Shown here: in pieces, positions 1 to 64,000 of the stretch
How positions within the stretch are numbered: the first letter of the stretch is position 1
Layout of the letters: every line of letters starts with the position of its first letter
Assembly (NCBI GenBank): GCA_048885525.1
Contig: JBHLLP010000004.1
Location: 1 to 64,000, forward strand
Source: Candidatus Hermodarchaeota archaeon
GTDB taxonomy: Archaea; Asgardarchaeota; Lokiarchaeia; Sigyniarchaeales; SOKP01
Reading direction: 5' to 3'
DNA: 64,000 nucleotides
Program-made: the position numbers and the translations under genes
The notes under the pieces: model-generated
What the model saw: the letters and a program-made list of their open reading frames with translations, nothing else
The model's database searches: none
What the model was told of the DNA's origin: nothing

Positions 1-189
1 AGAAGTAAGATTAGAGGTTTTGGAATTGTCTGTAGTGAAAAAGATTACCTACCTGTCATGCAAATAGCTAGTTATAAGAAGATAAAATCTATTATAATTG
101 GAATACGTAATCCCAAGATTTATGAAACTTACAAATTACCATACATGAAATTCCTTGAAATAATAAAATTTTTTGAAATTCCTTCATAA
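1..189 (+). CDS. 3' end of a gene running in from the left edge; possible NYN/LabA-like domain protein
   Basis: Open frame 1-189 (RSKIRGFGIVCSEKDYLPVMQIASYKKIKSIIIG...IPS*); IVCSEKDYLPV...IIIG resembles the NYN 'lvSgDgDf.pl...v.viG' segment. Confidence 0.4.
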   Translation, partial: RSKIRGFGIVCSEKDYLPVMQIASYKKIKSIIIGIRNPKIYETYKLPYMKFLEIIKFFEIPS

Positions 190-431
190 TCCATTTAGTG
201 GGAAAGATAATCTCCTATCATTTAGCCTCTTATAATCATTTTCCAAAAGTTTTTTTTCTTTAAACTTTTTTTTGCCATATTACTTGCTTGTAATATTTAG
301 TTCAGATTGTTGCCAGTTTTATAGAGAGTAAATTGAAATAAAGAGAGGAAATTAAATTTCAATTGGGATTTAAAATCAAGAAAGTTATGAGTCTATTACA
401 GAATTTCTATCATTTAAAAGTAAGTTCCTTT

Positions 432-851
432 CTAATTCTTTATCTTTTTTAACTTTTTATTTAGTATTAGTGTTGAACTTACTCCAATTATTCCAATGAA
501 TAAAATTAAGTAGTATCCTGAAATTTCTTCTATTTCTTTTACAATTGTAACTGCCTTACTCCCAATATTCTCATTTAAATCTTTTGCATAAAAAACAATA
601 GTGACATGCCCTGCTGGAAGATATTCCCATAATGTCTGATTAATCGTTCCTGTTAATCCAGTGAAAGTCACGTTTGTAATACCGTCATCCAGAGTATACC
701 ACGTTACATCTAAATTATCCTCAATTATTGTTAAATCAAATGCAGGAGAGTATTGACCAAAAATCTCATTTATAGTTGGAGAATTGATTAGTATTATAGG
801 AGCAATTTCATCAATTATAGCTAGCTCGGTAATTTCTAAAGTAAAGAGTAA
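432..851 (-). pseudogene. Truncated cell-surface protein: one Ig-like repeat plus Loki-CTERM-type C-terminal anchor
   Basis: Frame stays open from 432 to 851 (PIILINSP...NLDVTWYTLDDGITNVTFTGLTGTINQ...FYAKD...ISGY + TM + basic tail), bounded by an in-frame TGA at 852-854 with no usable start or signal peptide. Confidence 0.65.
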
Positions 852-993
852 TCAAGAGTCTGTTGAATTAGCTCCTTTCGCGCTTGTTTTAACACTACGC
901 TCTTTTCATGCATTACACACATAAAAAGTAATTAAAACAATATAAATTGGTCCAATATCTTGAAGGATTTAATAATTACAATTGAATTATATA

Positions 994-1317
994 TTATTTT
1001 GGATATTCAAATTCGAGAACAGAAGATTTTTTAATTTCTTTAATAAGTTTTTCATTCAATCCTAGATTTTCTGCTCCTAAAAGGAGTCCTTCTTTTGAGA
1101 AGTAATATAGTCTAATATTATCCATATAATTAATAAGAATCATATAATAGATATCAGATACCTTACTAATGCTTAAAACTTTAAATGGACCTCCTTTTGT
1201 AAGAAATTTCTCTCCTTTCATTCGCAAGACTTGTACTAAGAGGGGTCCTTTCTCTTTAAATTCTCTAATGGCAAAATGAATAAGTTCCTTAACAACTTTT
1301 TTCTGCCGGATCATCAT
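994..1317 (-). CDS. hypothetical protein
   Basis: 107-aa ORF, last of a co-oriented run of three. Confidence 0.6.
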   Translation of the reverse strand: MMIRQKKVVKELIHFAIREFKEKGPLLVQVLRMKGEKFLTKGGPFKVLSISKVSDIYYMILINYMDNIRLYYFSKEGLLLGAENLGLNEKLIKEIKKSSVLEFEYPK

Positions 1318-1331
1318 GATATGATAGAATT

Positions 1332-1454
1332 CTAAAGTCTATTATCTTTTTTCCATTTTTTGAGGAATTGTTTCAATTCTTCTTCTGGGATTCCTAAATT
1401 ATTTATTTTATTCGCTTTAATTTTTTTTGATTTAGGTTTAATTTTTCGTCGCAA
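1332..1454 (-). CDS. small basic hypothetical protein (40 aa), not in ORF track
   Basis: TTG directly follows the TAA of the upstream gene; MRRKIKPKSKKIKANKINNLGIPEEELKQFLKKWKKDNRL*; fills the gap between two minus-strand genes. Confidence 0.45.
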   Translation of the reverse strand: MRRKIKPKSKKIKANKINNLGIPEEELKQFLKKWKKDNRL

Positions 1455-2222
1455 TTACTTCATTTTTTTATGCCCCAAAATTCCCATTATTCCCCCGACT
1501 ATTATAAAAACAGTGGTAATATAGAAGATTGGCATCATTAATAGAAAATAAAAATAATTAACATTAACTATCAGTGGCAAAACTATAGATAAAATTGCTG
1601 CAAGTAAACATAAAATACCTCCAATGATTAGGCTTTTGAATTCAACTAATGCACCAACAATAGCTAGAATTCCAGAAGGTATGAATGTTATACCAATAAA
1701 AATACGAACAGAAATACCTGCGCCCCATGCAAGAAATCCAAAACCAAATAGTGTGGGAAAACCAATAATTATATTTAAAATTCCACCAAACCCACTTAAG
1801 CCAATGATTACCTTTTCACGACGAGATCTCTTCGACTTTTTTTCCTTACTACTCTTTAATTTATATGCAACATTCACTCCAATGATAATCATTAAGGATC
1901 CTACTAAAATCATCGGGATCATGAGATAGCCAAGAAACAATCCAAATACTGCCACTAGCAATCCAATAATTATTATTGCTAATGATGCATAATACTGTTT
2001 TAACATTTTCTCATCAATTAGTTTTTCCTTTTCAGAATCCCTTTTTTTCTCCTTTTTAAATACGAGATAAAGACCACCTAGTATGAGAATTATGCCAATT
2101 ACTAAAAGTAATAATAAAAGCACTATATCAAAATAACCTAATAACTTAATTATGATATCTAAGAGTATTATCATCAATCCAGAAAATAGAATTATCAACC
2201 CTTTTTTACGATTTTTTATCAT
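1455..2222 (-). CDS. multi-pass membrane protein
   Basis: About 8 hydrophobic helices in hairpin pairs separated by Lys-rich loops. Confidence 0.75.
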   Translation of the reverse strand: MIKNRKKGLIILFSGLMIILLDIIIKLLGYFDIVLLLLLLVIGIILILGGLYLVFKKEKKRDSEKEKLIDEKMLKQYYASLAIIIIGLLVAVFGLFLGYLMIPMILVGSLMIIIGVNVAYKLKSSKEKKSKRSRREKVIIGLSGFGGILNIIIGFPTLFGFGFLAWGAGISVRIFIGITFIPSGILAIVGALVEFKSLIIGGILCLLAAILSIVLPLIVNVNYFYFLLMMPIFYITTVFIIVGGIMGILGHKKMK

Positions 2223-2487
2223 TGCTATCTATTATTACATTAATTTTTAAAATTGGATTTTATACAAAAATGTAGTCCTAACCAAAATATAAAGATTTCT
2301 TTAATTAAAAAATCTTGTAAAAAGTAAGATCACGGCTCATGAACATACTCCTTTTTATTTCATCTCTAATCTTTAAATCTTTACTTTAACTCTCCTCACC
2401 AGCACTCTCACATATTAGGACTTAATTCATTTTTTTTATATTTTCATTAAAAATTTCTCACAGTCTTGATGTTTATAGAGGCAAAGA

Positions 2488-2712
2488 GTGGATGATGGGA
2501 ATCTTAATGATGATTTTGAATTTACGATTCCAGTAGATTCGGTCATTAATTTAGTGAAAGAAGAGTTTGGGTATTTCTTGCCATACTTACTTCTCAAAAA
2601 ATCAAGGAGGATTAAAAAGGTCAAATTTGGAAAGACATTAATGATATCTATAATATCCAAGAGATTATCACCTTTAAAACCACAGATTATTTATAGAACT
2701 CTTTATTTGTAA
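2488..2712 (+). CDS. small hypothetical protein
   Basis: 74-aa ORF only. Confidence 0.3.
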   Translation: MDDGNLNDDFEFTIPVDSVINLVKEEFGYFLPYLLLKKSRRIKKVKFGKTLMISIISKRLSPLKPQIIYRTLYL

Positions 2713-2807
2713 ATACATTTTTTCTTTTTTTATTAGAATTTTTATTAATCTAAAAAATGGCTCTCCCTAATTTTTTATTTATATAGAACCAATAGATAAG
2801 GTAATTT

Positions 2808-3230
2808 GTGTCGATTGATGGAAATAAAATTGAAGATCTACAAGAAGACTATAAGAAATATTTACCCATAGTGCTCACCAGAGATGGAACTTATCTGTTT
2901 CATCCTAGTTTTATCTATTGTTCTTTACTTCGAGAAACAACTCTTACAAAAATTGATGCCCACAGAATTACCGAGCAAACTATTCGATTCTTAATTTCCG
3001 CGAAGCTAAAAACTATCACCGCTCCTCTAATCAGGGAAGTGGTGAACGTCCATTTGCTAAAAAATGGATTTGAGAAAGAGCGTTTACAATATACCCGAAT
3101 CGGACTTCCGTTTTATGACCTCAAAAAGATATTTACTACTCCTGAACAGGATGAGGATGCAATTTCAAAAATTATCAATTGGATAATTGAAGAATACTAT
3201 GCGGTGGATAAATTAATTGAAAAAGACTAA
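2808..3230 (+). CDS. stand-alone ATP-cone domain protein (similar to the N-terminus of archaeal class III ribonucleotide reductase)
   Basis: SLLRET...ITAPLIREVVNVHLLKNGFEKERLQYTRIGLPFYDL matches the archaeal NrdD ATP-cone region. Confidence 0.7.
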   Translation: MSIDGNKIEDLQEDYKKYLPIVLTRDGTYLFHPSFIYCSLLRETTLTKIDAHRITEQTIRFLISAKLKTITAPLIREVVNVHLLKNGFEKERLQYTRIGLPFYDLKKIFTTPEQDEDAISKIINWIIEEYYAVDKLIEKD

Positions 3231-4767
3231 TATTATTTCTGAAGTGATTCAAACGAAACATAAACTTACCTTACTAATAGTCTTCTTAATCAATTTTTCA
3301 ACTTGGACTGGTTTTTCAATCTTTGGACCACTCGTTCCAGAAATTGCTCATAGTTTATCTGTAGGAATGGGTGTATTAGGAGTTATTCATTCAATCTGTT
3401 TTATAATTTCGGGAATCATGTCGTTTTTATGGGCATATCTTGAATCAAAATATTCACGACATTCTCTACTATTAAGCACCTTGTTTTTGTATTCTATTGG
3501 ACTATTATCATTAAGTTTTTCGTTTAATTACATACTCTTTCTCATCTTACGAATTGTAATGGCAGTTGGGTTTGGGGCATTCCTCCCTCTCTCAACCACT
3601 ATTATCACTGATTTAAAATCTCCTGAACATCGTACGAAAGCTTTATCATTACTAGGACTTACTGTAATAATAGGGTTTGGAGCCAGCAATATTATTGCAG
3701 GAATCTTACTAACTATTACATCATGGCGAATGATTTTATTTATATTAGGGCTTACAAATATGATTATTACTAGCTTTGTATATATAATGAAGTTATTTCC
3801 TAAAGAAGCAGGTCATGGAAGTAATTCTTACCAGTATTTTCATCTCGATAGAACTAAAATCATTTCATTATTAGGACTCAAATCGAATATAAATTTCCTC
3901 ATTTTATTTTTCATTCATGATTTTGTAATTGGGAGTGTCTCGTTCTATATCATTCCGATGTTGAAAACAGAGCTAAAATTATCTCCACTTCAGGCAATGA
4001 TATATTGTATCATTCTGTATATTCCACAATTATTTGGAGCTCCTTATTGGGGTAAGGTAGCAGATCAACAATTTGCCAAAAAATCTAACGGAAAAATCTC
4101 ATTATTACTTTTGATTGTAATAATAGGACCATTATTTTCCATTATTGGATATTCGGCATTCTCAATAAATTTAGTCATCTTTGTGGCGTGTATTATGCTA
4201 TTTGCATTTATAACTCCAACAATACCTTCAATCGCTTATTCTATTCTTGGAGATATTAACCCTTCTGAACTTCGCATTACCTTATTTTCTCTTTGTAATT
4301 TTTGTGCAATCTGTGGAAGAAGTATAGGTATTGGAATATGTGGAATTTTGTATGATCAATATTTCCATCAATATTCTATCATCTTCTTTATCTTTCAGTT
4401 TGTTTTATTATTTGGATTATTACTGACCCTCCTGAAACCAATGCATATGATTTCTATTGAGATACGTAACCTCACTTTATTTTCAAATCAAAGAGTTCCT
4501 ACTGTAGATAAGACTTCAAAGCCAACAATTAAAGATATATTAAATACATTAATTGAAAATCAAATAAAACTCTTCAAAAACCAACATAAATTGTTCCAAA
4601 ACCAAATATATCTTACAAAATTTCTCAAATACAGCTTGGAAGCAACAAGGAGAATCTTATTGTTAATTAATAAGAAAGACGTAGATCTTGAAAACTACAA
4701 GTATATAAATCAGCTTAAGCACAAATTAAACCATGTGTTCGAAGTAATTAAAGAACCTGTTGATTGA
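3217..4767 (+). CDS. MFS transporter with soluble C-terminal coiled-coil tail
   Basis: About 12 TM helices, MFS-like motifs (LESKYSRH, ITDLKSPEHRTKA, WGKVADQ, LGDINPSELR). Confidence 0.85.
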   Translation: MKKTNIISEVIQTKHKLTLLIVFLINFSTWTGFSIFGPLVPEIAHSLSVGMGVLGVIHSICFIISGIMSFLWAYLESKYSRHSLLLSTLFLYSIGLLSLSFSFNYILFLILRIVMAVGFGAFLPLSTTIITDLKSPEHRTKALSLLGLTVIIGFGASNIIAGILLTITSWRMILFILGLTNMIITSFVYIMKLFPKEAGHGSNSYQYFHLDRTKIISLLGLKSNINFLILFFIHDFVIGSVSFYIIPMLKTELKLSPLQAMIYCIILYIPQLFGAPYWGKVADQQFAKKSNGKISLLLLIVIIGPLFSIIGYSAFSINLVIFVACIMLFAFITPTIPSIAYSILGDINPSELRITLFSLCNFCAICGRSIGIGICGILYDQYFHQYSIIFFIFQFVLLFGLLLTLLKPMHMISIEIRNLTLFSNQRVPTVDKTSKPTIKDILNTLIENQIKLFKNQHKLFQNQIYLTKFLKYSLEATRRILLLINKKDVDLENYKYINQLKHKLNHVFEVIKEPVD

Positions 4768-5280
4768 TAGGATTAATTCTGTCATGATATCACTTTAAAG
4801 AAGAAAAATTTAATCGTTTGATGTTGTGATAATTAAATTATTTTAAGGGGTTAGATGACATTTCTTGAATATCCGTTCTTAATATGGTTCGTCCTTGAAA
4901 GATTTTCTTAAAATTTAAAATTTCTTAGTCTTAAAAAAGCAAACGTAGAAGTCTGGATTTCGAAAGACAAAGATATATTGTATACATATTGTCATGGGTT
5001 TTTTTTTACAGGTAATTATACCTACGGAAGTCTTTCAGTGTTCTTCTACAATATAATTTAAAAAAATAATTGGTAAATGAAATTTATATAAATCGATTTA
5101 TATTATTTTAATTCCAATTTATTTTCACAATAAGGACAGTGAACTTTATCTCATATATTCGATTAAGAGTGGAGTATTGAACCTTGTAAATTCTATTTTG
5201 TTTGTTGTATATTAAATATTCAAAAATAAATATTAGAATCATTTCTTTAATCTTAGTATAAGAATAATAACAGTGGTTGT

Positions 5281-6648
5281 ATGACTCATTTTAAATTAAT
5301 TTTAGGAATTGATTGCGGAGTAGACAAATCTAGATGTGAAAATGGATATCCTGATAATTGTTTTAATTGCTTGTCGAAAAGATTTAGCGAAGCAAATATA
5401 TTAATAAATATTTATGACGTGATAGAGCAGCAATCTGAACAAAAAAGAAGAGAAATGCTATATAAACATATATGGAGAAAATACCAAGATATTTTAACTA
5501 TACGACATGTAATTATTTTATCTAAGGGTGGAGTACCGGCCTTCAATATGGCTATTGGTGATCTACCTATTGATCCTTCGTTGATAGCAGGATTTATTCA
5601 AGCAAATGTAGTATTCTCGGGGGAAGAATTAACCTTAATAGATAAAATTAATCCAGAAAAGAATTTTTATGAGTTTGAGTATAAAAATTTTAATCTTTTG
5701 TTAAGGGTTGGAACTTTGTGTACACCATGTTTAATTCTTGACGGGAGAGCTTCTGGTAATTTAAGGGATTTACTATCGAATTTCACGGACATTCTTGAGG
5801 TCGATTATGAAGATGAATTACAAGAATTTGATAAAACCGGGGATTTAAACATATTAAAACCTGTAAAAAACTTAGTGGAAAAAATATTTGAAGTAACAAT
5901 GATATATCCGCTTACTCTCTCTACTCAAATTCCACTTGATATATTTGAAAGTTTTACACCTATTCAAAAAGCCGTGTATGAAACTTGTAAAGATCTGTTA
6001 AAAGATGAGGATTATTTTTTCATCTTAACTCTTATTAATACAACATCAAAATTATTAGGTGTGATATCGAAGGAAGAAATTCTCTGGAACATTTACCAAA
6101 TGTTAAGAGAAGATGTTATTATTTGGGTAGATCTTGAATTTCAAAGGAAAGAGTTAGAATCAAAAGAAGAAGATATACAAAAAAGAGAATATGTCATTCA
6201 AAAAATCATGGAGATAAAAGATTTGGATGAGATTATTTTTGAATGTCAGGATATGAATGAAGATGTTGCTATGAAAAAAGTCAAATCTTTATTAAAAAAA
6301 GGAGAAATTGCTGAAAAGGATGCTGCTTATCAAGAAGCATTAAATGAGTATCAAAAAGCACTCACATATGCAAAAGAGTTCAATATGGAAACGATGATCG
6401 GCAAAATTTCGTTTAAAATTTTAGAAATTATAAAATTAAATGAAGAAGTTGAAATAAAATTTGCTTTAGAGCAAGCATCCAAATCTGAAAAGAGGAAAGA
6501 CTATGTAGTTGCATTGAAATACTTATTTCAAATAAGAGAAAACTTATACAATCAAAATAAGGATGATAAGCGAGATAGACAACTTCAGAGAATAGACTCT
6601 CGTATCAAAAAACTGCAAAATTTTTTCATAACAAGTGAGAATAATTAA
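5281..6648 (+). CDS. Asgard longin-like domain protein with C-terminal TPR/MIT-like helices
   Basis: IRHVIILSKGGVP...IDPSLIAGFIQA...FEYKNFNLLL pattern; C-terminal repeats AYQEALNEYQKAL and DYVVALKYLFQI; Cys-rich N-terminus. Confidence 0.55.
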   Translation: MTHFKLILGIDCGVDKSRCENGYPDNCFNCLSKRFSEANILINIYDVIEQQSEQKRREMLYKHIWRKYQDILTIRHVIILSKGGVPAFNMAIGDLPIDPSLIAGFIQANVVFSGEELTLIDKINPEKNFYEFEYKNFNLLLRVGTLCTPCLILDGRASGNLRDLLSNFTDILEVDYEDELQEFDKTGDLNILKPVKNLVEKIFEVTMIYPLTLSTQIPLDIFESFTPIQKAVYETCKDLLKDEDYFFILTLINTTSKLLGVISKEEILWNIYQMLREDVIIWVDLEFQRKELESKEEDIQKREYVIQKIMEIKDLDEIIFECQDMNEDVAMKKVKSLLKKGEIAEKDAAYQEALNEYQKALTYAKEFNMETMIGKISFKILEIIKLNEEVEIKFALEQASKSEKRKDYVVALKYLFQIRENLYNQNKDDKRDRQLQRIDSRIKKLQNFFITSENN

Positions 6649-6842
6649 AAGAAATTCCTTAGCAATTCAATTAAAAAAAACCATTTTAAAAGAAGATGCC
6701 CCCACCAAGTACAATTTTTTCGTGAGAAGTTAAAAATTAAAGCTAGCAAATTGTAGTTAGGAGTTGAAAATATATATAAATATTAAATTCATTAATGCGT
6801 AGTATTTATAAATATTCAAATAATATATAAAGGGCGTGAAGA

Positions 6843-7076
6843 ATCATATTAGATAAAAACCTAAGAAAATTACGGAAATTATGTGGTCAATGGATTGAGC
6901 AGAAACGTTCTCGTAAAGAAGATTATGTGAAATGGCGTGAAATTATTAGATCAAAGCATATGCCTCCTTTAGTGAATGAGTTGCTTGCATTTATAGAGAT
7001 GACGGAAAAATGTAATGAAATTAAAATGAATGCCAAGAACTTATTAGATAAAGCACTTTTATCAGCTATGTTCTAA
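6843..7076 (+). CDS. small helical hypothetical protein (~77 aa), non-canonical start, not in ORF track
   Basis: Open frame IILDKNLRKLRKLCGQWIEQKRSRKEDYVKWREII...LLSAMF* following GTGA; upstream in-frame TGA. Confidence 0.35.
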   Translation: MILDKNLRKLRKLCGQWIEQKRSRKEDYVKWREIIRSKHMPPLVNELLAFIEMTEKCNEIKMNAKNLLDKALLSAMF

Positions 7077-7352
7077 ATTATGGCACATGTAGAGTGTGGA
7101 TTGATTTGGGGAGAGATTTGAGACGACAGGGATGGAGTATGTTCTGAGCAGAATTTTATTTTTTTTATTTTTATCATAAAATAATTCTCCTTATTTTATT
7201 GGCAAATTGGTGTGATCAACTTCACTTATTAGATGAGATTGAGAGTATAGAAATTTTTACATTTCTTTACGAAGATGCAAATTAAAAAGGTATATAAGTA
7301 AAATCCTCTTGATTAGATAGTATTCTGTGTTAAATAAAAAAGGGAACCCAAA

Positions 7353-7847
7353 ATGAAAGATATCTTTGATGCATATTGCGGAATATATTGTGGCAGTTGC
7401 ATAATTCGATTAGCATATATGCAAAACCGTCCAGAATCCATTCCAGAACCATGGAAAACGATGAGTAAAGGAATGGATTTGGAATGTCACGGCTGTAAAT
7501 CAGACCACGTTTATCCGAATTGTGCACAATGCCAAATTCGCATATGCGCTAAAGAAAGAAACGTAGATTATTGTTTTACGTGTGAAGATTATCCCTGTGA
7601 GAAAATTCCTGAAAGAGATCCTACTGATCATCATCCCCACTTTATACTCGCTTTGCAACATCGAAATTTGCTAAAAGAGAACAAGGTAACGGAATGGTTG
7701 ACGTATCAAAAAGATCGTTTTACTTGTAAAAAGTGTGGTAAGATATTTACCTGGTATGAAGAGATTTGCCATTTCTGCGGAGAAAAAGTTGAAAGCGTTA
7801 TTGAAGAATTAAAAAAAGCAAAAAATGGTCAAAAATTATTCTTTTGA
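7353..7847 (+). CDS. DUF3795-type Cys-rich protein
   Basis: YCGIYCGSC...CHGCKS...CQIRICAKERNVDYCFTCEDYPCE plus C-terminal CxxC..CxxC. Confidence 0.8.
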   Translation: MKDIFDAYCGIYCGSCIIRLAYMQNRPESIPEPWKTMSKGMDLECHGCKSDHVYPNCAQCQIRICAKERNVDYCFTCEDYPCEKIPERDPTDHHPHFILALQHRNLLKENKVTEWLTYQKDRFTCKKCGKIFTWYEEICHFCGEKVESVIEELKKAKNGQKLFF

Positions 7848-8134
7848 TTCCAAAGTAATAAACAATCGACTACACATAATTAATTCAAACGAGGAATATC
7901 AAAAGCTTTGGGATACTATTTATAAATTCCAGTGCTTTCTTCTGTTATGTGGTATACTAGGGTGTATATAGGGAGCCTTTGGACGATCTATTTAGCCTAG
8001 CATTCTCAAAAGCACGAGTGTGTGGCGTTCGAAAGAGAAGCATAAGACTTTAGTAAAAAAATTAAGATTATTGTAGAGAAAAATAATTTTTCTCACTTTT
8101 TAAAGTTTATATAAATCGAAGTTAAAAGATAAGT

Positions 8135-8590
8135 ATGGAATTAATTAATTTTCTTGTTAAAGCAAAAACTAAAACTTATGCAAGTGTTGGTGAACGTGGT
8201 GAAAAAATTCTTCAGGATGGTTGTAAAGAGTTAGAATATTCAGAAAGAAATTTTCTATATCGTGATAGATATTATGGATTCAATCCCTTCATTGGGGAAG
8301 AAGTTGTTTTTGATAATGGAGAGTTTATTTGGGGAATGAACTATTATGGGAGTGTGTTAGGGTATCAAATTTCAGCAATAGAAGTCTATAGGTTTTTACA
8401 AAAAGCAATGAGATTAGTTAGAGAGGATAGACCTTATCGCGGACCGAATAACTATATAGAAGGAGATTTTAAATATATTGATGAGAGTGAAGGAAATATT
8501 GAAAGTTTTTTTGGTAATGAAAAAATATTCTTTAGAGGAGAGGAAGTGTACAAATTATATTACCATGGTGGCATAATTAGTAAAGAGTAA
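8135..8590 (+). CDS. DUF5680-type protein
   Basis: FLVKAKTKTYA...YRDRYYG...GEEVV...WGMNYYG...PYRGP...YHGG. Confidence 0.8.
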   Translation: MELINFLVKAKTKTYASVGERGEKILQDGCKELEYSERNFLYRDRYYGFNPFIGEEVVFDNGEFIWGMNYYGSVLGYQISAIEVYRFLQKAMRLVREDRPYRGPNNYIEGDFKYIDESEGNIESFFGNEKIFFRGEEVYKLYYHGGIISKE

Positions 8591-9184
8591 TCATTAACAA
8601 AAAAGATTTAAAGCTTATTATAAGACGAGAAGAAAAGATGAGTGTAAGGTTCAATGGTTTTATTTAGGATTTTCAAATCAAGAGGAATACACGGGTCACC
8701 ATCATTATTAAAGATGATTAAAGATTAATGTGTTTGGTGTGGGGCTTTACAAAATTTTTGTGTCTTTTTCTGATGTTCTTTCCCTTTAATCTCTAATTCC
8801 CTCTTCAGTAATACTAAAAATGACCTCGCTCGCAGGTAAATAAGGAGATTTTACCCTCTTTTTGAATTTTATTTTAAATAAAAAATCTCTTTGAATTTCA
8901 ATAAGAACAAAATTAATTTAAGTAATTTCTTTCTTCACTTAAATATCAGATTTCTATTTAATTTGCAATACTCTAATCAATTATAAATTATTATCTAATC
9001 AAATAATCATCAAATTCAATCTAAACATTTTATGATTTCTAGTCTTTACTATATTTGATAAATATCTTAAATAATTCCAATTATTCAAATAGACTAAAAG
9101 CACTAAATAAAATCAATAAAGCTTAAAAAAGTTGATATTAAGTATTGAATTAATTAGAATTACAAATATCAAAAAAGAATTATA

Positions 9185-9499
9185 ATGAATTATTTTATTT
9201 TTCTTGTAACAGTCCCAAATATCGAAGAAAGTCAACGGATAGCCAAAATTTTAGTTGAAAATAAGCTCGTTGCATGTGTGAATATTATTCAAAATATTTT
9301 TTCTATCTATAGGTGGAAAGGAAAGATCGAGGAAGATAACGAAAATTTATTACTTATCAAAACAACTGAAGAAAATTGTGAGGTCTTAATTCAAAAAGTC
9401 AACGAGATTCATAGTTATGAGACTCCCGAGTGTATTGGATTTAAAATTGAGAAAGGTTCTGAAAAATATCTTAAATGGATTCAGGAAGCTGTTGAATAA
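9185..9499 (+). CDS. cutA: divalent-cation tolerance protein CutA
   Basis: LVENKLVACVNI, SIYRWKGKIE, IHSYETPE. Confidence 0.92.
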   Translation: MNYFIFLVTVPNIEESQRIAKILVENKLVACVNIIQNIFSIYRWKGKIEEDNENLLLIKTTEENCEVLIQKVNEIHSYETPECIGFKIEKGSEKYLKWIQEAVE

Positions 9500-9523
9500 T
9501 AAAAAAGCTATTTTATCACGCTT

Positions 9524-10354
9524 ATGTTAAATGATATTTACCATATTAATTGGATCTTCATCGATACTATTATAATTATCTTATTATTTATTCTGTTATT
9601 TAGTGTGAAGATATTTAAAATAACTCATCGTTGGCGATATTCCTTTTCAAATCAATCATTAGATCACTTCTATTTTCCAAAAGCACATGAAAACCTTAAA
9701 AACCAGTTAGTTTTATCAAAAAAATGGAGTTTAACTAGAAATTCTTCGTTAAATGTTAATAATTATCCCCTTATTCTAATAATTAGAATGAATTATAAAA
9801 GAACATTTCAAAGAATTTTAACAGAAGGTTTATGTAGCTATGGTATTAACGTTATTAATATCAGAGCAAAAATCAAAAAATCATCAATGAAGGTTGTTAC
9901 CGAAAAAGAACTACGTGATGAGTGGAATTCACTTATTTCGACTGTTATAGGTTTTTTTGAGGACAAAGAGCTAATTATGAACTCTAATTATGTTGTACTA
10001 AATTATTCAAAATCTTATCTTTCATACAAAGCGATTATATCAGATAAAAACAATAATGGAGTAATATTAATTAATCCAAAGCTAAATAAACATAACTTAA
10101 AGAACTTCTTTGATATAGTTGAAGAATTCTATACAGACTCTCGTATTTATATTATTTTTAGTAGAAAATCTATACTTTTATTGAAAAATAGAAATTTAAA
10201 GAAATTTTTAAAAGAATTCTATCCTCAAAACGCAAATGTTTTAAAATTTTCAACCATAAATAAAGCCAAAAACTCATTCAAGTTCTATGAAACTATTGTA
10301 TTAGGTCTTTTAATAGATATAATTGAAAATAAATTATCGAATTCGAAAATTTAA
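9524..10354 (+). CDS. membrane-anchored hypothetical protein, possibly degenerate alpha/beta-hydrolase fold
   Basis: N-terminal TM; LCSYGINVINI, VLNYSKS, GVILINP pattern. Confidence 0.6.
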   Translation: MLNDIYHINWIFIDTIIIILLFILLFSVKIFKITHRWRYSFSNQSLDHFYFPKAHENLKNQLVLSKKWSLTRNSSLNVNNYPLILIIRMNYKRTFQRILTEGLCSYGINVINIRAKIKKSSMKVVTEKELRDEWNSLISTVIGFFEDKELIMNSNYVVLNYSKSYLSYKAIISDKNNNGVILINPKLNKHNLKNFFDIVEEFYTDSRIYIIFSRKSILLLKNRNLKKFLKEFYPQNANVLKFSTINKAKNSFKFYETIVLGLLIDIIENKLSNSKI

Positions 10355-10363
10355 CTATAACTT

Positions 10364-11071
10364 ATGAAAAAAGAGAAAATTTTGAGAAATCATTATGAAA
10401 TAATTAACTATTCTAAAGAATATTGGACTTTCTTAAAAAGTAAAAGATTTAATGCTCTTAAATTGTTAGAGATATTCAAAAAGGAAGGATTGTCACCATT
10501 TATTCATGGAAGTATAGCTCGTGGAGATGTACATGAATCTAGTGATATTGATATTATATTTTTTCAACAAATACCTTCATTTCAGATTGAATTAATTTTA
10601 AATAAAAATGGTTTTGAAAATTATTTTAGAGAAATCATATTGGCCACACCACTTGATTCAATAAAATTATATATCTATCTAAGTGAATTAGAAACTATTA
10701 CTCTTCCGTTATCAAAATTTGATAAGAAAGCAGTGGAATTTTATGATTTCGGAGGAAAAATTAACTATGATCAGTTAACTTCAGATCTAAGAATAGCAGG
10801 TATTGATAAGAGATTAGTTTTAATTAAACCAAATCCTAATGGACACGAAGAAATTTCGGTAATTGGAAATGAAGCTAATGTTGCTAAAGAAGTTGGAATA
10901 AGTATTGACACAGTAAATGAACGGGAAAAAGTACTTTTAAGAAGAGAAAAATATGGAAGAACTGGAGTATTTCTAAAAAGGCAACTTCAAATTAATGAAA
11001 CAACTGAAGAAGTTTTAAAACAATTGGCACATAAGAAATCGATTATAAGAAAGAAATTATTTAAAAAATGA
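10364..11071 (+). CDS. archaeal predicted nucleotidyltransferase (Pol-beta superfamily, COG2413-like)
   Basis: HGSIARGDVHESSDIDI; EFYDFGG; GIDKRL; GRTGVFLK. Confidence 0.88.
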   Translation: MKKEKILRNHYEIINYSKEYWTFLKSKRFNALKLLEIFKKEGLSPFIHGSIARGDVHESSDIDIIFFQQIPSFQIELILNKNGFENYFREIILATPLDSIKLYIYLSELETITLPLSKFDKKAVEFYDFGGKINYDQLTSDLRIAGIDKRLVLIKPNPNGHEEISVIGNEANVAKEVGISIDTVNEREKVLLRREKYGRTGVFLKRQLQINETTEEVLKQLAHKKSIIRKKLFKK

Positions 11072-12219
11072 AAAAAGTAAAAATTGCAGAATCGGATGCA
11101 GAAACATATTATATAAAAGGAAGAAGTATTCCTAAAGGATGTAAATTTTGTCTTAAAGGAAGTAAATTAGTTTTGTTTCTAAATGGTATCTGCCAGAAAC
11201 CAGATCATTGTTCGTGGTATTGTCCAATTTCAGAAGAGAGGAGAGGGAAATACTTAACTTTCGCTAATGAAATCGAAATACATACTAAGCAAGATTTACT
11301 TCAAGAAATTAATATGATTAACGCTCAAGGAATGAGTATTACAGGGGGAGAACCACTCTCAGAATTAAATTTTGATAAAACTATTGAATATATTAAATTT
11401 GTTAAGGGTGAAAAAGGCAAAAACTTTCACATTCATTTATATACAAATGGTGTTGAGTTTGATGAAGCCAAAGCTGAAACTCTCTCTCTTTCGGGATTAG
11501 ATGAAATTAGATTCCACCCAGATAGAGAACATTGGGATCTTATTGAAAAAGCTTTAAATAAACAGATTTCAGTGGGAGCTGAAATGCCTGTTATTCCAAA
11601 TAATAAGAGTGAAGAATATCTTAAGGACCTTATCTTTTATTTAGACAAAATCGGTGCAGATTTTATCAATTTAAACGAATTTGAGTATTGCTTTCCAAAC
11701 AGCCAAGCTTTAAAAGAACGGGGTTTCCAATTGGAACAAGGCACTATTGCTTCCGTACTTAATAGTCGTGAAACTGCGTTTCGTTTAATTCGTCAGCTAG
11801 GTTCAGAAGTCTCTATTAAAATACACTTTTGCTCTATTAAATCTAAGGATTATTATCAGTTAAAAAATAGGTACTTAAGAAGAGCCAAGAATGTAAGATT
11901 ACCATATGAAGTAATTACAGAAGAAGGTCTTTTAATTTTTGCTCAAATAGAAGGAGGAAAAAAAGAATTAGACATGATTTACAATATATTATTGTCAAAC
12001 CTAAAAATCTCTGAAAAATTAATATCATATAATCTTAAAAATATTAAAATACCATTTTACATTTCAATCGAAGATCGAATAAATGATTTATTAAAAGAGC
12101 ATCAAGTAGAAACATATATAGTTGAAATGACTCCCTTTAGAAATTCAAAATATCAACAAATAACTGAAAAAACCCCAATTAAAGTGTTTAAAGAAGAATA
12201 TGGTTTTTTTAATAATTAA
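11068..12219 (+). CDS. radical SAM protein (COG2108-like)
   Basis: PKGCKFCLKGSKLVLF, CQKPDHCSWYCPIS, ITGGEPL, HIHLYT, LDEIRFHP, FINLNE. Confidence 0.88.
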   Translation: MKKVKIAESDAETYYIKGRSIPKGCKFCLKGSKLVLFLNGICQKPDHCSWYCPISEERRGKYLTFANEIEIHTKQDLLQEINMINAQGMSITGGEPLSELNFDKTIEYIKFVKGEKGKNFHIHLYTNGVEFDEAKAETLSLSGLDEIRFHPDREHWDLIEKALNKQISVGAEMPVIPNNKSEEYLKDLIFYLDKIGADFINLNEFEYCFPNSQALKERGFQLEQGTIASVLNSRETAFRLIRQLGSEVSIKIHFCSIKSKDYYQLKNRYLRRAKNVRLPYEVITEEGLLIFAQIEGGKKELDMIYNILLSNLKISEKLISYNLKNIKIPFYISIEDRINDLLKEHQVETYIVEMTPFRNSKYQQITEKTPIKVFKEEYGFFNN

Positions 12220-12664
12220 TGATGTAACTTCAAAAGATTTACGAAAAATTGTTAATCTTGAACAAGAAATTTTTAAAGAGAATGCTTTTTCAAAAGATTT
12301 ATTGAAAAAATTAATAGAAAAGCATACATTCTTTTTAAAATTAGAAAAAGGTAAAATTAAACACAAAATAATTGGTTTTATAATTGTTATTAATGATAAA
12401 AAAGAAAGAGCTAACATTATTAATTTTCTTATTAAACCTAAATTTCAAAATATGGGATATGGTTCATATCTTCTACAAGAAACCATTGCTAAGATAAATC
12501 AATTGAAGTCTATCAAAAAAATAGTATTAAATGTTCAAATTAGCAACTCAATTGCAATTAAAATGTATGAAAACTTTAACTTTAAAAGAAATCCAACGAT
12601 TATAGAAAACTATTATCACTCTGGCGAAAGTGCATATTTAATGGAACTCGATATCGACTCTTAA
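12200..12664 (+). CDS. GNAT N-acetyltransferase (RimI/Ard1-like)
   Basis: FQNMGYGSYLL acetyl-CoA motif; LNVQISNSIAIKMY; NYY..GESAYLM. Confidence 0.85.
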   Translation: MVFLIINDVTSKDLRKIVNLEQEIFKENAFSKDLLKKLIEKHTFFLKLEKGKIKHKIIGFIIVINDKKERANIINFLIKPKFQNMGYGSYLLQETIAKINQLKSIKKIVLNVQISNSIAIKMYENFNFKRNPTIIENYYHSGESAYLMELDIDS

Positions 12665-12758
12665 TAAACTAAAACTTATAAATAAATTCTATTATAATAT
12701 CTGTAAACATCAATTTAATTTTTATAGCTGAATTTAAAATAAAAGGTGTTAGTTAAAA

Positions 12759-12911
12759 GTGGCCCCAGTTGATAAAGAACTACAAGAAGAAATTAAAAAG
12801 GGCGTTACTCTTCAAAAGGTCGATGAAGCAGAGTTGAAAAGAAGAGAAGAAGAGAAAAAGAAACGTATGGAAGAATTAGAAAAAGTTAAAGAAGCCTTAG
12901 GAGAGAAATAA
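12759..12911 (+). CDS. 50-aa WH2-motif-like microprotein, not in ORF track
   Basis: GTG..TAA ORF MAPVDKELQEEIKKGVTLQKVDEAELKRREEEKKKRMEELEKVKEALGEK; AGGTG upstream, TATA-like element near 12680, T-rich tract downstream. Confidence 0.7.
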   Translation: MAPVDKELQEEIKKGVTLQKVDEAELKRREEEKKKRMEELEKVKEALGEK

Positions 12912-13044
12912 TTCGATTTAGATATTTACTAGAGTTAATTTTTATTCTTTTTTATTTATTTTATTTTTATTCAATTTACTGTTCTTTGTAAATTAAATTA
13001 ATCTTTTCTGTAAGTTTAAATTAAAATAATATAATAATAAACGC

Positions 13045-14139
13045 TTGCGGAGCTATCTTAAAGATTTGAAGATTCTAGATATTAATCAAAAACAAGGAGA
13101 GATAACTGTTAAAATTGAAAATCTCTACGATTTATGGAGTCTTTATAACATTATTGATAAAGATGATAAGGTAACTACTCTAACTCAGAGAAGAGTTGTT
13201 CTTAAAGAAGGAACTAAAGGTGAACGTAAATTAATGAGGTTAAAATTGAAAGTGGAAGATGTTTCCTTTCATGAATTTTCAAATCGGTTAAGAATAAAAG
13301 GTAAAATCTTGGAAGGGCCCGAAGATTTTGTTAGTTTTGGAACTTACCATACTTTTAATATAGAAGTATCTCAACAATTAACTATAATTAAAGAAAACTG
13401 GTTACAAAATGAAATAAAGCGATTGAAAGAAACATCCAAGTTCGAAGCTAACTTTGTGATGTTAATTACAGCAGTTGAAACAGGTTTAGCAACTTTAGCT
13501 TTGATTACCAATTTTAGCTATAACAAAATTGCTACTATTAAAAAAAATATCCCTGGTAAAAGATATGAACAATCTTATCGAAATAAAGCTTTAGAGGAAT
13601 TTTTTAGCGATATACAAAAAGTATTAATGGAAAATATTAAAAATACACACATTGACCTACTTGTTTTTTGTGGACCTGGGAATACAAGAGAAAAACTTCT
13701 TAAATTTCTTCAAAAAAATCCTAATTTTGACTTTAAGGGCAATATTGAAATGTCTCATGCAAGTTCTGGAACTGAAAGTGCTATTAGAGAGACCTTAAAA
13801 TCAAAAAAATTAACAAAACTTAAAAATAAAATTAAAATTCTTCAAGAAAGTGAATTGATCGAAAATATTATGACGCAATTTGCTAACGATGCTGATCTTA
13901 TTGTTATTGGTATCGAGGAAGTCTCTGAAGCTTCAGAGAGAGGCGCAATCAAACAATTATTAATAGCTGATCTGTTAATTAGAGGTTCTTCTAAAAAGCA
14001 TAAGTTAAAAATAGAAGAAATCATATCCAACGTTGAAAATTCTGGTGGAGAAATAAACATAATGAGTACAGAGAATATAACTGGAGAACAATTAGTAAAT
14101 TTAGGTTCAATAATAGGAATTTTAAGATATAAACTCTAA
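13045..14139 (+). CDS. pelA: mRNA surveillance / ribosome rescue factor Pelota
   Basis: DLWSLYNII, FHEFSNRLRIKG, GTYHTFNI, IPGKR, CGPG, C-terminal LG.IIGILRY; true start probably the TTG of MKILD. Confidence 0.95.
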   Translation: MRSYLKDLKILDINQKQGEITVKIENLYDLWSLYNIIDKDDKVTTLTQRRVVLKEGTKGERKLMRLKLKVEDVSFHEFSNRLRIKGKILEGPEDFVSFGTYHTFNIEVSQQLTIIKENWLQNEIKRLKETSKFEANFVMLITAVETGLATLALITNFSYNKIATIKKNIPGKRYEQSYRNKALEEFFSDIQKVLMENIKNTHIDLLVFCGPGNTREKLLKFLQKNPNFDFKGNIEMSHASSGTESAIRETLKSKKLTKLKNKIKILQESELIENIMTQFANDADLIVIGIEEVSEASERGAIKQLLIADLLIRGSSKKHKLKIEEIISNVENSGGEINIMSTENITGEQLVNLGSIIGILRYKL

Positions 14140-14144
14140 TAGAT

Positions 14145-15179
14145 ATGACTCCTGAAATAATTTATATAGATAATAAATCAGAGATTCCCTTATTTGGTGT
14201 TGATTTTATAGGTATAATTGATAGAGGTACTAATGTTATTGAGGTAAAGCCCCTGACATTATGTAATTTAAAATGCAGATATTGCTTTGTTAGTGCCGGA
14301 GATTATGAAACTAATTTTATCGTTGATCCTAAATACATACTCGCAAAAATAGAAGAAGTAATTGAAGCCAAAGGACGATATAAGATTGAAATCCATTTTG
14401 CACCTTACGGTGAAATCTTACTTTATCCAAAATTATTCTTTTTAATTAAAGAGCTTTGGAAAATAAAAGGAATTGAAATAATATCAATGCAGACAAATGG
14501 GTTATTGCTTAATGAAGAAATAATCAGCAAATTAGAAGAAGTTCAAATGTCAAGAATAAATATTAGCTTAAATTCCTTAAATCAAGAAAAAGCCAATTTT
14601 CTTTGCGATTGTGAAATTTACGATATAAAAAATCTTACAAAAAACATTTTAAACTTACTAAAAACCAAAATTGACTTATTAATTGCCCCCGTATGGTTTC
14701 CAGGAGAAAATGATGATGACATTGAAGATATAATAAGATATGTCGTAGATCTTAGGAAAAAAGGATATTCTGAAAAGAAGATTCAAATTGGCATTCAAAA
14801 ATATTTAATTTACAAAACAGGAAGAAAATTAAAAAAAATTAGGCCAAAAAGTTGGGGTTATTTCTATAGGCAATTATCTCTACTTGAGAAAACTTATAAT
14901 ATTAAACTAAAATTGGGACCACATGATTTTGGAATTCATAAACGGAAAACTGTAGCCTCCTTGAATATAAAAAAAAATGATTCAATAAGATTAAAAATTA
15001 TATCTAAAGGGCGTAGAGAGAGGGAATTTATTGGTAAAATTGATGATAATTACGGTATAAAGGTCCTCTTAAATAAACCAGTCATTCATCCTGAAAAATT
15101 TATTGGAAAAGATATTAATGCAAAAATTATAAAAGCAAATTATAAAGATAATATTTTAACAGCATCCTTTTCAATATAA
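14145..15179 (+). CDS. radical SAM Fe-S oxidoreductase (COG2100-like) with C-terminal TRAM-like domain
   Basis: IPLFG..FIGIIDRGTNVIEVKP, CNLKCRYC, SMQTNG, RINISLN. Confidence 0.88.
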   Translation: MTPEIIYIDNKSEIPLFGVDFIGIIDRGTNVIEVKPLTLCNLKCRYCFVSAGDYETNFIVDPKYILAKIEEVIEAKGRYKIEIHFAPYGEILLYPKLFFLIKELWKIKGIEIISMQTNGLLLNEEIISKLEEVQMSRINISLNSLNQEKANFLCDCEIYDIKNLTKNILNLLKTKIDLLIAPVWFPGENDDDIEDIIRYVVDLRKKGYSEKKIQIGIQKYLIYKTGRKLKKIRPKSWGYFYRQLSLLEKTYNIKLKLGPHDFGIHKRKTVASLNIKKNDSIRLKIISKGRREREFIGKIDDNYGIKVLLNKPVIHPEKFIGKDINAKIIKANYKDNILTASFSI

Positions 15180-15275
15180 ACTTAAATATTAAAAAATTTA
15201 TATTGATCAAAACAAGTAAATATATTAAATTATAGATTAAATAAAATTTTCAATACATAGGAGATTAATTAATTT

Positions 15276-15899
15276 ATGAGCCCTATAATTACACACGAAG
15301 ATGAATTAATTTTAGCGAAGACCGAGAGGGATCTTGTCTCACAATTTAAGAAATTAGCTAAAGCGCAAAGTGCGCTTATAAGTTCTCAAAAAAAGTATGC
15401 TGAAAATATTTCGAAAGCAAATAATATTCGAGAAATGTTAAATCGAACGTTTAGAGATGTTTTAAAACAGATGCAAACTCTTGCTCGAGAACATAGATCA
15501 AATATTAAAGATGAGGAAGTAAACTTATATAAACAAATAATCCAAAAAAATGATGATTACATTAAAGCTAATAACAAATACATGAATGCAATTAAAGATC
15601 TTGCTGTTCAAAAAGAATATTTAGTTCAAAAAAAGGAAGAATTTGTCGATGCATTATCGGAAGTTGCTGATAGAAGATCCACAGTAATAAAAAAAGCATT
15701 AGATGCGGAAAAAGCGAAAAATAAATTAATAGACGGTGACAAATTAAACATCCTCGACCAACAATTAAGTGATATTCAAAGAGATTTTGATAGAGCTCGA
15801 GATATATTAATAAAAAAAATAAAACAGTTTAATGAAGTAAGAGATGAAATTAATGCTCTATGGATTAAACTGAAAGATACTATTGTAGAATTAAGCTAA
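15276..15899 (+). CDS. all-helical coiled-coil protein, BAR-domain-like
   Basis: 207 aa of long amphipathic helices; RRSTVIKKALDAEKAKNKL..DKLNILDQQLSDIQRDFDRARD resembles the BAR helix2-helix3 turn. Confidence 0.5.
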   Translation: MSPIITHEDELILAKTERDLVSQFKKLAKAQSALISSQKKYAENISKANNIREMLNRTFRDVLKQMQTLAREHRSNIKDEEVNLYKQIIQKNDDYIKANNKYMNAIKDLAVQKEYLVQKKEEFVDALSEVADRRSTVIKKALDAEKAKNKLIDGDKLNILDQQLSDIQRDFDRARDILIKKIKQFNEVRDEINALWIKLKDTIVELS

Positions 15900-16027
15900 A
15901 TTAAATGATTCTTTCCTTTTTTACATTTTTTTTCAAAAAAAATTCTAACCTTAAACTTAAATTTATTAAACAAAAATCTATTAAAATATTAGAAAATATT
16001 AAAAAATACTATGCATAAAGAGTTAAA

Positions 16028-16498
16028 ATGTGTGCTGAAGAATTTGCAAGCTTTTTAGACAGTACTCGAAAAGCACCTTTAGAAGAGAAGTTAAATGCAT
16101 TTGGCGATATAATTGAAAAGATAATGTCAATTGTCCTAAGGATTCCCGATTTAGTTGATCAATCACTTAGCGCTGTAAATGATAAGGTATCGAATTTACA
16201 AAATCAAATAAATTCTCTAAATAATCAACTTACATCAATTCAATCTAGATCTGCAGGTGGTCCATTAGCACAGGAATCATCAGCAACCGGTCCTGTAGAA
16301 GCACGAACACCTGGAATTCCATCTGGAGGCCCACCCGGAGGTCCACCTCCACCGCCACCAGCAGGTCCTCCTGGAGGTCCAAGAGGTCCTGGTCAAGTTC
16401 CTGCTCCGGGTCGCCCAGCAAGTCCTGTTTCCCTAAGAGGGGCAATAATGGGAGAGCTTAAACAGCTATTTGCTAAGAGAAAGAGTCAATCAGGCTAA
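16028..16498 (+). CDS. coiled-coil / polyproline / C-terminal amphipathic-basic helix protein
   Basis: N-terminal heptads, GGPPGGPPPPPPAGPPGGP, C-terminal LRGAIMGELKQLFAKRK. Confidence 0.8.
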   Translation: MCAEEFASFLDSTRKAPLEEKLNAFGDIIEKIMSIVLRIPDLVDQSLSAVNDKVSNLQNQINSLNNQLTSIQSRSAGGPLAQESSATGPVEARTPGIPSGGPPGGPPPPPPAGPPGGPRGPGQVPAPGRPASPVSLRGAIMGELKQLFAKRKSQSG

Positions 16499-16695
16499 TA
16501 AGTTCTACCAATCAATAAATTTAAATTCTCCTATTTTCTATTCCATTATTTCATAATTTAAATTTAAAGTTAATTTGTACAAAGACACCGCTTATCCTAA
16601 AAAAAAACTCTATTAGTTTAAATTTCAATTAAAATTAAAAATTTTAAAAACTTATCTAAATAAATACCAAGTTTATAGTTTATTGGTTAAACTAA

Positions 16696-18345
16696 TTGGA
16701 TGCTACGAAAGATATATCCTTAAAAATTCCAACAGTTAGGGTAGTTCATGATCTGCAACGACAATTGCTTGAAATGACTTCTTTTTTGAGGGTTGTCAAT
16801 AATTATTATAAAAAGAAAGCAAATCTTCATTTAAGTGAGGATTATTTAAATCAGAAAGATTCTTTTAATTTTCCAGACAGTATCATACTCTTTGAAGCTT
16901 GGATGTATTTAGGTATTCGTGCACTTTTCCCCCGTGTTGTACTTCAATTTCAATTCCCTGGGTTTTTAAGAGGCGAAAGAATAAGAAATATATTTCAATT
17001 TATTTTTTCCACTTCACGAGGTTTTGGTTTTCCCATTTATTTTGGACCGGAATTCTATCATTATAGATTTAAATTAGCAAAGATTTTTGATCCTTTATTA
17101 AAATGGGTTTATACGGTATCTCACCGAGCGAATCAAGCAATTGTTGTAGGAAATAAACGTTTAAAATCTAAAAGACATCATCCAGGAGAGTTTGAATCTG
17201 TTATAATATCAGAATATGATACTAATGAGTATAAAGGAATCGATACTATTTTGCATGGATATTTTAAAAATACAGCAAAACCTTTAGGTAAATTTTCTTC
17301 ATTGGGAGATTTACTCCAAAATTCTACGTTTAATTATTCTATTGGTGATCATGCAATGAAGATTGAAAAAAATGGTGCGAAGATAATATTGAATCTCCGC
17401 TTAATTAACCATGATACTATCGTTAAAAATTATGATATTGACTTCCATTCTTATGTTAGAGCTCTGTTGAATACAAATAAATTATTAAATCAAAAAATTG
17501 AATTCTACCAGGAAAAAAGAAATAATCTCATAAGCAATTTAAAGAAGATTGATAAATTTAAATTTAGACTGGAGCGATCCAAGCACTCTGCAAAGGAATT
17601 TGCTAGGATATCTCAAAAACTCTCAAAAAAATATCCAATAATAGATAGATATGACCATTATAAGACTTTATTAGAAAAAATTAGAGTCATGTTATTCACT
17701 ACACCAATTTATATGCATACAATCCATAATTCAAAGGAATACTATAATTATTTACCGCTCTTAAAAATAGAAAGAAATAATTCTTTTAAATTCAAACACG
17801 AATCAACAAATTCAATTTTATTATCATATATTAAAAATTATGAAAAAAAACACAAGTTTAATTTTGAAGAAGAAGAGGTTGTACATAAATTAAAGCAATT
17901 ACAAGATAATATGGGAAAAATGTGGTTATCGTTCAAAGAAAAACAATTTAATTTTGCATTAGAAAAATTAAATGAATTATCATGTCTTGTTATTGATGAT
18001 AAGAATTATATGAAGAAAGTAGATGAGCTTTTGGATACACTTCTGCCAATTATAGCAATATATGAAATTTTTAACAGACCATTATTTGAATCAGTTTATC
18101 CCGAATCTATTCCTCAGATTAAAAGACCTGGAAACTACATTGCCCGTTTTATCGCTTCAAAATATAATCCTATAGGTACAAATTTAATGAAACTATTTAA
18201 TAGATTAGCATTTCAAAATTGGAGTTATTTTATATTAAAAAAGGGATTGAATCGTAAAGAATTTTTTAATTATCTTTTAAGACTACCAATTTGGAAACAC
18301 ATACCCGCATATGTAAAAGAAAGAATATTAAAGCAAAATAGTTAA
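16696..18345 (+). CDS. hypothetical protein
   Basis: 549-aa ORF, no motif recognised. Confidence 0.75.
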   Translation: MDATKDISLKIPTVRVVHDLQRQLLEMTSFLRVVNNYYKKKANLHLSEDYLNQKDSFNFPDSIILFEAWMYLGIRALFPRVVLQFQFPGFLRGERIRNIFQFIFSTSRGFGFPIYFGPEFYHYRFKLAKIFDPLLKWVYTVSHRANQAIVVGNKRLKSKRHHPGEFESVIISEYDTNEYKGIDTILHGYFKNTAKPLGKFSSLGDLLQNSTFNYSIGDHAMKIEKNGAKIILNLRLINHDTIVKNYDIDFHSYVRALLNTNKLLNQKIEFYQEKRNNLISNLKKIDKFKFRLERSKHSAKEFARISQKLSKKYPIIDRYDHYKTLLEKIRVMLFTTPIYMHTIHNSKEYYNYLPLLKIERNNSFKFKHESTNSILLSYIKNYEKKHKFNFEEEEVVHKLKQLQDNMGKMWLSFKEKQFNFALEKLNELSCLVIDDKNYMKKVDELLDTLLPIIAIYEIFNRPLFESVYPESIPQIKRPGNYIARFIASKYNPIGTNLMKLFNRLAFQNWSYFILKKGLNRKEFFNYLLRLPIWKHIPAYVKERILKQNS

Positions 18346-18361
18346 AAAAGAAATACGAATT

Positions 18362-18940
18362 TTAAAACTCTAAAAATCCAGGGTCATCAAAAATATCATC
18401 AATCTTTCTTTCTTTCTTAATTTTAGTTTCACTTTCTGCAAATAAAGATTCTTCATCAGTCCGAACACCGCGTTCTAATTCTTCAGTATCAAGTTTCAAT
18501 AATGCATCTTTTTCAAGGCGTTTAAATTCTTCAGCTTTCATCTTCCAATCATTAACTTCATCCAAATCAACATCTTCTTCATCTAGTAAAATTGCAGCTT
18601 TAGTTTTACAAAGATCTGATAGAATAGAATAAGCTAAAGCAAGTTCTCCCCATTCGTGGTCTTTCTTTAATCTTTGTATCCTTCTTTCTAATCTTTGTAG
18701 TTCTTGATCAGCATAATAGATATCAATAAAATCTCCAAAAGCATCAACAGGTTCTGAAATTGAATTTATTAAAACTTCTTTTGTTAAATCACAATTTCCA
18801 CATTTCACTGTGGCAAAAGCTCCTTTCTTTTTAAGATCTGTCACTTTGACACTTTTTTCTCCACATTCCGGACATGTGAAGATCTTTGGAACACGCTTCA
18901 CACGTTTTGGGGTTACTTGTTTACGTTTTCTCCTTCCCAG
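18362..18940 (-). CDS. elf1: transcription elongation factor Elf1 with C-terminal helical/acidic extension
   Basis: GRRKRK...KIFTCPECG...KCGNC...EPVDAFGDFID; start placed at CTG 18940 (GGTGA upstream gives canonical MGRRKR); ORF track uses TTG 18952. Confidence 0.85.
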   Translation of the reverse strand: MGRRKRKQVTPKRVKRVPKIFTCPECGEKSVKVTDLKKKGAFATVKCGNCDLTKEVLINSISEPVDAFGDFIDIYYADQELQRLERRIQRLKKDHEWGELALAYSILSDLCKTKAAILLDEEDVDLDEVNDWKMKAEEFKRLEKDALLKLDTEELERGVRTDEESLFAESETKIKKERKIDDIFDDPGFLEF

Positions 18941-19065
18941 TAGAATCACCAAATTATTTCCTTAAAAATGAGTATAACTTCATTTAGAATAAAAAGAAAT
19001 AAAAACTAAAATATTTTTGCTTTTAAGTGAAAACTTTTAAAGGAATTTAGTAAAATTTTTTAGCA

Positions 19066-20241
19066 ATGATTAATTATTTCAATTACTCTTTTTCATTGAA
19101 ATGTTTTAGCAATTTTAACAATAGTGAGTGGATTTTAGGTATGGAACATAAAAATTTAACTTTAGAACATGATAAAAACTTAATTGATAACATTCTCGAT
19201 GATGTTGATATGAGATATATCATTTTTTTCTTCTATATTATTAGGAATGATTTATTTAAAGATTTAACAGATAAGACTCTCATAGAATCGTATAATCGTG
19301 TGTTAGTATTAGATGATATTTATAAGAACAACATTGTAAATTTTTGGGATGAAGAGTTTATTGAAATTTATATAGATTTGGGTTTAATTAAAAATATTCG
19401 TAGTTTGAAAGAGTTTGAACAAAAAGAAAATGATTTTATTATAAAGTTAGGAGAAGAAACAATAACTATTGAAAGTGACACAATTTCTGTTCCAGATGAC
19501 ACTCTTTTTTTAATAATTAATAAGAAATTTAAATTTTTAACTAGAAGAAATTTTAATTTGGCACTTACGAGGTTAAAAGGTGTGCGATGTGAGAAAAGTA
19601 ATATTATACATTCTTTAATTTATGAGATTGGAGAACATGATTACGCATTATCAGATGATTTTTATTATATTTTAGACCAATATGGAAATATCTATCAAGC
19701 AATTAAAATTGAAATTACAATTGAAGGATTTTATCAAAGGTTTAAAGAAATTCAAGAAAAAATTAGTGAGTATATTAAAATTTTTGATCCTACATTAGAT
19801 TTGAAACCTGTGACTAAAAAAATAAATAAAGCAATAGAAGAATCTAAAGATATCATAAAATATCTAAAAGATGAGAAAGTAGAACTCCCAGATAAGTTCA
19901 ATTTTGAAAAAATTAATAAAGATAATGACATCTTTAAAAAATGGAATTCACAACTGATATCACTCTTAAAATATAGATACCAAATTGAACAAATTGATAT
20001 TAAGTTGAATCATTTAAGGAAATATTATTCTGGTAAAAACAAGAAATATCGATATTTAGAATTTATTGAAAAAGTATCTTTCAATGAAGATGGATTAGTA
20101 AACAACATTCAGAATTCATTAGTTGATTTGCGAAAAGAATTGGTAAAAATTAATGAAAAACTTTCTAAAATAACTCAGAAAGAATTAAAATTATTAAATT
20201 TAGATTATGAAAGATTAATATTAATGAGTAATGATGATTAA
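19066..20241 (+). CDS. winged-helix + long helical protein (first gene of 8-gene operon)
   Basis: LTRRNFNLALTRLKG...HDYALSDD WH-like segment then coiled helices; real start likely ATG 19141. Confidence 0.7.
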   Translation: MINYFNYSFSLKCFSNFNNSEWILGMEHKNLTLEHDKNLIDNILDDVDMRYIIFFFYIIRNDLFKDLTDKTLIESYNRVLVLDDIYKNNIVNFWDEEFIEIYIDLGLIKNIRSLKEFEQKENDFIIKLGEETITIESDTISVPDDTLFLIINKKFKFLTRRNFNLALTRLKGVRCEKSNIIHSLIYEIGEHDYALSDDFYYILDQYGNIYQAIKIEITIEGFYQRFKEIQEKISEYIKIFDPTLDLKPVTKKINKAIEESKDIIKYLKDEKVELPDKFNFEKINKDNDIFKKWNSQLISLLKYRYQIEQIDIKLNHLRKYYSGKNKKYRYLEFIEKVSFNEDGLVNNIQNSLVDLRKELVKINEKLSKITQKELKLLNLDYERLILMSNDD

Positions 20242-20243
20242 AA

Positions 20244-21212
20244 TTGAATTGTCCCGCTTGTAATATTAAGATGGAACTCTTAGTAGAAGGAATTTTTCAA
20301 TGTCCTCAATGTAAAAAAATTGTTAAACAAAAAAACAAAGAAACAGAAACAATGGAAAAGAGGATAATTGAGGAAGGGAGTTTTCAAGAGGGTGATTATT
20401 TTCATAAAAATGCAAGTTTGAATAAACAATATGAAATCTGTGAAAAAGGAATTATGATCAATAAAACCGAAAACCGGTTATTTGCTACACTAATTTGCCA
20501 TAGTGCTTATCTAAAGGATGAAAAATATGTGAGATTATCTTGGTGGAAAAATTATCAACACGCAGGTATGTTCAAAATTTATGATAAATATGTTTTAAAT
20601 AATACGATTATAGCTTTGGAAAAGATTGATGACTCCTTTGATGATATGTGGAATTGGAGAGGAAAATATGGAAAACAAAAGCCTAAAACAATAGAAGATT
20701 TAGAAAGAGAAAAGAATTTAGAGATTATAAAATATCGGATTCTTGAAAATCGAACATGTCCTAAATGTCAGAAGAAAATGGATAAAATGAAATCCCATTA
20801 TGAGTGCCAACATTGTGGAGAAATTGTAATATTAGAAGGATATAACCAACCAATTTTTAATATTTCACCTAAAGAACTCGATTTAAGTTTTCATACTAAT
20901 TTCCCAATAAACTTTTATTTGCCAGTCAGTGGAATAACACTTAAATGGTTGATGGGTGAGTGGAAAGCATTAGCAGTAATATATTCTAAAAATAATCCCA
21001 ATAAAAAATGGTTAAGATTCTATTGGTGGGTGCGTGATTTGAGTAATATTTTAAAATTTGGTCAGAGAGAAATGGGAAATGGCACTCAGATGGGTTGGAA
21101 AGCTCAGAAGGGTATCTCTTCTCCTAATCTGTATGATAAAAAGCTTGTTAAACCACTGGTTAATGCACTAAAAAATATTTCAAATGAATTAAATTGGATT
21201 ATAGATGAATAA
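20244..21212 (+). CDS. internally duplicated (Zn-ribbon + PC4/YdbC-like beta domain) x2 protein
   Basis: CPAC..CPQC...YVRLSWW...IYDK..ALEKI repeated as CPKC..CQHC...WLRFYWW...KGISSPNLYDK..ALKNI. Confidence 0.7.
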   Translation: MNCPACNIKMELLVEGIFQCPQCKKIVKQKNKETETMEKRIIEEGSFQEGDYFHKNASLNKQYEICEKGIMINKTENRLFATLICHSAYLKDEKYVRLSWWKNYQHAGMFKIYDKYVLNNTIIALEKIDDSFDDMWNWRGKYGKQKPKTIEDLEREKNLEIIKYRILENRTCPKCQKKMDKMKSHYECQHCGEIVILEGYNQPIFNISPKELDLSFHTNFPINFYLPVSGITLKWLMGEWKALAVIYSKNNPNKKWLRFYWWVRDLSNILKFGQREMGNGTQMGWKAQKGISSPNLYDKKLVKPLVNALKNISNELNWIIDE

Positions 21213-21237
21213 TATTTACTAAACAAATAGAATAAAT

Positions 21238-22377
21238 ATGACAGAAGCTCAAGATACAACATGGAAAGGAATATTAAATGAGTTTCAAAATGGAATTGAT
21301 AAAGCATTAGAAGAATTACAAAAAAGAGACGTAGAAAATATTCCAGGTGCTAAGGACGCTCTTATTCAAAGATTAAATAATATAAAGCTTCATTTCCCGA
21401 AAAATAATGGAGATCTTTTTATAAAATCCATTAATGATAAAATTCAAAATGCTTTTTTTCCGAACACCACACATTTTTCCGAAGCTTTTCAAAAGATTTT
21501 AAAATCAAGAACTCATGAACAAGATTTTATCATTAATGAATTGTTAAATGGATTTATAACATCTAAAGCTAAAGCTATTGCATCTGGAACTCAAGGACCA
21601 ATAATAGATAGAATGGTTGAGGCATTTAGCAAGAGAAATGACTTTCATATTGTCGATCATCAATTTTTTGCGATGTTTGGAGATCCAAATAAACCACGTC
21701 ATTATGTGAAAAAACAGCTTGAAGAACTTGTAAATATGTTTGGACTTGTATCCAAAGAGCTAGTAATTAAAAAGGATATAAGAAGAAGCGAAGAAAAAGT
21801 TTACATTTTTTATACATTCCCAGATGAAATTATTCAAATTCTTGAAGAGAAATATTTAGTTATTGATGAACAATTAGGATACGCTTATGTTTCAAATGAT
21901 TTTGATAGAAATGTATTTATTTGTATGTTTTTAGCAAATGTAGCAATTAATAGAGATAATATTGATAAAATTGGTGGTTCCTATACGATTAACGGAATTT
22001 GTGCCATATTTGCATTAATATTATTGCTTAGTTTTATGCCTAAATTAAGTGTTGATGAAACAAATCCTATTTTAAACGATCCCAATTTTAATGATAAAAA
22101 TATAAGTATTATCCCAAAATCTTGGATGATGAAACAGGTTTTAGAACCTTTATTTGAACCTCTCATTAAAATCATAGCATATAGGATAGGAGGAGGTTCA
22201 TGGTTATCTAAGATAATTGATTCAGAAATTAATAAAAAAATCCATAATCAAATAAGATTTCTTCTTAAAGATGTTAATAAGTGGATACTTGGAAATTTAT
22301 GCCGAGTGGAAATACCAATTTTCATTGAGATCTCTAACATCTTTACCGAAATTTTAATAGGTTATGAGGAAGAATAG
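21238..22377 (+). CDS. hypothetical protein with probable winged-helix domain
   Basis: RHYVKKQLEELVNMFGLVSKE...YIFYTF. Confidence 0.7.
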   Translation: MTEAQDTTWKGILNEFQNGIDKALEELQKRDVENIPGAKDALIQRLNNIKLHFPKNNGDLFIKSINDKIQNAFFPNTTHFSEAFQKILKSRTHEQDFIINELLNGFITSKAKAIASGTQGPIIDRMVEAFSKRNDFHIVDHQFFAMFGDPNKPRHYVKKQLEELVNMFGLVSKELVIKKDIRRSEEKVYIFYTFPDEIIQILEEKYLVIDEQLGYAYVSNDFDRNVFICMFLANVAINRDNIDKIGGSYTINGICAIFALILLLSFMPKLSVDETNPILNDPNFNDKNISIIPKSWMMKQVLEPLFEPLIKIIAYRIGGGSWLSKIIDSEINKKIHNQIRFLLKDVNKWILGNLCRVEIPIFIEISNIFTEILIGYEEE

Positions 22378-22403
22378 CATATCTAAAAATTGGAGGTATT
22401 ATA

Positions 22404-23702
22404 GTGAGTTATAAGAAAAAATCTACGAGAACGATAAAACCGGGGAGAAAAAGAGAGAAATGGACAGACATTTTACCAAGATATTTAACATTTATCAGTC
22501 ATATGCGTCCAATTCTTAGAGAAACAAGAAGAATTATTATCGATTTAGACGCAGATTTATTGTTAGATACAGAAATCTTGGATAAGATACGTCAAGAAGA
22601 AGAAAAAAGAAATATTCGTAAAGTGAGGGCACTTTCAGAATTTTCTGCTATGTATCGATCAAATGTTTATGATATTATTAAAGATTTTATTATTAAATAT
22701 CGAGAAAAGATTCCTATAATTGATATTAAGGATTATATTCTAGATTTTCTTCATGAATCCGTTGATGCTTTAAATATATTACGTCACATTACAAATCCCG
22801 ATGAACTTAATTTAGAGAATACTTACTTATATCAGTTAGTGAAATTTATTGAAAGTAAATTATTTCCAAGAGGAGCAAATCTTAAAATCATATATAATAA
22901 ATTGCTTCAAGAATCTATTGACTTTTATGAATGTCAACGTCATTTATTACAACCTCATACATTTTATAGAGAAAAATTAGAGAGTTTAGAATATTTTGAA
23001 ATTCCTAGTATATCTCCAAAGGTTTATCAAATTATTAACAATATAACCTCGTTTTATAACTTAGATCCTAACTTTGGAGAATATCCGGAGAAAAAAAATC
23101 ATGAGATTCCAATGATCTTAAAAAATGATGTCTTTTTGCCATATATCGATTCAATTGCGAATCCTGAAGAAGAAGCTATAGAAAAAATTGCTGAACGTAT
23201 AGGTTTACGCCTAATTGATGGAATATTTTTAGCACCCCAAGAAGATTTTGTAGAGCTATTATTAGAAAATAATTTTTTACGAGAAAATAAACAATCTGAT
23301 GGGACAATTAGATATTATCCTCAATTTAGTAATGAAACTTTGTTTTTATATTATTTAGCGTTTGCTTCCCAAAGACGAGGTTTTTTATCAAAAGAATTAA
23401 TTAATTGGATCGCAATGAACTTTTCTTTTTTGATATATATGGGTATCTTAAAGTGGAAATTATCAGACGAAAATATATTCTATGCAATCTTTAAAGATTT
23501 ACAAACAAATGAAAAAGTTCTTCCATATCTAATGAAACTTATATGCTTTCCAAATTATGTAGGATTAGATAAGATGAAAATTAGGGATTCAGTTCAATAT
23601 CGAAAAGAAATTTTCAATTTTATTGGATCCCAAATTGATAATCTTAAAGATTTTATTAATGAAATTGCAATATATTGTGAAACGTTTGAAAGTAAAAAAT
23701 AG
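22404..23702 (+). CDS. hypothetical protein with possible winged-helix segment
   Basis: GGAGG RBS before GTG; FVELLLENNFLRENKQSDGTIRYYP. Confidence 0.75.
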   Translation: MSYKKKSTRTIKPGRKREKWTDILPRYLTFISHMRPILRETRRIIIDLDADLLLDTEILDKIRQEEEKRNIRKVRALSEFSAMYRSNVYDIIKDFIIKYREKIPIIDIKDYILDFLHESVDALNILRHITNPDELNLENTYLYQLVKFIESKLFPRGANLKIIYNKLLQESIDFYECQRHLLQPHTFYREKLESLEYFEIPSISPKVYQIINNITSFYNLDPNFGEYPEKKNHEIPMILKNDVFLPYIDSIANPEEEAIEKIAERIGLRLIDGIFLAPQEDFVELLLENNFLRENKQSDGTIRYYPQFSNETLFLYYLAFASQRRGFLSKELINWIAMNFSFLIYMGILKWKLSDENIFYAIFKDLQTNEKVLPYLMKLICFPNYVGLDKMKIRDSVQYRKEIFNFIGSQIDNLKDFINEIAIYCETFESKK

Positions 23703-23737
23703 AGAATATTAAATTAAAAATAAATAATTGAGCAAAA

Positions 23738-24847
23738 ATGAGCAAACCTAGTAATAAAAATGAAGAAAATATTGTATTTGTTGATGATGTAATAAAAGAA
23801 CGACTCGGAAAATATGGAGCTGTCTACCTTCCCTCAGATATTAAAGAGACCGTAAACGATATCTTAGGAAATGAAAATAAAAAAGAAATATTAGATGATT
23901 TTTTTAATGCATTAAAAAAATATGATGAGTTCACTGAGTATTTAAAAAATACCAAATTGGCCCCTAATTTAACGGTACTTTTATATGGACCTCCCGGTAC
24001 TGGAAAAACTTCCCTAACAAGAGGTTTTGCAAAAAAACATAAAATACCAATTTGTATTGTAGAATCAGATAGACTCGTTTCACCGTTATTAGGTGATACT
24101 ATTAAAAATATTCGAGGAGTTGTTGAATTAGCAGCTGAAATTGCCAAAGAAAGAGGTGCTTTTATCTTGTTTTTTGATGAGATAGATGCTATAGGATCTG
24201 AAAGATCTAATATTCATGAAGTAGGAGAAATTAAACGAGCAGTTATCTCTTTCCTCCAAGTTATTGATAGAATAAATTATGAAGCTGTACCTCTAGCGAT
24301 ATTTGGGGCAACAAATCATCAACATCAGTTAGATTCGGCAATATGGCGCCGCTTTACATTTCATTTTAAATTTGACTTCCCAGATTTTCATCTGAGAAAA
24401 CAAATTATTGAATCATTCATGGAAAAACTTAAAAATGCAAAAATTGGAATTGATGATTTGATTTTTTCGAATTTGAATAATGAATATAAAGAAATTTTAG
24501 CATTATCAAAAGAATTAGAGAAAAAATTAGGACGCATTATTTCTGAATTTGATGACAATATTTTCTGGGAAGAATTTAGCAAAAAAAGTAAAGTAGAAGG
24601 ACTTTTAAGATTAACATATGGATATTCTGGTTCTGATATAGAAAGAGGGACGAGAGTTGCTTTATTGAAATCAATCAATACAGGAATTTTAACATATGAT
24701 CTTTTTTATAATTCAATCAAATTAGTTGGGGGTACTGCTACCCACGTTGAAAGACAAGATATCTTAAGTGAAACTAGGCAGCCAAGAGCATATATTAATA
24801 GAAATAAGGAAAATAGATCAAAATTAACTGGTCCTCCTGAAATATAA
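23738..24847 (+). CDS. AAA+ ATPase (single domain, IetA-like sub-branch)
   Basis: GPPGTGKT, FFDEID, EVGEIKRAV, ATNH..LDSAIWRRF. Confidence 0.92.
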   Translation: MSKPSNKNEENIVFVDDVIKERLGKYGAVYLPSDIKETVNDILGNENKKEILDDFFNALKKYDEFTEYLKNTKLAPNLTVLLYGPPGTGKTSLTRGFAKKHKIPICIVESDRLVSPLLGDTIKNIRGVVELAAEIAKERGAFILFFDEIDAIGSERSNIHEVGEIKRAVISFLQVIDRINYEAVPLAIFGATNHQHQLDSAIWRRFTFHFKFDFPDFHLRKQIIESFMEKLKNAKIGIDDLIFSNLNNEYKEILALSKELEKKLGRIISEFDDNIFWEEFSKKSKVEGLLRLTYGYSGSDIERGTRVALLKSINTGILTYDLFYNSIKLVGGTATHVERQDILSETRQPRAYINRNKENRSKLTGPPEI

Positions 24848-24880
24848 CCATTTTATTTAAAAATTTTTTTCTTTAAAATT

Positions 24881-25921
24881 ATGAGCAATAACAAATTATT
24901 TGATTTAGACAAAATAAAGAAATTAACTGATCCTATTGAAGAACTCCAAGTACAATTGAATCAGTTAACTGAAACATCTAAAAATGCCACAGAAAATATT
25001 AAGATTTTTGAAAGGGAATATGTTGATAGAAATTTCCAAGTTCAAATAGAAAATATCGAAGATTTGTTAGAAGAAATAACTAGCAAATTAAGTCATATAT
25101 CAAAAATTAATCTTAATAAATTTCTAGAATTAAAGGACCAGTTAATAGAAAAATATAAAGAAGGTTTTAAAGATAATTTAAAAAAATTGAACGTAAATCA
25201 AGAACTTACAAAATCTATAGGACTTGTTCTTATAGAAGATAAAAAAATTAGTAAAGTCATTGATTTTGTCTCTTTTATTCCTTCAATTCAGATCTCGCAA
25301 TGGTTAGATCTCCTAGATTCATTAAAACATAATACGCTTTTTCTAAAATCAGTAAAAAGATTTAAAAATTATTTTCAGGATTTAATACAAACAAGATTTA
25401 ATATAGAATTGAGTAAAATTCCTGAGGGTACAGATTCAAAATTAATAAAAGACTATGAGAGTTATTTCGAAAAGGATTCCACCTTAACATTCAGTGATTT
25501 CTTACGAAAAATTGAGAGTCAATTAACTCAACAAGACATAACTGAAAAAAAAAGTCTTATCAAAAGAGTTAGAGAGAGAGAAGAAATTGAAAAATTAAAA
25601 AAGAAACAAGAAGAACAAAAAGAAACTTATGAAAGTTATCTAAAACTCTCTGATAGAGAATTTAGGAGAATGAGACGGAAGAAAAGTAGAGAAAAATTAA
25701 CTGATATTTCTCTTGAATCAAAAGCAAAAAAAAATCTTAAGTTAAGTAATGAGGTTTCTGAAAAAATTGAAAAATTTAAATCTCAACTTGAAAAAAGTTT
25801 TAATGAAAAATATATGATTCAAAAAGATGAGGATAAAGATCCCCTTGATTTAATCAGAGAGAGAAAGAAAAGAAAAGAAAAAGAGTATAAACAATACAAG
25901 GACCATTTTGAAAATCCTTAG
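24881..25921 (+). CDS. coiled-coil protein with charged C-terminus
   Basis: Heptad-rich, K/E/R-rich tail. Confidence 0.75.
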   Translation: MSNNKLFDLDKIKKLTDPIEELQVQLNQLTETSKNATENIKIFEREYVDRNFQVQIENIEDLLEEITSKLSHISKINLNKFLELKDQLIEKYKEGFKDNLKKLNVNQELTKSIGLVLIEDKKISKVIDFVSFIPSIQISQWLDLLDSLKHNTLFLKSVKRFKNYFQDLIQTRFNIELSKIPEGTDSKLIKDYESYFEKDSTLTFSDFLRKIESQLTQQDITEKKSLIKRVREREEIEKLKKKQEEQKETYESYLKLSDREFRRMRRKKSREKLTDISLESKAKKNLKLSNEVSEKIEKFKSQLEKSFNEKYMIQKDEDKDPLDLIRERKKRKEKEYKQYKDHFENP

Positions 25922-25939
25922 CTTAGATAAAAAGAGGTA

Positions 25940-27559
25940 TTGAGTATTCCAATAAATAATTTTAAGGTATCCATTGGCTCACAAGAAATTCCAATAAAAG
26001 ATAGATTTACATTAATTAAGGGAAAAATTAAAAAGAATCTACTAAATGAATATAAAAATGATATTTACCTTGAAATATCTGAGAATTTTAATATAATTCC
26101 TATTGAAAAATTTATAGGGTTTTTACAGGAAGAATCTAAAGAATTTCATGACCTATTAAAATCTAAGAAAATACTAAATCTTATTCATGAATATCGTAAA
26201 AAAATTTCCAATAATATAATGATCTCTTCTCAATTTAATGAAATACTGCAAGATCTAATTACTATTCTCAGATTCAATCTACTTTTAAAAGAAAAAGAGT
26301 TTTTATTAAATGAATTAGAATTATCAGAAAAGTTTAAAAAATCAAGCGATATTACAGCTATTACAGATTTATTAAAAAAATTGAATGAATCTCTTAGTAT
26401 TAATAAAAAGAAATTACAATTTTTGGAAGAGGATTTTTTTCAACAAAAAAACCAAGTTGATCAGTTAAGAACAGCAATAAATGAATATGATTCAAGAATT
26501 CAAGAATTAACTAAACAAAAAAAAGAATGTTTTAGTCAAATTAATAGGATCACTCGAGAAATGACTGGAGATACTCTAGAACCATCAAGTGAATCATATA
26601 ATAATTTCACAGATTCTGGCGTCAAAATAACAAACGCAGAAAAAATAAGAAATTTTCAAAAAAAAGCTAAAGAGATACAGTTCAAAATTAATAAATATAA
26701 ATCAAAAAGAAGTCAAACTCAATTAATATTAGGAGAAAAAACCCCCATTTTTGAAATCTATGAAAAGGATTATCAAGCATTATTAGAGATGATCAATACT
26801 GAAGAAAAAAGATTAATTGAGTTAAAATCCGAGCTTAAAAATAAAATTAGAGATGAAGAAAATACATTCACTCACTCTATTGATTTAAACGATTTCAAAT
26901 CGATAAGACCGTTGCAAGAAATTAAACATGCTTTAGAACAAATAGATACTGAATTAAATAAGATAATAATTCCAGAAGAATACAATAATCCTCAGAATCC
27001 GAGTGATTTCTCTCTAATTGTTAAAAAACTAAAGAACTTAGATGAAAATATCAAAAATAATGAATCAGAAATTGTAATCAATATAAAAAAAAAAGAAATT
27101 TATAATATTTTCGAACAATTTAGAAAATTAGAGAAATATATTCACGGGATCGAATCAATTTTAAATAAATTTTTATTAGCTATTAACATCAACTCTCAAC
27201 CCAGAATTATAATTAATGATAACAATCAGAACTTTTTTATTGAAATAAAATTCATTAGAACTGATAATGAAAAAGTTGATTTTGATGGATTAACTACTCC
27301 CGAAAAAATTTTTTTCATGATTACTTTTTATCTCTCAATTAAACTTCAAATAAAAGAAGAATATATTATCTTTTCAAATTTATCTATTTTAAGCAAATAT
27401 AATAAAGCAGGGTCAATTTATAGAACAATTAGAAAAATTTTGCCAATATTTGAAATGGACAAAAGTTTATCAAGATTCAATTTAGTCTTTATTATCTCAA
27501 ATTTAGAATTAAAAAGAGAAATTAAAAATTTAAAAATCAATACTTTACAAGAAAGCTGA
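25940..27559 (+). CDS. SMC-like protein with degenerate ATPase motifs
   Basis: N-terminal INNFK..EI....FTLIKG (Walker A lost), long coiled coil, C-terminal FDGLTTPEK (for LSGGEK), IIFSNL (for hhDE), LVFIIS. Confidence 0.65.
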   Translation: MSIPINNFKVSIGSQEIPIKDRFTLIKGKIKKNLLNEYKNDIYLEISENFNIIPIEKFIGFLQEESKEFHDLLKSKKILNLIHEYRKKISNNIMISSQFNEILQDLITILRFNLLLKEKEFLLNELELSEKFKKSSDITAITDLLKKLNESLSINKKKLQFLEEDFFQQKNQVDQLRTAINEYDSRIQELTKQKKECFSQINRITREMTGDTLEPSSESYNNFTDSGVKITNAEKIRNFQKKAKEIQFKINKYKSKRSQTQLILGEKTPIFEIYEKDYQALLEMINTEEKRLIELKSELKNKIRDEENTFTHSIDLNDFKSIRPLQEIKHALEQIDTELNKIIIPEEYNNPQNPSDFSLIVKKLKNLDENIKNNESEIVINIKKKEIYNIFEQFRKLEKYIHGIESILNKFLLAININSQPRIIINDNNQNFFIEIKFIRTDNEKVDFDGLTTPEKIFFMITFYLSIKLQIKEEYIIFSNLSILSKYNKAGSIYRTIRKILPIFEMDKSLSRFNLVFIISNLELKREIKNLKINTLQES

Positions 27560-27564
27560 TTTTA

Positions 27565-28068
27565 ATGTCAATTGAAAATAGTAGTAATAATGAAGTTGTA
27601 AAAAATATTACAAGACTTATTTTAACAAATCCTCAAAAAATTATTAGAGAAGAAGATCTTAGAAATTTAAGCAAAAATTTCAGTTTTGAGCAAATTATGA
27701 GTGATGTTTATTTGAAATTAAGAAATGTAGGTTTTGAACTTATAAAAACCAAATTCATTGAACAAGATTTTTATATTTTAACTTCTGATGGTAAAGATGA
27801 TAATATAACGCCTTCACAATACGGAATTTTAGCTTTAATATTAGCTTTAGGTAAGGAAATTGATGAAAATATAAAAATTGATGATTTAAAAGAAATCTTT
27901 GCCGAATTATGGGATACAGATATTCAATTCCTAATTAATAATGATTATTTAAGAAGGTTTGATGAGTTAGGGCTAATTAAAGTCACACCTTTAGGGAAAG
28001 CAACAATGAAAAATATTATCAAAGAATTAGAATTAAAAAATCTACTTAATATCTTTGAAAACGACTGA
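27565..28068 (+). CDS. tandem winged-helix kite-like protein (NSE1/NSE3-MAGE/MksE-like)
   Basis: FEQIMSDVYLKLRNVGFEL...FYILTS; YGILALILAL; IQFLINNDYL...KVTPLG. Confidence 0.6.
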   Translation: MSIENSSNNEVVKNITRLILTNPQKIIREEDLRNLSKNFSFEQIMSDVYLKLRNVGFELIKTKFIEQDFYILTSDGKDDNITPSQYGILALILALGKEIDENIKIDDLKEIFAELWDTDIQFLINNDYLRRFDELGLIKVTPLGKATMKNIIKELELKNLLNIFEND

Positions 28069-28097
28069 AATATTAAATTTAAAAAAATAAAAAAGAG

Positions 28098-28526
28098 TTA
28101 TTCCTCAGGTGGGCTTTCTAAATCCATTTTAAATTGTTCAAATATTTTTTTAACGCGCTCTGCTGAAGGACCTGTCCCTCTTACTTCATTTTCGTCTACT
28201 ATAATTTTACCATTCAATATGGATATGATATTTTGGTCTTCAATATAATTTACATGCCCTTTTGAAAATATGGCTGCGATCCGTTCCGCAAGAGCAACCA
28301 TCGGAAACGGTTCTTCTTCTAAACTTACATAATTATAAAAATTACTTCTAATAAATAATTTTGGGAATGCCTTATTTTTTTCATTTTTCGCATTCACTAA
28401 AATTAGATTTGAATCCTCAGAAATTCCTTTTAATTGTCCAACAAAGAACTTATCTTTATCAAGATAGACTTTAACAATCTTATCAATTAATGTACCTAAT
28501 TCTGTATTATATTGCCTTATTGACAT
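28098..28526 (-). CDS. Lsm family protein with C-terminal domain (SmAP3 type)
   Basis: ELGTLIDKIVKV..FVGQLKGI..SNLILVNA; C-terminal VRGTGPSAERVKKIFE. Confidence 0.85.
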   Translation of the reverse strand: MSIRQYNTELGTLIDKIVKVYLDKDKFFVGQLKGISEDSNLILVNAKNEKNKAFPKLFIRSNFYNYVSLEEEPFPMVALAERIAAIFSKGHVNYIEDQNIISILNGKIIVDENEVRGTGPSAERVKKIFEQFKMDLESPPEE

Positions 28527-28590
28527 AATAAATCAGAACTTTCTTAGTTAATATTATAATTATTTTCTTTTGTTTTTATTCTTAATTTAA

Positions 28591-29247
28591 CTAATTTAAA
28601 ATACAATTTATAAGTTTGGAGATGTTTTCTCCGGTTTTAGCACTTGTAACGAAAATTTTAAGGTTTGGATTAATCTCTTTCGCATCTTTTACCATATCTT
28701 CAATTTTTACGTCTATTACATCTTTTAAATCGATTTTATTAATAATCGCTATATCAGAATATTTAAAAAGCATCGGATGCTTTCGAATAACCCATGGACC
28801 TTCTGTTATAGATACTATTATAATTCTTTTTTCAGCACCTAAAATAAAATCGGAGGGACAAATCAAATTCCCAACATTTTCTATAAAAAGAATGTCAACT
28901 TTACTTAAATCATGATTTTTTAAAATTTGAGAGATGTGATATGAATTAAGCGCACATTCCCTCCCTGTGTTGATTTGGATCGTTTGCACGCCATGTTTTT
29001 CAATTCTATCAGCATCGATTCTAGTAGTGACATCCCCATTAATAACAAGAATTTTATAATCTTTAGCTATTCTTTTTGCAATATTCTCAATTATTGCTGT
29101 TTTACCGGCTCCAATTGCCCCCACTATATCGAAAGCTCTGACATTTTTCTCTTTTAATATTTTTTTATTCTGTTCCGCTAATCTATCGTTATTTTCAATT
29201 AAATCTTCGTTTAATTCAATAATTAGTGAAACCTTTTTTTCAGACAT
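28591..29247 (-). CDS. hypB: hydrogenase nickel incorporation GTPase HypB
   Basis: GAIGAGKT, DADRI, QINTG, FIENVGNLICP, INKID, SAKTGE. Confidence 0.93.
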   Translation of the reverse strand: MSEKKVSLIIELNEDLIENNDRLAEQNKKILKEKNVRAFDIVGAIGAGKTAIIENIAKRIAKDYKILVINGDVTTRIDADRIEKHGVQTIQINTGRECALNSYHISQILKNHDLSKVDILFIENVGNLICPSDFILGAEKRIIIVSITEGPWVIRKHPMLFKYSDIAIINKIDLKDVIDVKIEDMVKDAKEINPNLKIFVTSAKTGENISKLINCILN

Positions 29248-29348
29248 TTTGATTAATAGGGCACTCTTTTGAATTTAAAAGAATATGGAAATAAGGAATT
29301 AATCCTTGATAATTTTTTTGGATTCGAAGGAAATATATAGAGAAGAAT

Positions 29349-30293
29349 TTATCTCATTGGAAATTGATATTTAAAAACAATATAAGCTCCTAAAATTCCA
29401 CCCAATTCAGGTAAGTAAAATAAAATAACATAAGGGTCGGTCCAAACATAAAAAATAACTGGAAATATCCTAAGTATAATTATAATCAATAAAAAACTTC
29501 TTCCATTCATTCTAAGTGGAAGGAAATACATAAGAGCAGTAATTTTTCTATTCATAATTGGAAAGAGTGAATAAGATAATAACCCCAATATTCCCCCCCA
29601 TGCTAAACCAATATAAATTGGAAGCGTAGACTCTAAAGGATAAATAGAAATTAATGATATTCTCAATAGAAAATAAAATAAAGCTGTGAATAAACAACTA
29701 ATTATATATAATTTCACTAAAAATTTTTTCCCAAAGCTAGTTTCGATATTTCTTGCCATAAAATATAGAATAAATAACATAATAAATAAGAAAAATAAAC
29801 TCAATAAATCACCAGAGCTAACAAAAAGACTAGTAAAAAAAGTATGATATGTGAATTTATATACTAATCCATGTAAACTCAAAGAAAAATATTCAGGGAT
29901 TCCATAAGATGCAAAAATTATAGAAACGATGGAGAAAATTATAATTGTAATAAATAAAATTTTTGTGCCTTGATATTGAGACCTCTTCTCATAAGATCTT
30001 TCATAACTTCTTAATGTTCTTTCTCTTTGCTTTTCTTGTCTTTTTAAATATCTTTTCAAATGTTTAGGCTCTTTATCTAAATAAGCGCGATAGGGTGATC
30101 TTCTTATCTCACTTTGTTCGTACTGTTTTTTAGATTCTTTCTGAGTAGTAGGAACAACTGGTACGTGTTTTAATTCAAATGTACACTCGTGATTTTCGGG
30201 TAAGCGATGTTTTTTACAATAAGTTCCTCCACAGTATTTACAAGTAAATGGTAAATAACTAATTTGATCACCACAAAATTCGCAATATGTCAG
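29349..30293 (-). CDS. AN1-type zinc finger + rhomboid-like membrane domain lacking catalytic residues
   Basis: Frame extends beyond the ORF-track start to CTG 30293: MTYCEFCGDQISYLPFTCKYCGGTYCKKHRLPENHEC; in-frame TGA at 30300-30302; GLAWGG replaces GxSG, PELGG replaces AHLGG. Confidence 0.8.
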   Translation of the reverse strand: MTYCEFCGDQISYLPFTCKYCGGTYCKKHRLPENHECTFELKHVPVVPTTQKESKKQYEQSEIRRSPYRAYLDKEPKHLKRYLKRQEKQRERTLRSYERSYEKRSQYQGTKILFITIIIFSIVSIIFASYGIPEYFSLSLHGLVYKFTYHTFFTSLFVSSGDLLSLFFLFIMLFILYFMARNIETSFGKKFLVKLYIISCLFTALFYFLLRISLISIYPLESTLPIYIGLAWGGILGLLSYSLFPIMNRKITALMYFLPLRMNGRSFLLIIIILRIFPVIFYVWTDPYVILFYLPELGGILGAYIVFKYQFPMR

Positions 30294-30494
30294 TTTAAGT
30301 CACCAAGCAAGCACTAAATTAAATTAAAAACTTCTATGAAGATTAAAAAGTATAATAATTTAAAATTATCATCCTTCATAATTTTTACTTTTTACAATTT
30401 CAATTCTAATCATCTAATCTCGTTCCAAGGATTTTGAAAAATAAAGAACTAAAAAACATATTAAGCCTTTATAAGTCCAGTCTCTCCTTCAATA

Positions 30495-31487
30495 TCATGT
30501 AATATAAGGATTATTGCTACCTGGAGCATAAATAATCATGTATGTTATTATTAAAAGCACTAATAATGATCCACAGAGCATTAAATAAATTTTTTTATTC
30601 CATTTCCAAATATTCTGTCCATCTAAAATTCCTATAGGAATCATATTAAATGTACCTAACATGAAATTTAAATTCGCAGCTAACCCAATTAGCATGTTAA
30701 GTGGATAAAATGGAATTATGAATGAGATTCCGAATAGCACAATACCATATATAAGATTAACTGTCGGACCTGCAGCTTTACACAAACCAGTAGTTCTATC
30801 AATTTTACTTAATCCTAAAACAACAACAGCTCCCGGTAGAGCTAATGATGGAAAACTTACTCCTCCTGAAAATAATGAATAAATGTTAAAAATAACTCCA
30901 ATAACTGTTAGGATCATTCCAAAAGTTAATAACCTAAATTTAGTTTGAAGTTCAAAATGTATTGCTACTTGTCTATGCCCTAATTCATGAAAAAGAAAGG
31001 CTGTAGCATAAAATCCCGCTAACATAAAAATTGCCCATTCTAATCCTGGATATGTTATCAAACTAGGATAGAACGTGAGTAAACCAATAATAAAAATCAA
31101 GGACACACCAAGTACAAAATGAAACAATTCTGATTTATGAGGTAATAAAATTCCCTTAAATTTAATACCCGAATCAGGATTAAACGCATCTACAGGTACT
31201 TGACTTTCTGATCGATACCAAGTATACGTTCCATCTGTAGTCCCTCGTATGATTCCTGGGGTGTCTGATTGCTGATATGTTTCTTCGTGAGACATATGAA
31301 TTACTTGAGGAGGTATATTATAGGTTTGGTTTGTTATTGACGATTCTTCTAATATTAAACTTTCTCTTATGATATTGCAATCATGATTGATTGGGTCCTC
31401 ATGTCTTGTACAATAAAAGTATTTGCAATCATTGCATTTAAAGGGGTCTCCAATTATTTCTTCACCACAATGAGCACAATTTGGCAT
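30495..31487 (-). CDS. AN1-type zinc finger + M50 site-2 intramembrane metalloprotease
   Basis: CAHC..PFKCNDCKYFYCTRH...HDC; FHELGH; AAGP..N; FNMIPIGILDG. Confidence 0.9.
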   Translation of the reverse strand: MPNCAHCGEEIIGDPFKCNDCKYFYCTRHEDPINHDCNIIRESLILEESSITNQTYNIPPQVIHMSHEETYQQSDTPGIIRGTTDGTYTWYRSESQVPVDAFNPDSGIKFKGILLPHKSELFHFVLGVSLIFIIGLLTFYPSLITYPGLEWAIFMLAGFYATAFLFHELGHRQVAIHFELQTKFRLLTFGMILTVIGVIFNIYSLFSGGVSFPSLALPGAVVVLGLSKIDRTTGLCKAAGPTVNLIYGIVLFGISFIIPFYPLNMLIGLAANLNFMLGTFNMIPIGILDGQNIWKWNKKIYLMLCGSLLVLLIITYMIIYAPGSNNPYIT

Positions 31488-31707
31488 AATTATTACCTAT
31501 GATGATTTATTAAATTTTTCAAAAGAATTGTTTCTTAATAAATTATAAAATTAAAGATTTAAATTTTTATTTAGAATTCTTTTTGTTTATAATTTGCTTA
31601 AAGACTTAAACTTTCTGTTGAAAGACTTATTAATGCTAAATTAAGTAAAATATATTAACCCGAATTACACTATTTATTTAAAGTTAAAGATTTCATAAGT
31701 GTGTAAT

Positions 31708-31869
31708 ATGAGTGAAGATAATGATGAAAATGATATGTCTTTGGATGAGGAGCGTAAGAAATTAAAAGAATTGGGGGTTGCTAGTACCTGGGGTATTTTA
31801 ACAACTGGAGAAAAGAAAAAAAAAACATCTGAAGACGAGGATAAACCAGTTTTTAGAGGATTCAAATAA
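31708..31869 (+). CDS. small charged hypothetical protein (53 aa), not in ORF track
   Basis: MSEDNDENDMSLDEERKKLKELGVASTWGILTTGEKKKKTSEDEDKPVFRGFK*; genome-typical codon use. Confidence 0.55.
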   Translation: MSEDNDENDMSLDEERKKLKELGVASTWGILTTGEKKKKTSEDEDKPVFRGFK

Positions 31870-32330
31870 TAAATTCAAAAAGTAATTATTATTTCTTATT
31901 TAGATAACTTAATTTCATTCATCTAGCAAATTTTACTTATAGAAATCTCTACTAATATGAGTGTATTAGATAAATTTACATACTTTTTCTTTCTAGTAAT
32001 AAGAAACAATATACTTCTTTTTAATGATTAATATTAATGAATTTAATAGTTTAATTGAACGATATATTAGTGAAAAAAGTTAATTAATGATGATTAGATA
32101 ATTTTCCTTTTAAAGAAATTCCTTCTCAGATAATTGGAAATACAGGATTAATTCTATGATTATAAGGCTATAGAAAATTAACTCTTTTACTTGAAAGAGA
32201 AACAAAACTGTTTGATAAGCCTGAAAATATAGGGAAAAAGGAATGATAAAACTTAATAGTTTCCAAAAAATAATTATAGTTCAATAAATAAGAATTAATT
32301 AATAACAAAAAATGTAGGGAATAGGATAAA

Positions 32331-32597
32331 ATGGGTCATAGGGTATATTGTCCTACATGTGAGCGAGTGGTAGAGCTTCGACGTAAGAATTTTGCCCATC
32401 AGTACCATGAGATCCTGTGTTTTACTGTAATCTTAACCTTAGGATTAGGTTTGATCATATATTTTATATTAAAATATAGCAAGAAACCAAATACATGTCC
32501 AAATTGTGAGTCTATTTTTGATTTAAAAAACCTTCCCTCACAAAATATAGATATTACTCGAAATTTGAAGGCAACAGATAGATTTACTTTACCATAA
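32331..32597 (+). CDS. LITAF-like zinc-ribbon membrane protein
   Basis: CPTC - hydrophobic stretch - CPNC. Confidence 0.65.
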   Translation: MGHRVYCPTCERVVELRRKNFAHQYHEILCFTVILTLGLGLIIYFILKYSKKPNTCPNCESIFDLKNLPSQNIDITRNLKATDRFTLP

Positions 32598-32850
32598 CTT
32601 TCATTTCTTTATTGCATCTTGGACATGTTTTATCATCACCAGTGAGTTGTCTTTTCATTATTGTTTTTTGATATTTGCATTTTGCATTTGGACAGATCAG
32701 AGTATATTTACTTAACTTTATTGGGTGTTTTCCATTAGCCTTATCTCCCTTATTTTCACTTTTAATTTGTTCTGCTTGATCGGATACGGATTTCTTTTTT
32801 CTTGACTTTTTTTTGATTTCATCTGACTTTAACCATTTGTCTAAACCCAT
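32584..32850 (-). CDS. small C-terminal zinc-ribbon protein
   Basis: MGLDKWL N-terminus; CPNAKC...CPRC. Confidence 0.7.
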   Translation of the reverse strand: MGLDKWLKSDEIKKKSRKKKSVSDQAEQIKSENKGDKANGKHPIKLSKYTLICPNAKCKYQKTIMKRQLTGDDKTCPRCNKEMKVMVK

Positions 32851-32989
32851 TCAATCTCACTTTAGAAAATTCTTGTTTTTGTTGATAAAACAGACAAAAT
32901 ATCAATAATAAAGTAATTGTTCCTTAAACTTAAAACCTAATAAATAAAAAATGAGAAAAAAATAAAAATTTGATTATCAGCACTTATGA

Positions 32990-34234
32990 CTAAAATACTT
33001 GAACCTCTCCCGCGATAAGTCTCTTTCTTAAATCGAAAAAACTTTCCTTACTTAGTTTTTCATTTGATACTTCCTCTGCGATTTTGCATACTGAATCAAA
33101 GTTCACATTATCAGCAGGAATTAATTCAATTGAATTTACCCATGGATCAGTTATTGGCCTTCCAATCTGAGACAATAATTTAACATGTGCTTCTATAATA
33201 TCTCCTTGTCCTCGTTTTACAATTTCTCTCGCGATCTCTGTCCCAAGAACGTTATAAAGCTTCCCTACATGATTGATTGGATTCTTCCCACATACAGCTT
33301 CTAAGCTCATTGTTCTACATGGAGTTATAAGACCGTTTGAACGGTTGCCACGTCCTACTTCTCCATCATCTCCGGCTTCAGCTGATGTGCCAGTAATGGT
33401 CAGATACATGATTCCCTTTTCGATATTATCAGCTACATTTACTTGGCATGTAACATCGCGTTCTGGGATAATATCTGCGGCTAGATCTAGAACAGCTTCT
33501 TTAATTTGATTTGTATAACTAACATATTCACTAGCATCGTTGATATATTTACTTATCATTGCCGCTGCAACAGTAATTCCAATTTCATTACCTATTCTTT
33601 CGGTCATAACTTTCACATCTTCTCCAGAAGCAGGGCATTTATCTTTAAATGCATCCGAGTTAATTAACTTTTCAGCTTCAAGAGTAATTCTTTCCACATC
33701 CGAATAAGGGGCATATCCAACACCAAAACTCGTATCATTCGCTAGTGGAACTTCTTCAGTATGGTGCGATTCATCAAATACTCCCGTCAAATCTATTGAA
33801 CCTGGTCGAACGGCATAATCAAATTGGATATCTTTATTTAAATCAAGGTTTCTAAAAATATCTGAAAGGATTTTACGCTGAGTTTCTATACATATAGTTG
33901 GGATTGGAATATATTCGAGTTTATTTGTACCATCTCCGCATTCTGTAAGTATCTGATTTATAGCTCTCCCAACAATTAGAAAATATTGTGGCTGAATAAT
34001 TTGGCCACCGCCATACTTTGGTTTTGCAGTACCTCCAACAAGAGCAGCCTTATCGACATTATGATGGTACACACGACCAAAATTATCAAGATAATAAAGA
34101 CATAAGGCTCTAGAGCAAGCATCAGCAACAGCATCACAAACAGTATCAGGATGTCCAATTCCTTTCCTTTCGCAGAGTTCTGGGAAATTACTTTTTTCAA
34201 TAGGCTTAAAATCCGCTAGACTCAATTTTAACAT
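32990..34234 (-). CDS. mat: archaeal-type S-adenosylmethionine synthetase
   Basis: [56 protein letters not shown]. Confidence 0.97.
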
Positions 34235-34310
34235 TTCATTTAACCAACTTCTTAAATAAATAGTTCATTTAAATATGTTTTTAAATTAATTATCAGTTAA
34301 ATTCCTTATT

Positions 34311-34343
34311 AAATGGAAGATGCAGTTGTTGCACTTCATATTT
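34311..34343. promoter_or_regulatory. inverted repeat between divergent mat and HTH-CBS genes
   Basis: GAAG-A-TGCA-gttgt-TGCA-CTTC with AT-rich extension. Confidence 0.35.
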
Positions 34344-34409
34344 GATTATAAATAATAATATTTATAATATTTGTTATTATTAATATGCACATAAAGCATA
34401 AAAAAAATA

Positions 34410-34991
34410 TTGTTGTTCATGGAAATTTTACCATCTTTGACCGATATCAAGCGTTTACGTAAAAAATTAGACATTAACCAAAAAGATTTAGGAAATATAT
34501 TAAACATTCCGCAGTCTACTATTTCTAGAATTGAAAGCGGAACGATAGATCCACCATATTCTAAATATAAAAAAATATATGAATATCTCGAAAATGAACG
34601 GAAAATACGAGAAAAGTCGAAACGACATGCAGTAGATATAATGGTGCCGAATATAATATCTATTGAACGTAGCTCAACAATAAGAAATGCAATAGATTTA
34701 ATGAATAAACATGAAATCTCGCAATTACCCATAATCGAAAATAATCAGAACTTGGGTAGTATAACTTCAAAAAAAATACAGAAATACATAACAGATAATC
34801 CACAAATTATCAATATGGATATCTCTCTTATAAAAGAATTACCATTTCCCGAAATCGATAAAAATTGGAATGTAAAGGATATATCTGATCTGCTCTTAAA
34901 ATATCCTGCTGTTTTGGTAAGAGAAAATAACGAATATATTGGAATAATTACAGATTCTGATCTTCTTAGATTACCTAATAAAAATAAGTAA
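34410..34991 (+). CDS. XRE-HTH + CBS-pair transcriptional regulator
   Basis: LRKKLDINQKDL..IPQSTISRIESG.DP; tandem CBS (ISQLPI, GIITDSDLL). Confidence 0.9.
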   Translation: MLFMEILPSLTDIKRLRKKLDINQKDLGNILNIPQSTISRIESGTIDPPYSKYKKIYEYLENERKIREKSKRHAVDIMVPNIISIERSSTIRNAIDLMNKHEISQLPIIENNQNLGSITSKKIQKYITDNPQIINMDISLIKELPFPEIDKNWNVKDISDLLLKYPAVLVRENNEYIGIITDSDLLRLPNKNK

Positions 34992-35098
34992 ATTTCTTAT
35001 ATTTTTCAACTTTTCATGGTAAAAGTAATAAATTTGGAAATTAATATTGCTAAATAGAAAAAAGAATAATTTTTTAATACAATATAGTTTTTTAAAGA

Positions 35099-36106
35099 TT
35101 GGATTTAATGATTGAAAAGATACTTCAAGAGATTGACATTTTATTAAACAATGCTAATTACGAGACGTTAGCATTGGGTAATTTTGCAGTTAAGAAAAGT
35201 AAATTCTGTTTTGATCTTTTAGCTAAAAAAGATGATTTTGTATTTAGTGTAAAGGTTTTTCCAAATATTGATAATTTAAATCTTGAAGTTATTCGTGATA
35301 TTAAATCCTTATCAACAATTCTCAAATCAAAACCTTTACTAATTGGAATTAGGAATAGATATCAGAAGTTAGAAGATAATACAATTTATATAAGAGAAGA
35401 CTTACCATTTATTACACTTAATACACTTGAGAATATACTTAATAATAAATATCCGCACATCTTAGCAAGAAGAGGAGGTGGGGTAATATTTCTGGATGGA
35501 AATTTAATGAAAACGCTAAGAGAAGAACAAACTATAACTAGAAAAGAACTTTCTGAAAAAATAGGCGTAACCAAAAGAACTTTGTGTGCATATGAAAATG
35601 AATCTATGCGCCCTTCTGAGAAAATTGCTGAAAAAATATTAGAGACATTAGAAAATAAGGATCTTTTCAAGAAAATCAATATATTTGCATGGCCAATTAA
35701 AACTGATATCGAAAATAACGAGGAATTTGAAGAAAAGGAATTAAGCCAATTTGAGACTCATGTACAGGATATCATTAATAGTATCGGGCTTTCTTCTTAT
35801 TGGTATAAAAAAGGTTCTATCCCTTTCAAATTGTCTTTATATTCTACTTCAGATAAGAAAGAGTCAGAAGGATTTTATCCTCTCTTTTCTGGTATATCAG
35901 AAGAACAAGGAAAACTGAATGAAATGGATTTTAAGTGTTTAAAAAGATTCACAAATTTATTCCACAAAACCTCATTATTTATAATAAATAACGATATAAG
36001 AATTCCTGAAATATTTAAAAAAGATAAAATTCCTATTGTTAAAATTAAAAATTTAGAAAAAGTAGATGATGAAGAAGAGTTCATTGAACTCATCCATGAA
36101 TCCTAA
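35099..36106 (+). CDS. archaeal HTH transcriptional regulator (COG1395-like)
   Basis: CFDLLAKK, KVFPNIDN, ARRGG, central XRE HTH LSEKIGVTKRTLCAYE. Confidence 0.85.
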   Translation: MDLMIEKILQEIDILLNNANYETLALGNFAVKKSKFCFDLLAKKDDFVFSVKVFPNIDNLNLEVIRDIKSLSTILKSKPLLIGIRNRYQKLEDNTIYIREDLPFITLNTLENILNNKYPHILARRGGGVIFLDGNLMKTLREEQTITRKELSEKIGVTKRTLCAYENESMRPSEKIAEKILETLENKDLFKKINIFAWPIKTDIENNEEFEEKELSQFETHVQDIINSIGLSSYWYKKGSIPFKLSLYSTSDKKESEGFYPLFSGISEEQGKLNEMDFKCLKRFTNLFHKTSLFIINNDIRIPEIFKKDKIPIVKIKNLEKVDDEEEFIELIHES

Positions 36107-36812
36107 GGATAAAATAGATTTAATTTGTGGGATAGACGAGGCTGGTAGAATTTAATTCATTTCGAATTTCATGTTAAAAGGCTCTGTCTTAGGCCCTATG
36201 GTTTTATGCGGCATTTGCTTTATTGAATCAAATCTAAGTATTCTTTCTAGAATTGGGGTTAAAGATTCAAAAAAGTTATCACCGCAGAAGAGACGACAAT
36301 TCTCTGAGATTTTGAAAAAAAGTTGTCATTCCCATAAGATAGTTGAAATTAGTGCTCAAGAAATTGATGAGAGAGTAAACAATAAAATTACTATGAATCG
36401 GCTTGAGGAGTTAAAGATGGCTGAACTTATTAACGATTTAAGACCTGATATTATATATATAGATGCTGCTGATGTTAATGAAGAAAGATTTGGAATCTCT
36501 ATTAAGCGTTTATTGAATTATAAGCCAAAAGAAGTTATTTCTAAACATAAAGCGGATGATCTTTTTCCTATAGTTTCAGCAAGTTCTATTGTGGCTAAAG
36601 ATAAAAGAGATACACTAATTAACGAAATTCATAGCAAATATGGAAATTTTGGATCAGGATATCCTTCTGACATGAGAACTATCAAATTTCTAAGAGATTA
36701 TATAAATAAATATAAAAAACCACCAAAATTCGCAAGAAAATCATGGGATACAACCAAAAAAATTATAGAACAAGAACTATCTACAAAAAAAATAACTAAT
36801 TTTCTTAACTAA
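36096..36812 (+). CDS. rnhB: ribonuclease HII, join(36096..36148,36179..36812), 228 aa after removal of a 30-nt insert
   Basis: Exon 1 MNPKDKIDLICGIDEAGR + exon 2 GSVLGPMV..GVKDSKKL..IDAAD..HKAD..VSASSIVAK..GSGYPSD; C-terminal PIP-like KKITNFL. Confidence 0.9.
36149..36178 (+). other. putative BHB-type mRNA intron in rnhB
   Basis: AATTTAATTCATTTCGAATTTCATGTTAAA; contains in-frame TAA (36153-36155); removal restores DEAGRG; BHB fold at the junctions. Confidence 0.8.
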
Positions 36813-37503
36813 ATACTTTTTTTACTACTAATATTATATGATTGGCAGCATACTTATGAATATTTACTCTCTCTATAATATTGTATCCCGCTTTTTCAAG
36901 AATTGTTTTCTCTTTTTCATAAATATACTCAGATTTTTGAAGACTGTCAATTGATTGAGATTTAATTGCAATAATAAGTATACCATTATTCTTTAAGTAA
37001 TATGCACAATTCGATAAGGCGATTTCAGCTTGATTTGGCTGCGCTACATCTTGATAAATCAAATCTATTTCTGTAAAAATATATTTAGCATATTCCTCTG
37101 GAAATCGGGCATCTCCTAATATGGGAATAATATTTGTTCTTTCTGACGTATTTTGAATTAGTTGTCTCATACTTCTTTCTGCAAATTCTACCCCATAAAT
37201 GATTCCAGAATCTATAATATCTGATAAGTGAGAGATAGAAGTACCAGAAGATGCTCCTAAATATAGACATTTTAAATCTTCTGCTAAAAAATTAGTTATA
37301 GGGTTTTTTAAAATTAAAGCTGCTAATTTACTTCTAAATGGATCCCATTCTCTATACTCCAACCCCTTATAATTAATTAGTCTTTCACCATATATATTTT
37401 TTCCAATAACTGCATTCTTAGTATATAATTTTAATTTTTCTTGATAACCAGAAATAAACACATTGGAAAACTTCGGATGGTCTCTAATTTCTATTTTAGA
37501 CAT
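36805..37503 (-). CDS. flpA: fibrillarin-like rRNA/tRNA 2'-O-methyltransferase
   Basis: EYREWDPFRSKLAA, LYLGASSGTSISHLSD, NIIPILGDA, YQDVAQPNQAEI. Confidence 0.96.
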   Translation of the reverse strand: MSKIEIRDHPKFSNVFISGYQEKLKLYTKNAVIGKNIYGERLINYKGLEYREWDPFRSKLAALILKNPITNFLAEDLKCLYLGASSGTSISHLSDIIDSGIIYGVEFAERSMRQLIQNTSERTNIIPILGDARFPEEYAKYIFTEIDLIYQDVAQPNQAEIALSNCAYYLKNNGILIIAIKSQSIDSLQKSEYIYEKEKTILEKAGYNIIERVNIHKYAANHIILVVKKVFS

Positions 37504-37533
37504 CTTATAATTTTCTCTTTATCTTCTTTTTTT

Positions 37534-38727
37534 TTATGACATTCTTTTTTTACTCTTTCCTGATGTTGCCTTTTTAGGTGGACTAGGATACTTCTCTTCA
37601 ATTTCTTTTATTTTATCTTCGATATCTTTTTTTAATTTATCACCTATAAATTCTCCCTTAAAATTGTCCACCTTAGCAGCAACTCCAATTTTTCCTGCCA
37701 CAACTCTAGCTATCTTCCCTCTTGTCCATGGTGTTGCCGATCTAATCTGATTCCATTGAAAGATTAATCCATGTTTAGGTCTTTTTTCACCCGTCTTTAG
37801 AAAACGATATAATGCTTTTTCAGCACCTAATAATTGAATTCTAGAAGCAGGCATATAAGCTAATTTCTGTAAAGAACCCGCCTTTGCTATTAATTTAGCA
37901 CCTATCAATGGACCGATAAGATTATTAATATTTGGAGCAGCTCTTTCCATTAAATCTTCTAAATGATTTTCTAATTGTTGTCGATATTCATCTAAGGAAA
38001 TTATTTGGTGGGCATAATTTTGGATTATTGAAAGATCAAAATTAGCACCCATCGACTCTGAAGCGTACTTTTCCAACATCTTAATTTTACTTTCATTTAT
38101 AACTAAATTTGTTTTTAGATTTTCGAGAGTAAAATTCTCTCTCGAACCTAATATTGAGATTAATCTTGCTAAAGTTATGTTATCTTCAACAATTTTATCA
38201 GTCAACTCTGGGAAATGCAAACCATACCATTCTCTAAGGTGACTTGAAAATAAACTAATAGATTTCTTTATTACATCTAATACAGTAATAACCTGAGTAA
38301 TTATGTTATCTGTATGACCACTTGCTTTACTTATTTCTCTTCTTGTTAATTCGTCACTTACTCTCTTATATTGATTTAGAATTTCTTCTCTGGTTTTTTT
38401 TATTCCAATTCTTTTTAAATTATCTTCTAAATTTAAACGAAAATTTTTAATTTCTATGGAATTTCTCTGAAAAAATGTTTTATATCCCAACTTTTCTGAA
38501 GTTAGCGCTTCTAATTTTTTATTATCAAATAAGAATTCATTAAAACCAGAATTTTCTAATTGTAATAAAAAATTCTCAAATACTTTTTGAATAACATTAT
38601 TTGATAACGCATCATAAAATTCAAGAATTTTTTTGTAATCATCATCAAAATCAATGAAATTTAAGATGTTTCCAGTCTCATCAAATGCAAATATTCCAAT
38701 TAAAGTATCTGCTATGTAAGATTTCAT
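37534..38727 (-). CDS. nop5: C/D box sRNP protein Nop5 (Nop56/58)
   Basis: LREWYGLHFPEL, APN, PASRIQLLGAEKAL, PKHGLIFQ, RGKIAR. Confidence 0.96.
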   Translation of the reverse strand: MKSYIADTLIGIFAFDETGNILNFIDFDDDYKKILEFYDALSNNVIQKVFENFLLQLENSGFNEFLFDNKKLEALTSEKLGYKTFFQRNSIEIKNFRLNLEDNLKRIGIKKTREEILNQYKRVSDELTRREISKASGHTDNIITQVITVLDVIKKSISLFSSHLREWYGLHFPELTDKIVEDNITLARLISILGSRENFTLENLKTNLVINESKIKMLEKYASESMGANFDLSIIQNYAHQIISLDEYRQQLENHLEDLMERAAPNINNLIGPLIGAKLIAKAGSLQKLAYMPASRIQLLGAEKALYRFLKTGEKRPKHGLIFQWNQIRSATPWTRGKIARVVAGKIGVAAKVDNFKGEFIGDKLKKDIEDKIKEIEEKYPSPPKKATSGKSKKRMS

Positions 38728-38805
38728 TATGATTGGCTAATTTATACTTATTTTTCCTTCATTAATAATTATTATAAAACTATAATCATTATTGTCTTTT
38801 AAAAA

Positions 38806-39732
38806 ATGCTAGAAGTAAATCTTTCTGGTTTAAAATTAAAATCTCCTATTATTTTAGCCTCAGGAATATTAGGCGTATCTTTTTCTTCAATGAAAAGAGT
38901 AATTGATGCTGGAGCTGGTGCTGTCACTACAAAATCTATTGGATCAAAACCAAGAAAAGGATATAAAAATCCATCAATAATAGAGATATATCCTGGAACA
39001 TTTATGAATAGTGTTGGCCTTGGAAATCCTGGGATCAATGCATTTATCTCAGAAATAAATGAAATTAAAAAAAATAACATTCCGTTGATAGTAAGTGTTT
39101 TTGGTAATACAAATGAAGTTTATCTTGATGTAGCAAAAAGAGCTGAAAAGGCAGGTGCCGATGCAATAGAAATTAATATTTCGTGCCCTCATGCTGAAGT
39201 AGCCTCTATAGGAATTGATAAAGATTTAACTTACGAAATAGCAAAATTATTGAAAAATAACCTTACTATACCTCTTTTTGTTAAATTAAATCCTAATGTG
39301 ACAAATATAAAAGAGATTGCCTTAGCCGCCGAGAAAGGTGGTGTTGACGGAGTAGTTGCTATAAATACAGTATCCGGAATGAAAATTGATGTGAACACTA
39401 AAAAGCCAATTTTGTCCCATGGAAGTGGTGGATTATCTGGAAAGGCAATACATCCTATAGCGGTGAAAAAAGTATATGATTTATTCAAAGTTCTAAAAAT
39501 TCCTATAATTGGATGTGGGGGAATAGATTCTTGGCAAGATGCTATAGAGTTTTTTTTAGCAGGAGCTTCAGCAGTACAAATTGGTACAGCTTTATATAAA
39601 GGAACTGAAGTAATCACTGATATTATTGATGGAGTAACTCGATATCTTAGAGATAATGGATATCTTTCTATTAATGATATAATTGGGTTAGCACATCAAG
39701 CTAAAACTCAGGAGGTGCCGAATTTTGACTGA
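38806..39732 (+). CDS. pyrD: dihydroorotate dehydrogenase B catalytic subunit
   Basis: NSVGLGNPG, EINISCPH, AINT, GGLSG, IIGCGGI, AVQIGTA. Confidence 0.95.
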   Translation: MLEVNLSGLKLKSPIILASGILGVSFSSMKRVIDAGAGAVTTKSIGSKPRKGYKNPSIIEIYPGTFMNSVGLGNPGINAFISEINEIKKNNIPLIVSVFGNTNEVYLDVAKRAEKAGADAIEINISCPHAEVASIGIDKDLTYEIAKLLKNNLTIPLFVKLNPNVTNIKEIALAAEKGGVDGVVAINTVSGMKIDVNTKKPILSHGSGGLSGKAIHPIAVKKVYDLFKVLKIPIIGCGGIDSWQDAIEFFLAGASAVQIGTALYKGTEVITDIIDGVTRYLRDNGYLSINDIIGLAHQAKTQEVPNFD

Positions 39733-40579
39733 AAATATCATAAAAACAATAAAAATTCATAAAATTAGAGATGAATGTGAGGGAGTTAAAACTATTGTTT
39801 TTAATATGAAAACAAACGATATTCACAAATATATTGTTCCAAAACCGGGACAATTTGTTATGGTTTGGGTACCTGAAATTGATGAAATCCCAATGTCTAT
39901 ATCTGATTGTGATGATAATGGCAATTGGGCTATTACAGTGAAAAATGTTGGCGAATGTACAAATGCTATGTATAATTTAAAAATTGGTGATTATATCGGG
40001 ATAAGAGGACCATTAGGTAATTATTATAAAATTCCAGATGATTATTCAAAAGAACTCTTCTTAATTGGTGGTGGAATTGGTATGGTTCCATTAAAATTCC
40101 TTTCAACTGAACTAATAAAGAGAAATATAAAACATACGATTATTGAAGGTGCTAAATCTAATAATGATTTAATGTTTATAGAATATTTTAAAGAGTTAAC
40201 TGTTGGGTGTACTGAAATTCAATATTGTACAGATGATGGAAGTTATGGAACAAAAGGAGTTGTTTCTGATGTTTTTAAAAGATTGATTAAAGAAATTTTG
40301 AAAAATCAGTTATCAAAAGTCATTGTCTATTCTTGTGGTCCAGAAAGAATGTTGTTTAATTTATTTCAAATATGCCAAGAATATCATATTGAATTTTATG
40401 CAAGTCTTGAAAGGATTATGCGGTGTGGCTGTGGTTTATGTGGCTTATGTGCTTTAGATCCATTAGGATTACTTGTATGTAAAGATGGACCAATTTTTGA
40501 TTCAGATACTCTAAAAAAGATTCAAGATTTTGGAAAATACCAAAGAGACTTCACTGGAAAAAAAATCTTAATTGAATAA
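39725..40579 (+). CDS. pyrK: dihydroorotate dehydrogenase electron transfer subunit
   Basis: PGQFVMVW, RGPLGN, GGGIG, TDDGSYG, CGCGLCGLC...CKDGP. Confidence 0.95.
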   Translation: MTENIIKTIKIHKIRDECEGVKTIVFNMKTNDIHKYIVPKPGQFVMVWVPEIDEIPMSISDCDDNGNWAITVKNVGECTNAMYNLKIGDYIGIRGPLGNYYKIPDDYSKELFLIGGGIGMVPLKFLSTELIKRNIKHTIIEGAKSNNDLMFIEYFKELTVGCTEIQYCTDDGSYGTKGVVSDVFKRLIKEILKNQLSKVIVYSCGPERMLFNLFQICQEYHIEFYASLERIMRCGCGLCGLCALDPLGLLVCKDGPIFDSDTLKKIQDFGKYQRDFTGKKILIE

Positions 40580-40695
40580 ATAGAAATTGTAATTTAAATT
40601 GCTTAAATCACAAAATATTTACTTAATCTCTTAATATATTAATTGAGAAATATAAAATCTTTAGAGTAAATCAAATAACTTTTGCTTTAAAAATA

Positions 40696-42330
40696 ATGGG
40701 TACTTTAGAAATTGAAAATTATGAAATCGTTAAAAAAATTTCACGAGAAATTATAGATTATTTAATTAAGAACCCAGAAACTTCTCGCGAAAAAATAACA
40801 AATATCAAGGGAAGGATAGGTAAGAAATACAAATACAATAAAGTTATAAAAAATGCTATTATCTTAGATTACGCAACATCTGAAGAAAAGAATATTATAA
40901 CTCAGATTCTGAAAAGAAGAAAAACCAGAACTTTATCAGGAGTATCTGTAATAGCAATTATGACAGAACCTCTTCCTTGTCCTGGAACTTGTATATATTG
41001 TCCAGGACAAGATTCTCAACCTGGAAAAAAAGCAGCCCAATCGTATACAGGTCAAGAACCTGCTGCTATGAGATCTATTCATAACAATTATGATCCTTAT
41101 TTACAAGTACAAAGTAGAATTAATGATTTAGAAGCAATAGGGCATAAAGTTGATAAGATTGAATTAATCATTATGGGAGGTACTTTTTTATCTACTGATC
41201 TAAAATATCAAGAAAAATTTATAAAAGGAGCCTTAGAAGGAATCATTGAACAAAGAGTGAGTAGCTTAGAAATTGCTAAAAAACTCGCTGAGACCTCTAA
41301 AAGACGTGTTATTGGTATAACCATAGAAACAAGACCTGACTATTGCAAAGAAAAAGATATAGATCGAATGTTGAACTATGGAACAACGCGTGTTGAAATC
41401 GGAATTCAGACACTATATGATGAAATCTATGAGTTAGTGAAAAGGGGTCATTCTACTTTTGATAGTAAAGAAGCGATAAGAATTGCTAAGGATGCTGGAT
41501 TAAAAGTTAATGCTCATATGATGCCTAATTTACCCGGAGCAAGTCTCGAGACAGATATAGATATGTTTGAATCATTATTTTCAAATGTTGATTACCGTCC
41601 TGATATGTTAAAAATTTACCCTACTGTTGTTGTTAAAGGAACCAAATTATATAATTGGTGGAAAGAAGGGAAATATTCGCCTTATTCAGATAAAGAACTA
41701 ATCAATTTATTAGCTGAAGTGAAAATGAAACTCCCTCCCTATGTTAGAATTCAAAGGATTATGAGAGATATTCCTGCAAATTTGATTGAAGCAGGTTGTA
41801 AAAAAAGCAACCTAAGACAATTGGTACAAAATAGGTTAATCCAGATGGGCATCAAATGTAATTGCATTCGATGTAGAGAATACGGACTTACTAAAAGAAA
41901 ACAACTAATTGATAAAAATTATATCGATAATGTTAAATTATTTCGTTTCAATTATGACGCTTCTTCAGGAAATGAGATCTTTTTATCCTATGAAAATCAA
42001 ATCGAAAACTATTTAATAGGATACCTGCGCTTAAGAAAACCATCTGAATTCGCTTATAGACCTGAATTAAACGACGGAAAAACAATGATCGTAAGAGAAA
42101 TTAAAATTGTTGGTGAACTAGTTCCAAAAGATACGAAACCAAATTATTACACTCAAATTCAACACAGAGGATATGGAAAATTATTAATGGAAAATGCTGA
42201 AAAAATATCATCCGAAGAGTTTGATGCTAAAAAGTTAGCAGTAATAAGTGGTTTTGGAGCAAGAGATTGGTTCTATGATATTGGATATAAATTAGATGGT
42301 GTATATGTCTCTAAAAGCCTTAATCATTGA
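40696..42330 (+). CDS. elp3: tRNA U34 carboxymethylation radical SAM/GNAT enzyme Elp3
   Basis: RTLSGV, CPGTCIYCPG, QSYTGQEP, ETRPD, RIQRIMRDIP, CIRCRE, QHRGYG. Confidence 0.96.
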   Translation: MGTLEIENYEIVKKISREIIDYLIKNPETSREKITNIKGRIGKKYKYNKVIKNAIILDYATSEEKNIITQILKRRKTRTLSGVSVIAIMTEPLPCPGTCIYCPGQDSQPGKKAAQSYTGQEPAAMRSIHNNYDPYLQVQSRINDLEAIGHKVDKIELIIMGGTFLSTDLKYQEKFIKGALEGIIEQRVSSLEIAKKLAETSKRRVIGITIETRPDYCKEKDIDRMLNYGTTRVEIGIQTLYDEIYELVKRGHSTFDSKEAIRIAKDAGLKVNAHMMPNLPGASLETDIDMFESLFSNVDYRPDMLKIYPTVVVKGTKLYNWWKEGKYSPYSDKELINLLAEVKMKLPPYVRIQRIMRDIPANLIEAGCKKSNLRQLVQNRLIQMGIKCNCIRCREYGLTKRKQLIDKNYIDNVKLFRFNYDASSGNEIFLSYENQIENYLIGYLRLRKPSEFAYRPELNDGKTMIVREIKIVGELVPKDTKPNYYTQIQHRGYGKLLMENAEKISSEEFDAKKLAVISGFGARDWFYDIGYKLDGVYVSKSLNH

Positions 42331-42422
42331 GATTTCATCATGCTTCAAAAAATTTATCTTATTAAAGCTTTTTATATAATATATTTTGTGTATATATATA
42401 TGTCAATAATCTAGAATTATGA

Positions 42423-43511
42423 TTGAAAATGGCTACTGAAAGGTCTTTATCAAAAAAGAAAATAACCCAACAGACAATTTCCATTTCACCCGCTCTAAAA
42501 GATCGAATTGAAAGATATATTCATGAAAATAATAAGAAAAATCCAAAAGATAAGAGATTTAAAAGTATTTCTGCTTTTTATAATGATGTTATGGAGAGAG
42601 CTTTGGACAGTTTTGAAAAAGGTAAAACACTTGATGACTTTGAAGCTTTTGCAGACACTGAAATTAAGGGATTTTTCGATAAAATTTCCTTTAAGGGCGT
42701 AATCCCCTATTATGAAACTGCTTTAAGAACCAATCGTTATACACCTCCTTTTTTTGAAAAAAATATCTTTTTTTACTTAACTCTAAGAAACCTTTATTTG
42801 GATCGAATGGATCCTTATGATATTAGCAGTATTAAGGGTATGTTCAATAGAATCAAAAACTATATGCTTTCAAATAATCTTACAAAAGAAGTTAATTTGG
42901 ATCTATTTACTGGAAAGACTGGAAAAGAGTTATCTGGAGTATTTGAATATGCAGGATTATACAAAAATTTAACTATTGAAAACTGTAAATACAATGCTGC
43001 AATTTTTGGATTGTTAGGTGTGAAATTAACTGACTTTTTGTACTCAGATAAAGATAATTACTTTAGATTTGATTTAAAAACTACAGATTTGTTTTATAGA
43101 ACAGATTTAGCAAAAAAAGAGAGAATAAAACTCATTAACTGTAATCTGTCTTATTTCTTCAATTTTCTCAAAATTATTGATGACAAGGATTATTATTTTT
43201 GGATGAAATTAGCTGAGGATAAAAATGTAATTATTAATTTTAATACTGAAGACATTCAAAATGAATGGGTAAATTTAATCAAGAAGGAAACTGATGAGTT
43301 CGGAGAAGAAGAGGATTTTCACCTTTATATGTTAAAATTTTTTAAGAAATTACATTGGATTGAAATTGAAAGTGAAAAGGATCTTATCTTTCAAATTAAA
43401 TTATCTAGAAAAAAATTTCAAAATGAAAGAGAAATTTTATTGGAGAGCCTTTCTAAAAAATCAGAAATCTTACAAAAAAATGGGAAATATCAAATAAAGA
43501 AATTAAGTTGA
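42423..43511 (+). CDS. N-terminal ribbon-helix-helix-like protein, paralog 1
   Basis: TQQTISISPALKDRIERY...RFKSISAFYN; collinear similarity to the next ORF. Confidence 0.75.
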   Translation: MKMATERSLSKKKITQQTISISPALKDRIERYIHENNKKNPKDKRFKSISAFYNDVMERALDSFEKGKTLDDFEAFADTEIKGFFDKISFKGVIPYYETALRTNRYTPPFFEKNIFFYLTLRNLYLDRMDPYDISSIKGMFNRIKNYMLSNNLTKEVNLDLFTGKTGKELSGVFEYAGLYKNLTIENCKYNAAIFGLLGVKLTDFLYSDKDNYFRFDLKTTDLFYRTDLAKKERIKLINCNLSYFFNFLKIIDDKDYYFWMKLAEDKNVIINFNTEDIQNEWVNLIKKETDEFGEEEDFHLYMLKFFKKLHWIEIESEKDLIFQIKLSRKKFQNEREILLESLSKKSEILQKNGKYQIKKLS

Positions 43512-43879
43512 TAATCATTCTTAAGTTTAAAGTCTAAAAAAAAAGAATAGATTTCGTCCTTATTATTCCCTTTTATTCCCCGTTTTTTGTCTTTGTGGAT
43601 GGACACCTGCGATCCCCTTGATTTTTATTGCAATAAATTGCCCATGTATAATTTTGTTAATGACTATTTAAAGATATATGTTAATAATCTTCTTTTATAA
43701 TCTCATATTAAATGTTTCTAAAAAACAAATACTAAAAAATTAACAATACAAATATATTATTAGAAAAAAATGTATCTTGTAAATATTAAATTAGCCTCTA
43801 CCTTCATTCTAATCCTCAGAAACGCTTACATAATTGAACTTTCTAACTAATATAAATTTAAAAATGCTTTAAAATTAAT

Positions 43880-44959
43880 ATGATTATGACATCAAAAAAA
43901 TATCTATCAAACAAAAGAACAACTCAACAAACCATTTCAACATCACCAGCTATTAAAGATTGGGTGAAAAGATATGTAAATGTAAAACATACAAAAAATC
44001 CTAATGATGAGAGATATAAAAGCATTTCAAGTTTTTATAATTATATTATGGAGAATGTACTAAAATTTTTTGAAGAAGGGAAAACTATTGATGACCTTAA
44101 AAGAGTTGAGGATAAAAAAATTAAAGAATTTTTCGATAGATTTACTTTTAAGGCTACAATACCACTTTATGAAATGGCAATTGAACCTAATAAATATACA
44201 CATTTTACATTCGAATTTAATACCCGTTTTTTGTTAATGTACCTAGATTTTTTCAGAAGTGAGGTCAAACCCCATAATTTTAACGATATTAAGTTATTTT
44301 TTGAAAAGATAAGAACTAGATATGCCACCACCAATATATCTAAAGATATGAAACTGCAATTATTTCCTGTTAAAAATAAAAGGTCTACTAAAGGAACCTT
44401 AGAATTTATTGGAAAATATAAAAATCTGCATTTTGAAAATTGCAAGTTTTTCGCTGCGGTTTTTGGTATTCTAGGGGCAAGAGTAACTGATTTCATTTAT
44501 TCTCCAGCAGATTATTATTGCAGGTTAGATCTTTTAGAAACAGATTTACTTTTTAAAAAGGAATTGGCTAAAAAAGAAAGATTAAAACTCATAAAAGAAA
44601 ACGTTGATTTTATGGTAAATTATAATAGAATACTTGACGATAATGATAAATATTTATGGATGAATTTAGGGGAAGACAATGAATTATTTATAAGTTTTAA
44701 AACCAAAATTGCTTTTAATAAATGGATTAAAACAATTGAGAGGGATTTAGGAAAATTTGGTACACAAGAAGACTTTCTTAGTAAAATATTACAATTCTTC
44801 AATAAACTCCATTGGATAAGAATTGAAAATATTAAAAATCTATCATTTCGAATCGACCAAGCTATCGAAAAAAGTACTGAACAGAAGCAAATGTTAATAG
44901 ATTATCTCTCAGAGCATAGTGTAATTACTCAAAACAACGGTATTTATTATTTAAAATAA
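43880..44959 (+). CDS. N-terminal ribbon-helix-helix-like protein, paralog 2
   Basis: TQQTISTSPAIKDWVKRY...RYKSISSFYN; shares ENCK..AA.FG.LG, LAKKER.KLI, KLHWI.IE with previous ORF. Confidence 0.75.
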   Translation: MIMTSKKYLSNKRTTQQTISTSPAIKDWVKRYVNVKHTKNPNDERYKSISSFYNYIMENVLKFFEEGKTIDDLKRVEDKKIKEFFDRFTFKATIPLYEMAIEPNKYTHFTFEFNTRFLLMYLDFFRSEVKPHNFNDIKLFFEKIRTRYATTNISKDMKLQLFPVKNKRSTKGTLEFIGKYKNLHFENCKFFAAVFGILGARVTDFIYSPADYYCRLDLLETDLLFKKELAKKERLKLIKENVDFMVNYNRILDDNDKYLWMNLGEDNELFISFKTKIAFNKWIKTIERDLGKFGTQEDFLSKILQFFNKLHWIRIENIKNLSFRIDQAIEKSTEQKQMLIDYLSEHSVITQNNGIYYLK

Positions 44960-45044
44960 CCTAAATAAAAATATCCAAAATCTTTTTTGAAAATAATAAT
45001 AAGATTTATTATTTCATAAATTATAGTATTTCACTATTATTAAA

Positions 45045-46982
45045 TTGAAAAATCGATTGAATATGGAAGAATTTGATTATGAAAAATTAGGTCTCAAGTG
45101 CGGATTAGAGATTCATCAACAACTTGATACAGAAAAAAAGTTATTTTGTAGATGTCCAGCTAAACTTCAAGGAACTAGAGAGCCGGATTTTACTATGCAT
45201 CGAGAAATGAGACCTGTTTTAGGTGAAATGGGAACATATGATAAAGCAATGTTAACAGAATACGAAAAAGGAATGGGAATTACTTATGAAGGGTATAATG
45301 ATGTAGTTTGTACCTATGAACTCGATGATACCCCTCCATTTTCCTGTAATACAGAAGCAAGAATGGTTGCCTTACAAATTGCTATGCTTCTTAATGCCAA
45401 TATAATTGAAGAAATGCATGTCTGTAGAAAAAACTATTTAGATGGGAGTGTCCCTTGCGGATTTCAACGTACAATGATACTTGGCACTGATGGCTATATA
45501 ACTTTAGAAAATGGTAAAAGAGTTAGAATAGATATCTTAAGTCTGGAGGAAGAAGCTGCAAGAAAAATTAAAACCGAAAATAAAATGAATTTTTTTCGTT
45601 TAGATCGATTAGGAATTCCATTGGTAGAAGTAACAACTAAACCCGATATAAATTCTCCCTATGAATGTCGGGAATGTGCTGAAAGAATTGGATTGTTATT
45701 ATGGTCAACAAATGTAAAAAAAGTTCTTGGATCAATTAGACAAGATGTTAACGTAAGTATTGAAGCTGGAACAAGAATTGAAATAAAAGGTGTACAGAAA
45801 TTAGGATGGATTCCTATCTTGATCAATCATGAAATTTCACGTCAATTAAAGCTCCTTGAAATTAAAAAAGAACTTGAAAAAAGAAGAATAGATCCTAATA
45901 ACCTTCCAGAAAATTCTATAGATTTAACTGATACCTTAGCTAAAGGGAAATCCAATTTCATAATGAAAGGTATTAAATCAGGAAAAAAATTTTATGGGAT
46001 CAATTTTAAGGGATTTAAGGGCATTTTTGGAAAAAATTTAATGGAAGATTATAGATTTGGAACTGAAGTTAGTAGTAAAGTAAAGCTGATTTCTGGTTTG
46101 AGAGGAATTATTCACTCTGATGAAGATTTAAATAAATACAATTTTTCACAGCAGGATATTAAGAAAATTAAAGAGAAATTAGCATCTAAAGAAAATGATT
46201 GTTTTGTATTAATATTAGGATCCCAGAAAGAATTAAAAAAAGCCGTAGGTGTTATTATCGATCGAGTAAAATTTGCTTTTAATGGAGTTCCTCCAGAAAC
46301 TAGAAGGGCTCTCGAGAATGGAAATACAGAATTTTTAAGAGAACTCCATGGGGGTGCTAGGTTATATCCTGACACTGATTCAGAAGCCATTTTTAATTCC
46401 GAAGAAGAAATTAATGAGATTAAGAAAAATCTCCCAAAATATCCATGGGATACGATAAAAAATTATTCTAAAAAATATGAAACTGAAGAGAGATTGATAA
46501 AAGACCTTATTTTTACAGGTAAACTCAAATTATTTGATAAATTAATAAAATTATATCCTGATAATCCCTCTTTAATCTTCACGACTCTATTAGAAACTAC
46601 AACTGCCCTTAGAAGAGAAGGGAAGAATATTGAAAATATAACTGATAATGATTTTATTGAAATTTTTAACCTTTTAAAAAAAAATGAAATAAGTAAAGAA
46701 GCAATTGAGGAGTTAATGAAAATTAAAGCAGATACTCCTAAATCTTCTATTGATCTGATTAAAAAGAAATTAAAATTAGAAACTATTTCTCAAGATGAAC
46801 TTAAACAATTGATAGTTGAGATAGTTAACACAAACTCTAATTTGATAAAAGAAAAAGAAATGAGAGCAAAGGGACCTTTAATGGGAGAAGTTATGAAAAA
46901 AGTTCGAGGAAAAATTGATGGTGCTATTGTCTCTAAGGAATTAGAAAATATTATAAAAGAAAAAATAAGGGAGTTGAAATAA
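45045..46982 (+). CDS. gatE: Glu-tRNA(Gln) amidotransferase subunit E
   Basis: LGLKCGLEIHQQL, RLDRLGIPLVE, IRQDVNVSI, GVPPETR, ARLYPDTD; start likely ATG of MEEFDY. Confidence 0.96.
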   Translation: MKNRLNMEEFDYEKLGLKCGLEIHQQLDTEKKLFCRCPAKLQGTREPDFTMHREMRPVLGEMGTYDKAMLTEYEKGMGITYEGYNDVVCTYELDDTPPFSCNTEARMVALQIAMLLNANIIEEMHVCRKNYLDGSVPCGFQRTMILGTDGYITLENGKRVRIDILSLEEEAARKIKTENKMNFFRLDRLGIPLVEVTTKPDINSPYECRECAERIGLLLWSTNVKKVLGSIRQDVNVSIEAGTRIEIKGVQKLGWIPILINHEISRQLKLLEIKKELEKRRIDPNNLPENSIDLTDTLAKGKSNFIMKGIKSGKKFYGINFKGFKGIFGKNLMEDYRFGTEVSSKVKLISGLRGIIHSDEDLNKYNFSQQDIKKIKEKLASKENDCFVLILGSQKELKKAVGVIIDRVKFAFNGVPPETRRALENGNTEFLRELHGGARLYPDTDSEAIFNSEEEINEIKKNLPKYPWDTIKNYSKKYETEERLIKDLIFTGKLKLFDKLIKLYPDNPSLIFTTLLETTTALRREGKNIENITDNDFIEIFNLLKKNEISKEAIEELMKIKADTPKSSIDLIKKKLKLETISQDELKQLIVEIVNTNSNLIKEKEMRAKGPLMGEVMKKVRGKIDGAIVSKELENIIKEKIRELK

Positions 46983-48341
46983 ATGAGTGAAAAGTTAAAA
47001 GGTTATAGAGGAGAAGGTAAAAAGATCTTGGAAAAACATAAGATTGAAATTTGGGATATTGTTCAAATTAAAACAGAAAAAACAAATTATGAAGGGATTA
47101 TATTACCCAGAACTGAGTATTCTGCTCCAAATTTCATAAATATAAAATTAGAAAATAACTACAATGTTGGAATAAAGGTTTCTGAAATACATGAAATAAA
47201 AAAAATTGGTAAAAGAGAAGCATCGTATAAAATTCCAGAGAAAGAATTTCCTATAAATAAAAACCTACCAAATTTGATATTGTTTGGAACTGGTGGAACG
47301 ATTGCCTCAAGATTAGATTATACAACAGGTGCAGTAATACCTTCATTTACTCCGGGAGAATTATTTAGCGCGGTTCCAGAATTAGCAGAAATATGTAATC
47401 TTAAATGTGAAAATGTTTTTGAAATCCTCTCGGAGAACATGAAACCAGAAAACTGGAAAAAATTAGCTGAAAAAGTTAAAGATGCCGCTAATTCAGGAAT
47501 TGATGGCATTATTATTGGCCATGGAACTGATACAATGTCATTTACTAGTGCAGCCCTTTCTTTCATGGTAAAAGATTTAACAGTCCCTGTAGTCCTTGTT
47601 GGTAGCCAAAGAAGTTCTGATAGACCTTCTTCAGATGCAGCTTTAAATTTAATTAATGCTGCTATTGTTGCTCAGTCAGATATAGCCGAAGTTGTCATTT
47701 CTATGCTAGGCTCTCCATCTCATGATTATGGGTTAATTCATAGAGGAACTTTAGTTAGAAAAATGCATTCTTCGGTTAGAAATACTTTTCGAACTATAAA
47801 CAGTATACCACTCGGTATCGTCCAAAATAGAAAAATCAAAATGTTCACAAATGATTATAAGAAAAGATCCAAATTAGAAACAAACACAAATACTAAGTTT
47901 GAAGAAAAAATTGCTCTTATATATTCATACCCAGGGACTGACTACGAATTAATTAATTTTTACATTGATAATGGATACAAAGGAATTGTAATTGCTGGAA
48001 CTGGATTAGGACATGTATCTACTACCATTTATGATTCATTAAAAAGAGCTATTCAAGAAGGGTTGACCGTTCTCATGACTACTCAAACACTCCATGGATT
48101 CGTTGGTATGAATGTTTATTCCACTGGAAGAGAATTACTAAATATGGGTGTGATTCCTGGAAGAAATTTATTACCAGAAACAGCCTATATTAAACTTGGT
48201 TGGGTTCTTGGACAAACTAATAACCCTAAAGAAATAAGAGCTTTATTATTAGAGAATATAGCAGGTGAGTATTTAGAAAGGGAGATTCCCATTGCGTTCA
48301 ATTATAATATCGATGAATTATTAAAATCCAAGAAACTCTAA
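46983..48341 (+). CDS. gatD: Glu-tRNA(Gln) amidotransferase subunit D
   Basis: KLENNYNVG, GTGGTIASRLDY.TGAV, HGTDT, QRSSDRPSSD, GTGLGHV. Confidence 0.97.
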   Translation: MSEKLKGYRGEGKKILEKHKIEIWDIVQIKTEKTNYEGIILPRTEYSAPNFINIKLENNYNVGIKVSEIHEIKKIGKREASYKIPEKEFPINKNLPNLILFGTGGTIASRLDYTTGAVIPSFTPGELFSAVPELAEICNLKCENVFEILSENMKPENWKKLAEKVKDAANSGIDGIIIGHGTDTMSFTSAALSFMVKDLTVPVVLVGSQRSSDRPSSDAALNLINAAIVAQSDIAEVVISMLGSPSHDYGLIHRGTLVRKMHSSVRNTFRTINSIPLGIVQNRKIKMFTNDYKKRSKLETNTNTKFEEKIALIYSYPGTDYELINFYIDNGYKGIVIAGTGLGHVSTTIYDSLKRAIQEGLTVLMTTQTLHGFVGMNVYSTGRELLNMGVIPGRNLLPETAYIKLGWVLGQTNNPKEIRALLLENIAGEYLEREIPIAFNYNIDELLKSKKL

Positions 48342-48473
48342 ATTTACAAAATTATACCTCCTTGTTAAGAGAAAAATCTAAAGTTAAATTTTCCAATAAA
48401 TTTCACGTAAAAAGATAAAAAATTTATAGTTTGAATAATTTAAGTTCATATTCAGAGAATGTGGTGAAGTAGT

Positions 48474-49202
48474 TTGGGAAAACGAATTTTAGCGCAGCGG
48501 AAAGGCAGAGGCGTTCTAGGTTTTAGATCTCCTAGTCATCGTCATATAGGAGAAGTAAAATATCGCCCATTCAAAAAAAATGAAAAATTATTTAAATTTA
48601 AGGTAATTGACCTCATTCATTCTCCAGGAAGAGGTGCTCCAGTAGCCCGCATACAATATGAAGATAAAGGAAAAGGGCTTTGGCTTCCCCCAGAAGGAGT
48701 TTTTATAGGACAAGAATTTATTCAATCTAAAACTGGATATGGTCAAAATGTAGAAGTAGGAAACATTCTACCCTTAAAAAAAATGCCTTTAGGAACTCTA
48801 GTCTTTAATATCGAATCAACACCCCAAGATGGAGGAAAATTCGCACGAGCATCTGGAGTTGCCGCAATCGTTAGAAATAGATCTGGGAATAAAGTCGAAC
48901 TTTTATTTCGGTCTAAAAAAACTAAATGGATAAATGAAAATTGCCTAGCTACAATCGGGGTTGTTGCCGGAGGAGGACGTACAGACAAACCTTTCTTAAA
49001 AGCGGGTAATAAATTTCATTATGTAAAATCTAAAGCTAAAAAGTGGCCAGTGGTGAGAGGAGTCGCTATGGTGGCAGCAAGTCATCCTTATGGTGGTGGA
49101 GCTAAGCAATCTCCGCATAAATCCACGACCACTTCGAGGAATGCTCCTCCTGGAAGAAAAGTAGGACAAATTGCAGCTAGGAGAACTGGACATCAGAACT
49201 AG
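48474..49202 (+). CDS. rpl2: 50S ribosomal protein uL2
   Basis: MGKRILAQRKGRG, PGRGAP, DGGKFARASG, WPVVRGVAM, HPYGGG, APPGRKVG.IAARRTG. Confidence 0.98.
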   Translation: MGKRILAQRKGRGVLGFRSPSHRHIGEVKYRPFKKNEKLFKFKVIDLIHSPGRGAPVARIQYEDKGKGLWLPPEGVFIGQEFIQSKTGYGQNVEVGNILPLKKMPLGTLVFNIESTPQDGGKFARASGVAAIVRNRSGNKVELLFRSKKTKWINENCLATIGVVAGGGRTDKPFLKAGNKFHYVKSKAKKWPVVRGVAMVAASHPYGGGAKQSPHKSTTTSRNAPPGRKVGQIAARRTGHQN

Positions 49203-49347
49203 TTTTTTCTCCTCTTATCAATCTACCAATCTTTCCTACCCAATGAAATCTCGATAGATTTTTATATTCTATTTATTCTTATATATTTGGATATATAATT
49301 CAACATAAATATATTTTTAAATATATTAATAAAAAGAATAAGTAAGT

Positions 49348-49947
49348 TTGGACCTAGAAATTTCAAGTGGATCTTTATGGTATTCAACCCATTATTTTGA
49401 ACTTAAAATAAAAATAACTGGGGCTGGAACAATTGATGATCCATATCTGTTTACTACTAAAAACAGATATCCTGATGAATCTTTTGAAATCAGAATAAAT
49501 AATTCGAATAAATATATTGAATTTATCAGAATTAATTTAAAAGCTCTTTACTTGAAGAACAATAAAAACGTTAAAATATCAAATGCAAGGATAAAGGTTT
49601 TAGGTTTGGGAAATTCTTCAAAAATTTCAATTGAAAAAGTTAATATTCTAAAACAACTGAGGCTCGATAAAGTTCAACATATAAAAATCGCCGATTGTAA
49701 TATAAAGAAACTATATGCATTTTCGGGTGATCAAATCTATATATATAATAGCACGATCAAAACAATTTCAAGAAAATCTAAAGCGAATCTAATTTTTCAA
49801 AACGAACAACGTGCTCAACTTCTTAAAAGTAAGTCATATCAACCTGATAAACATTTAGAATTGAATATATGGATCTGTGATCAATGTGGATCTGCAGTGG
49901 ATTTGTTTTCAAGATTTTGCCATGAGTGTGGTTATAGATTAAAATAG
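49348..49947 (+). CDS. beta-helix-like protein with C-terminal zinc ribbon
   Basis: GAGTIDDPY, repetitive beta strands, CDQCG...FCHECG. Confidence 0.7.
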   Translation: MDLEISSGSLWYSTHYFELKIKITGAGTIDDPYLFTTKNRYPDESFEIRINNSNKYIEFIRINLKALYLKNNKNVKISNARIKVLGLGNSSKISIEKVNILKQLRLDKVQHIKIADCNIKKLYAFSGDQIYIYNSTIKTISRKSKANLIFQNEQRAQLLKSKSYQPDKHLELNIWICDQCGSAVDLFSRFCHECGYRLK

Positions 49948-49968
49948 TATTAAATTGAATGAAAACTA

Positions 49969-50667
49969 ATGCCGCAAGAAAAGAGTAAGAAAAAAGCAGT
50001 TTTGATCCCAGTATTAACAATAATTGTAATTCTATGTATTGCTACATTTCATGATCTAAACACTGAAATGAATTTTGCTTTTCATGAAGATTCTGGAGAA
50101 GAACAAGGAAACCTTATTTTAGAAAGAAAAGCTTCTTATGAAATCATTTGGGAGTTCAAATCTACAAATACTATGAAAGTATTAATAATCAAAAAAAGTA
50201 GTCTTGAATGGTATAAAAGAGTCGTCTCTGAAATAGCTGAAGAATATCATATAGATACTAGTTATTATTGGAATGAATTTCTTGAAAGCCACTACGTCTC
50301 GCAGGGAAAGTACGAAGATTCGGGTAAATTCAAAAGCACTGATAATACATTATATTATATTGAGTTTGTAACTTCAGGGACATTCACTTATCATGTCAAT
50401 TGGGATCCCTTCGCTATCGACTTAAAATGGATCTTTTTTACTCTTCTTGGTATTTTCACAACAATTGGTATATTCTCTTATATATTCCGTTTTAATTATT
50501 TAATTAAAATTAAAAGGAATATTAAGAAATATAATTCATTGAAAGCACCAACACTGGATAATTGTGCATATATAATTACATATAAATGTGAAATTTGTGG
50601 AATAAATCTGGATTTGGATGCTATTTTCTGTCATAAATGTGGTTCTCGACTAAACAAATATAAATAA
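49969..50667 (+). CDS. membrane protein with C-terminal zinc ribbon
   Basis: Two TM segments; CEICG...FCHKCG. Confidence 0.75.
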   Translation: MPQEKSKKKAVLIPVLTIIVILCIATFHDLNTEMNFAFHEDSGEEQGNLILERKASYEIIWEFKSTNTMKVLIIKKSSLEWYKRVVSEIAEEYHIDTSYYWNEFLESHYVSQGKYEDSGKFKSTDNTLYYIEFVTSGTFTYHVNWDPFAIDLKWIFFTLLGIFTTIGIFSYIFRFNYLIKIKRNIKKYNSLKAPTLDNCAYIITYKCEICGINLDLDAIFCHKCGSRLNKYK

Positions 50668-50726
50668 TATATTAAAAGATTGCGCCCTCTCAACCCTTAA
50701 CAAATAAAAAAATGGAAAAGTAAAAA

Positions 50727-51623
50727 TTAGCTTAATGAAGCATTAAAATTGAAGGAAATGTTATGTAAAAATTCCTTATATCTTGAGCGAAGAGTTACCT
50801 CTGTGACTCCTATCACTCGTGAAATATCTTTTTGACTTACCTTGTGATTCCTCAGTTTTGATACGAAATATATTGAACCAGCACACAAACCTTTCGGATC
50901 TTTACCGCATATAGACGTGTTTTCGATGAAATTCTTTAATACATTTATTGATTCCTTCTCAATATTAATATCCAAACCTAAATCCGCGCAATAGCGAGGT
51001 ATAAGGGATACAGGATCAATATGAGGTGATTTTAAGTTCAATTCTCGTACTAAGATCTTATAGCATTTTTTCACAATATTATTGTTTATTGATGCCTCCT
51101 CTAAGATTTCCTGAAGAGTAATTGGAACCCTTTCTTGTTTGCATACATAATATGCACATGCTGCTATCATACCATTTATAGACCTGCCCCTTAAGAGATT
51201 CTTCTTAAATACTTCCTTATAAAGTCGAACAGCTGATTTCTTTACCCTCTCTGGAAAATTTAAATTGCCACCAATTCTCTTTAGTTCGGTTATAGCAATA
51301 AGCATATTCCGTTTCTCCCAAGATAAATGAGTATTCCATTTTGCTGCTCTTCTTAAATCAGGATTTTTAATTTTTGTCCTATCAATAATTGTACTAAGAC
51401 CGATATCAGGCATCAAAATTGAAATTGGACAACCAGTTCTTTCTTTTTTATCCTTTTCTTGTTTTGAATAAGCCCTTATACCGCTATGACTTACATCAAC
51501 TGCCTTTTCAGATAGAACTAAACCACAATGTTGACAAACAATTTCCCCTCTTTGATGAATATCAATCGTGGAACCACTACATTCAGGACAAAAGCCTGTT
51601 TGCTGTGATACTTCAATAAACAT
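50727..51623 (-). CDS. tfb: transcription initiation factor IIB paralog
   Basis: CPEC..GEIVCQHCGLV, ERTG.P, RGRSI, GKDPKGLCAG, GVTEVTLRSRYKE. Confidence 0.93.
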   Translation of the reverse strand: MFIEVSQQTGFCPECSGSTIDIHQRGEIVCQHCGLVLSEKAVDVSHSGIRAYSKQEKDKKERTGCPISILMPDIGLSTIIDRTKIKNPDLRRAAKWNTHLSWEKRNMLIAITELKRIGGNLNFPERVKKSAVRLYKEVFKKNLLRGRSINGMIAACAYYVCKQERVPITLQEILEEASINNNIVKKCYKILVRELNLKSPHIDPVSLIPRYCADLGLDINIEKESINVLKNFIENTSICGKDPKGLCAGSIYFVSKLRNHKVSQKDISRVIGVTEVTLRSRYKEFLHNISFNFNASLS

Positions 51624-51703
51624 TACCCATAACCCTTTACTTTATTTTCAAAAAACTATGATATTAGTTTTTTTTCACATAACTTAGGAAAAAAAAATTT
51701 TTT

Positions 51704-52033
51704 TTGGTAGCAAAAAAAATATTTTTTGTTACAATTATTGCTGTTAAAGGTTATAAATGTAAGGGAGTAGTAAGTGGGACAAAAGGTTTAAAAGAGTTAA
51801 AAGGTTGGATCACCAAGCTTATTCTAGTAGATATAATCTTACCGGATATTTTTGAATATGAAATTTGTAAAATGATTAAGGATCATAAAGTATATCATGA
51901 GTTTCACGCCTATCTACTTACAGCAATATAAAGGAGCGAAGTATAGAAATAGATGGATGAAATCAAAACTGATGTTTATATCTTGAACCCTTTCGATTTT
52001 TCTGATTTTGAGGTGGTATTCCAATATTTATAA
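51704..52033 (+). pseudogene. decayed single-domain response regulator (receiver)
   Basis: KLILVDIILPD..YEICKMIK..LLTAI*RSEV*K*MDEIKTDVYILNPFDFSDF..; three internal in-frame stops. Confidence 0.8.
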
Positions 52034-52088
52034 TATTGATTTTTTTAATTAAATTAAAACTTAATCTTATTAATTTTTTATAAAGTAG

Positions 52089-52192
52089 CGGGCTATGAGG
52101 GAATCACGTTAGCTGGATTGCTTCCAACTGATTTCGAACCCCCGACCGTCAGGTTAAGAGCCTGCTGCGCTACCTGCCTGCGCCAATAGCCC
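52089..52192 (-). tRNA. tRNA-Lys(CTT) with 30-nt T-loop intron (59/60) at 52103..52132
   Basis: GGGCTAT/ATAGCCC acceptor, CT-CTT-AA anticodon loop, GGGGG-TTCGAA[intron]T-CCCTC; 74 nt after splicing. Confidence 0.9.
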
Positions 52193-52230
52193 ATCTATAA
52201 AAAATTTCTTAATAGCTGTAATACATAAAA

Positions 52231-52332
52231 CGCAGATGGAGGGACTCGAACCCCCGAGCGCTTACGCGCACCGGCTCACTTGATTATTAAAAAATCTCAA
52301 GGCCGGCGTCTTACCAGCTAGGCTACATCTGC
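52231..52332 (-). tRNA. tRNA-Ser(TGA) with 19-nt canonical 37/38 intron at 52277..52295
   Basis: GCAGATG/CATCTGC acceptor, long variable arm, CTTG/CAAG central BHB helix. Confidence 0.92.
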
Positions 52333-52511
52333 ATTTTTAAGACAACTAAGAAATTTTTAATACTTGATGATAATATGCTATTAAAGTAGAGTATATGCTA
52401 GAAAATAAATTTTTTTTTATTTTTCATTGACTTTATCACTATTTTCATCTTCTATTTAAAGAAAACTATAAATTTTATGCTACATTGACCTCTAATTGAG
52501 ATGGTGAAGAA

Positions 52512-53000
52512 ATGAGCGGGGCAAAGGATTTTCGTTATTTAATACCTGAAAGTTTATTCAAAGAAATTACCCAAAAGGCAGCAGAGGAGTACCCTCTGAT
52601 AGTACATGGGTGGTTATTTGCTGATAGAAAAGAGAATTTTGGAATTTGTACCAAATTTATCATGAACCCTGATTTACGTAAAAGTAAAGTCCATGTTAAA
52701 CCAAGAAGTTGGATGCGATACAAAAAATCAAAAATTTATAACATGCGTAAATTTAAAGCTGAAATGGGTGTAGATATTGTCTGGATGTGGCATAGTCATC
52801 CTTCTGGAAATGAAAAACTTCATGCGATTGATAAGCGAATATTGAAGTATCTCTCTAATGGTGTTATGATTATTGTTATCCCACCAGCATCGGATAAAAC
52901 TCCAGAGCAAAAACCACATCTAGTTGGATGGTATTACGATAAACGTTATACCAAAAAACCGATTATCGAAAAGATGGTCTTTGAGATAATTTCCGAATGA
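52512..53000 (+). CDS. JAB/MPN domain protein with atypical JAMM motif
   Basis: YPLIVHGWL; WHSHPSGNEKLHAID. Confidence 0.8.
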   Translation: MSGAKDFRYLIPESLFKEITQKAAEEYPLIVHGWLFADRKENFGICTKFIMNPDLRKSKVHVKPRSWMRYKKSKIYNMRKFKAEMGVDIVWMWHSHPSGNEKLHAIDKRILKYLSNGVMIIVIPPASDKTPEQKPHLVGWYYDKRYTKKPIIEKMVFEIISE

Positions 53001-53129
53001 TCGAAAATGAAAAATTGAAATATCTCCTTTTCTTTTATTTTTTTACTTCCTATAATAAAATATTAAAATTTTAAATTGTTATATTGAATTGGTAATTTTT
53101 ATAAACAACATTAAAATTTACTTTTATAT

Positions 53130-53212
53130 GCTCAGGTCGCTTAGCCTGGTAGAGCGCCGGTCTGCTAAACCGGTGTCCAATGGATTCGTGGGTTCAAATC
53201 CCACCCTGAGCG
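53130..53212 (+). tRNA. tRNA-Ser(GCT), intronless
   Basis: GCTCAGG/CCTGAGC acceptor, CCGGT-CTGCTAA-ACCGG, long variable arm, GTGGG-TTCAAAT-CCCAC. Confidence 0.95.
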
Positions 53213-53219
53213 TAGATGT

Positions 53220-53325
53220 GGGCCAGTGGTCTAGTGGTTATGACGTCGCGCTTACACCGCGAAGGTCGAGAGTTCAATTAGAAAAATGATTTCTATTTTT
53301 CTTGAAAACCTCTCCTGGCCCACCA
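53220..53325 (+). tRNA. tRNA-Val(TAC) with 30-nt T-loop intron (59/60) at 53279..53308; encoded CCA
   Basis: GGGCCAG/CTGGCCC acceptor, CT-TAC-AC loop, GAGAG-TTCAAT[intron]C-CTCTC; perfect TTCA/TGAA central helix. Confidence 0.92.
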
Positions 53326-53326
53326 T

Positions 53327-54148
53327 TTATCTATTATTGATAAGCAGTTTTTTCATTTTTTCGGGTCGTAAAGCACTTAATTTACAATTTTTCAGATCAT
53401 TTCCAATATGTGCGATAATCCCAGGAGCATCAGAACCTTCTTTTAATAAAACAATGTTTTCTAAAAAGCCAAATCTTTTTACAGTAATAATATCTCGGAA
53501 ATGTCCTTTTTTTGTAATTATTTTCTTAAACTGACCTTTAGTTTCCCCACTTAAAAATACACCTTCGATATTTTCTTCAATAATTTTACTAAAGAAATTT
53601 AAGGTTTTTGGTGTTAATTCACCTTGAAGTTTATTCTTAGTTAAATTTATCTCTGTAATTTTTATATTTATAGGAAAATGATCTATAAAATCGTATGCTT
53701 CTATAATCTGTTTTAATGATCTTTTTTTTCCTTTACATAATTGTTCCCTTAAAGTATGCAAATTTATAAGAACATCTGTTTTTGGATTCATAATAGCGCA
53801 ATCAACAAATAATCCAAAACCAACTTTTCCGACATCCACAAGTGATCCCCTTAATTCTTTCCCAACCTTAATATCGCCAAATTCATTAATACTCCCGATT
53901 TCTTTTCTTAAAATATTAAAAACAAAATCCTCTTCGGGACCACTTATGACTATTTCAAATCTTTTATCAAACTTTCTTAACTTTTTAATCTTTATATTGG
54001 TGTGTGGAAATCCTTTTACATGTTCATTCAAATATTTAATATATCTCAAGTATATATCTTCTTTCTTACCTCTATCTGATATATTATAGATCTTATCAAA
54101 CAAAACTAAATTTTGCACCATAAGAAAACACTTAAATGCTAGTATCAA
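53327..54148 (-). CDS. DUF2110-type protein (S1-like)
   Basis: ISGPEEDF..NILRKEIG; GKVGFGLFVD; G+FRDI..V.RFGFLE..V.LKEGSDAPGIIA.IG. Confidence 0.75.
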   Translation of the reverse strand: MILAFKCFLMVQNLVLFDKIYNISDRGKKEDIYLRYIKYLNEHVKGFPHTNIKIKKLRKFDKRFEIVISGPEEDFVFNILRKEIGSINEFGDIKVGKELRGSLVDVGKVGFGLFVDCAIMNPKTDVLINLHTLREQLCKGKKRSLKQIIEAYDFIDHFPINIKITEINLTKNKLQGELTPKTLNFFSKIIEENIEGVFLSGETKGQFKKIITKKGHFRDIITVKRFGFLENIVLLKEGSDAPGIIAHIGNDLKNCKLSALRPEKMKKLLINNR

Positions 54149-54295
54149 TTAAAATTTAAGTATTTTAACATATAAAAAGTATAATTTTTTCTCAAATTTA
54201 AAAATGGAGACTCTATCGTTCTAAAAAGATTTATATTTCAATATTTTTATCTTTCTATAAAAATAAAAACAGAATTTTACAGAAGATGGAGAATT

Positions 54296-54667
54296 ATGGA
54301 TGAACTAAGATTTAATCATCTAGTTAATGCTTTAAACGAGTATGAAGGCGTAGAGGAGGTTTTTCTCTTAAATAATGAAGGAGATATCGTTTTTAAATCC
54401 AGAGATTTTCCTCTAACAAGCCAAGAAGCTAAAGGAATATTAAATGCTTGGAAAACAAAAGAACCCGCTCTTGAATTTCAGAATTATCGATTTGCAATTT
54501 TGAAGAACGATGAGATACAATTAGCCGCCAAAAATATAGGTGCTGGGAAAGGGAATATCATTGGTTCCATAACAAAAGAGGGAGATTATCTCGTTGCTCA
54601 TACCAGAGATGAAAGTATGATTTTATTAGAGTGGTCTATTTTTATAAATAAAGTTGCTTGGTCATAA
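54296..54667 (+). CDS. profilin-like protein
   Basis: 123 aa; VFLLNNEGDIVFKS.DF.L...ILNAWK...LEFQNYRFAILKND..QLAAKNIG.GKGNIIG mirrors the Asgard profilin strand order. Confidence 0.65.
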   Translation: MDELRFNHLVNALNEYEGVEEVFLLNNEGDIVFKSRDFPLTSQEAKGILNAWKTKEPALEFQNYRFAILKNDEIQLAAKNIGAGKGNIIGSITKEGDYLVAHTRDESMILLEWSIFINKVAWS

Positions 54668-54919
54668 AAATGCAAGATATAGAGCAGATTGATATAACAC
54701 GGCTCTAATCTTCTTTTTATACTCTTTTTTTAAAATATATAAAAAAAATATTTATTATATCTTTTATTACTACTTTTTAACTAAAGTAAAATAAAATCAA
54801 AAAATAATATAAATAGAAAGAATTAATTAAAAAAAATCTTTAAAAAAGATTATCCAATTTAGTGATATCTATTAGGATTTTAATTGATTCTGTAAAAACA
54901 CTAAGGAGGTTGATGAAAT

Positions 54920-55636
54920 ATTTTCCAAGGTCAAGGACGTGGCTATGATATGGCTATTACCCAATTTTCACCAGAAGGGCGGCTGTTTCAAGTCGAATAT
55001 GCCATTGAAGCTGTCCGAAGAGGTACTACCGCAATAGTATGTAGAAATAAAAATTCAGTAGTATTCACAGTAGAAAAGAAAAGTTCTGAACTTCAAGAGG
55101 ATAGTGCAGGTTCAGAAAAAATATTTAAAATTGATGATCATATCGGAGTGGCTATTGCTGGATTAACAGCTGATGCCCGCGTTTTAATAGATAGAGCCCG
55201 AGTTCAAGCTCAAGTTAATATATTAAATTATGATGAAAGAATTACTGTTAAAGATAGCACTTTAAATATTTGTGAATATAAACAGGTTTTTACGCAGAAT
55301 GCAGGTGTAAGACCTTTTGGTGTATCTTTTCTGATAGCTGGAATAGATTCAAATGGACCCTCCTTATATCTTACGGACCCAAGTGGTGCGATGTGGTCAT
55401 ATTTTGCATTCGCAATTGGCTCACAAGCCACTGAAGCAAGGGCTTACCTTGAAGAACATTATAAAGAGGATATGAGTGATGATGAATTGAAGTTATTACC
55501 CTTAAGAACACTCAAAGAATTGATGGGTGATAATTTAAATAAACATACATGTGATGTAGCTTTTATTTTAAAGGAAGATAAAACTTTTAAGCTATTAAAT
55601 TTGGAAGAGAAGGAAGAATTATTAAATAAATTGTGA
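54920..55636 (+). CDS. psmA: proteasome subunit alpha
   Basis: GYDMAITQFSPEGRLFQVEYA, GVRPFGVS, TDPSG; the conserved GYD lies upstream of the ORF-track ATG, so the start is ATT 54920 after GGAGG. Confidence 0.96.
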   Translation: MFQGQGRGYDMAITQFSPEGRLFQVEYAIEAVRRGTTAIVCRNKNSVVFTVEKKSSELQEDSAGSEKIFKIDDHIGVAIAGLTADARVLIDRARVQAQVNILNYDERITVKDSTLNICEYKQVFTQNAGVRPFGVSFLIAGIDSNGPSLYLTDPSGAMWSYFAFAIGSQATEARAYLEEHYKEDMSDDELKLLPLRTLKELMGDNLNKHTCDVAFILKEDKTFKLLNLEEKEELLNKL

Positions 55637-55760
55637 CTTCCAAAAAATTATAAGAAAATCAAGGTAGAACCCTTTTATATTTATCTTTTAACAGAAAGAC
55701 AAAAAAATAGGAAGAAAAGGAATCGAGATAATTCAATAATTTACATTGTGAATCCATAAC

Positions 55761-56552
55761 ATGATTGATAGGGCAAGGATTGATTTAGGCGGATTTATTA
55801 TAGGGCGAATTGAAAATTCAGGCAGAATATTCGAAATGCTAATGGATCCTGAGAAAGCATGGGAAGCAAAAAAAATTATTCGGGAAGAAATCAATGCTAG
55901 ATTAAAAGCAGGTAAAGAGAAATCTCGGCTTAAAGTAGAAGAGATATTAAACGATCAAAAAATTAATTTAGAACTTATTTTTGAGAGTTTTATGGTATTT
56001 GAAGATTTGAGAAGAGGAAAAAAGGCTACTGATGGAGATATGGAAGTAGTATTTAATACTACAGATGGAAAGACCATTGCGGCACATATTCTATTAGAAG
56101 GAGAAATACATTGGACAAAAACTCAAAGAGAAGAAGAAAAGCAAAAGAAATTAAAACAAATCATAACAATTATCACTAAAAATGCTATTAATCCACAGAA
56201 TAAAAAACCCCATCCATATCAGCGAATTGAAAAGGCAATTGAAGAAGCAAATGTTAAAATTGATCTAATGAGAAGTGCTGAAGAACAAGTTGAGGATGTA
56301 GTTAAGAGTATTCGAGCGATCATTCCTATTAGAATAGAACAAGTCGAAATGGCTATTAAGATACCAACAGCTTTTACAGCAAAGGGTTATAATATTGTTG
56401 CTCAATACGTACAAATCAAGAAAGAAGAGTGGCAATCTGATGGTTCTTGGGTTTCTGTTGTAAGTTTACCTGCAGGTTTACAAATGGAATTAATTGATAA
56501 ATTAAACAAGTTAACTCATGGAAGAGTCCAAACTAAAGTATTAAAATCCTAG
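55761..56552 (+). CDS. ribosome maturation factor SBDS/Sdo1
   Basis: FEMLMDP, ILLEGEI, INPQ..PHPYQRIE, EEWQSDGSW, PAGLQ, LNKLTHG. Confidence 0.95.
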   Translation: MIDRARIDLGGFIIGRIENSGRIFEMLMDPEKAWEAKKIIREEINARLKAGKEKSRLKVEEILNDQKINLELIFESFMVFEDLRRGKKATDGDMEVVFNTTDGKTIAAHILLEGEIHWTKTQREEEKQKKLKQIITIITKNAINPQNKKPHPYQRIEKAIEEANVKIDLMRSAEEQVEDVVKSIRAIIPIRIEQVEMAIKIPTAFTAKGYNIVAQYVQIKKEEWQSDGSWVSVVSLPAGLQMELIDKLNKLTHGRVQTKVLKS

Positions 56553-56592
56553 TCAAAATGGGTTTAATTCATTCTTTTATATATTAATTTTT

Positions 56593-57423
56593 TTGATAAA
56601 GATTAGGAGAATAAGCAAATTTAAAAAAAATGTGAGTAATAATATGGAACAAGATGAAGAACTAGATAATGATGAATTCGAAGATTTTGGAGAAGATGAT
56701 GATTCCAGAGATATTGTTGTGCCTGGAGAAGTTTTAACTGAAGATGTTAAAAACTTTTTACCTGGAAGGGGAACAATCTTAAATAAAGAGAAGAATAAAA
56801 TAATTTCTTTGAATATAGGATTGAAGCAAATAAAAAAAAATTATGTAAATGTAATTCCTCTTAGGGGATTTTATACTCCGCGTCCTGGTGATAAAGTTAT
56901 TGCTTTAGTAGTTGATAAAAATCCAGTCAAATATAAATGTGATATAAATGCTAAGGAATTTGGTCAACTTAAACCTAAAAATACAATTAAAAGGGGCAGG
57001 ACAAAAGGTTTCAGAGGTAGTGATGCTTCTAAAGAAGAAGGAGGTACTGAAAAATTTGAAATAGGAGATATTTTAATTGTAAAAATTCTCTCTGCAGATC
57101 GTTTAAATAAACCTGAGTTGACAACAGTTGGAAAATATTTAGGTAAAAAAACGGGTGGTATTGTTATTACTATAGATCCACCAAAAATTCCAAGAGTTAT
57201 TGGAAGAAATGGTTCAATGATTAAAATGCTAAAATCTTTAACTAATTGTAATATTTTTGTCACACAAAATGGGCGTATATGGCTGAAAGGTGAAGATATT
57301 GCCCATGAAAGACTACTTATTGAATCAATTCACAAAATTGCTTCTGAAGCCCATACTGTTGGCTTAACAGATAGAATGCAAGAATTTATAATAAATGAAA
57401 AAAAGAAGCGAGGTATTGAATGA
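56593..57423 (+). CDS. rrp4: exosome RNA-binding subunit Rrp4
   Basis: IVVPGE, PGRGT, Y.P..GDKVI, KIPRVIGRNGSMI, QNGRIW, EAHT.GLTDR; start probably further downstream. Confidence 0.95.
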   Translation: MIKIRRISKFKKNVSNNMEQDEELDNDEFEDFGEDDDSRDIVVPGEVLTEDVKNFLPGRGTILNKEKNKIISLNIGLKQIKKNYVNVIPLRGFYTPRPGDKVIALVVDKNPVKYKCDINAKEFGQLKPKNTIKRGRTKGFRGSDASKEEGGTEKFEIGDILIVKILSADRLNKPELTTVGKYLGKKTGGIVITIDPPKIPRVIGRNGSMIKMLKSLTNCNIFVTQNGRIWLKGEDIAHERLLIESIHKIASEAHTVGLTDRMQEFIINEKKKRGIE

Positions 57424-58209
57424 ATGCCATTAATAATTAAAGACGAGTATCCTGAGAAATTATTTCGTAAAGATGGAAAAAGACTTGATGGTCGTAATTT
57501 AAAAGAATTAAGACCAATAAAAATGAAGGTTGGAGTTATTCAAAACGCAGATGGATCTGCATATCTCGAATGGGGTAATAACAAAATCTTTGCTGCTGTA
57601 TATGGTCCTAGAGAAGTACACCCTCATCATCTAGCAAAACCAGATAAAGGAATTCTAAGAGTATTTTACAGAATGGCTACTTTTTCTGTATTCGATAGAA
57701 AAAGACCTGCTCCTGGACGTCGTGAAAAGGAAATCTCAATGATTGTTGCAGATTGTCTAGAACCAGTCCTTTTTCTGGAACTCTATCCTGGTACCAGTTT
57801 CGAAGTCTTCATTGAAGTTATGGACGCCGATGGTGGAACAAGATGTGCAAGTACAACAGTAGCAGCATTAGCATTAGCCGATGCTGGGATCCCTATGAAA
57901 AGTTTAGTATCTGCTATTGCAGTAGGAAAAATTGATGGAAAAAAAGTTATTGATCTTTCAGGAATTGAAGATAAAGCAGGAGAAGCAGATTTACCAATCG
58001 CCATTACTTGGTATAACGAGGAAGTTTCATTACTCCAATTTGATGGAGATATGGATTTGATTGAGATGAATGATTTTTTAGATGATGCGAAAGAAGCATT
58101 AAAAAACATACACAAAATTCAATTAGATGCCTTGAAAAGTAAATATATAAAATTACAAGAAGAAACAAAAGAGGAAAATGAAAAAGAAGGCAAAAAAGGT
58201 GATGAATGA
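57424..58209 (+). CDS. rrp41: exosome exonuclease Rrp41
   Basis: RLDGR..ELRP, ADGSAY, VYGPRE, YRMATFS, ADGGTR, ALADAGIPM. Confidence 0.97.
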   Translation: MPLIIKDEYPEKLFRKDGKRLDGRNLKELRPIKMKVGVIQNADGSAYLEWGNNKIFAAVYGPREVHPHHLAKPDKGILRVFYRMATFSVFDRKRPAPGRREKEISMIVADCLEPVLFLELYPGTSFEVFIEVMDADGGTRCASTTVAALALADAGIPMKSLVSAIAVGKIDGKKVIDLSGIEDKAGEADLPIAITWYNEEVSLLQFDGDMDLIEMNDFLDDAKEALKNIHKIQLDALKSKYIKLQEETKEENEKEGKKGDE

Positions 58210-59039
58210 AAATGATGGACGTAAGACGAATTATTTCAAAAATTGAAAGAGAATATATAGTATCAAATTTAAGAAAAGAAGAAAGAATTGATGGTAGAGG
58301 ACTCTGGGAATATCGTGATTTTCAAATAAACCCTGATATTATTGCTTCTGCAGAAGGTTCTGCAGATGTTTCTTTAGGAGACACCAGGATTATAACGGGT
58401 TTAAAATATGAAGTGGGCGAACCTTTTCCAGATCTCCCTAATGAAGGTGTATGTACTGTCATGGCAGAATTACTTCCTATAGCATCTCCTTTATTTGAAA
58501 GAGGCCCTCCTGATGAACAATCAATTGAATTAGCTCGTGTTGTAGATCGTGGAATTAGACATGCAGATTGTGTTCAGACTAAGAAACTCTGTATTAAAGA
58601 AAACGAAGCAGTATATATACTTTTTGTTGATATGTACGTAATTAATTATGGTGGTAATCTAATTGATGCTGGTGGGGTTAGTGCATTAACAACATTAATT
58701 TCTGCTCATATTCCCGAAGGAATTATTGGTGAAAATGGCCTTGAATGGACTGGTAAATATATATACGGAGACACGATTGTAAACGAATTACCACTAGTAT
58801 TAACATATGGAAAAATTGATGATATTATTTTCTTGGATCCAAGTTTACCCGAAGAGTTAGTTAGCGATGGTAAAATTTCGATTTCAGTCACAGAAAATAA
58901 AATTACATCTATCCAAAAGAGTGGAGCTGCTACATTTTCAATTGATGAGATCAAAAAACTAGGCGAAAAATCTTTAGAAATTGGCAGAAAATTGAGAAAA
59001 GATTTAAATTTTTTACAATATTTAACCAAAATTGATTAA
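58206..59039 (+). CDS. rrp42: exosome subunit Rrp42
   Basis: RIDGR, AEGSA, PFPDLPNEG, FERGPP, ELARVVDRGIR, GNLIDA. Confidence 0.97.
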   Translation: MKMMDVRRIISKIEREYIVSNLRKEERIDGRGLWEYRDFQINPDIIASAEGSADVSLGDTRIITGLKYEVGEPFPDLPNEGVCTVMAELLPIASPLFERGPPDEQSIELARVVDRGIRHADCVQTKKLCIKENEAVYILFVDMYVINYGGNLIDAGGVSALTTLISAHIPEGIIGENGLEWTGKYIYGDTIVNELPLVLTYGKIDDIIFLDPSLPEELVSDGKISISVTENKITSIQKSGAATFSIDEIKKLGEKSLEIGRKLRKDLNFLQYLTKID

Positions 59040-59244
59040 TTTTTTAAATAATTTTTTTCTTATTTAATTTTTAGTATTAATATAGATTTTAAGATAAATT
59101 CATATTGATTTTAGGTATAAATTCTTATAATATGTAATAATTCCTAAGTTTGAATAAGTGTGAGATACTTAAATTTAGAAAAATTTATAGTTTATCCTAT
59201 TTTTTAATATATCATCAACTATTCAATTCTAATTTTCATATAAT

Positions 59245-59526
59245 ATGACAAAGAAGGTTGGCATAACAGGAAAATACGGTGCAAGATATGGAAGCACACT
59301 AAGGAAAAGAACTCGTATTATTCTAGAAAAGATGAAAGGAGATATAACATGTCCAAGGTGTATAACCAAAGGTTCTATTTCTAGAATTTCAACAGGTATT
59401 TGGCATTGTAAAAAATGCAACGCACGATTTACGGGAGGAGCTTATGATATAGAAACTCCCCGAGGTGTGGAATCTTTCAGAATAGCAAAACGCAAGCAAC
59501 GTGAGCTAGAAATAACTGAAGAATAA
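59245..59526 (+). CDS. rpl37ae: 50S ribosomal protein eL43 (L37ae)
   Basis: KKVGITGKYGARYGSTLRK, CPRC, GIWHCKKC, FTGGAY. Confidence 0.97.
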   Translation: MTKKVGITGKYGARYGSTLRKRTRIILEKMKGDITCPRCITKGSISRISTGIWHCKKCNARFTGGAYDIETPRGVESFRIAKRKQRELEITEE

Positions 59527-59798
59527 TGAGCAATAATAAATATTTTTCAATAAATTCATCAATAGAATTTAAATTTGAATCTTCTAAAATAAGAGATATT
59601 TCATACAACTCATTTTTACCAGAGTTTAAAAAATTACAAACTAAACGATCCCAAATTTCTATGGAAAAAATGAATGATAAGCGCATAGTATTTGTGATAA
59701 TAAGCAATGATATCACTGCTTTTCGTGCTTCTGTCAATGAAATCATTAGCTTTGGGAAAGTGATAACGAATTCGTTGAAAATAGTTGATAATTCATAG
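59526..59798 (+). CDS. pcc1: KEOPS subunit Pcc1-like
   Basis: SFLPE...RSQI...ISNDITAFRASVN; conserved position between eL43 and prefoldin beta. Confidence 0.8.
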   Translation: MSNNKYFSINSSIEFKFESSKIRDISYNSFLPEFKKLQTKRSQISMEKMNDKRIVFVIISNDITAFRASVNEIISFGKVITNSLKIVDNS

Positions 59799-59865
59799 AA
59801 AAGAATATATTATTTGTAATATGAAATACAATATTAAAGAACATACCTAAATTGATAGAATTATT

Positions 59866-60219
59866 ATGACAATCAATCTCGATAATTTGAACGAAGAACA
59901 AAAAAATAAATTAATAAATCTTAACAATTTACAGCAATCTTTTGAATTTATTACATCTCAAAGATTACAAGTTGAGAGTACGTTAAGAGAAACTGAGTTA
60001 GCAATTGAGGAATTAGAGAAAATAAATTCTGAAGAAGCTGTTTATAAAGCTATCGGAGGAATCTTGGTAAAAAGTGAAAAAAATAAGCTTTTAGATGAGA
60101 AGAAATCTCTTAAAGTTACACTTGAGATGCGTTTAAAGACTTTAAAACAAAAGGAAGAACGAGTTAAATCCCAAATTGAAACTATGAGGAAATCCCTTCA
60201 AGCAGATTTTCAAAAATAA
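59866..60219 (+). CDS. pfdB: prefoldin beta subunit
   Basis: LRETELAIEELEK...VYKAIGGILVK. Confidence 0.93.
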   Translation: MTINLDNLNEEQKNKLINLNNLQQSFEFITSQRLQVESTLRETELAIEELEKINSEEAVYKAIGGILVKSEKNKLLDEKKSLKVTLEMRLKTLKQKEERVKSQIETMRKSLQADFQK

Positions 60220-60236
60220 AATTCAAAGAAAGTTTT

Positions 60237-61244
60237 ATGTTGAAATACAGATTTGATAATTTTTTAGCTTTCTTAAATAATAAAAATATCATAATTATAA
60301 CTCATGATTTAGTAGATATTGATGGTTTAGTCTCTTGTTTTACCTTAAGATATTTTTTAAAACAATACTTTAAAAAACAGAAGATAACTATATATTTTTC
60401 AGAATTCACTAAATCAGCAAAAAATTATTTTTATAAGATAACTGAAAAGTTTCCTGAATTCGATTTTTCTTATGATAAAACCTTCCCTATTTCTAGTAAT
60501 GACGTTGTATTAATATTGGATACAAATAATCCAAACCAAATTGAATTAAATACTAATTTGAATATCTTCAACTTAAATATTCCTCTTATATATATTGATC
60601 ATCATTATCTAGGGGAAAAATCAGAAAACGATAGTTTCGAAACATCAAGTCTAATATTTGAAAATTATTCCTCAACATCAGAGATAATATTAGACCTTTA
60701 TGACCTTTACAACGTACCACTCACCATTCCTTTAAAAATCCTTATGATTACAGCAATAATAACTGATTCAGGCTTTTTTAAACACGGAAGCAATAAAACG
60801 ATTCAAAATGTAAGTAAACTAATTGGTGAGGACATAAACATTCAAGATGTTTTTTTATTATTAAAAAATGAAACGGATATATCAGAAAAAATCGCTAAAA
60901 TTAAAGGTATGCAGAGAGTAAAGTTAATAAGAGAGCAAGATTTTTTAATTGGAATTACAAATGTCAGCAGTTATGGGGCAAGCGTAGCCACTATGTTAAT
61001 TAAATTGGGATTTGACATTGCGATTGTTCTCTCAAAAGAAGTAGATCAATATAGAATTAACACACGCGCCAAAAAAGTAATTTGTTTAAATACAGGATTA
61101 CACTTAGGAAAAGTTTTAGAAGAAATCTCAAAAAATTGCAATGGAAATGGTGGTGGACATAATGGTGCAGCATCTATAACCATAAATAAGGAACCAGATA
61201 CAATAATCAATTACATTATTGAAAAAATTAAGAATTATATTTAA
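60237..61244 (+). CDS. DHH family phosphoesterase
   Basis: THDLVDIDG, ILDT, IDHH, TDSG, GGGHNGAA. Confidence 0.92.
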   Translation: MLKYRFDNFLAFLNNKNIIIITHDLVDIDGLVSCFTLRYFLKQYFKKQKITIYFSEFTKSAKNYFYKITEKFPEFDFSYDKTFPISSNDVVLILDTNNPNQIELNTNLNIFNLNIPLIYIDHHYLGEKSENDSFETSSLIFENYSSTSEIILDLYDLYNVPLTIPLKILMITAIITDSGFFKHGSNKTIQNVSKLIGEDINIQDVFLLLKNETDISEKIAKIKGMQRVKLIREQDFLIGITNVSSYGASVATMLIKLGFDIAIVLSKEVDQYRINTRAKKVICLNTGLHLGKVLEEISKNCNGNGGGHNGAASITINKEPDTIINYIIEKIKNYI

Positions 61245-61306
61245 TCTAAGTTTTAAATAATCAATCATTATAAGAGAACAAAATCTGTAATGAATTAAAT
61301 CTCACC

Positions 61307-62146
61307 ATGGATTTGGCAAGATTTGAGAGTTTTTATTTTCGTTATAAAGGAAATGAAGAATATGCTCTAAATAATATTAATTTAAAAATTGAAAATAATG
61401 ACTCTAAATTTATTTTATTAGCCGGTGAAACTGGTTCCGGGAAAACTTCATTAATTAGATGTATGAATGGTTTAATTCCGCAATTTTATAGTGGTTTTTA
61501 TAGAGGGAAAGTAGAGATACAAGGAAAAAATACGACTGAAACACCTATAGCAGATTTATCTACTGACGTAGGAATAGTATTTCAAAATCCAGAAAATCAA
61601 TTAATATCTATGAATGTTGAACATGAAATTGCTTTTGGATTAGAGAATTTAGGCTTTCCATCAAAAGAGATTTCAAATCGAATAAATGAAACTGCTTCAT
61701 TAACCGAAATTGAACATATTCTAGATAAAGCTCCTTTTGAGTTGAGTGGTGGTGAACAACAACGAGTTGCAATAGCATCGATTTTAGTATTAGAACCTAA
61801 AATTTTAATTCTAGATGAACCCACTGCTTTACTCGACCCTTATATGGCCAAAAAAATAATAAATTTGCTTCAAGAGATTCGAAGAGAGAAAAAAATAACA
61901 ATTATAATAAGCGAACATCGTCTTGATTTAATTTTACCTTTCACAGAACAAATAATTTTAATGAAGAAAGGCAGTATTATTAGACACGATTCTTGCGAAA
62001 AAGTCATAAATGGAGATGATTTTCAAAGATTAAGATTAAATAAACCTGTTATTTTCTCAATCTTTCATCAGCTCAAAAAAGAAAATTTATTTAATAAAAA
62101 TATCCCCATTTCCATTTCAGAAGCAATAAAATCTTTAAAATCTTAA
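61307..62146 (+). CDS. ECF transporter ATPase A
   Basis: GETGSGKT, VFQNPENQ, LSGGEQQR, LDEPT, SEH. Confidence 0.93.
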   Translation: MDLARFESFYFRYKGNEEYALNNINLKIENNDSKFILLAGETGSGKTSLIRCMNGLIPQFYSGFYRGKVEIQGKNTTETPIADLSTDVGIVFQNPENQLISMNVEHEIAFGLENLGFPSKEISNRINETASLTEIEHILDKAPFELSGGEQQRVAIASILVLEPKILILDEPTALLDPYMAKKIINLLQEIRREKKITIIISEHRLDLILPFTEQIILMKKGSIIRHDSCEKVINGDDFQRLRLNKPVIFSIFHQLKKENLFNKNIPISISEAIKSLKS

Positions 62147-62157
62147 TTATTAATTGG

Positions 62158-63024
62158 TTGATTACAAAAATGGTCATAGATAATCCTTTGATTATGATGA
62201 GAGAAATTGGATATAGATATCCAAATGGAACTAAGGCTTTAAAAAATATAAATTTAAATATCTTTAGAGGAGAGCTAATTGGAATAATGGGAAAAAATGG
62301 AGCTGGTAAAACAAGTCTCATTCGAACCTTAAATGGCTTAATTAGGCCAATACAAGGTAATATTTATATTAAAAACGAAAATATTAATTCTAAAAGTATA
62401 GCAACTTTATCTAAAATAGTAGGAATTATTTTTCAAAATCCGTTCCATCAACTTTTTGCAAATTCAGTTGAAGAAGAAATCAACTTTTCTTTAAGAAGCT
62501 TAAATCTAAATAAAGAAGAAATTCAAAAAAAAATTGATCAAATCCTCCATGAATTTGATCTTGAGAAGTATAGAAAGCGATCTCCTCTCAACTTATCTGG
62601 AGGAGAGTCTAAAAAGCTTGCAATTGCTTCAATAATTTGTAGAGATCCTGAAATTCTGATTTTCGATGAACCCACATTAGGTCAAGATGCGAAAGAAATT
62701 GAATTTTTTATTAACTTAATTAATAATGAAAGAAAAAAAGATAAAACTATAATCATAATTACTCATAATATTGAATTTGCTTATGAATACATACCTCGGA
62801 CAATTCTAATGACGGAAGGTCACATTATTGCAGATGGACCGACAAAAGAAGTATTGAATAACAGTCTTTTAATAGAAAAAACATCACTAATTTTACCTCA
62901 AATTTGTCAATTCAATTTAGCATTACAACAGTTAAACTTGCAGTTAGATAATAAAATTTCTTCAAAGAATGATATGATCGATTATCTAAGGAATCTAATA
63001 AAAAATAAATCTTTAAAAATTTAA
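62158..63024 (+). CDS. ECF transporter ATPase A'
   Basis: GKNGAGKT, FQNP.HQLF, LSGGE, FDEPT.GQD, ITH. Confidence 0.93.
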   Translation: MITKMVIDNPLIMMREIGYRYPNGTKALKNINLNIFRGELIGIMGKNGAGKTSLIRTLNGLIRPIQGNIYIKNENINSKSIATLSKIVGIIFQNPFHQLFANSVEEEINFSLRSLNLNKEEIQKKIDQILHEFDLEKYRKRSPLNLSGGESKKLAIASIICRDPEILIFDEPTLGQDAKEIEFFINLINNERKKDKTIIIITHNIEFAYEYIPRTILMTEGHIIADGPTKEVLNNSLLIEKTSLILPQICQFNLALQQLNLQLDNKISSKNDMIDYLRNLIKNKSLKI

Positions 63025-63039
63025 GAGGAATATAAATAA

Positions 63040-63807
63040 ATGTCATTGGAATTTTTAAATGCTTTTAAATTCATGAAAAAGGCAAGCTTCCTACATAATT
63101 TAGACCCACGAGCAAAATTAATATTCTCGATTATATATACGATAAGTGCGTTATTATTCACACAAATTATACCGTTAATTTTTATTTTTTTGAGTTTAAT
63201 TCCATTGGTTCTTGTAGGAAAATTATTTAGGCAATGGGTTAAAAGCATCCGAGGTTTATCATTCTTGGTTCTTTTCATAATTATTTTAAATACCTTATTC
63301 ATTTCCTTGTCATTTGCTATAGCAATGATATTAAGAATATATATCATGGTGTCGGCTTTTTCAATCTTTTTTTTAACTGTCGATCCAAATGATTTAGCAC
63401 TATCCTTGATTTCAATGAAATTACCATATGAATTTGCTTTTTCATTCTCATTAGCTTTTAGATTTGTCCCCACTATCGCAATTGAGGCTCAAAATATATT
63501 GGAAGCTCAACAAAGTAGGGGATATGAAATGCAAAAGAAAGGTCTTATTAATCAAATAAAAAATCTTTTTCCACTTTTAATTCCATTGATAATCAATTCA
63601 ATTAAAAGAGCATTTAACGTTGCTGAAGCTCTTGAATCAAGAGCCTTTGGCAGTAGAAAAGAACGCACCTATTATTATAGTATAAGATATTCTTTCAAAG
63701 ACTATATTTTTACTCTTTATTTATTAGCATTTCTAATAATTGTAATTATTGTTAGAGTTCAATTTAATTCGATGCCTGATTTTCTAATGTGGAGTTTACC
63801 GGTTTGA
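63040..63807 (+). CDS. ecfT: ECF transporter transmembrane component T
   Basis: LHNLDPRAKL, RFVP, AQQSRG, AEALESRAF. Confidence 0.93.
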   Translation: MSLEFLNAFKFMKKASFLHNLDPRAKLIFSIIYTISALLFTQIIPLIFIFLSLIPLVLVGKLFRQWVKSIRGLSFLVLFIIILNTLFISLSFAIAMILRIYIMVSAFSIFFLTVDPNDLALSLISMKLPYEFAFSFSLAFRFVPTIAIEAQNILEAQQSRGYEMQKKGLINQIKNLFPLLIPLIINSIKRAFNVAEALESRAFGSRKERTYYYSIRYSFKDYIFTLYLLAFLIIVIIVRVQFNSMPDFLMWSLPV

Positions 63808-64000
63808 TAGTTAAAGAATTTAATATTGAAGCTTTAAATTTGCACTTTTTTGTTGGGATTAATCAAATTAAAATAAATTTTGATGAGTTTTTAGATTTTT
63901 ATAATATTGATAATGAAAAAGAGATTTTAAATCGATTTTTTAAGCTTATTGATGAAATCCAAAACAAAAATAAAAATTCTGTAATACAATTTATTAAAGA
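63804..64000 (+). CDS. 5' part of a gene running off the right edge (possibly KEOPS Cgi121-like)
   Basis: TTG overlapping the ecfT stop; MIVKEFNIEALNLHFFVGINQ...NSVIQFIK, open to the window end. Confidence 0.45.
   Translation, partial: MIVKEFNIEALNLHFFVGINQIKINFDEFLDFYNIDNEKEILNRFFKLIDEIQNKNKNSVIQFIK

Follow-up and report, generated by a model that had tools for sequence, protein, structure and literature searches.

What does a small archaeal protein do that joins a coil, a polyproline stretch and a basic helix at its very end, and does this layout make it a regulator of actin? The question is raised by a gene on the first 64,000 nucleotides of a Candidatus Hermodarchaeota contig (the window). 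Here, an uninterrupted reading frame on the plus strand (16028..16498, stop codon included) runs from an ATG start and encodes 156 residues (P0001). An earlier note on this DNA had compared the product to a minimal Ena/VASP or WASP-family factor, and the anatomy on which it based that comparison (coil, polyproline, basic end helix) is borne out by the sequence of the open reading frame (ORF) and by an AlphaFold2 model built on an alignment of 27 homologues. The model begins with a short N-terminal helix (residues 2-15; 16031..16072, +), which is also marked by conservation and carries a nearly invariant E5-F6 pair within an AEEFAxFL motif. It is followed by a single long amphipathic helix (residues 18-75; 16079..16252, +) with a pLDDT above 90 over residues 30-70, which is additionally delimited by its periodicity and by an hhalign alignment to an Arf-like GTPase tail. 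The family-averaged hydrophobicity of residues 18-75 repeats every 3.5-3.6 residues with a power of 9.0-10.3, compared to 0.8 +/- 0.8 after shuffling of the alignment columns, and none of 5000 shuffles reached the real value; such a period is compatible with a coiled coil, but also with a packed amphipathic helix. Next comes a Pro/Gly/Ala-rich linker (residues 76-133; 16253..16426, +), predicted to be disordered over residues 77-133 with a pLDDT below 50, which includes the polyproline core GPPGGPPPPPPAGPPGGP (residues 101-118; 16328-16381, +). The chain ends with a basic amphipathic helix (residues 136-155; 16433..16492, +), defined by the model (pLDDT about 82) and by alignments, which contains RGAIMGELKQLFAKRK at residues 137-152 and the family-invariant residues E143-L144-K145-x-L147-F148. 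Its moderate amphipathicity (hydrophobic moment about 0.6 in an 11-residue and 0.4 in an 18-residue span) and net charge of +4 would be compatible with lipid binding in the manner of the terminal, basic-flanked membrane-targeting helices of the MinD/FtsA type, but are not diagnostic of it. A Foldseek search of the model against the PDB returned no match, and in a profile search of the PDB the long helix matched coiled coils only, with trimeric designs and adhesin stalks at the top.

The three-part feature is real and under selection. Chance is a poor explanation, because the linker has a G+C content of 61% compared to 28% for the whole window, because runs of at least five prolines are found in just 9 of the 21,952 six-frame ORFs of the whole genome, and because the protein has numerous homologues: a word-index search returned 195 relatives of 140-185 aa, all named 'hypothetical' and labeled as Promethearchaeota/Loki, Thor or Hod, and an exhaustive profile search of 1.84 billion proteins yielded 452 representatives at 50% identity. 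Searches of the 156-aa protein against Pfam and NCBIfam gave nothing above threshold, only sub-threshold coiled-coil noise, the ESM Atlas contained the protein's own clusters only, all of them unnamed Asgard, and we found no description of the family in the literature consulted. Judged by these searches, the protein is a conserved, unannotated and so far undescribed Asgard family. A profile search of the phylum detected the gene in 235 of 400 Asgard genomes. In the window's own family (f1), the stand-alone gene is present in 123 of 134 genomes; in several other families it was all but missing from the same search, with 1 of 31 genomes in f13 and none of the 12, 22 and 12 genomes in f15, f16 and f18, respectively. 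Named carriers are Candidatus Lokiarchaeum ossiferum, MK-D1, Odinarchaeum yellowstonii LCB_4 (WEU40005.1) and Jordarchaeales, with lineage names that rest on a few exact look-ups and, for L. ossiferum, on the neighboring protein UYP45915.1.

Conservation is distributed unevenly along the chain. Among 27 close members, there is next to no variation in the first 46 residues or in the 25 at the C terminus, and P108-P110 and P115 are invariant. Across 20 members from the whole phylum, only E143, L144, K145 and L147 never vary, and E5 and F6 hardly do. The conservation of the C-terminal helix across Asgards, put forward in the earlier note as a check, is thus found: no block is better conserved than the end helix (majority fraction 0.69), with E-L-K-x-L invariant phylum-wide. 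The long helix divides into an N-terminal half (residues 15-46) that is conserved in sequence and a C-terminal half that consists of a variable heptad pattern; the majority fraction is 0.52 for the N-terminal half and lowest, at 0.37, for the heptad half. Linker length varies between 35 and 72 residues and proline content between 15 and 41%. Runs of at least five prolines occur in most of the examined Loki-order members and in Odin, and the orthologues of L. ossiferum and MK-D1 feature 2-4 tandem PPPPPG[RS] runs; in the linker comparison across the family, such runs are missing in Jord, f21 and most f31 members. The strict retention of P108-P110 in the 27 close Loki-type stand-alone members hints at a role beyond spacing, and a pure spacer role does not explain it.

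A new lead comes from a second gene of the same genome, which encodes a 412-aa Arf/Rag-like GTPase (G000 C3:38039-39304 (-) = L054:5043-6278:-). This protein has a helical N-terminal extension of roughly 130 aa and a tail, ending in ...ARLQVLNELKDLFGKRRR, that is homologous to the whole 156-aa protein. The family profile matches the GTPase in two collinear stretches (hmmsearch E 5e-8), and hhalign places residues 15-57 of the 156-aa protein on residues 320-362 of the GTPase (probability 94%, E 1.2e-7). All parts of the unit are found in collinear order, namely the EF-type helix, the long helix starting with P-x3-K-[VL]-x2-[LF]-[GA]-[DE]-[IV], the linker and the E-L-K-x-L-[FL] helix, and the segment equivalent to AEEFAxFL is kept in GTPase and HEAT fusions as QFAKYI / AEFMTAL. 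By homology, then, the whole unit is the C-terminal tail of Arf/Rag-like GTPases. In both forms, three homologous helices follow one another in the same order, first the short one, then the long one and finally the one with E-L-K-x-L-F; in contrast to the GTPases, the 156-aa protein has no G domain and features a longer polyproline linker, whereas the linker of most f1 tails is short and almost free of polyproline. The tail of the 412-aa GTPase is common to 374 proteins, every one of which has a G domain of the Arf/Gtr1-RagA type, and its relatives are 74-97% identical among the matches listed. Searched with this tail, the fused GTPase form is present in 121 of 134 f1 genomes and 3 of 14 genomes of f3, and is confined there. 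MK-D1 (Promethearchaeum syntrophicum) has a divergent fused GTPase (QEE16620.1) with a PPPPPPP run and a ...SELRKVF ending. The tail of Asgard Arf GTPases is not described in PMC11914678 or 10.1101/2024.02.28.582541.

Further fused forms were found among the best 150 of the 452 representatives. They include additional Arf/Rag-like GTPases with a SLRGAIMGELKELF-type tail motif (P0313, P0369, P0384), one of which terminates in the identical motif SLRGAIMGELKELFAKKK, a HEAT-repeat protein (P0387) and an LRR protein (P0382); a Ras-like GTPase (P0360) and a 491-aa protein contain the long helix only. None of the ten fused forms examined in this set is a gelsolin or profilin fusion. The gelsolin-domain ORFs of the genome are likewise not among the family-profile matches listed (top 30, up to E about 0.3), and three of them gave hhalign probabilities below 1% when compared to the family. 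A word-index search for longer proteins with the exact C-terminal 40 residues found none.

What, then, is the purpose of a unit that exists both as a gene of its own and as the tail of GTPases? As it forms the end of Arf/Rag-like GTPases and is attached to HEAT and LRR proteins as well, we read it as a localization and assembly device. The 156-aa protein may be a free-standing copy of a portable module for oligomerization, tethering and docking, with a membrane or a membrane-bound receptor as the most likely target, a reading to which we assign a probability of about 0.45. The periodicity and conservation of the long helix suggest self-association or pairing: the short helix and the amphipathic helix of roughly 58 residues would bind to themselves or to the equivalent helix of other module carriers. 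The Pro/Gly/Ala-rich spacer of 35-72 residues would mainly serve as an extended tether, free to drift in length and composition and with true polyproline runs in the Loki order and Odin only, and the basic C-terminal helix with its invariant E-L-K-x-L-[FL] motif would dock on a receptor common to all carriers, most likely at the cytoplasmic face of the membrane or on a membrane-bound partner. Many small GTPases are brought to membranes by just such a combination, a linker with a basic amphipathic end behind it, which is why a membrane or membrane-bound receptor is ranked first. The invariant Glu by the hydrophobic face and the phylum-wide near-invariance of the helix would be unusual for a plain in-plane lipid anchor and argue for a protein receptor. 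The stand-alone protein could thereby act as a small oligomeric scaffold, or as a competitor for the docking site of the other carriers. Further observations count against a docking module: the strictness of the polyproline, the patchy distribution of the gene among Asgards, and the low-confidence AlphaFold2 model of the Arf-like GTPase, whose tail has a pLDDT of 30-57, so that no docking site can be read from it.

Such an arrangement would not be without parallels. The tails of Ras, Rho and Rab GTPases consist of a hypervariable region and an anchor, and that of Rac1 is proline-rich and polybasic. Like them, the Asgard module places a flexible, partly proline-rich spacer and a basic, putatively membrane-directed end at the C terminus of a small GTPase; unlike them, it has no CaaX or lipidation signal, contains an additional conserved, possibly pairing helix, and also exists as a separate gene, so the likeness is one of logic only. 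In FtsZ, a variable disordered linker leads to a short, strongly conserved, helix-forming C-terminal peptide that docks on partner proteins. The Asgard module shares the variable disordered linker ending in a short, strongly conserved helix, but its sequence is unrelated and its carrier is a coiled coil or a GTPase. The identity of the E-L-K-x-L-F receptor would show the cellular destination of many Asgard GTPases, HEAT and LRR proteins. If it turned out to be lipid only, the finding would be more modest and come down to an archaeal counterpart of the anchors on GTPase tails.

How does this compare to the actin factor originally envisaged? In that proposal, the coil would oligomerize, the polyproline would load profilin-actin and the end helix would bind actin in the manner of a WH2 or F-actin-binding (FAB) helix, so that the protein elongates or bundles filaments like a minimal VASP or formin. 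The order of coil, GPPPPPP-type runs and basic amphipathic helix suits such a role, the tandem PPPPPG[RS] runs of L. ossiferum and MK-D1 resemble an FH1 region, and the source genome contains actin-family and gelsolin genes, with a protein of similar layout encoded upstream of an actin-related gene in the source genus. There would also be a vacancy to fill, as the published actin regulators of Asgards are profilins and gelsolins only, and their machinery for nucleation and elongation is still described as missing (PMC9433394). However, membership in the Ena/VASP or WASP family is not borne out. No EVH1/WH1 domain was matched by Pfam in P0001 or in 20 diverse members, and the modeled N terminus of P0001 is a single long helix. 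Profiles of WH2 (PF02205), VASP_tetra (PF08776) and thymosin matched neither these 20 members at E<=10 nor anything in the genome, the WH2 model being one that gives chance matches in control genomes. The profile of the end helix retrieved a single designed peptide from the PDB and no other chain, VASP included. Compared by eye with the quoted VASP FAB string, for which no profile exists, only two leucines (L136 and the invariant L144) and a later basic cluster coincide, and the invariant E143 and K145 have no counterpart. The acidic tail with a conserved Trp that marks the Arp2/3-engaging CA region of WASP/WAVE proteins is absent from the 156-aa protein. Ena/VASP proteins have comparable building blocks, namely an oligomerizing helix (putative in the Asgard protein), a basic amphipathic helix and runs of the GPPPPP type, but arrange them the other way round: in the Asgard protein, the coil comes first, and profiles find neither an EVH1 domain nor a WH2-like GAB. 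As far as sequence comparison goes, the protein resembles VASP and other actin regulators of animals in its layout only, and no homology was detected. Two small subunits of actin-nucleation complexes also surfaced in the searches and were judged to be coiled-coil noise: BRICK1 of WAVE (E 0.4 in a profile search), and CCDC53 of WASH, matched by one fused member at 21 bits, below the cut-off, and by none in the source genome.

The polyproline itself cuts both ways. The GPPPPP motif, which had been singled out as the profilin-loading motif of VASP, is present as GPPGGPPPPPPAGPPGGP and shows conservation within the Loki order, yet the family as a whole does not share it: it is missing in Jord, f21, most f31 members and the f1 GTPase tails. 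The accompanying caveat on Loki profilins agrees with published assays, in which neither Loki nor Odin profilins reportedly bound the polyproline of VASP; the ligand in these assays was a human VASP peptide only and never a native tract (PMC8410842). It is thus in the Loki order and Odin, whose profilins reportedly did not bind the human peptide, that the polyproline is strongest. Also against an actin factor, the gene is missing from many actin-bearing Asgard families and, among the fused forms examined, gelsolin and profilin do not appear.

Proteomic data for L. ossiferum (10.1101/2025.11.30.690169, Supplementary Table 2) speak to the same question. Locus tags in this organism increase along the genome coordinate, with actin and two gelsolins as anchors, and GNAMCCOK_02218 has a mass of 24.01 kDa, compared to 24.03 kDa computed for the Elf1-like gene just upstream of the orthologue; GNAMCCOK_02218 is therefore taken as this neighbor and GNAMCCOK_02219 as the inferred orthologue. 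The latter was quantified in 16 of 16 proteome samples with a mean log2 of 18.47, compared to 21.69 for Lokiactin (10.1101/2025.11.30.690169). It is not among the covered rows of the Lokiactin co-immunoprecipitation (co-IP), which extend down to a log2 ratio of -1.06, with 841 further rows of the table outside this set (10.1101/2025.11.30.690169); this is weak evidence against a stable association with actin. Taken together, we consider a VASP- or formin-like elongation factor unlikely. Somewhat more doubtful still is a bolder version, a pre-eukaryotic platform for actin assembly in which an oligomeric coil would present several polyproline arms and the end helix would insert into the hydrophobic cleft of actin or anchor the assembly to the membrane. 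If it were true, the protein, together with profilin and the WH2-like repeat proteins of these organisms, would supply the elongation or nucleation machinery described as missing in Asgards.

An adaptor role had been offered as the alternative, and an adaptor whose end helix binds another partner does fit better than a VASP/WASP factor. One version ties the protein to the GTPases themselves: its N-terminal helix would pair with the helix of the GTPase tail or bind the G domain, its end helix would bind a protein hub, and the protein would regulate or compete with the GTPases. In its favor, the long helix is conserved beyond its heptad pattern in the N-terminal half, which is the part matched by the GTPase tails; the module is met again on Arf/Rag-like as well as Ras-like GTPases; the invariant E-L-K would suit a protein interface; and both forms are near-universal in f1 (stand-alone 123/134, fused 121/134). 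But the stand-alone protein persists in L. ossiferum and most other lineages, where the GTPase tail query detects no fused GTPase, so the small protein cannot depend on the fused GTPase, and AlphaFold2 gives no confident contacts for the tail. We regard this direct partnership as improbable, on a par with the VASP-like factor. Far less likely is the other version, in which the protein is an ESCRT ligand whose end helix acts as an MIM1-like motif for an MIT domain, for example that of Vps4, and whose proline region is MIM2- or PTAP-like. The MIM1 consensus is [DE]xxLxxRLxxL[KR]; the spacing I140-x3-L144-x2-L147 followed by basic residues agrees with it, as does the position of the motif at the extreme C terminus behind a flexible region. 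However, the invariant Glu143 stands where MIM1 has its defining Arg, RPASP differs from P[TS]AP and lacks conservation, P0001 and the 20 members gave no Snf7 or MIT-related profile match, and no lineage examined has an ESCRT gene as a neighbor. The free-standing docking module remains our preferred reading, and as a small, abundant and phylum-wide protein, it is a candidate link between small-GTPase signaling, membranes and possibly actin.

Does the genomic neighborhood point to a partner? In f1, the gene lies in a fixed order of genes for a GNAT protein, a 50-aa ORF, Pelota, a radical SAM protein, a 207-aa helical protein, the 156-aa protein, sometimes a 549-aa ORF, and Elf1. The 207-aa all-helical protein (15276..15899, +), a conserved upstream neighbor within this family-level clade, adjoins the 156-aa gene in 30 of 30 f1 loci and, with inverted order, in genome G132. 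It had been described as BAR-like, a label that finds no support: it has no family match, and its hits were two sub-threshold FCH matches and designed bundles. In L. ossiferum, MK-D1 and genome G135, the Elf1-like gene is directly followed by the 156-aa gene and the 207-aa gene lies at another site, and in Odin, Jord and f31 loci the neighbors are unrelated metabolic genes. As neighbors differ between lineages, gene context yields no functional partner.

Several genes of this neighborhood deserve a mention in their own right. The 549-aa ORF between the 156-aa gene and Elf1 (window 16696-18345, +) has no Pfam or NCBIfam match; it is found in about half of the related loci and missing in the rest, an indel within an otherwise fixed synteny. 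The Elf1-like zinc-ribbon protein (window 18362-18952 (-), L038:5237-5857:+) is extended at its C terminus by a long, acidic coil. In L. ossiferum, the orthologue of this zinc-ribbon protein, GNAMCCOK_02218 (UYP45915.1), is enriched in the Lokiactin co-IP (log2 1.36, adjusted p 0.034; 10.1101/2025.11.30.690169).

Elsewhere in the genome, the protein of similar layout mentioned above has 231 aa (G000 C45:15068-15766 (-) = L073:7069-7764:-) and consists of an N-terminal helix, a long GPPKAP-type linker and a C-terminal SLRDEMLDELNRLKKIM helix. Its homology to the 156-aa family is marginal (E 0.003). The gene lies upstream of those for a PIG-L-type deacetylase and an actin-related protein, and the adjacency to the actin-related gene is kept in the same genus only. 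The source assembly (G000) itself has no close Lokiactin orthologue, the best match being 41% identical (C45:12991-14076). Nine of ten genus relatives have one with 81-93% identity (mostly 91%), often at contig ends, and its absence here probably reflects a gap in the assembly, not the loss of the gene. Two single-gelsolin-domain proteins (G000 C3:8935-9534 and C21:44089-44931) carry one or two terminal helix motifs of the form TY[DE]ELCWL.AE. These proteins are unrelated to the 156-aa module (hhalign probability below 1%), and the motif may be the 'X' region of GelX-type proteins. Finally, in five family members of the 50-aa ORF (window 12759-12911, +), L8, I12, G15 and L18 are invariant, together with K20-V21. 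These residues are spaced as in a WH2/beta-thymosin motif, even though nothing in the genome matches the WH2 model of Pfam. A unit of roughly 45 aa from this ORF recurs in about ten tandem copies of the LLxEIxxGxxLKKID type in a 505-aa ORF of L. ossiferum (L086:1333-2850, -) and a 492-aa ORF of MK-D1 (L087:1474-2952, -), a layout that recalls the tandem-WH2 nucleators.

What the first reader, a model, noticed from the sequence alone, without database searches (positions are those of the whole stretch)
36096..36195. Candidate bulge-helix-bulge mRNA intron inside the RNase HII active-site motif
Seen in sequence: reading from ATG 36096 gives MNPKDKIDLICGIDEAGR-I*FISNFMLK-GSVLGPMV. Exactly 30 nt with an in-frame TAA interrupt the invariant DEAGRG motif, and the rest of rnhB is intact. 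The junctions fold as a BHB: central helix UGGU(36143-46)/GUUA(36173-76) with 1 WC + 3 G-U pairs; 3-nt bulges AG^A and AA^A; outer exon-exon helix AGAC-GAG-gC / Gg-CUC-u-GUCU; inner stem AU..AAUUC/GAAUU..AU closing an AUUUC loop. Cutting after the second nucleotide of each bulge removes 36149..36178 and restores ...GGT AGA GGC.... Established: the archaeal tRNA splicing endonuclease cuts BHB motifs at that position, and the crenarchaeal cbf5 intron is the known precedent for an archaeal mRNA intron. Inference: this is an endonuclease/ligase-spliced protein-gene intron in an Asgard-type archaeon. Without splicing, only a 19-aa peptide or a catalytically dead protein from ATG 36171 is made, so splicing could gate RNase HII. 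I know of no report of this for rnhB, but cannot search.
Basis: partly seen in the sequence, partly recalled or inferred. Interest (0 to 1): 0.95.

Follow-up and report, generated by a model that had tools for sequence, protein, structure and literature searches.

The report
tRNA-type mini-intron splits Asgard RNase HII gene
The only RNase HII gene of this Asgard (Promethearchaeota) archaeon is broken inside its catalytic motif by a 30-base insert shaped like an archaeal tRNA intron, and comparison of 77 related copies shows it must be cut out of the messenger RNA, which published work documents for only one other archaeal protein gene (cbf5).

Summary
The gene rnhB reads DEAGR, then 30 nt with an in-frame TAA (36149-36178), then G-SVLGPMV. 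It is the only RNase HII gene in a 99%-complete genome.

The insert is not an artefact or decay. It sits at the same site in 77 distinct sequences from eight genera of one Promethearchaeia family. Lengths are 28, 29, 30 or 31 nt, and every copy has a stop. Close relatives lack it exactly.

Both exons are under purifying selection. Exon-2 dN/dS is 0.13, against 0.12 for intronless genes. All variation in the exon-1 motif is synonymous.

The bulge-helix-bulge (BHB) fold is supported by covariation: 88% of cells pair, against 25-45% in slid controls, and pair 46:73 occurs as UG, CG, GC and UA. Three genomes restore the Arg codon only if both bulges are cut after their second nucleotide.

The genome encodes a catalytic and a His-less EndA paralogue, and RtcB.

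No RNA run was listed, so splicing is inferred, not seen. The fold is not the thermodynamic optimum, and the 3' bulge could be 3 or 4 nt.

This scan noted same-site rnhB introns earlier on other DNA. I re-found them in Hadarchaeota, DPANN and Methanosarcinales. No paper I could search reports them.

The parts
36066..36148 (+). rnhB exon 1. It ends with the first two bases (AG) of the Arg codon of DEAGR. The conserved start is ATG 36066/36069; ATG 36096 is window-specific.
   Evidence: Across 77 sequences the GIDEAGR codons vary only at third positions, and only synonymously apart from I/L/V and one R to K change.
36149..36178 (+). 30-nt BHB intron with an in-frame TAA at 36153-36155.
   Evidence: The same site is occupied in 77 distinct sequences, with lengths of 28-31 nt. 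Covariance model R1 scores this copy at 63 bits, and it is single-copy in the genome.
36179..36812 (+). rnhB exon 2. A36179 completes the Arg codon, then G-SVLGPMV... runs to the stop at 36810-12.
   Evidence: PF01351 positions 8-199. TIGR00729 scores 190 bits against a cut-off of 123. It aligns to residues 12-213 of PDB 1io2. dN/dS is 0.13.
36143..36146 (+). Central 4-bp helix, 5' strand (UGGU, exon 1).
   Evidence: Pairs 43:76, 44:75, 45:74 and 46:73 are 93.5% paired in 77 sequences. Pairs 43:76 and 46:73 show compensatory changes.
36173..36176 (+). Central 4-bp helix, 3' strand (GUUA, intron).
36147..36149 (+). 5' bulge AGA. The predicted cut lies between 36148 and 36149.
   Evidence: In L086, L093 and L097 the third bulge base is U and is removed.
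36177..36179 (+). 3' bulge AAA. The predicted cut lies between 36178 and 36179.
   Evidence: The bulge is always 3 nt in the canonical drawing. A 4-nt alternative that includes G36180 is not excluded.
36150..36172 (+). Inner intron hairpin. It has up to 9 bp in relatives. Here it has 2 bp, a 2x2 internal loop and 5 bp, closed by the loop AUUUC.
   Evidence: All 9 pairs show changes on both sides across the 77 sequences.
36134..36142 (+). Outer exon-exon helix, 5' strand (codons for D-E-A).
   Evidence: Synonymous sites are constrained in intron-bearing alleles: GAG in 76/77 against 16/25 in intronless alleles.
36180..36189 (+). Outer exon-exon helix, 3' strand (codons for G-S-V).
   Evidence: Positions 83 and 85 are always pyrimidines in intron-bearing alleles. 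CCA occurs in 0/77 of them against 11/25 intronless alleles.

Best explanation
The 30 nt at 36149-36178 are a bulge-helix-bulge (BHB) intron in the rnhB pre-mRNA. In the transcript, the codons for D-E-A pair with the codons for G-S-V to form the outer helix. UGGU of exon 1 pairs with GUUA near the 3' end of the intron to form the 4-bp central helix. The rest of the intron forms a hairpin. This leaves two 3-nt bulges on opposite strands. The heteromeric splicing endonuclease (a catalytic EndA on contig C2 and a His-less EndA paralogue on C9) cuts after the second nucleotide of each bulge. RtcB (C56) then joins the exons, giving ...GGU AGA GGC..., and probably circularises the intron. Only the spliced mRNA encodes an RNase HII with the full catalytic set: Asp and Glu come from exon 1, and two Asp come from exon 2.

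What is shown: the insert; its conservation; the covariation of the fold; selection on both exons; precise intronless alleles; and the presence of the enzymes. What is inferred: the cleavage and ligation themselves.

The intron was most simply gained once in the ancestor of this Promethearchaeia family and lost precisely several times. I see no evidence for a regulatory role. It may be a neutral passenger tolerated because the D-E-A/G-P-V codons are naturally complementary.
For: - The gene is the only RNase HII gene in a 99.3%-complete genome.
- An insert sits at the identical site in all 23 same-genus genomes with a hit. In total there are 77 distinct sequences from genera g1, g13, g15, g16, g17, g21, g22 and g23.
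- Lengths are 30 nt (73 sequences), 29 (2), 28 (1) and 31 (1). All have an in-frame stop within 9 codons, and the stops are TAA, TAG or TGA.
- Intronless alleles read exactly DEAGR|G in sister lineages and in six sampled outgroup loci of three other families of the order.
- Structure count on 77 sequences: 87.9% of cells pair, against 25-45% when partners are slid. There are 87 double-change cells, against 21.9 +/- 3.7 in shuffles.
- Pair 46:73 occurs as UG 40, CG 13, GC 13, UA 10 and unpaired 1. Pair 43:76 occurs as UA 56, UG 5, AU 4, CG 3 and GU 1. All 9 inner pairs covary.
- In L086, L093 and L097 the sequence is AG|U...AA|A GGN. The Arg codon is restored only by cutting after the second nucleotide of each bulge.
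- Exon-2 dN/dS is 0.131 in intron-bearing genes and 0.121 in intronless genes.
- Exon-1 motif variation is confined to third codon positions.
- Synonymous sites inside the predicted exon helices are constrained only in intron-bearing alleles.
- There are two EndA paralogues. One has the Tyr/His/Lys residues and best matches the A. pernix entry 3p1z_B. The other lacks the His. RtcB is also present.
- Two other genes of the same genome carry the same kind of insert, and removing it restores DKHSTGGVPGNK and HSHP-x6-S-x2-D.
- Same-site inserts occur in rnhB of Hadarchaeota, Woesearchaeota, Micrarchaeota, Nanohalarchaeota and Methanosarcinales.
Against: - There is no RNA evidence. No spliced junction, circular intron or cleavage product has been seen.
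- The canonical BHB is not the thermodynamic optimum. ViennaRNA gives it as the minimum-free-energy fold in 1 of 77 sequences. The BHB-constrained fold is on average 6.6 kcal/mol above the minimum.
- In the window itself the central helix has one Watson-Crick pair and three G-U pairs, and the fold z-score is only -1.18.
- The helix next to the 3' bulge is irregular. Either C42-G80 is followed by a G.G mismatch or bulged G81, or the register shifts and the bulge becomes 4 nt. The exon bases there are invariant, so covariation cannot decide.
- 8 of 77 sequences lack pair 43:76, and 11 lack pair 44:75.
- The sequences are related, so the shuffle statistics overstate significance.
Confidence: 0.87

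Rival explanations
1. Translational bypass (hopping) as in T4 gene 60. The ribosome takes off at the Arg codon, skips the roughly 30-nt hairpin and lands before GGC, so no RNA splicing is needed.
For: A hairpin follows the last sense codon and a stop lies close behind it. Bypass tolerates gap lengths that are not multiples of three.
Against: Bypass needs matching take-off and landing codons. They match in only 1 of 77 sequences; AGA against AAA is the most common combination, and ATA, ACA, GTA and others also occur. In L086, L093 and L097 the codon before the gap would be AGU (Ser), not Arg. The first stop lies from 1 to 9 codons after the take-off codon. Bypass does not explain covariation of the central helix with exon bases, or the exon-exon helix constraints.
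Confidence: 0.03
2. The gene is inactivated or split. The insert is a fixed disruptive insertion, such as a small palindromic element. Either no RNase HII is made, or an N-truncated protein is made from an internal start, possibly complemented by a 29-aa N-terminal peptide.
For: ATG 36171 inside the insert opens a 213-aa frame in the window. Gene callers would annotate this truncated ORF.
Against: Exon 1 lies outside any other gene from 36107 onward, yet it keeps GIDEAGR with only synonymous third-position changes in 77 sequences. Exon-2 dN/dS equals that of intronless genes. Many genomes have no start codon between the last stop and exon 2, for example L003, L004/L005 (with TGA), L020, L023-25 and L045. 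A truncated protein would lack the Asp and Glu of DEAGRG. The insert is single-copy in the genome, so it is not a repeat family. There have been at least 7 independent precise losses or gains at exactly the same phosphodiester bonds.
Confidence: 0.04
3. The insert is removed from the RNA by the endonuclease, but through a relaxed, non-canonical motif rather than the strict hBHBh' drawn by the first reader. That motif has a 3-bp central helix or a 4-nt 3' bulge with a shifted outer helix. This is a variant of the main explanation, not a different process.
For: RNAalifold and ViennaRNA prefer the shifted register U43-G80, C42-G81, G41-N82, G40-Y83. Positions 83 and 85 are always pyrimidines. Published work says only heteromeric (alpha-beta)2 and epsilon2 EndAs cut relaxed motifs (PMC5829648).
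Against: Pair 43:76 covaries: A43 goes with U76 in 4 of 5 sequences, and C43 with G76 in 3 of 7. This favours the 4-bp central helix. A hybrid drawing keeps both features: C42-G80, bulged G81, then the shifted helix.
Confidence: 0.05
4. The insert is an assembly or sequencing artefact.
For: None was found. The window comes from a draft genome of 87 contigs.
Against: The insert is present in 77 distinct sequences from independently assembled genomes, including single-contig genomes G006 and G023. Its divergence tracks the gene tree.
Confidence: 0.01

Closest known systems
BHB intron of the cbf5 (pseudouridine synthase) pre-mRNA in Crenarchaeota (Watanabe 2002; Yoshinari 2006; Yokobori 2009, PMC2738675)
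   Same: Both are short introns inside an archaeal protein-coding sequence bounded by a bulge-helix-bulge motif. Both hosts have a hetero-oligomeric EndA. Both show patchy presence and absence with precise loss among relatives.
   Different: The gene differs (rnhB, inside the DEAGRG catalytic motif) and so does the phylum (Promethearchaeota/Asgard, mesophilic and AT-rich). The central helix here is weak and rich in G-U pairs, and the outer helix is irregular. Splicing of cbf5 was shown experimentally; here it is inferred.
Archaeal pre-tRNA and pre-rRNA BHB introns cut by EndA and joined by RtcB (Marck & Grosjean 2003; PMC5829648; PMC7714728)
   Same: The geometry is the same: a 4-bp helix, two 3-nt bulges on opposite strands, and a cut after the second bulge nucleotide. 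The same enzymes are presumably used. This genome is also rich in tRNA introns: 21 of the 34 tRNAs ARAGORN called have one.
   Different: The exon context is an mRNA reading frame, so exon bases of the motif are also constrained by codons. The product is a protein-coding message.
BHB-type inserts in other protein genes of Asgard archaea, and same-site rnhB inserts in other archaeal phyla, noted earlier by this scan (unpublished AI notes)
   Same: Architecture and size are the same (about 28-47 nt). For rnhB the DEAGR|G site is the same. I re-found rnhB examples in Hadarchaeota, Woesearchaeota, Micrarchaeota, Nanohalarchaeota and Methanosarcinales. I also re-found two other genes in this genome.
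   Different: The intron sequences are unrelated beyond the shared architecture. Model R1, built on this family's intron, matched nothing in 125 genomes of 26 other Asgard families. The homing-endonuclease-like neighbour reported for other lineages has no counterpart that tracks the intron here.

Membership tests
Archaeal BHB (splicing-endonuclease) intron | [quoted passage not shown] | tested here: met
   The geometry is present in the window. The central helix is 93.5% paired with compensatory changes in 77 sequences. Caveat: the 3' bulge can also be drawn with 4 nt.
Archaeal BHB (splicing-endonuclease) intron | Flanking helices h (exon-exon) and h' (intron) | tested here: met
   In the inner helix, all 9 pairs covary. 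The outer helix is 85-92% paired depending on register and is interrupted by a mismatch or bulge. Exon synonymous sites are constrained.
Archaeal BHB (splicing-endonuclease) intron | Cutting after the second nucleotide of each bulge yields the functional product | tested here: met
   This rule restores DEAGRG in all 77 sequences, whatever their length (28-31 nt). In L086, L093 and L097 it is the only rule that restores Arg.
Archaeal BHB (splicing-endonuclease) intron | Host encodes EndA and an RtcB-type ligase | tested here: met
   Two PF01974 genes and one PF01139 gene are present. One EndA has the catalytic His and the other does not.
Archaeal BHB (splicing-endonuclease) intron | Excision observed in RNA (spliced junction, circular intron) or in vitro | not testable with these tools
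   No RNA run was available for this sequence.
cbf5 pre-mRNA intron family | Located in the cbf5/dyskerin homologue of Crenarchaeota | tested here: not met
   The host gene is RNase HII (PF01351, TIGR00729) in Promethearchaeota. It works like the cbf5 intron but is not a member of that family.
RNase HII (PF01351 / TIGR00729) | Full-length match including the N-terminal DEAGRG and the later Asp residues | tested here: met
   The profile matches positions 1-199 across the locus with one internal TAA. Exon 2 aligns to residues 12-213 of 1io2, including the DAADV and KHKADD stretches. Exon 1 supplies GIDEAGR. The assignment of catalytic residues rests on my knowledge of T. kodakarensis RNase HII.
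T4 gene 60-type translational bypass | Identical take-off and landing codons flanking the gap | tested here: not met
   They are identical in 1 of 77 sequences.
Repeated mobile element (MITE-like palindrome) | Multiple related copies in the genome | tested here: not met
   Model R1 finds only the rnhB copy in the own genome: 63 bits, with the next hit at 16 bits and E of 0.46. The AATTC-N-GAATT core has 169 scattered matches whose flanks do not resemble the insert (no chance expectation was computed).

The most novel reading that the evidence does not exclude
The rnhB intron may be one visible member of a routine system. In these Asgard archaea, and for rnhB in several other archaeal phyla, the tRNA splicing endonuclease and RtcB would process many protein-coding messages. 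If so, enzyme-catalysed mRNA splicing is common in the closest prokaryotic relatives of eukaryotes. The DEAGR|G site would then be either an ancient intron position or a recurrent proto-splice site, created because the D-E-A and G-P-V codons are complementary.
Probability: 0.55. Interest if true: 0.9.

Novelty: new member of a known kind. Interest (0 to 1): 0.8.

Why it matters
Reviews and primary papers up to 2025 still cite only the cbf5 intron as an archaeal pre-mRNA spliced by the tRNA endonuclease. Here an intron interrupts the catalytic motif of the genome's only RNase HII gene in an Asgard lineage. It has been maintained through the divergence of at least eight genera.

Three consequences follow. 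Gene callers will systematically mis-annotate such genes as N-truncated or as pseudogenes. EndA in these organisms has mRNA substrates, so endonuclease activity becomes a requirement for making RNase HII. Intron gain and loss in protein genes can be studied in the prokaryotes nearest to eukaryotes.

The 77-sequence data set also gives a ready test bed for the substrate rules of heteromeric EndA. It contains natural compensatory variants, and variants with mismatches in the central helix.

Tried and rejected
- RNA evidence. The look-up of sequencing runs (kind rna, window 35100-38700) listed no RNA holder. This says nothing for or against expression.
- Genome-wide scan. My own scan of G000 looked for BHB geometry plus restoration of a reading frame. 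It did not discriminate: 42 clusters against 35-39 with slid decoy partners. My strict filter even missed the rnhB intron itself. I therefore make no genome-wide count. I only checked two earlier leads by eye.
- Single-sequence folding. It gave no significant signal.
- Sibling copies. Model R1 found none in the own genome. The weak hits at C3:40439 and C4:60523 are non-coding noise.
- Link to the upstream gene. I asked whether the upstream gene, which overlaps the rnhB start, is a homing-endonuclease-like partner tied to the intron. It is a PRK04140-type archaeal regulator, and it is present next to rnhB in intron-bearing and intronless loci alike. I rejected the link for this lineage.
- Phylum-wide Pfam search. 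Its listing was truncated, with 232 matches not shown. I replaced it with the R1 search and a DNA pattern scan. The pattern scan also returned many chance bacterial matches and two false archaeal ones (L213, L222).
- Other readings. Read-through or recoding of the stop, translational bypass, a split protein and an assembly artefact were considered and rejected. See the rival explanations.
Full report
**Observation.** From ATG 36096 the frame reads MNPKDKIDLICGIDEAGR, then ATT TAA. After 30 nt it resumes with GGC TCT GTC (G-S-V-L-G-P-M-V). Removing 36149-36178, or equally 36150-36179, gives AGA GGC and hence DEAGRG.

Exon 2 matches Pfam RNase_HII positions 8-199 and TIGR00729 above its cut-off. 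It aligns to residues 12-213 of T. kodakarensis RNase HII, 1io2. The Pfam profile spans 36126-36755 with one TAA inside, and this is the only RNase HII match in a genome of 3.58 Mb that is 99.3% complete. The window has about 29% G+C. The neighbours are a PRK04140-type regulator upstream and fibrillarin and Nop56/58 on the other strand. Near relatives are labelled Promethearchaeota or Promethearchaeia.

**It is neither an artefact nor decay.** All 23 same-genus genomes with a hit carry an insert at the identical site. Six loci from other families of the order read DEAGRGP without interruption. A class-wide profile search covered 161 genomes in 7 families. It found interrupted genes only in family f1, in genera g1, g13, g15, g16, g17, g21, g22 and g23. 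Exact intronless alleles occur in g12, g14, g18, g19 and g20, in part of g17, g21, g22 and g23, and in one g1 genome.

After fetching the junctions I had 77 distinct intron-bearing sequences. Lengths are 30 nt (73 sequences), 29 nt (L007, L098), 28 nt (L096) and 31 nt (L097). Every one has an in-frame stop within 9 codons if read through, and the stops are TAA, TAG or TGA. The non-triplet lengths and the mixed stop codons exclude read-through or recoding of the insert.

**Both exons are under selection.**
- Exon-2 pairwise dN/dS has a median of 0.131 in 23 intron-bearing genes of the genus. In 28 intronless genes of the family it is 0.121.
- Exon 1 lies outside the upstream gene from 36107 onward. 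It keeps GIDEAGR in all 77 sequences. Variation is confined to third codon positions, apart from I/L/V at the second residue and one R to K change.
- A start codon is available everywhere. The conserved one is ATG ATG at window 36066/36069, overlapping the end of the upstream gene. L020 and L025 have a stop in between and only TTG or GTG close to the motif.
- Several genomes have no start codon between the last stop of the insert and exon 2. This argues against a separately translated C-terminal protein.

**RNA structure.**
- 87.9% of cells form standard pairs, against 25-45% when the 3' partners are slid by 1-3 columns.
- There are 87 double-change cells, against 21.9 +/- 3.7 in shuffles.
- The central helix is 93.5% paired.
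- Pair 46:73 occurs as UG 40, CG 13, GC 13, UA 10, with one non-pair.
- Pair 43:76 occurs as UA 56, UG 5, AU 4, CG 3, GU 1, with 8 non-pairs.
- Pairs 45:74 and 44:75 switch between G-U and G-C.
- All nine inner-helix pairs show changes on both sides.

The sequences are related, so the shuffle counts are not probabilities. The slid controls keep relatedness and are still far lower.

The most telling single observation comes from L086, L093 and L097. Exon 1 ends in AG followed by U, and the intron ends in AA followed by A GGN. The Arg codon is rebuilt only if both bulges are cut after their second nucleotide, which is the known BHB rule.

**Exon constraints.** Intron-bearing and intronless alleles differ at synonymous sites that lie in the predicted helices.

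| Site | Intron-bearing | Intronless |
|---|---|---|
| Glu codon GAG | 76/77 | 16/25 |
| Gly codon ending at position 46, GGA | 0/77 | 11/25 |
| Ala codon GCT | 62/77 | 8/25 |
| Codon after Gly ending in A | 1/77 (one TCA; CCA 0/77) | CCA 11/25 |

So positions 83 and 85 are almost always pyrimidines that can pair with G40 and G38. Asp GAC and Val GUC are complementary, as are Glu GAG and CUC/CCC. The conserved motif therefore supplies an exon-exon helix by itself. That is my inference for why this site can host a BHB intron.

**Weak points of the structure.**
- In the window the central helix has one Watson-Crick pair and three G-U pairs, and the single-sequence fold is not significant (z = -1.18).
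- ViennaRNA returns the canonical BHB as the minimum-free-energy fold in 1 of 77 sequences. The BHB-constrained fold lies on average 6.6 kcal/mol higher.
- RNAalifold and the minimum-free-energy folds prefer an outer helix shifted by one base (U43-G80, C42-G81, G41-N82, G40-Y83).
It would make the 3' bulge 4 nt long.
- A hybrid drawing satisfies both the covariation of 43:76 and the pyrimidine constraints: C42-G80 closes a 3-nt bulge, G81 is bulged, and the shifted helix follows.
- The exon bases concerned are invariant, so this cannot be settled by comparison.

**Enzymes.** The genome has two EndA genes and one RtcB gene. The 198-aa EndA keeps the Tyr, His and Lys positions and best matches 3p1z_B, which I recall as the catalytic subunit of the A. 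pernix heterotetramer. The 205-aa paralogue has KDSA where M. jannaschii EndA has KEHS, so it lacks the catalytic His. This suggests the heteromeric (alpha-beta)2 type, which published work links to relaxed motifs (PMC5829648). ARAGORN calls only 34 tRNAs in this nearly complete genome, 21 of them with introns. This fits the intron-rich tRNA genes reported for Asgard archaea (bioRxiv 10.64898/2026.10.13.758758).

**History.** I built a maximum-likelihood tree of 95 exon-2 proteins, with outgroups from families f2 and f3. I left out L022 because it contains Ns, and L078, L171 and L172 because my motif search missed them. On this tree intron presence needs at least 14 changes, of which at least 7 are forced by well-supported branches. 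Shuffled labels need about 31.

Several supported sister pairs differ only in having the intron, for example L139 against L051/L052/L055, and L150 against L173. The introns of g1, g21 and g22 are plainly homologous in sequence. One gain in the family ancestor followed by repeated precise loss is therefore the simplest reading. Transfer between lineages is not excluded.

Model R1, built on this intron, matched 14 of 25 family genomes. It matched none of 125 genomes from 26 other Asgard families. It found a single copy in the own genome.

**Context.** Earlier notes of this scan reported BHB inserts in other genes of this genome and rnhB inserts at the same site in other phyla.

An AMP-phosphorylase-like gene (C6, about 109,029) has a 30-nt insert whose removal restores DKHSTGGVPGNK. 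Its central helix is UAGC/GUUA, its bulges are ACA and AAA, and it has a 9-bp hairpin. A JAMM gene (C7, about 62,560) has a 31-nt insert whose removal restores HSHP-x6-S-x2-D.

A DNA pattern scan of species genomes found rnhB interrupted at DEAG-R|G in other lineages:
- Hadarchaeota: 26, 28 and 32 nt.
- A Hodarchaeaceae MAG: 29 nt.
- Methanosarcinales: 31 nt.
- Nanohalarchaeota: 30 nt.
- Woesearchaeota: 31 and 38 nt.
- Micrarchaeota: 43 nt.

The neighbouring-endonuclease idea from those notes does not apply here. The upstream gene is a conserved regulator present with or without the intron.

**Literature.** Searches for BHB, mRNA or protein-coding introns in Asgard, Lokiarchaeota and archaea returned the cbf5 papers and work on tRNA and rRNA. 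Nothing concerned rnhB. Papers from 2018 and 2025 cite only the three cbf5 studies for archaeal pre-mRNA BHB introns.

**Verdict.** It is not demonstrated at the RNA level. The suggestion that splicing gates RNase HII has no evidence for or against it. I classify it as a new member of a known kind: it has the architecture and presumed mechanism of the cbf5 intron, in a new gene and a new phylum.

Noticed in passing
G000 contig C6, about 109,029-109,100 (+), outside the window: An AMP-phosphorylase-like gene is interrupted in DKHST|GGVPGNK by a 30-nt insert with an in-frame stop. It has BHB geometry: central helix UAGC/GUUA, bulges ACA and AAA, and a 9-bp hairpin. It shares the 3' end GUUAAAAGG and a UUUC-G loop closure with the rnhB intron.
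   Followed up: partly
G000 contig C7, about 62,545-62,600 (+), outside the window: A JAMM metalloprotease gene is interrupted by a 31-nt insert. Removing it, with cuts after the second bulge nucleotide, restores HSHPGFKVMMSHID, the JAMM motif.
   Followed up: partly
window 36066-36106: The conserved rnhB start (ATG ATG) overlaps the last 41 nt of the upstream PRK04140-type regulator gene (35099-36106) in another frame. In two relatives (L020, L025) a stop separates this start from the motif, and only TTG or GTG lies near it.
   Followed up: partly
whole genome G000: ARAGORN finds only 34 tRNA genes in a 99%-complete genome, 21 of them with predicted introns and some implausibly long (782-871 nt). 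Only one tRNA lies in the 64-kb window (53129-53213). Many tRNA genes are probably missed because they are heavily interrupted.
   Followed up: no
L191, L199, L201, L205, L206, L243, L250, L258, L259, L270: rnhB of Hadarchaeota, a Hodarchaeaceae MAG, an unclassified archaeon, Methanosarcinales, Nanohalarchaeota, Woesearchaeota and Micrarchaeota carries inserts of 26-43 nt at the same DEAG-R|G position. Most have G+C-rich central helices, for example GGGU/GCCC.
   Followed up: partly
G159 contig C79:3796-3830 (+) and G067 contig C1:63076-63104 (-): There are second, weaker matches to the rnhB-intron model R1 (about 25 bits, E about 5e-4) away from rnhB in two relatives. They may be related introns in other genes.
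   Followed up: no
L141-L144 (g16), L151, L153-L155 (g23): Exon 2 of these genera is about 5 codons longer (215-216 aa) than in the window's genus. This explains the 645-nt profile matches and is unrelated to the intron.
   Followed up: no
L194 compared with L024: A record titled Candidatus Hodarchaeota (DZ1B.338) carries an intron identical to that of a genome placed in the window's own genus. Public phylum labels for these MAGs are therefore inconsistent.
   Followed up: no

What the first reader, a model, noticed from the sequence alone, without database searches (positions are those of the whole stretch)
36149..53308. Three 30-nt inserts (one mRNA, two tRNA T-loop) share one architecture
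Seen in sequence: rnhB AATTTAATTC-ATTTC-GAATTTCAT-GTTAAA; tRNA-Val TAGAAAAATG-ATTTC-TATTTTTCT-TGAAAA; tRNA-Lys ATCAGTTGGA-AGCAA-TCCAGCTAA-CGTGAT. All are 30 nt with layout 1 + 9-nt arm + 5-nt loop + 9-nt arm + 4-nt central helix + 2-nt bulge, and the rnhB and Val inserts have the same ATTTC loop at positions 11-15. The canonical tRNA-Ser intron is different (19 nt). Inference: a family of fixed-size BHB introns moving between tRNA and mRNA targets (for example by reverse splicing), or a ruler constraint of the endonuclease. Being a multiple of 3, stop-free copies would be hidden as 10-aa insertions.
Basis: partly seen in the sequence, partly recalled or inferred. Interest (0 to 1): 0.85.

Follow-up and report, generated by a model that had tools for sequence, protein, structure and literature searches.

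The report
Thirty-base micro-introns in tRNAs and mRNAs
A Loki-type Asgard archaeon carries a class of 30-base hairpin introns of one fixed design, cut by the tRNA-splicing enzyme, that interrupt not only tRNA genes but also several protein-coding genes, something so far documented in archaea for only one gene (cbf5).

Summary
Observation confirmed and extended. All three 30-nt inserts sit exactly where stated and share the layout 1+9+5+9+4+2. Removing them restores tRNA-Val(TAC), tRNA-Lys(CTT) and the GIDEAGRG motif of RNase HII. The rnhB insert is kept at the same site in 30 species of one Promethearchaeia genus and is missing in other families. Its bulge-helix-bulge fold shows compensatory changes. 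The 30-nt size is a class property, not chance. Val introns are 30 nt in 8 of 8 species, Lys 30-31 in 12 of 12 despite unrelated sequences, and an AMP-phosphorylase mRNA intron 30 in 7 of 7. Most other tRNA inserts in this genome are 29-33 nt. The shared ATTTC loop reflects a class consensus: 9 of 11 independent 30-nt introns end their loop in TC (expected 0.5). At least four other mRNAs hold such introns. A hard enzyme ruler is unlikely, because 17-22, 33 and 78-nt introns coexist. Movement between tRNA and mRNA is not shown: there are no near-identical copies, and no reverse transcriptase was found. No RNA data exist, so splicing is inferred. First-stage notes of this scan flagged similar mRNA introns on other pieces of this genome.

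The parts
36096..36148 (+). rnhB exon 1 (MNPKDKIDLICGIDEAG + first two bases of the Arg codon)
   Evidence: Read from sequence. It holds the catalytic Asp/Glu of the GIDEAGRG motif that the Pfam match of exon 2 lacks (RNase_HII profile starts at position 9).
36149..36178 (+). rnhB 30-nt BHB intron: hairpin arms 36150-36158 / 36164-36172, loop ATTTC 36159-36163, central-helix strand GTTA 36173-36176, in-frame TAA
   Evidence: Exact match. Present at the same site in 30 species and missing in 6 outgroup orthologues. 92% of cells are paired versus 23-47% when the partner is slid, and 5 pairs show changes on both sides.
36135..36148 (+). 5' exon side of the BHB: outer helix 36135-36142, central helix TGGT 36143-36146, bulge AG|A 36147-36149
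   Evidence: Position 36146 covaries with 36173 (U-G, U-A, C-G, G-C).
36179..36812 (+). rnhB exon 2 (last base of the Arg codon, then GSVLGPMV...); 3' bulge AA|A 36177-36179, outer helix 36180-36188
   Evidence: Pfam RNase_HII 9-199/199, E 1e-38. Exon 2 is 62-80% identical across the genus.
53220..53325 (+). tRNA-Val(TAC) gene with encoded CCA
   Evidence: ARAGORN calls it only after the intron is removed.
53279..53308 (+). tRNA-Val 30-nt intron at T-loop 59/60: arms 53280-53288 / 53294-53302, loop ATTTC 53289-53293, TGAA 53303-53306 pairing with TTCA 53273-53276
   Evidence: Best hit of model R1, 52 bits. It is 30 nt in all 8 genus members that have it, and 9 members lack it.
52088..52192 (-). 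tRNA-Lys(CTT) gene
   Evidence: ARAGORN calls it only after the intron is removed.
52103..52132 (-). tRNA-Lys 30-nt intron at T-loop 59/60, relaxed BHB, loop AGCAA
   Evidence: R1 37 bits. It is 30 or 31 nt in 12 genus copies falling in at least 4 unrelated sequence classes, and it is missing in 11 or more species.
52231..52332 (-). tRNA-Ser(UGA) with a 19-nt canonical anticodon-loop intron (contrast case, not a class member)
   Evidence: Rfam alignment: 22 positions where the model has 3; ARAGORN i(39,19).

Best explanation
The three inserts belong to one lineage-wide class of about 30-nt hairpin micro-introns. Each consists of one A/T base, a 9-bp stem, a pentaloop with consensus A-W-T-T-C, four bases that pair with the exon just upstream, and A-W at the end. 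Together with the flanking exon bases, each forms a bulge-helix-bulge motif. Inferred mechanism: the heteromeric (alpha-beta) splicing endonuclease cuts after the second base of each 3-nt bulge, and RtcB joins the exons. This restores the T-loop of tRNA-Val and tRNA-Lys and the Arg codon inside GIDEAGRG of RNase HII. Unspliced rnhB mRNA stops at the intron's TAA. The class is found at T-loop position 59/60 of at least 7 tRNAs, at other tRNA positions, and in at least 4-5 protein-coding genes of this genome. Constant length and the loop end TC are held by selection while the stems drift through compensatory changes. Because the same cell must also splice introns of 17-78 nt, these features are not needed for cleavage as such. 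They more likely reflect a shared origin or a shared step of folding or propagation that is still unknown.
For: Shown:
- The inserts are exact and have the same layout.
- Removing them restores the tRNAs and a contiguous RNase HII.
- The rnhB insert is conserved in 30 species and missing in other families of the order.
- rnhB covariation: 92% of cells paired, 5 pairs changed on both sides, 0 of 500 shuffles as good.
- All 30 rnhB inserts keep an in-frame stop, but only 18 have an ATG.
- Lengths found by exon homology: Val 8/8 at 30, Lys 10/12 at 30 and 2 at 31, AMP phosphorylase 7/7 at 30.
- In the AMP-phosphorylase intron, a synonymous exon change (CAT AGC to CAC AGT) is matched by GTTA to GCTG in the intron.
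- Rfam insert sizes in this genome are 33, 30, 30-31, about 40, 30-31, 29, 30-31, 17, 32, 22, 32, 19, 78, 31.
- TC closes the loop in 9 of 11 independent introns, P about 6e-11, and in 7 of the 9 that were not found with the model.
- Model R1 separates members (24-52 bits) from window noise (at most 16 bits).
- R1 finds two more 30-nt T-loop introns.
- Split Ras-family GTPase: profile 1-54 in exon 1, 57-160 in exon 2. Split AMP phosphorylase as well.
- Two EndA-family genes and RtcB are present. Asgard EndA is reported as the (alpha-beta)2 type with the broad-specificity loop (PMC5829648).
Against: No RNA evidence: no RNA run holds this DNA, so splicing of rnhB and the other mRNAs is inferred from comparison only. 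In this genome the rnhB central helix has three G-U pairs and the stem two mismatches, and the fold is not better than shuffles (z = -0.6 to -1.0). Lys and Asn introns lack the TC loop end. cdhA (31 nt) and the GTPase (32 nt) introns are not matched by R1, so the class is not strictly 30 nt. Structure-only and ORF-bridging scans gave no excess over decoy geometries in this 29% G+C genome, so no clean census exists.
Confidence: 0.75

Rival explanations
1. Convergent constraint. The introns arose independently, and the 30-nt size and the loop are imposed by the processing machinery: a ruler of this lineage's endonuclease, a cofactor that binds the loop, or a need of RtcB circularisation. Common descent and mobility play no part.
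For: Length stays 30 while sequences become unrecognisable: Lys introns fall in at least 4 unrelated classes. The loop end TC is invariant in 30 rnhB orthologues while the first three loop bases vary. No near-identical copies between sites. No reverse transcriptase or Y1 transposase found.
Against: Introns of 17, 19, 22, 33 and 78 nt without this hairpin sit in tRNAs the cell needs, so cleavage does not require the design. Two introns in different tRNAs share 22 of 30 bases, above the 99th percentile of shuffles, which points to descent.
Confidence: 0.2
2. The rnhB insert is not an intron. The gene is either a pseudogene, a split gene restarted from the ATG at 36171, or read by ribosomal bypassing of 30 nt.
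For: An in-frame stop and an ATG lie inside the insert, and a 213-aa ORF starts at 36171. There is no RNA evidence of splicing.
Against: Both flanks stay open and conserved in 30 species while the insert keeps its length and pairs. The ATG is present in only 18 of 30. A protein from 36171 would lack the catalytic Asp and Glu (profile positions 1-8). The codons at the two ends of the insert do not match, as gene-60-type bypassing would need (read from sequence).
Confidence: 0.04
3. Coincidence. Three unrelated inserts happen to be 30 nt long, and two happen to share ATTTC in an A+T-rich genome.
For: rnhB versus Val identity is 17/30, about the 95th percentile of the best pair in shuffled sets. 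The Lys loop differs.
Against: The length peak and the loop bias are seen in independent loci and species.
Confidence: 0.01

Closest known systems
Archaeal tRNA introns at non-canonical positions with BHB or relaxed BHB motifs (Thermoproteales; Asgard Freyr-, Jord- and Atabeyarchaeia; PMC11291895, bioRxiv 10.64898/2026.10.13.758758)
   Same: 4-bp helix flanked by two 3-nt bulges. T-arm positions are used. The (alpha-beta)2 endonuclease has broad specificity. Gains and losses occur between related species.
   Different: Here one size (30 nt) and one loop consensus dominate. The Asgard census reports medians of 22-23 nt and does not treat mRNA. The same design also sits in protein-coding genes.
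cbf5 pre-mRNA intron of Crenarchaeota (Watanabe 2002; Yoshinari 2006; Yokobori 2009, PMC2738675)
   Same: A BHB intron inside a protein-coding gene, removed by the tRNA splicing endonuclease. It was gained and lost among related species.
   Different: That is a single host gene in another phylum. Here at least four or five unrelated genes are affected (rnhB, AMP phosphorylase, cdhA, a Ras-family GTPase, a LOR-domain candidate). All introns are 30-32 nt and match the tRNA introns of the same genome in design.
Intron transposition among tRNA genes in Thermoproteales (Fujishima et al. 2010, recalled from memory, not read here)
   Same: The idea that BHB introns spread to new sites. Introns in different tRNAs resemble each other (here one pair shares 22/30).
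   Different: There, clear sequence families link introns at different sites. Here similarity is mostly limited to length, loop end and terminal bases. No tRNA-mRNA pair is close.
HAC1/XBP1 unconventional mRNA splicing in eukaryotes (IRE1 plus tRNA ligase/RtcB)
   Same: A short mRNA intron is excised by an endonuclease at stem-loops and joined by the tRNA ligase, without a spliceosome.
   Different: A different nuclease (IRE1) and a stress-regulated single target. Nothing here shows regulation.

Membership tests
Archaeal BHB intron (substrate of splicing endonuclease EndA) | Two 3-nt bulges on opposite strands separated by a 4-bp helix, with the cut after the second bulge base | tested here: met
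   Val is perfect. rnhB has 4 pairs (3 G-U here, full Watson-Crick in L019, L022 and L023). Lys has 3 of 4 pairs.
Archaeal BHB intron (substrate of splicing endonuclease EndA) | Flanking helices on both sides of the motif (hBHBh') | tested here: met
   The T-stem or an exon-exon helix lies outside and a 9-bp intron stem inside. Paired cells per helix are 95%, 95% and 89%.
Archaeal BHB intron (substrate of splicing endonuclease EndA) | Precise removal restores a functional product | tested here: met
   tRNA-Lys(ctt) and tRNA-Val(tac) are called only after removal. rnhB regains GIDEAGRG, as in the uninterrupted outgroup genes.
Archaeal BHB intron (substrate of splicing endonuclease EndA) | Genome encodes EndA and the RtcB ligase | tested here: met
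   PF01974 matches at C2:50632 and C9:105848, and PF01139 at C56:14072.
Archaeal BHB intron (substrate of splicing endonuclease EndA) | Spliced RNA and excised intron observed | not testable with these tools
   No RNA run lists this DNA.
cbf5-type archaeal pre-mRNA intron | BHB intron inside an open reading frame whose removal gives the conserved protein | tested here: met
   rnhB. AMP phosphorylase DKHS-T-GGVPGNK. Ras-family GTPase profile 1-54 plus 57-160.
cbf5-type archaeal pre-mRNA intron | Host gene is cbf5 | tested here: not met
   The hosts are rnhB and other genes. cbf5 itself was not examined.
Mobile (transposing) BHB introns | Clear sequence similarity between introns at different sites in one genome | tested here: inconclusive
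   One tRNA-tRNA pair shares 22/30, above the 99th percentile of shuffles. Mean identity is 12.4 versus 9.2 in shuffles. No copy within 5 mismatches lies elsewhere.
Mobile (transposing) BHB introns | A means of insertion (reverse transcriptase or transposase) | tested here: not met
   No RVT_1 and no Y1_Tnp match in a MAG that is 99% complete. Other enzyme families were not searched.
Group I / group II self-splicing introns | Ribozyme core of hundreds of bases | tested here: not met
   The inserts are 30 nt, and Rfam finds no intron family in the window.
Programmed translational bypassing (T4 gene 60 type) | Matching take-off and landing codons flanking the skipped stretch | tested here: not met
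   Read from sequence: AGA before the insert, AAA/AGG at its end. Covariation fits a BHB instead.

The most novel reading that the evidence does not exclude
Loki-type Asgard archaea host a self-propagating class of 30-nt micro-introns. The loop and the length would be kept because an unknown factor uses them to insert or maintain the element. The class colonises any RNA, tRNA or mRNA, whose exon bases can complete a bulge-helix-bulge. That would be a spliceosome-independent population of mRNA introns, gained and lost between species, in the closest prokaryotic relatives of eukaryotes.
Probability: 0.3. Interest if true: 0.95.

Novelty: new variant of a known kind. Interest (0 to 1): 0.8.

Why it matters
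Endonuclease-spliced introns in archaeal protein-coding genes are documented for a single gene, cbf5. Four full-text searches of the paper library found nothing on mRNA BHB introns in Asgard archaea.

What this adds:
- One design of micro-intron serves both tRNAs and several mRNAs in a whole genus of Promethearchaeia.
- There is comparative proof (covariation, conserved stops, intron-free outgroups) for two of the mRNA cases.

Consequences:
- Gene callers will truncate or split these genes. rnhB is called as a 213-aa ORF without its catalytic residues.
- tRNA finders miss the tRNAs.
- The fixed size and loop give a handle for finding the whole class, and a concrete hypothesis to test about how archaeal introns arrive.
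- Patchy presence among close species makes gain and loss observable.
- It bears on whether the archaeal ancestor of eukaryotes already tolerated interrupted protein genes.

Tried and rejected
- Structure-only BHB scans of the genome, strict and scored, gave the same counts for the true 3/3 bulge geometry as for decoy geometries at every length.
- ORF-bridging scans combined with BHB rules also gave no clear excess. Real introns tolerate 2-4 mismatches and the A+T-rich background is too high, so I give no genome-wide count.
- A home-made position-weight plus pairing score separated only about 10 sites from a reversed-genome control (10 versus 3 at score 16 or more), nearly all already known.
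- A SPLITS-like search (remove candidate introns, run ARAGORN) solved only some tRNAs and gave ambiguous answers for others. I relied on Rfam alignments instead.
- The genome search with model R1 scores only 150 of about 8,800 first-look candidates and missed three training members, so its counts are lower bounds.
- No RNA holder was listed for this DNA.
- Partial matches to the rnhB intron at C17:19470 and C22:44850, and to the Val intron at C6:67867, are not introns. They have no hairpin or lie in an open frame.
- A stop-free hairpin in a ferredoxin-like ORF at C26:35404 does not have BHB geometry.
- Ideas considered and dropped for lack of support: a REP/IS200-like DNA hairpin element (no Y1 transposase), CRISPR-repeat origin, and the loop mimicking the T-loop.
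Full report
**Organism and setting.** The window is contig C4:1-64000 of a 3.58-Mb, 87-contig, 29.4% G+C genome. It is rated 99% complete. Close relatives found through the rnhB protein are MAGs labelled Promethearchaeota/Promethearchaeia, that is, Loki-type Asgard archaea. The GTDB-style draw gave 24 species of the same genus and 16 genomes from three other families of the order.

**The observation.** Each of the three 30-mers occurs once, at the stated place.

- tRNA-Val(TAC), 53220-53325, and tRNA-Lys(CTT), 52088-52192 on the minus strand, are missed by ARAGORN and by Rfam at gathering score.
- Both have 37 bases between the two strands of the T-stem instead of 7.
- Removing exactly the 30 nt makes ARAGORN call both genes.
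- In both, the intron lies between positions 59 and 60.
- T54-R57 form the 4-bp central helix with the four intron bases that precede the last two. The T-stem is the outer helix.
- Val folds as a perfect BHB. Lys has one U-U in the central helix.

In rnhB the reading frame gives GIDEAGR, then 30 nt with an in-frame TAA, then GSVLGPMV. Exon 2 matches Pfam RNase_HII from profile position 9 to 199. The catalytic start of the domain therefore lies in exon 1.

**Is the rnhB insert an intron?** Thirty distinct sequences, from the 24 genus genomes plus further MAGs, carry an insert at the same place. It is 30 nt in 29 of them and 29 nt in one. Six orthologues from other families read G-x-DEAGRGP without interruption.

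Counting pairs for the BHB I wrote down:
- 92% of cells are paired, against 23-47% when the 3' partner is slid by 1-3 columns.
- Five pairs have changes on both sides.
- None of 500 shuffles reaches any of the five measures.

In the central helix the fourth pair is U-G, U-A, C-G or G-C in different species. In several species all four pairs are Watson-Crick. The likely ancestral stem is a perfect 9 bp, and the copy in this genome has decayed to 7 of 9.

All 30 inserts keep an in-frame stop. Only 18 contain an ATG. This speaks against a restart from 36171 as a conserved feature. DNA contigs from two sediment samples span the insert without a gap.

**Is 30 nt special?** Collections anchored on exons, and so blind to intron length, give:

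| Intron | Species or copies with it | Length |
|---|---|---|
| tRNA-Val | 8 | 30 nt in all 8, one of them G+C-rich and unlike the others |
| tRNA-Lys | 12 | 30 nt in 10, 31 nt in 2, in at least four sequence classes with no recognisable similarity |
| tRNA-Lys, another family | 1 | 35 nt |
| AMP phosphorylase mRNA | 7 | 30 nt in all 7 |

Motif-free Rfam alignments of other tRNAs in this genome show inserts of 33, 30, 30-31, about 40, 30-31, 29, 30-31, 17, 32, 22, 32, 19, 78 and 31 nt. The peak at about 30 is therefore real. The short canonical introns of the three tRNA-Ser genes and the 78-nt insert show that the enzyme is not limited to that size.

**Is the ATTTC loop special?** I aligned 11 independent 30-nt introns of this genome:
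- three from mRNAs;
- seven from T-loops;
- one from a variable region.

Results:
- Intron positions 14-15, the last two loop bases, are TC in 9 of 11, where 0.5 is expected from composition (binomial P about 6e-11).
- No other dinucleotide position exceeds 2.
- Of the nine introns not found with my model, seven have TC.
- Position 29 is A in all 11.
- Positions 1, 2 and 30 are only A or T.

Across 30 rnhB orthologues the loop reads ATTTC, AATTC, ACTTC, TCTTC and so on, and TC never changes. AMP-phosphorylase introns have TTTTC, ATTTC, AATTC, ATTTA, ATCTA and ATATA. The GTPase intron has AATTC.

The match between rnhB and Val is thus an expression of a class consensus, not a private link between the two. 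Their overall identity is 17/30, near the 95th percentile of the best pair in shuffled sets.

**A model of the class.** A 47-column covariance model (R1) was built from 27 sequences in five host contexts.

- It scores members at 35-52 bits.
- It scores three T-loop introns that were not in the training set at 39, 39 and 24 bits.
- Everything else in the 64-kb window scores at most 16 bits.
- In the whole genome it adds two more 30-nt T-loop introns, with loops TTTTC and ATGTC.
- All 24 genus genomes and half of the outgroup genomes have hits. The design is therefore older than the genus, at least in tRNAs.
- These searches pass only 150 candidates per genome to scoring, so the counts are lower bounds.

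**Other mRNA hosts.** I started from my own ORF-bridging list and from first-stage notes of this scan.

- AMP phosphorylase, C6:109044-109073, 30 nt. It splits DKHS-T-GGVPGNK. Exon 1 ends in Glycos_trans_3N and exon 2 starts at position 11 of Glycos_transf_3.
- A Ras-family GTPase on C39, 32 nt. It splits LLLWD / IGGQ. Pfam Ras covers 1-54 in exon 1 and 57-160 in exon 2.
- cdhA, C2:17156 on the minus strand, 31 nt. It lies in the Cys-rich motif. Exon 2 matches the Prismane family, and exon 1 has no Pfam match.
- A candidate in a zinc-ribbon/LOR protein, C7:104009, 30 nt.

These rest.

The AMP-phosphorylase intron is present in 7 of 23 genus species and in none of the outgroups. In one species the synonymous exon change CAT AGC to CAC AGT is matched by GTTA to GCTG in the intron. 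That is direct covariation between a coding exon and the intron.

**Mechanism.** Two EndA-family genes and one RtcB gene are present. Asgard EndA is reported to be the (alpha-beta)2 type with the loop that gives broad specificity (PMC5829648). Cleavage and ligation by these enzymes are inferred, because no RNA run holds this DNA.

**Origin and movement.**

Observations that fit turnover:
- Presence is patchy among close species for Val (8 with, 9 without), Lys (12 copies with; missing in at least 11 species) and AMP phosphorylase (7 with, 16 without).
- Lys introns in different species are unrelated in sequence.
- Two introns in different tRNAs of this genome share 22 of 30 bases, above the 99th percentile of shuffles.

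Observations that argue against recent copying:
- No intron has a copy within 5 mismatches elsewhere in the genome.
- No reverse transcriptase (RVT_1) or Y1 transposase was found.
- The recent Asgard tRNA-intron census also found no general route of arrival (bioRxiv 10.64898/2026.10.13.758758).

I therefore treat 'one class with shared, selected features' as shown, and 'moves between tRNA and mRNA' as open.

**Literature.** Heavy tRNA intron loads in some Asgard lineages are published (PMC11291895 and the preprint above). Endonuclease-spliced introns in protein genes are published only for cbf5 (PMC2738675 and the references in PMC5829648). Four full-text searches found nothing on mRNA BHB introns in Asgard archaea.

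**Verdict.** It is a fixed-design intron class spanning tRNA and mRNA. It is not a hard enzyme ruler. Mobility is unproven.

Noticed in passing
L049, L052, L056, L057 (tRNA-Val loci of G017, G024, G013, G021): In these relatives tRNA-Val(TAC) carries a second A+T-rich insert upstream, in the D-arm or anticodon-stem region, in addition to the T-loop intron. This genome lacks it.
   Followed up: no
window 53278 (run X2): A sediment contig matches up to the last exon base before the Val intron and then runs straight into a 3'-exon-like sequence (CCTCCGCGGGCCCACCA). This is an intron-free Val-like tRNA of a related organism in the same sample.
   Followed up: no
alignment A2, columns 6 and 10: Across five host contexts the first base of the exon strand of the central helix is always T and the first bulge base is always A. 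This gives an insertion-site pattern T-N-N-N-A-N|intron. cdhA has T in the bulge instead.
   Followed up: partly
G000 C2:92701 (-), C17:57022 (+), C30:36282 (+): Further sites with the 30-nt design and loops TTTTC, ATTTA and ACTTC. The first two would bridge open frames of 34+156 and 28+340 codons. Their scores lie within the range of the reversed-genome control.
   Followed up: no
G000 C1:49064-49093 and C1:36101-36130: Two T-loop introns in different tRNA genes 13 kb apart share an almost identical 3' half (TTTCGAGCTTT.TAGAAA). This is the best sign of intron-to-intron descent in this genome.
   Followed up: partly
G000 C32:24040-24260 (L124): A class II tRNA with a 78-nt insert in the anticodon loop. 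It could be one long intron or two nested ones.
   Followed up: no
window 53129-53325: tRNA-Ser(GCT) and tRNA-Val(TAC) are 6 nt apart on the same strand. Val has an encoded CCA, while Lys and the Ser genes do not.
   Followed up: no
G000 C8:66346-66433: A tRNA-Sec gene is present. First-stage notes report a BHB-type intron next to the Sec codon of selD on another contig.
   Followed up: no
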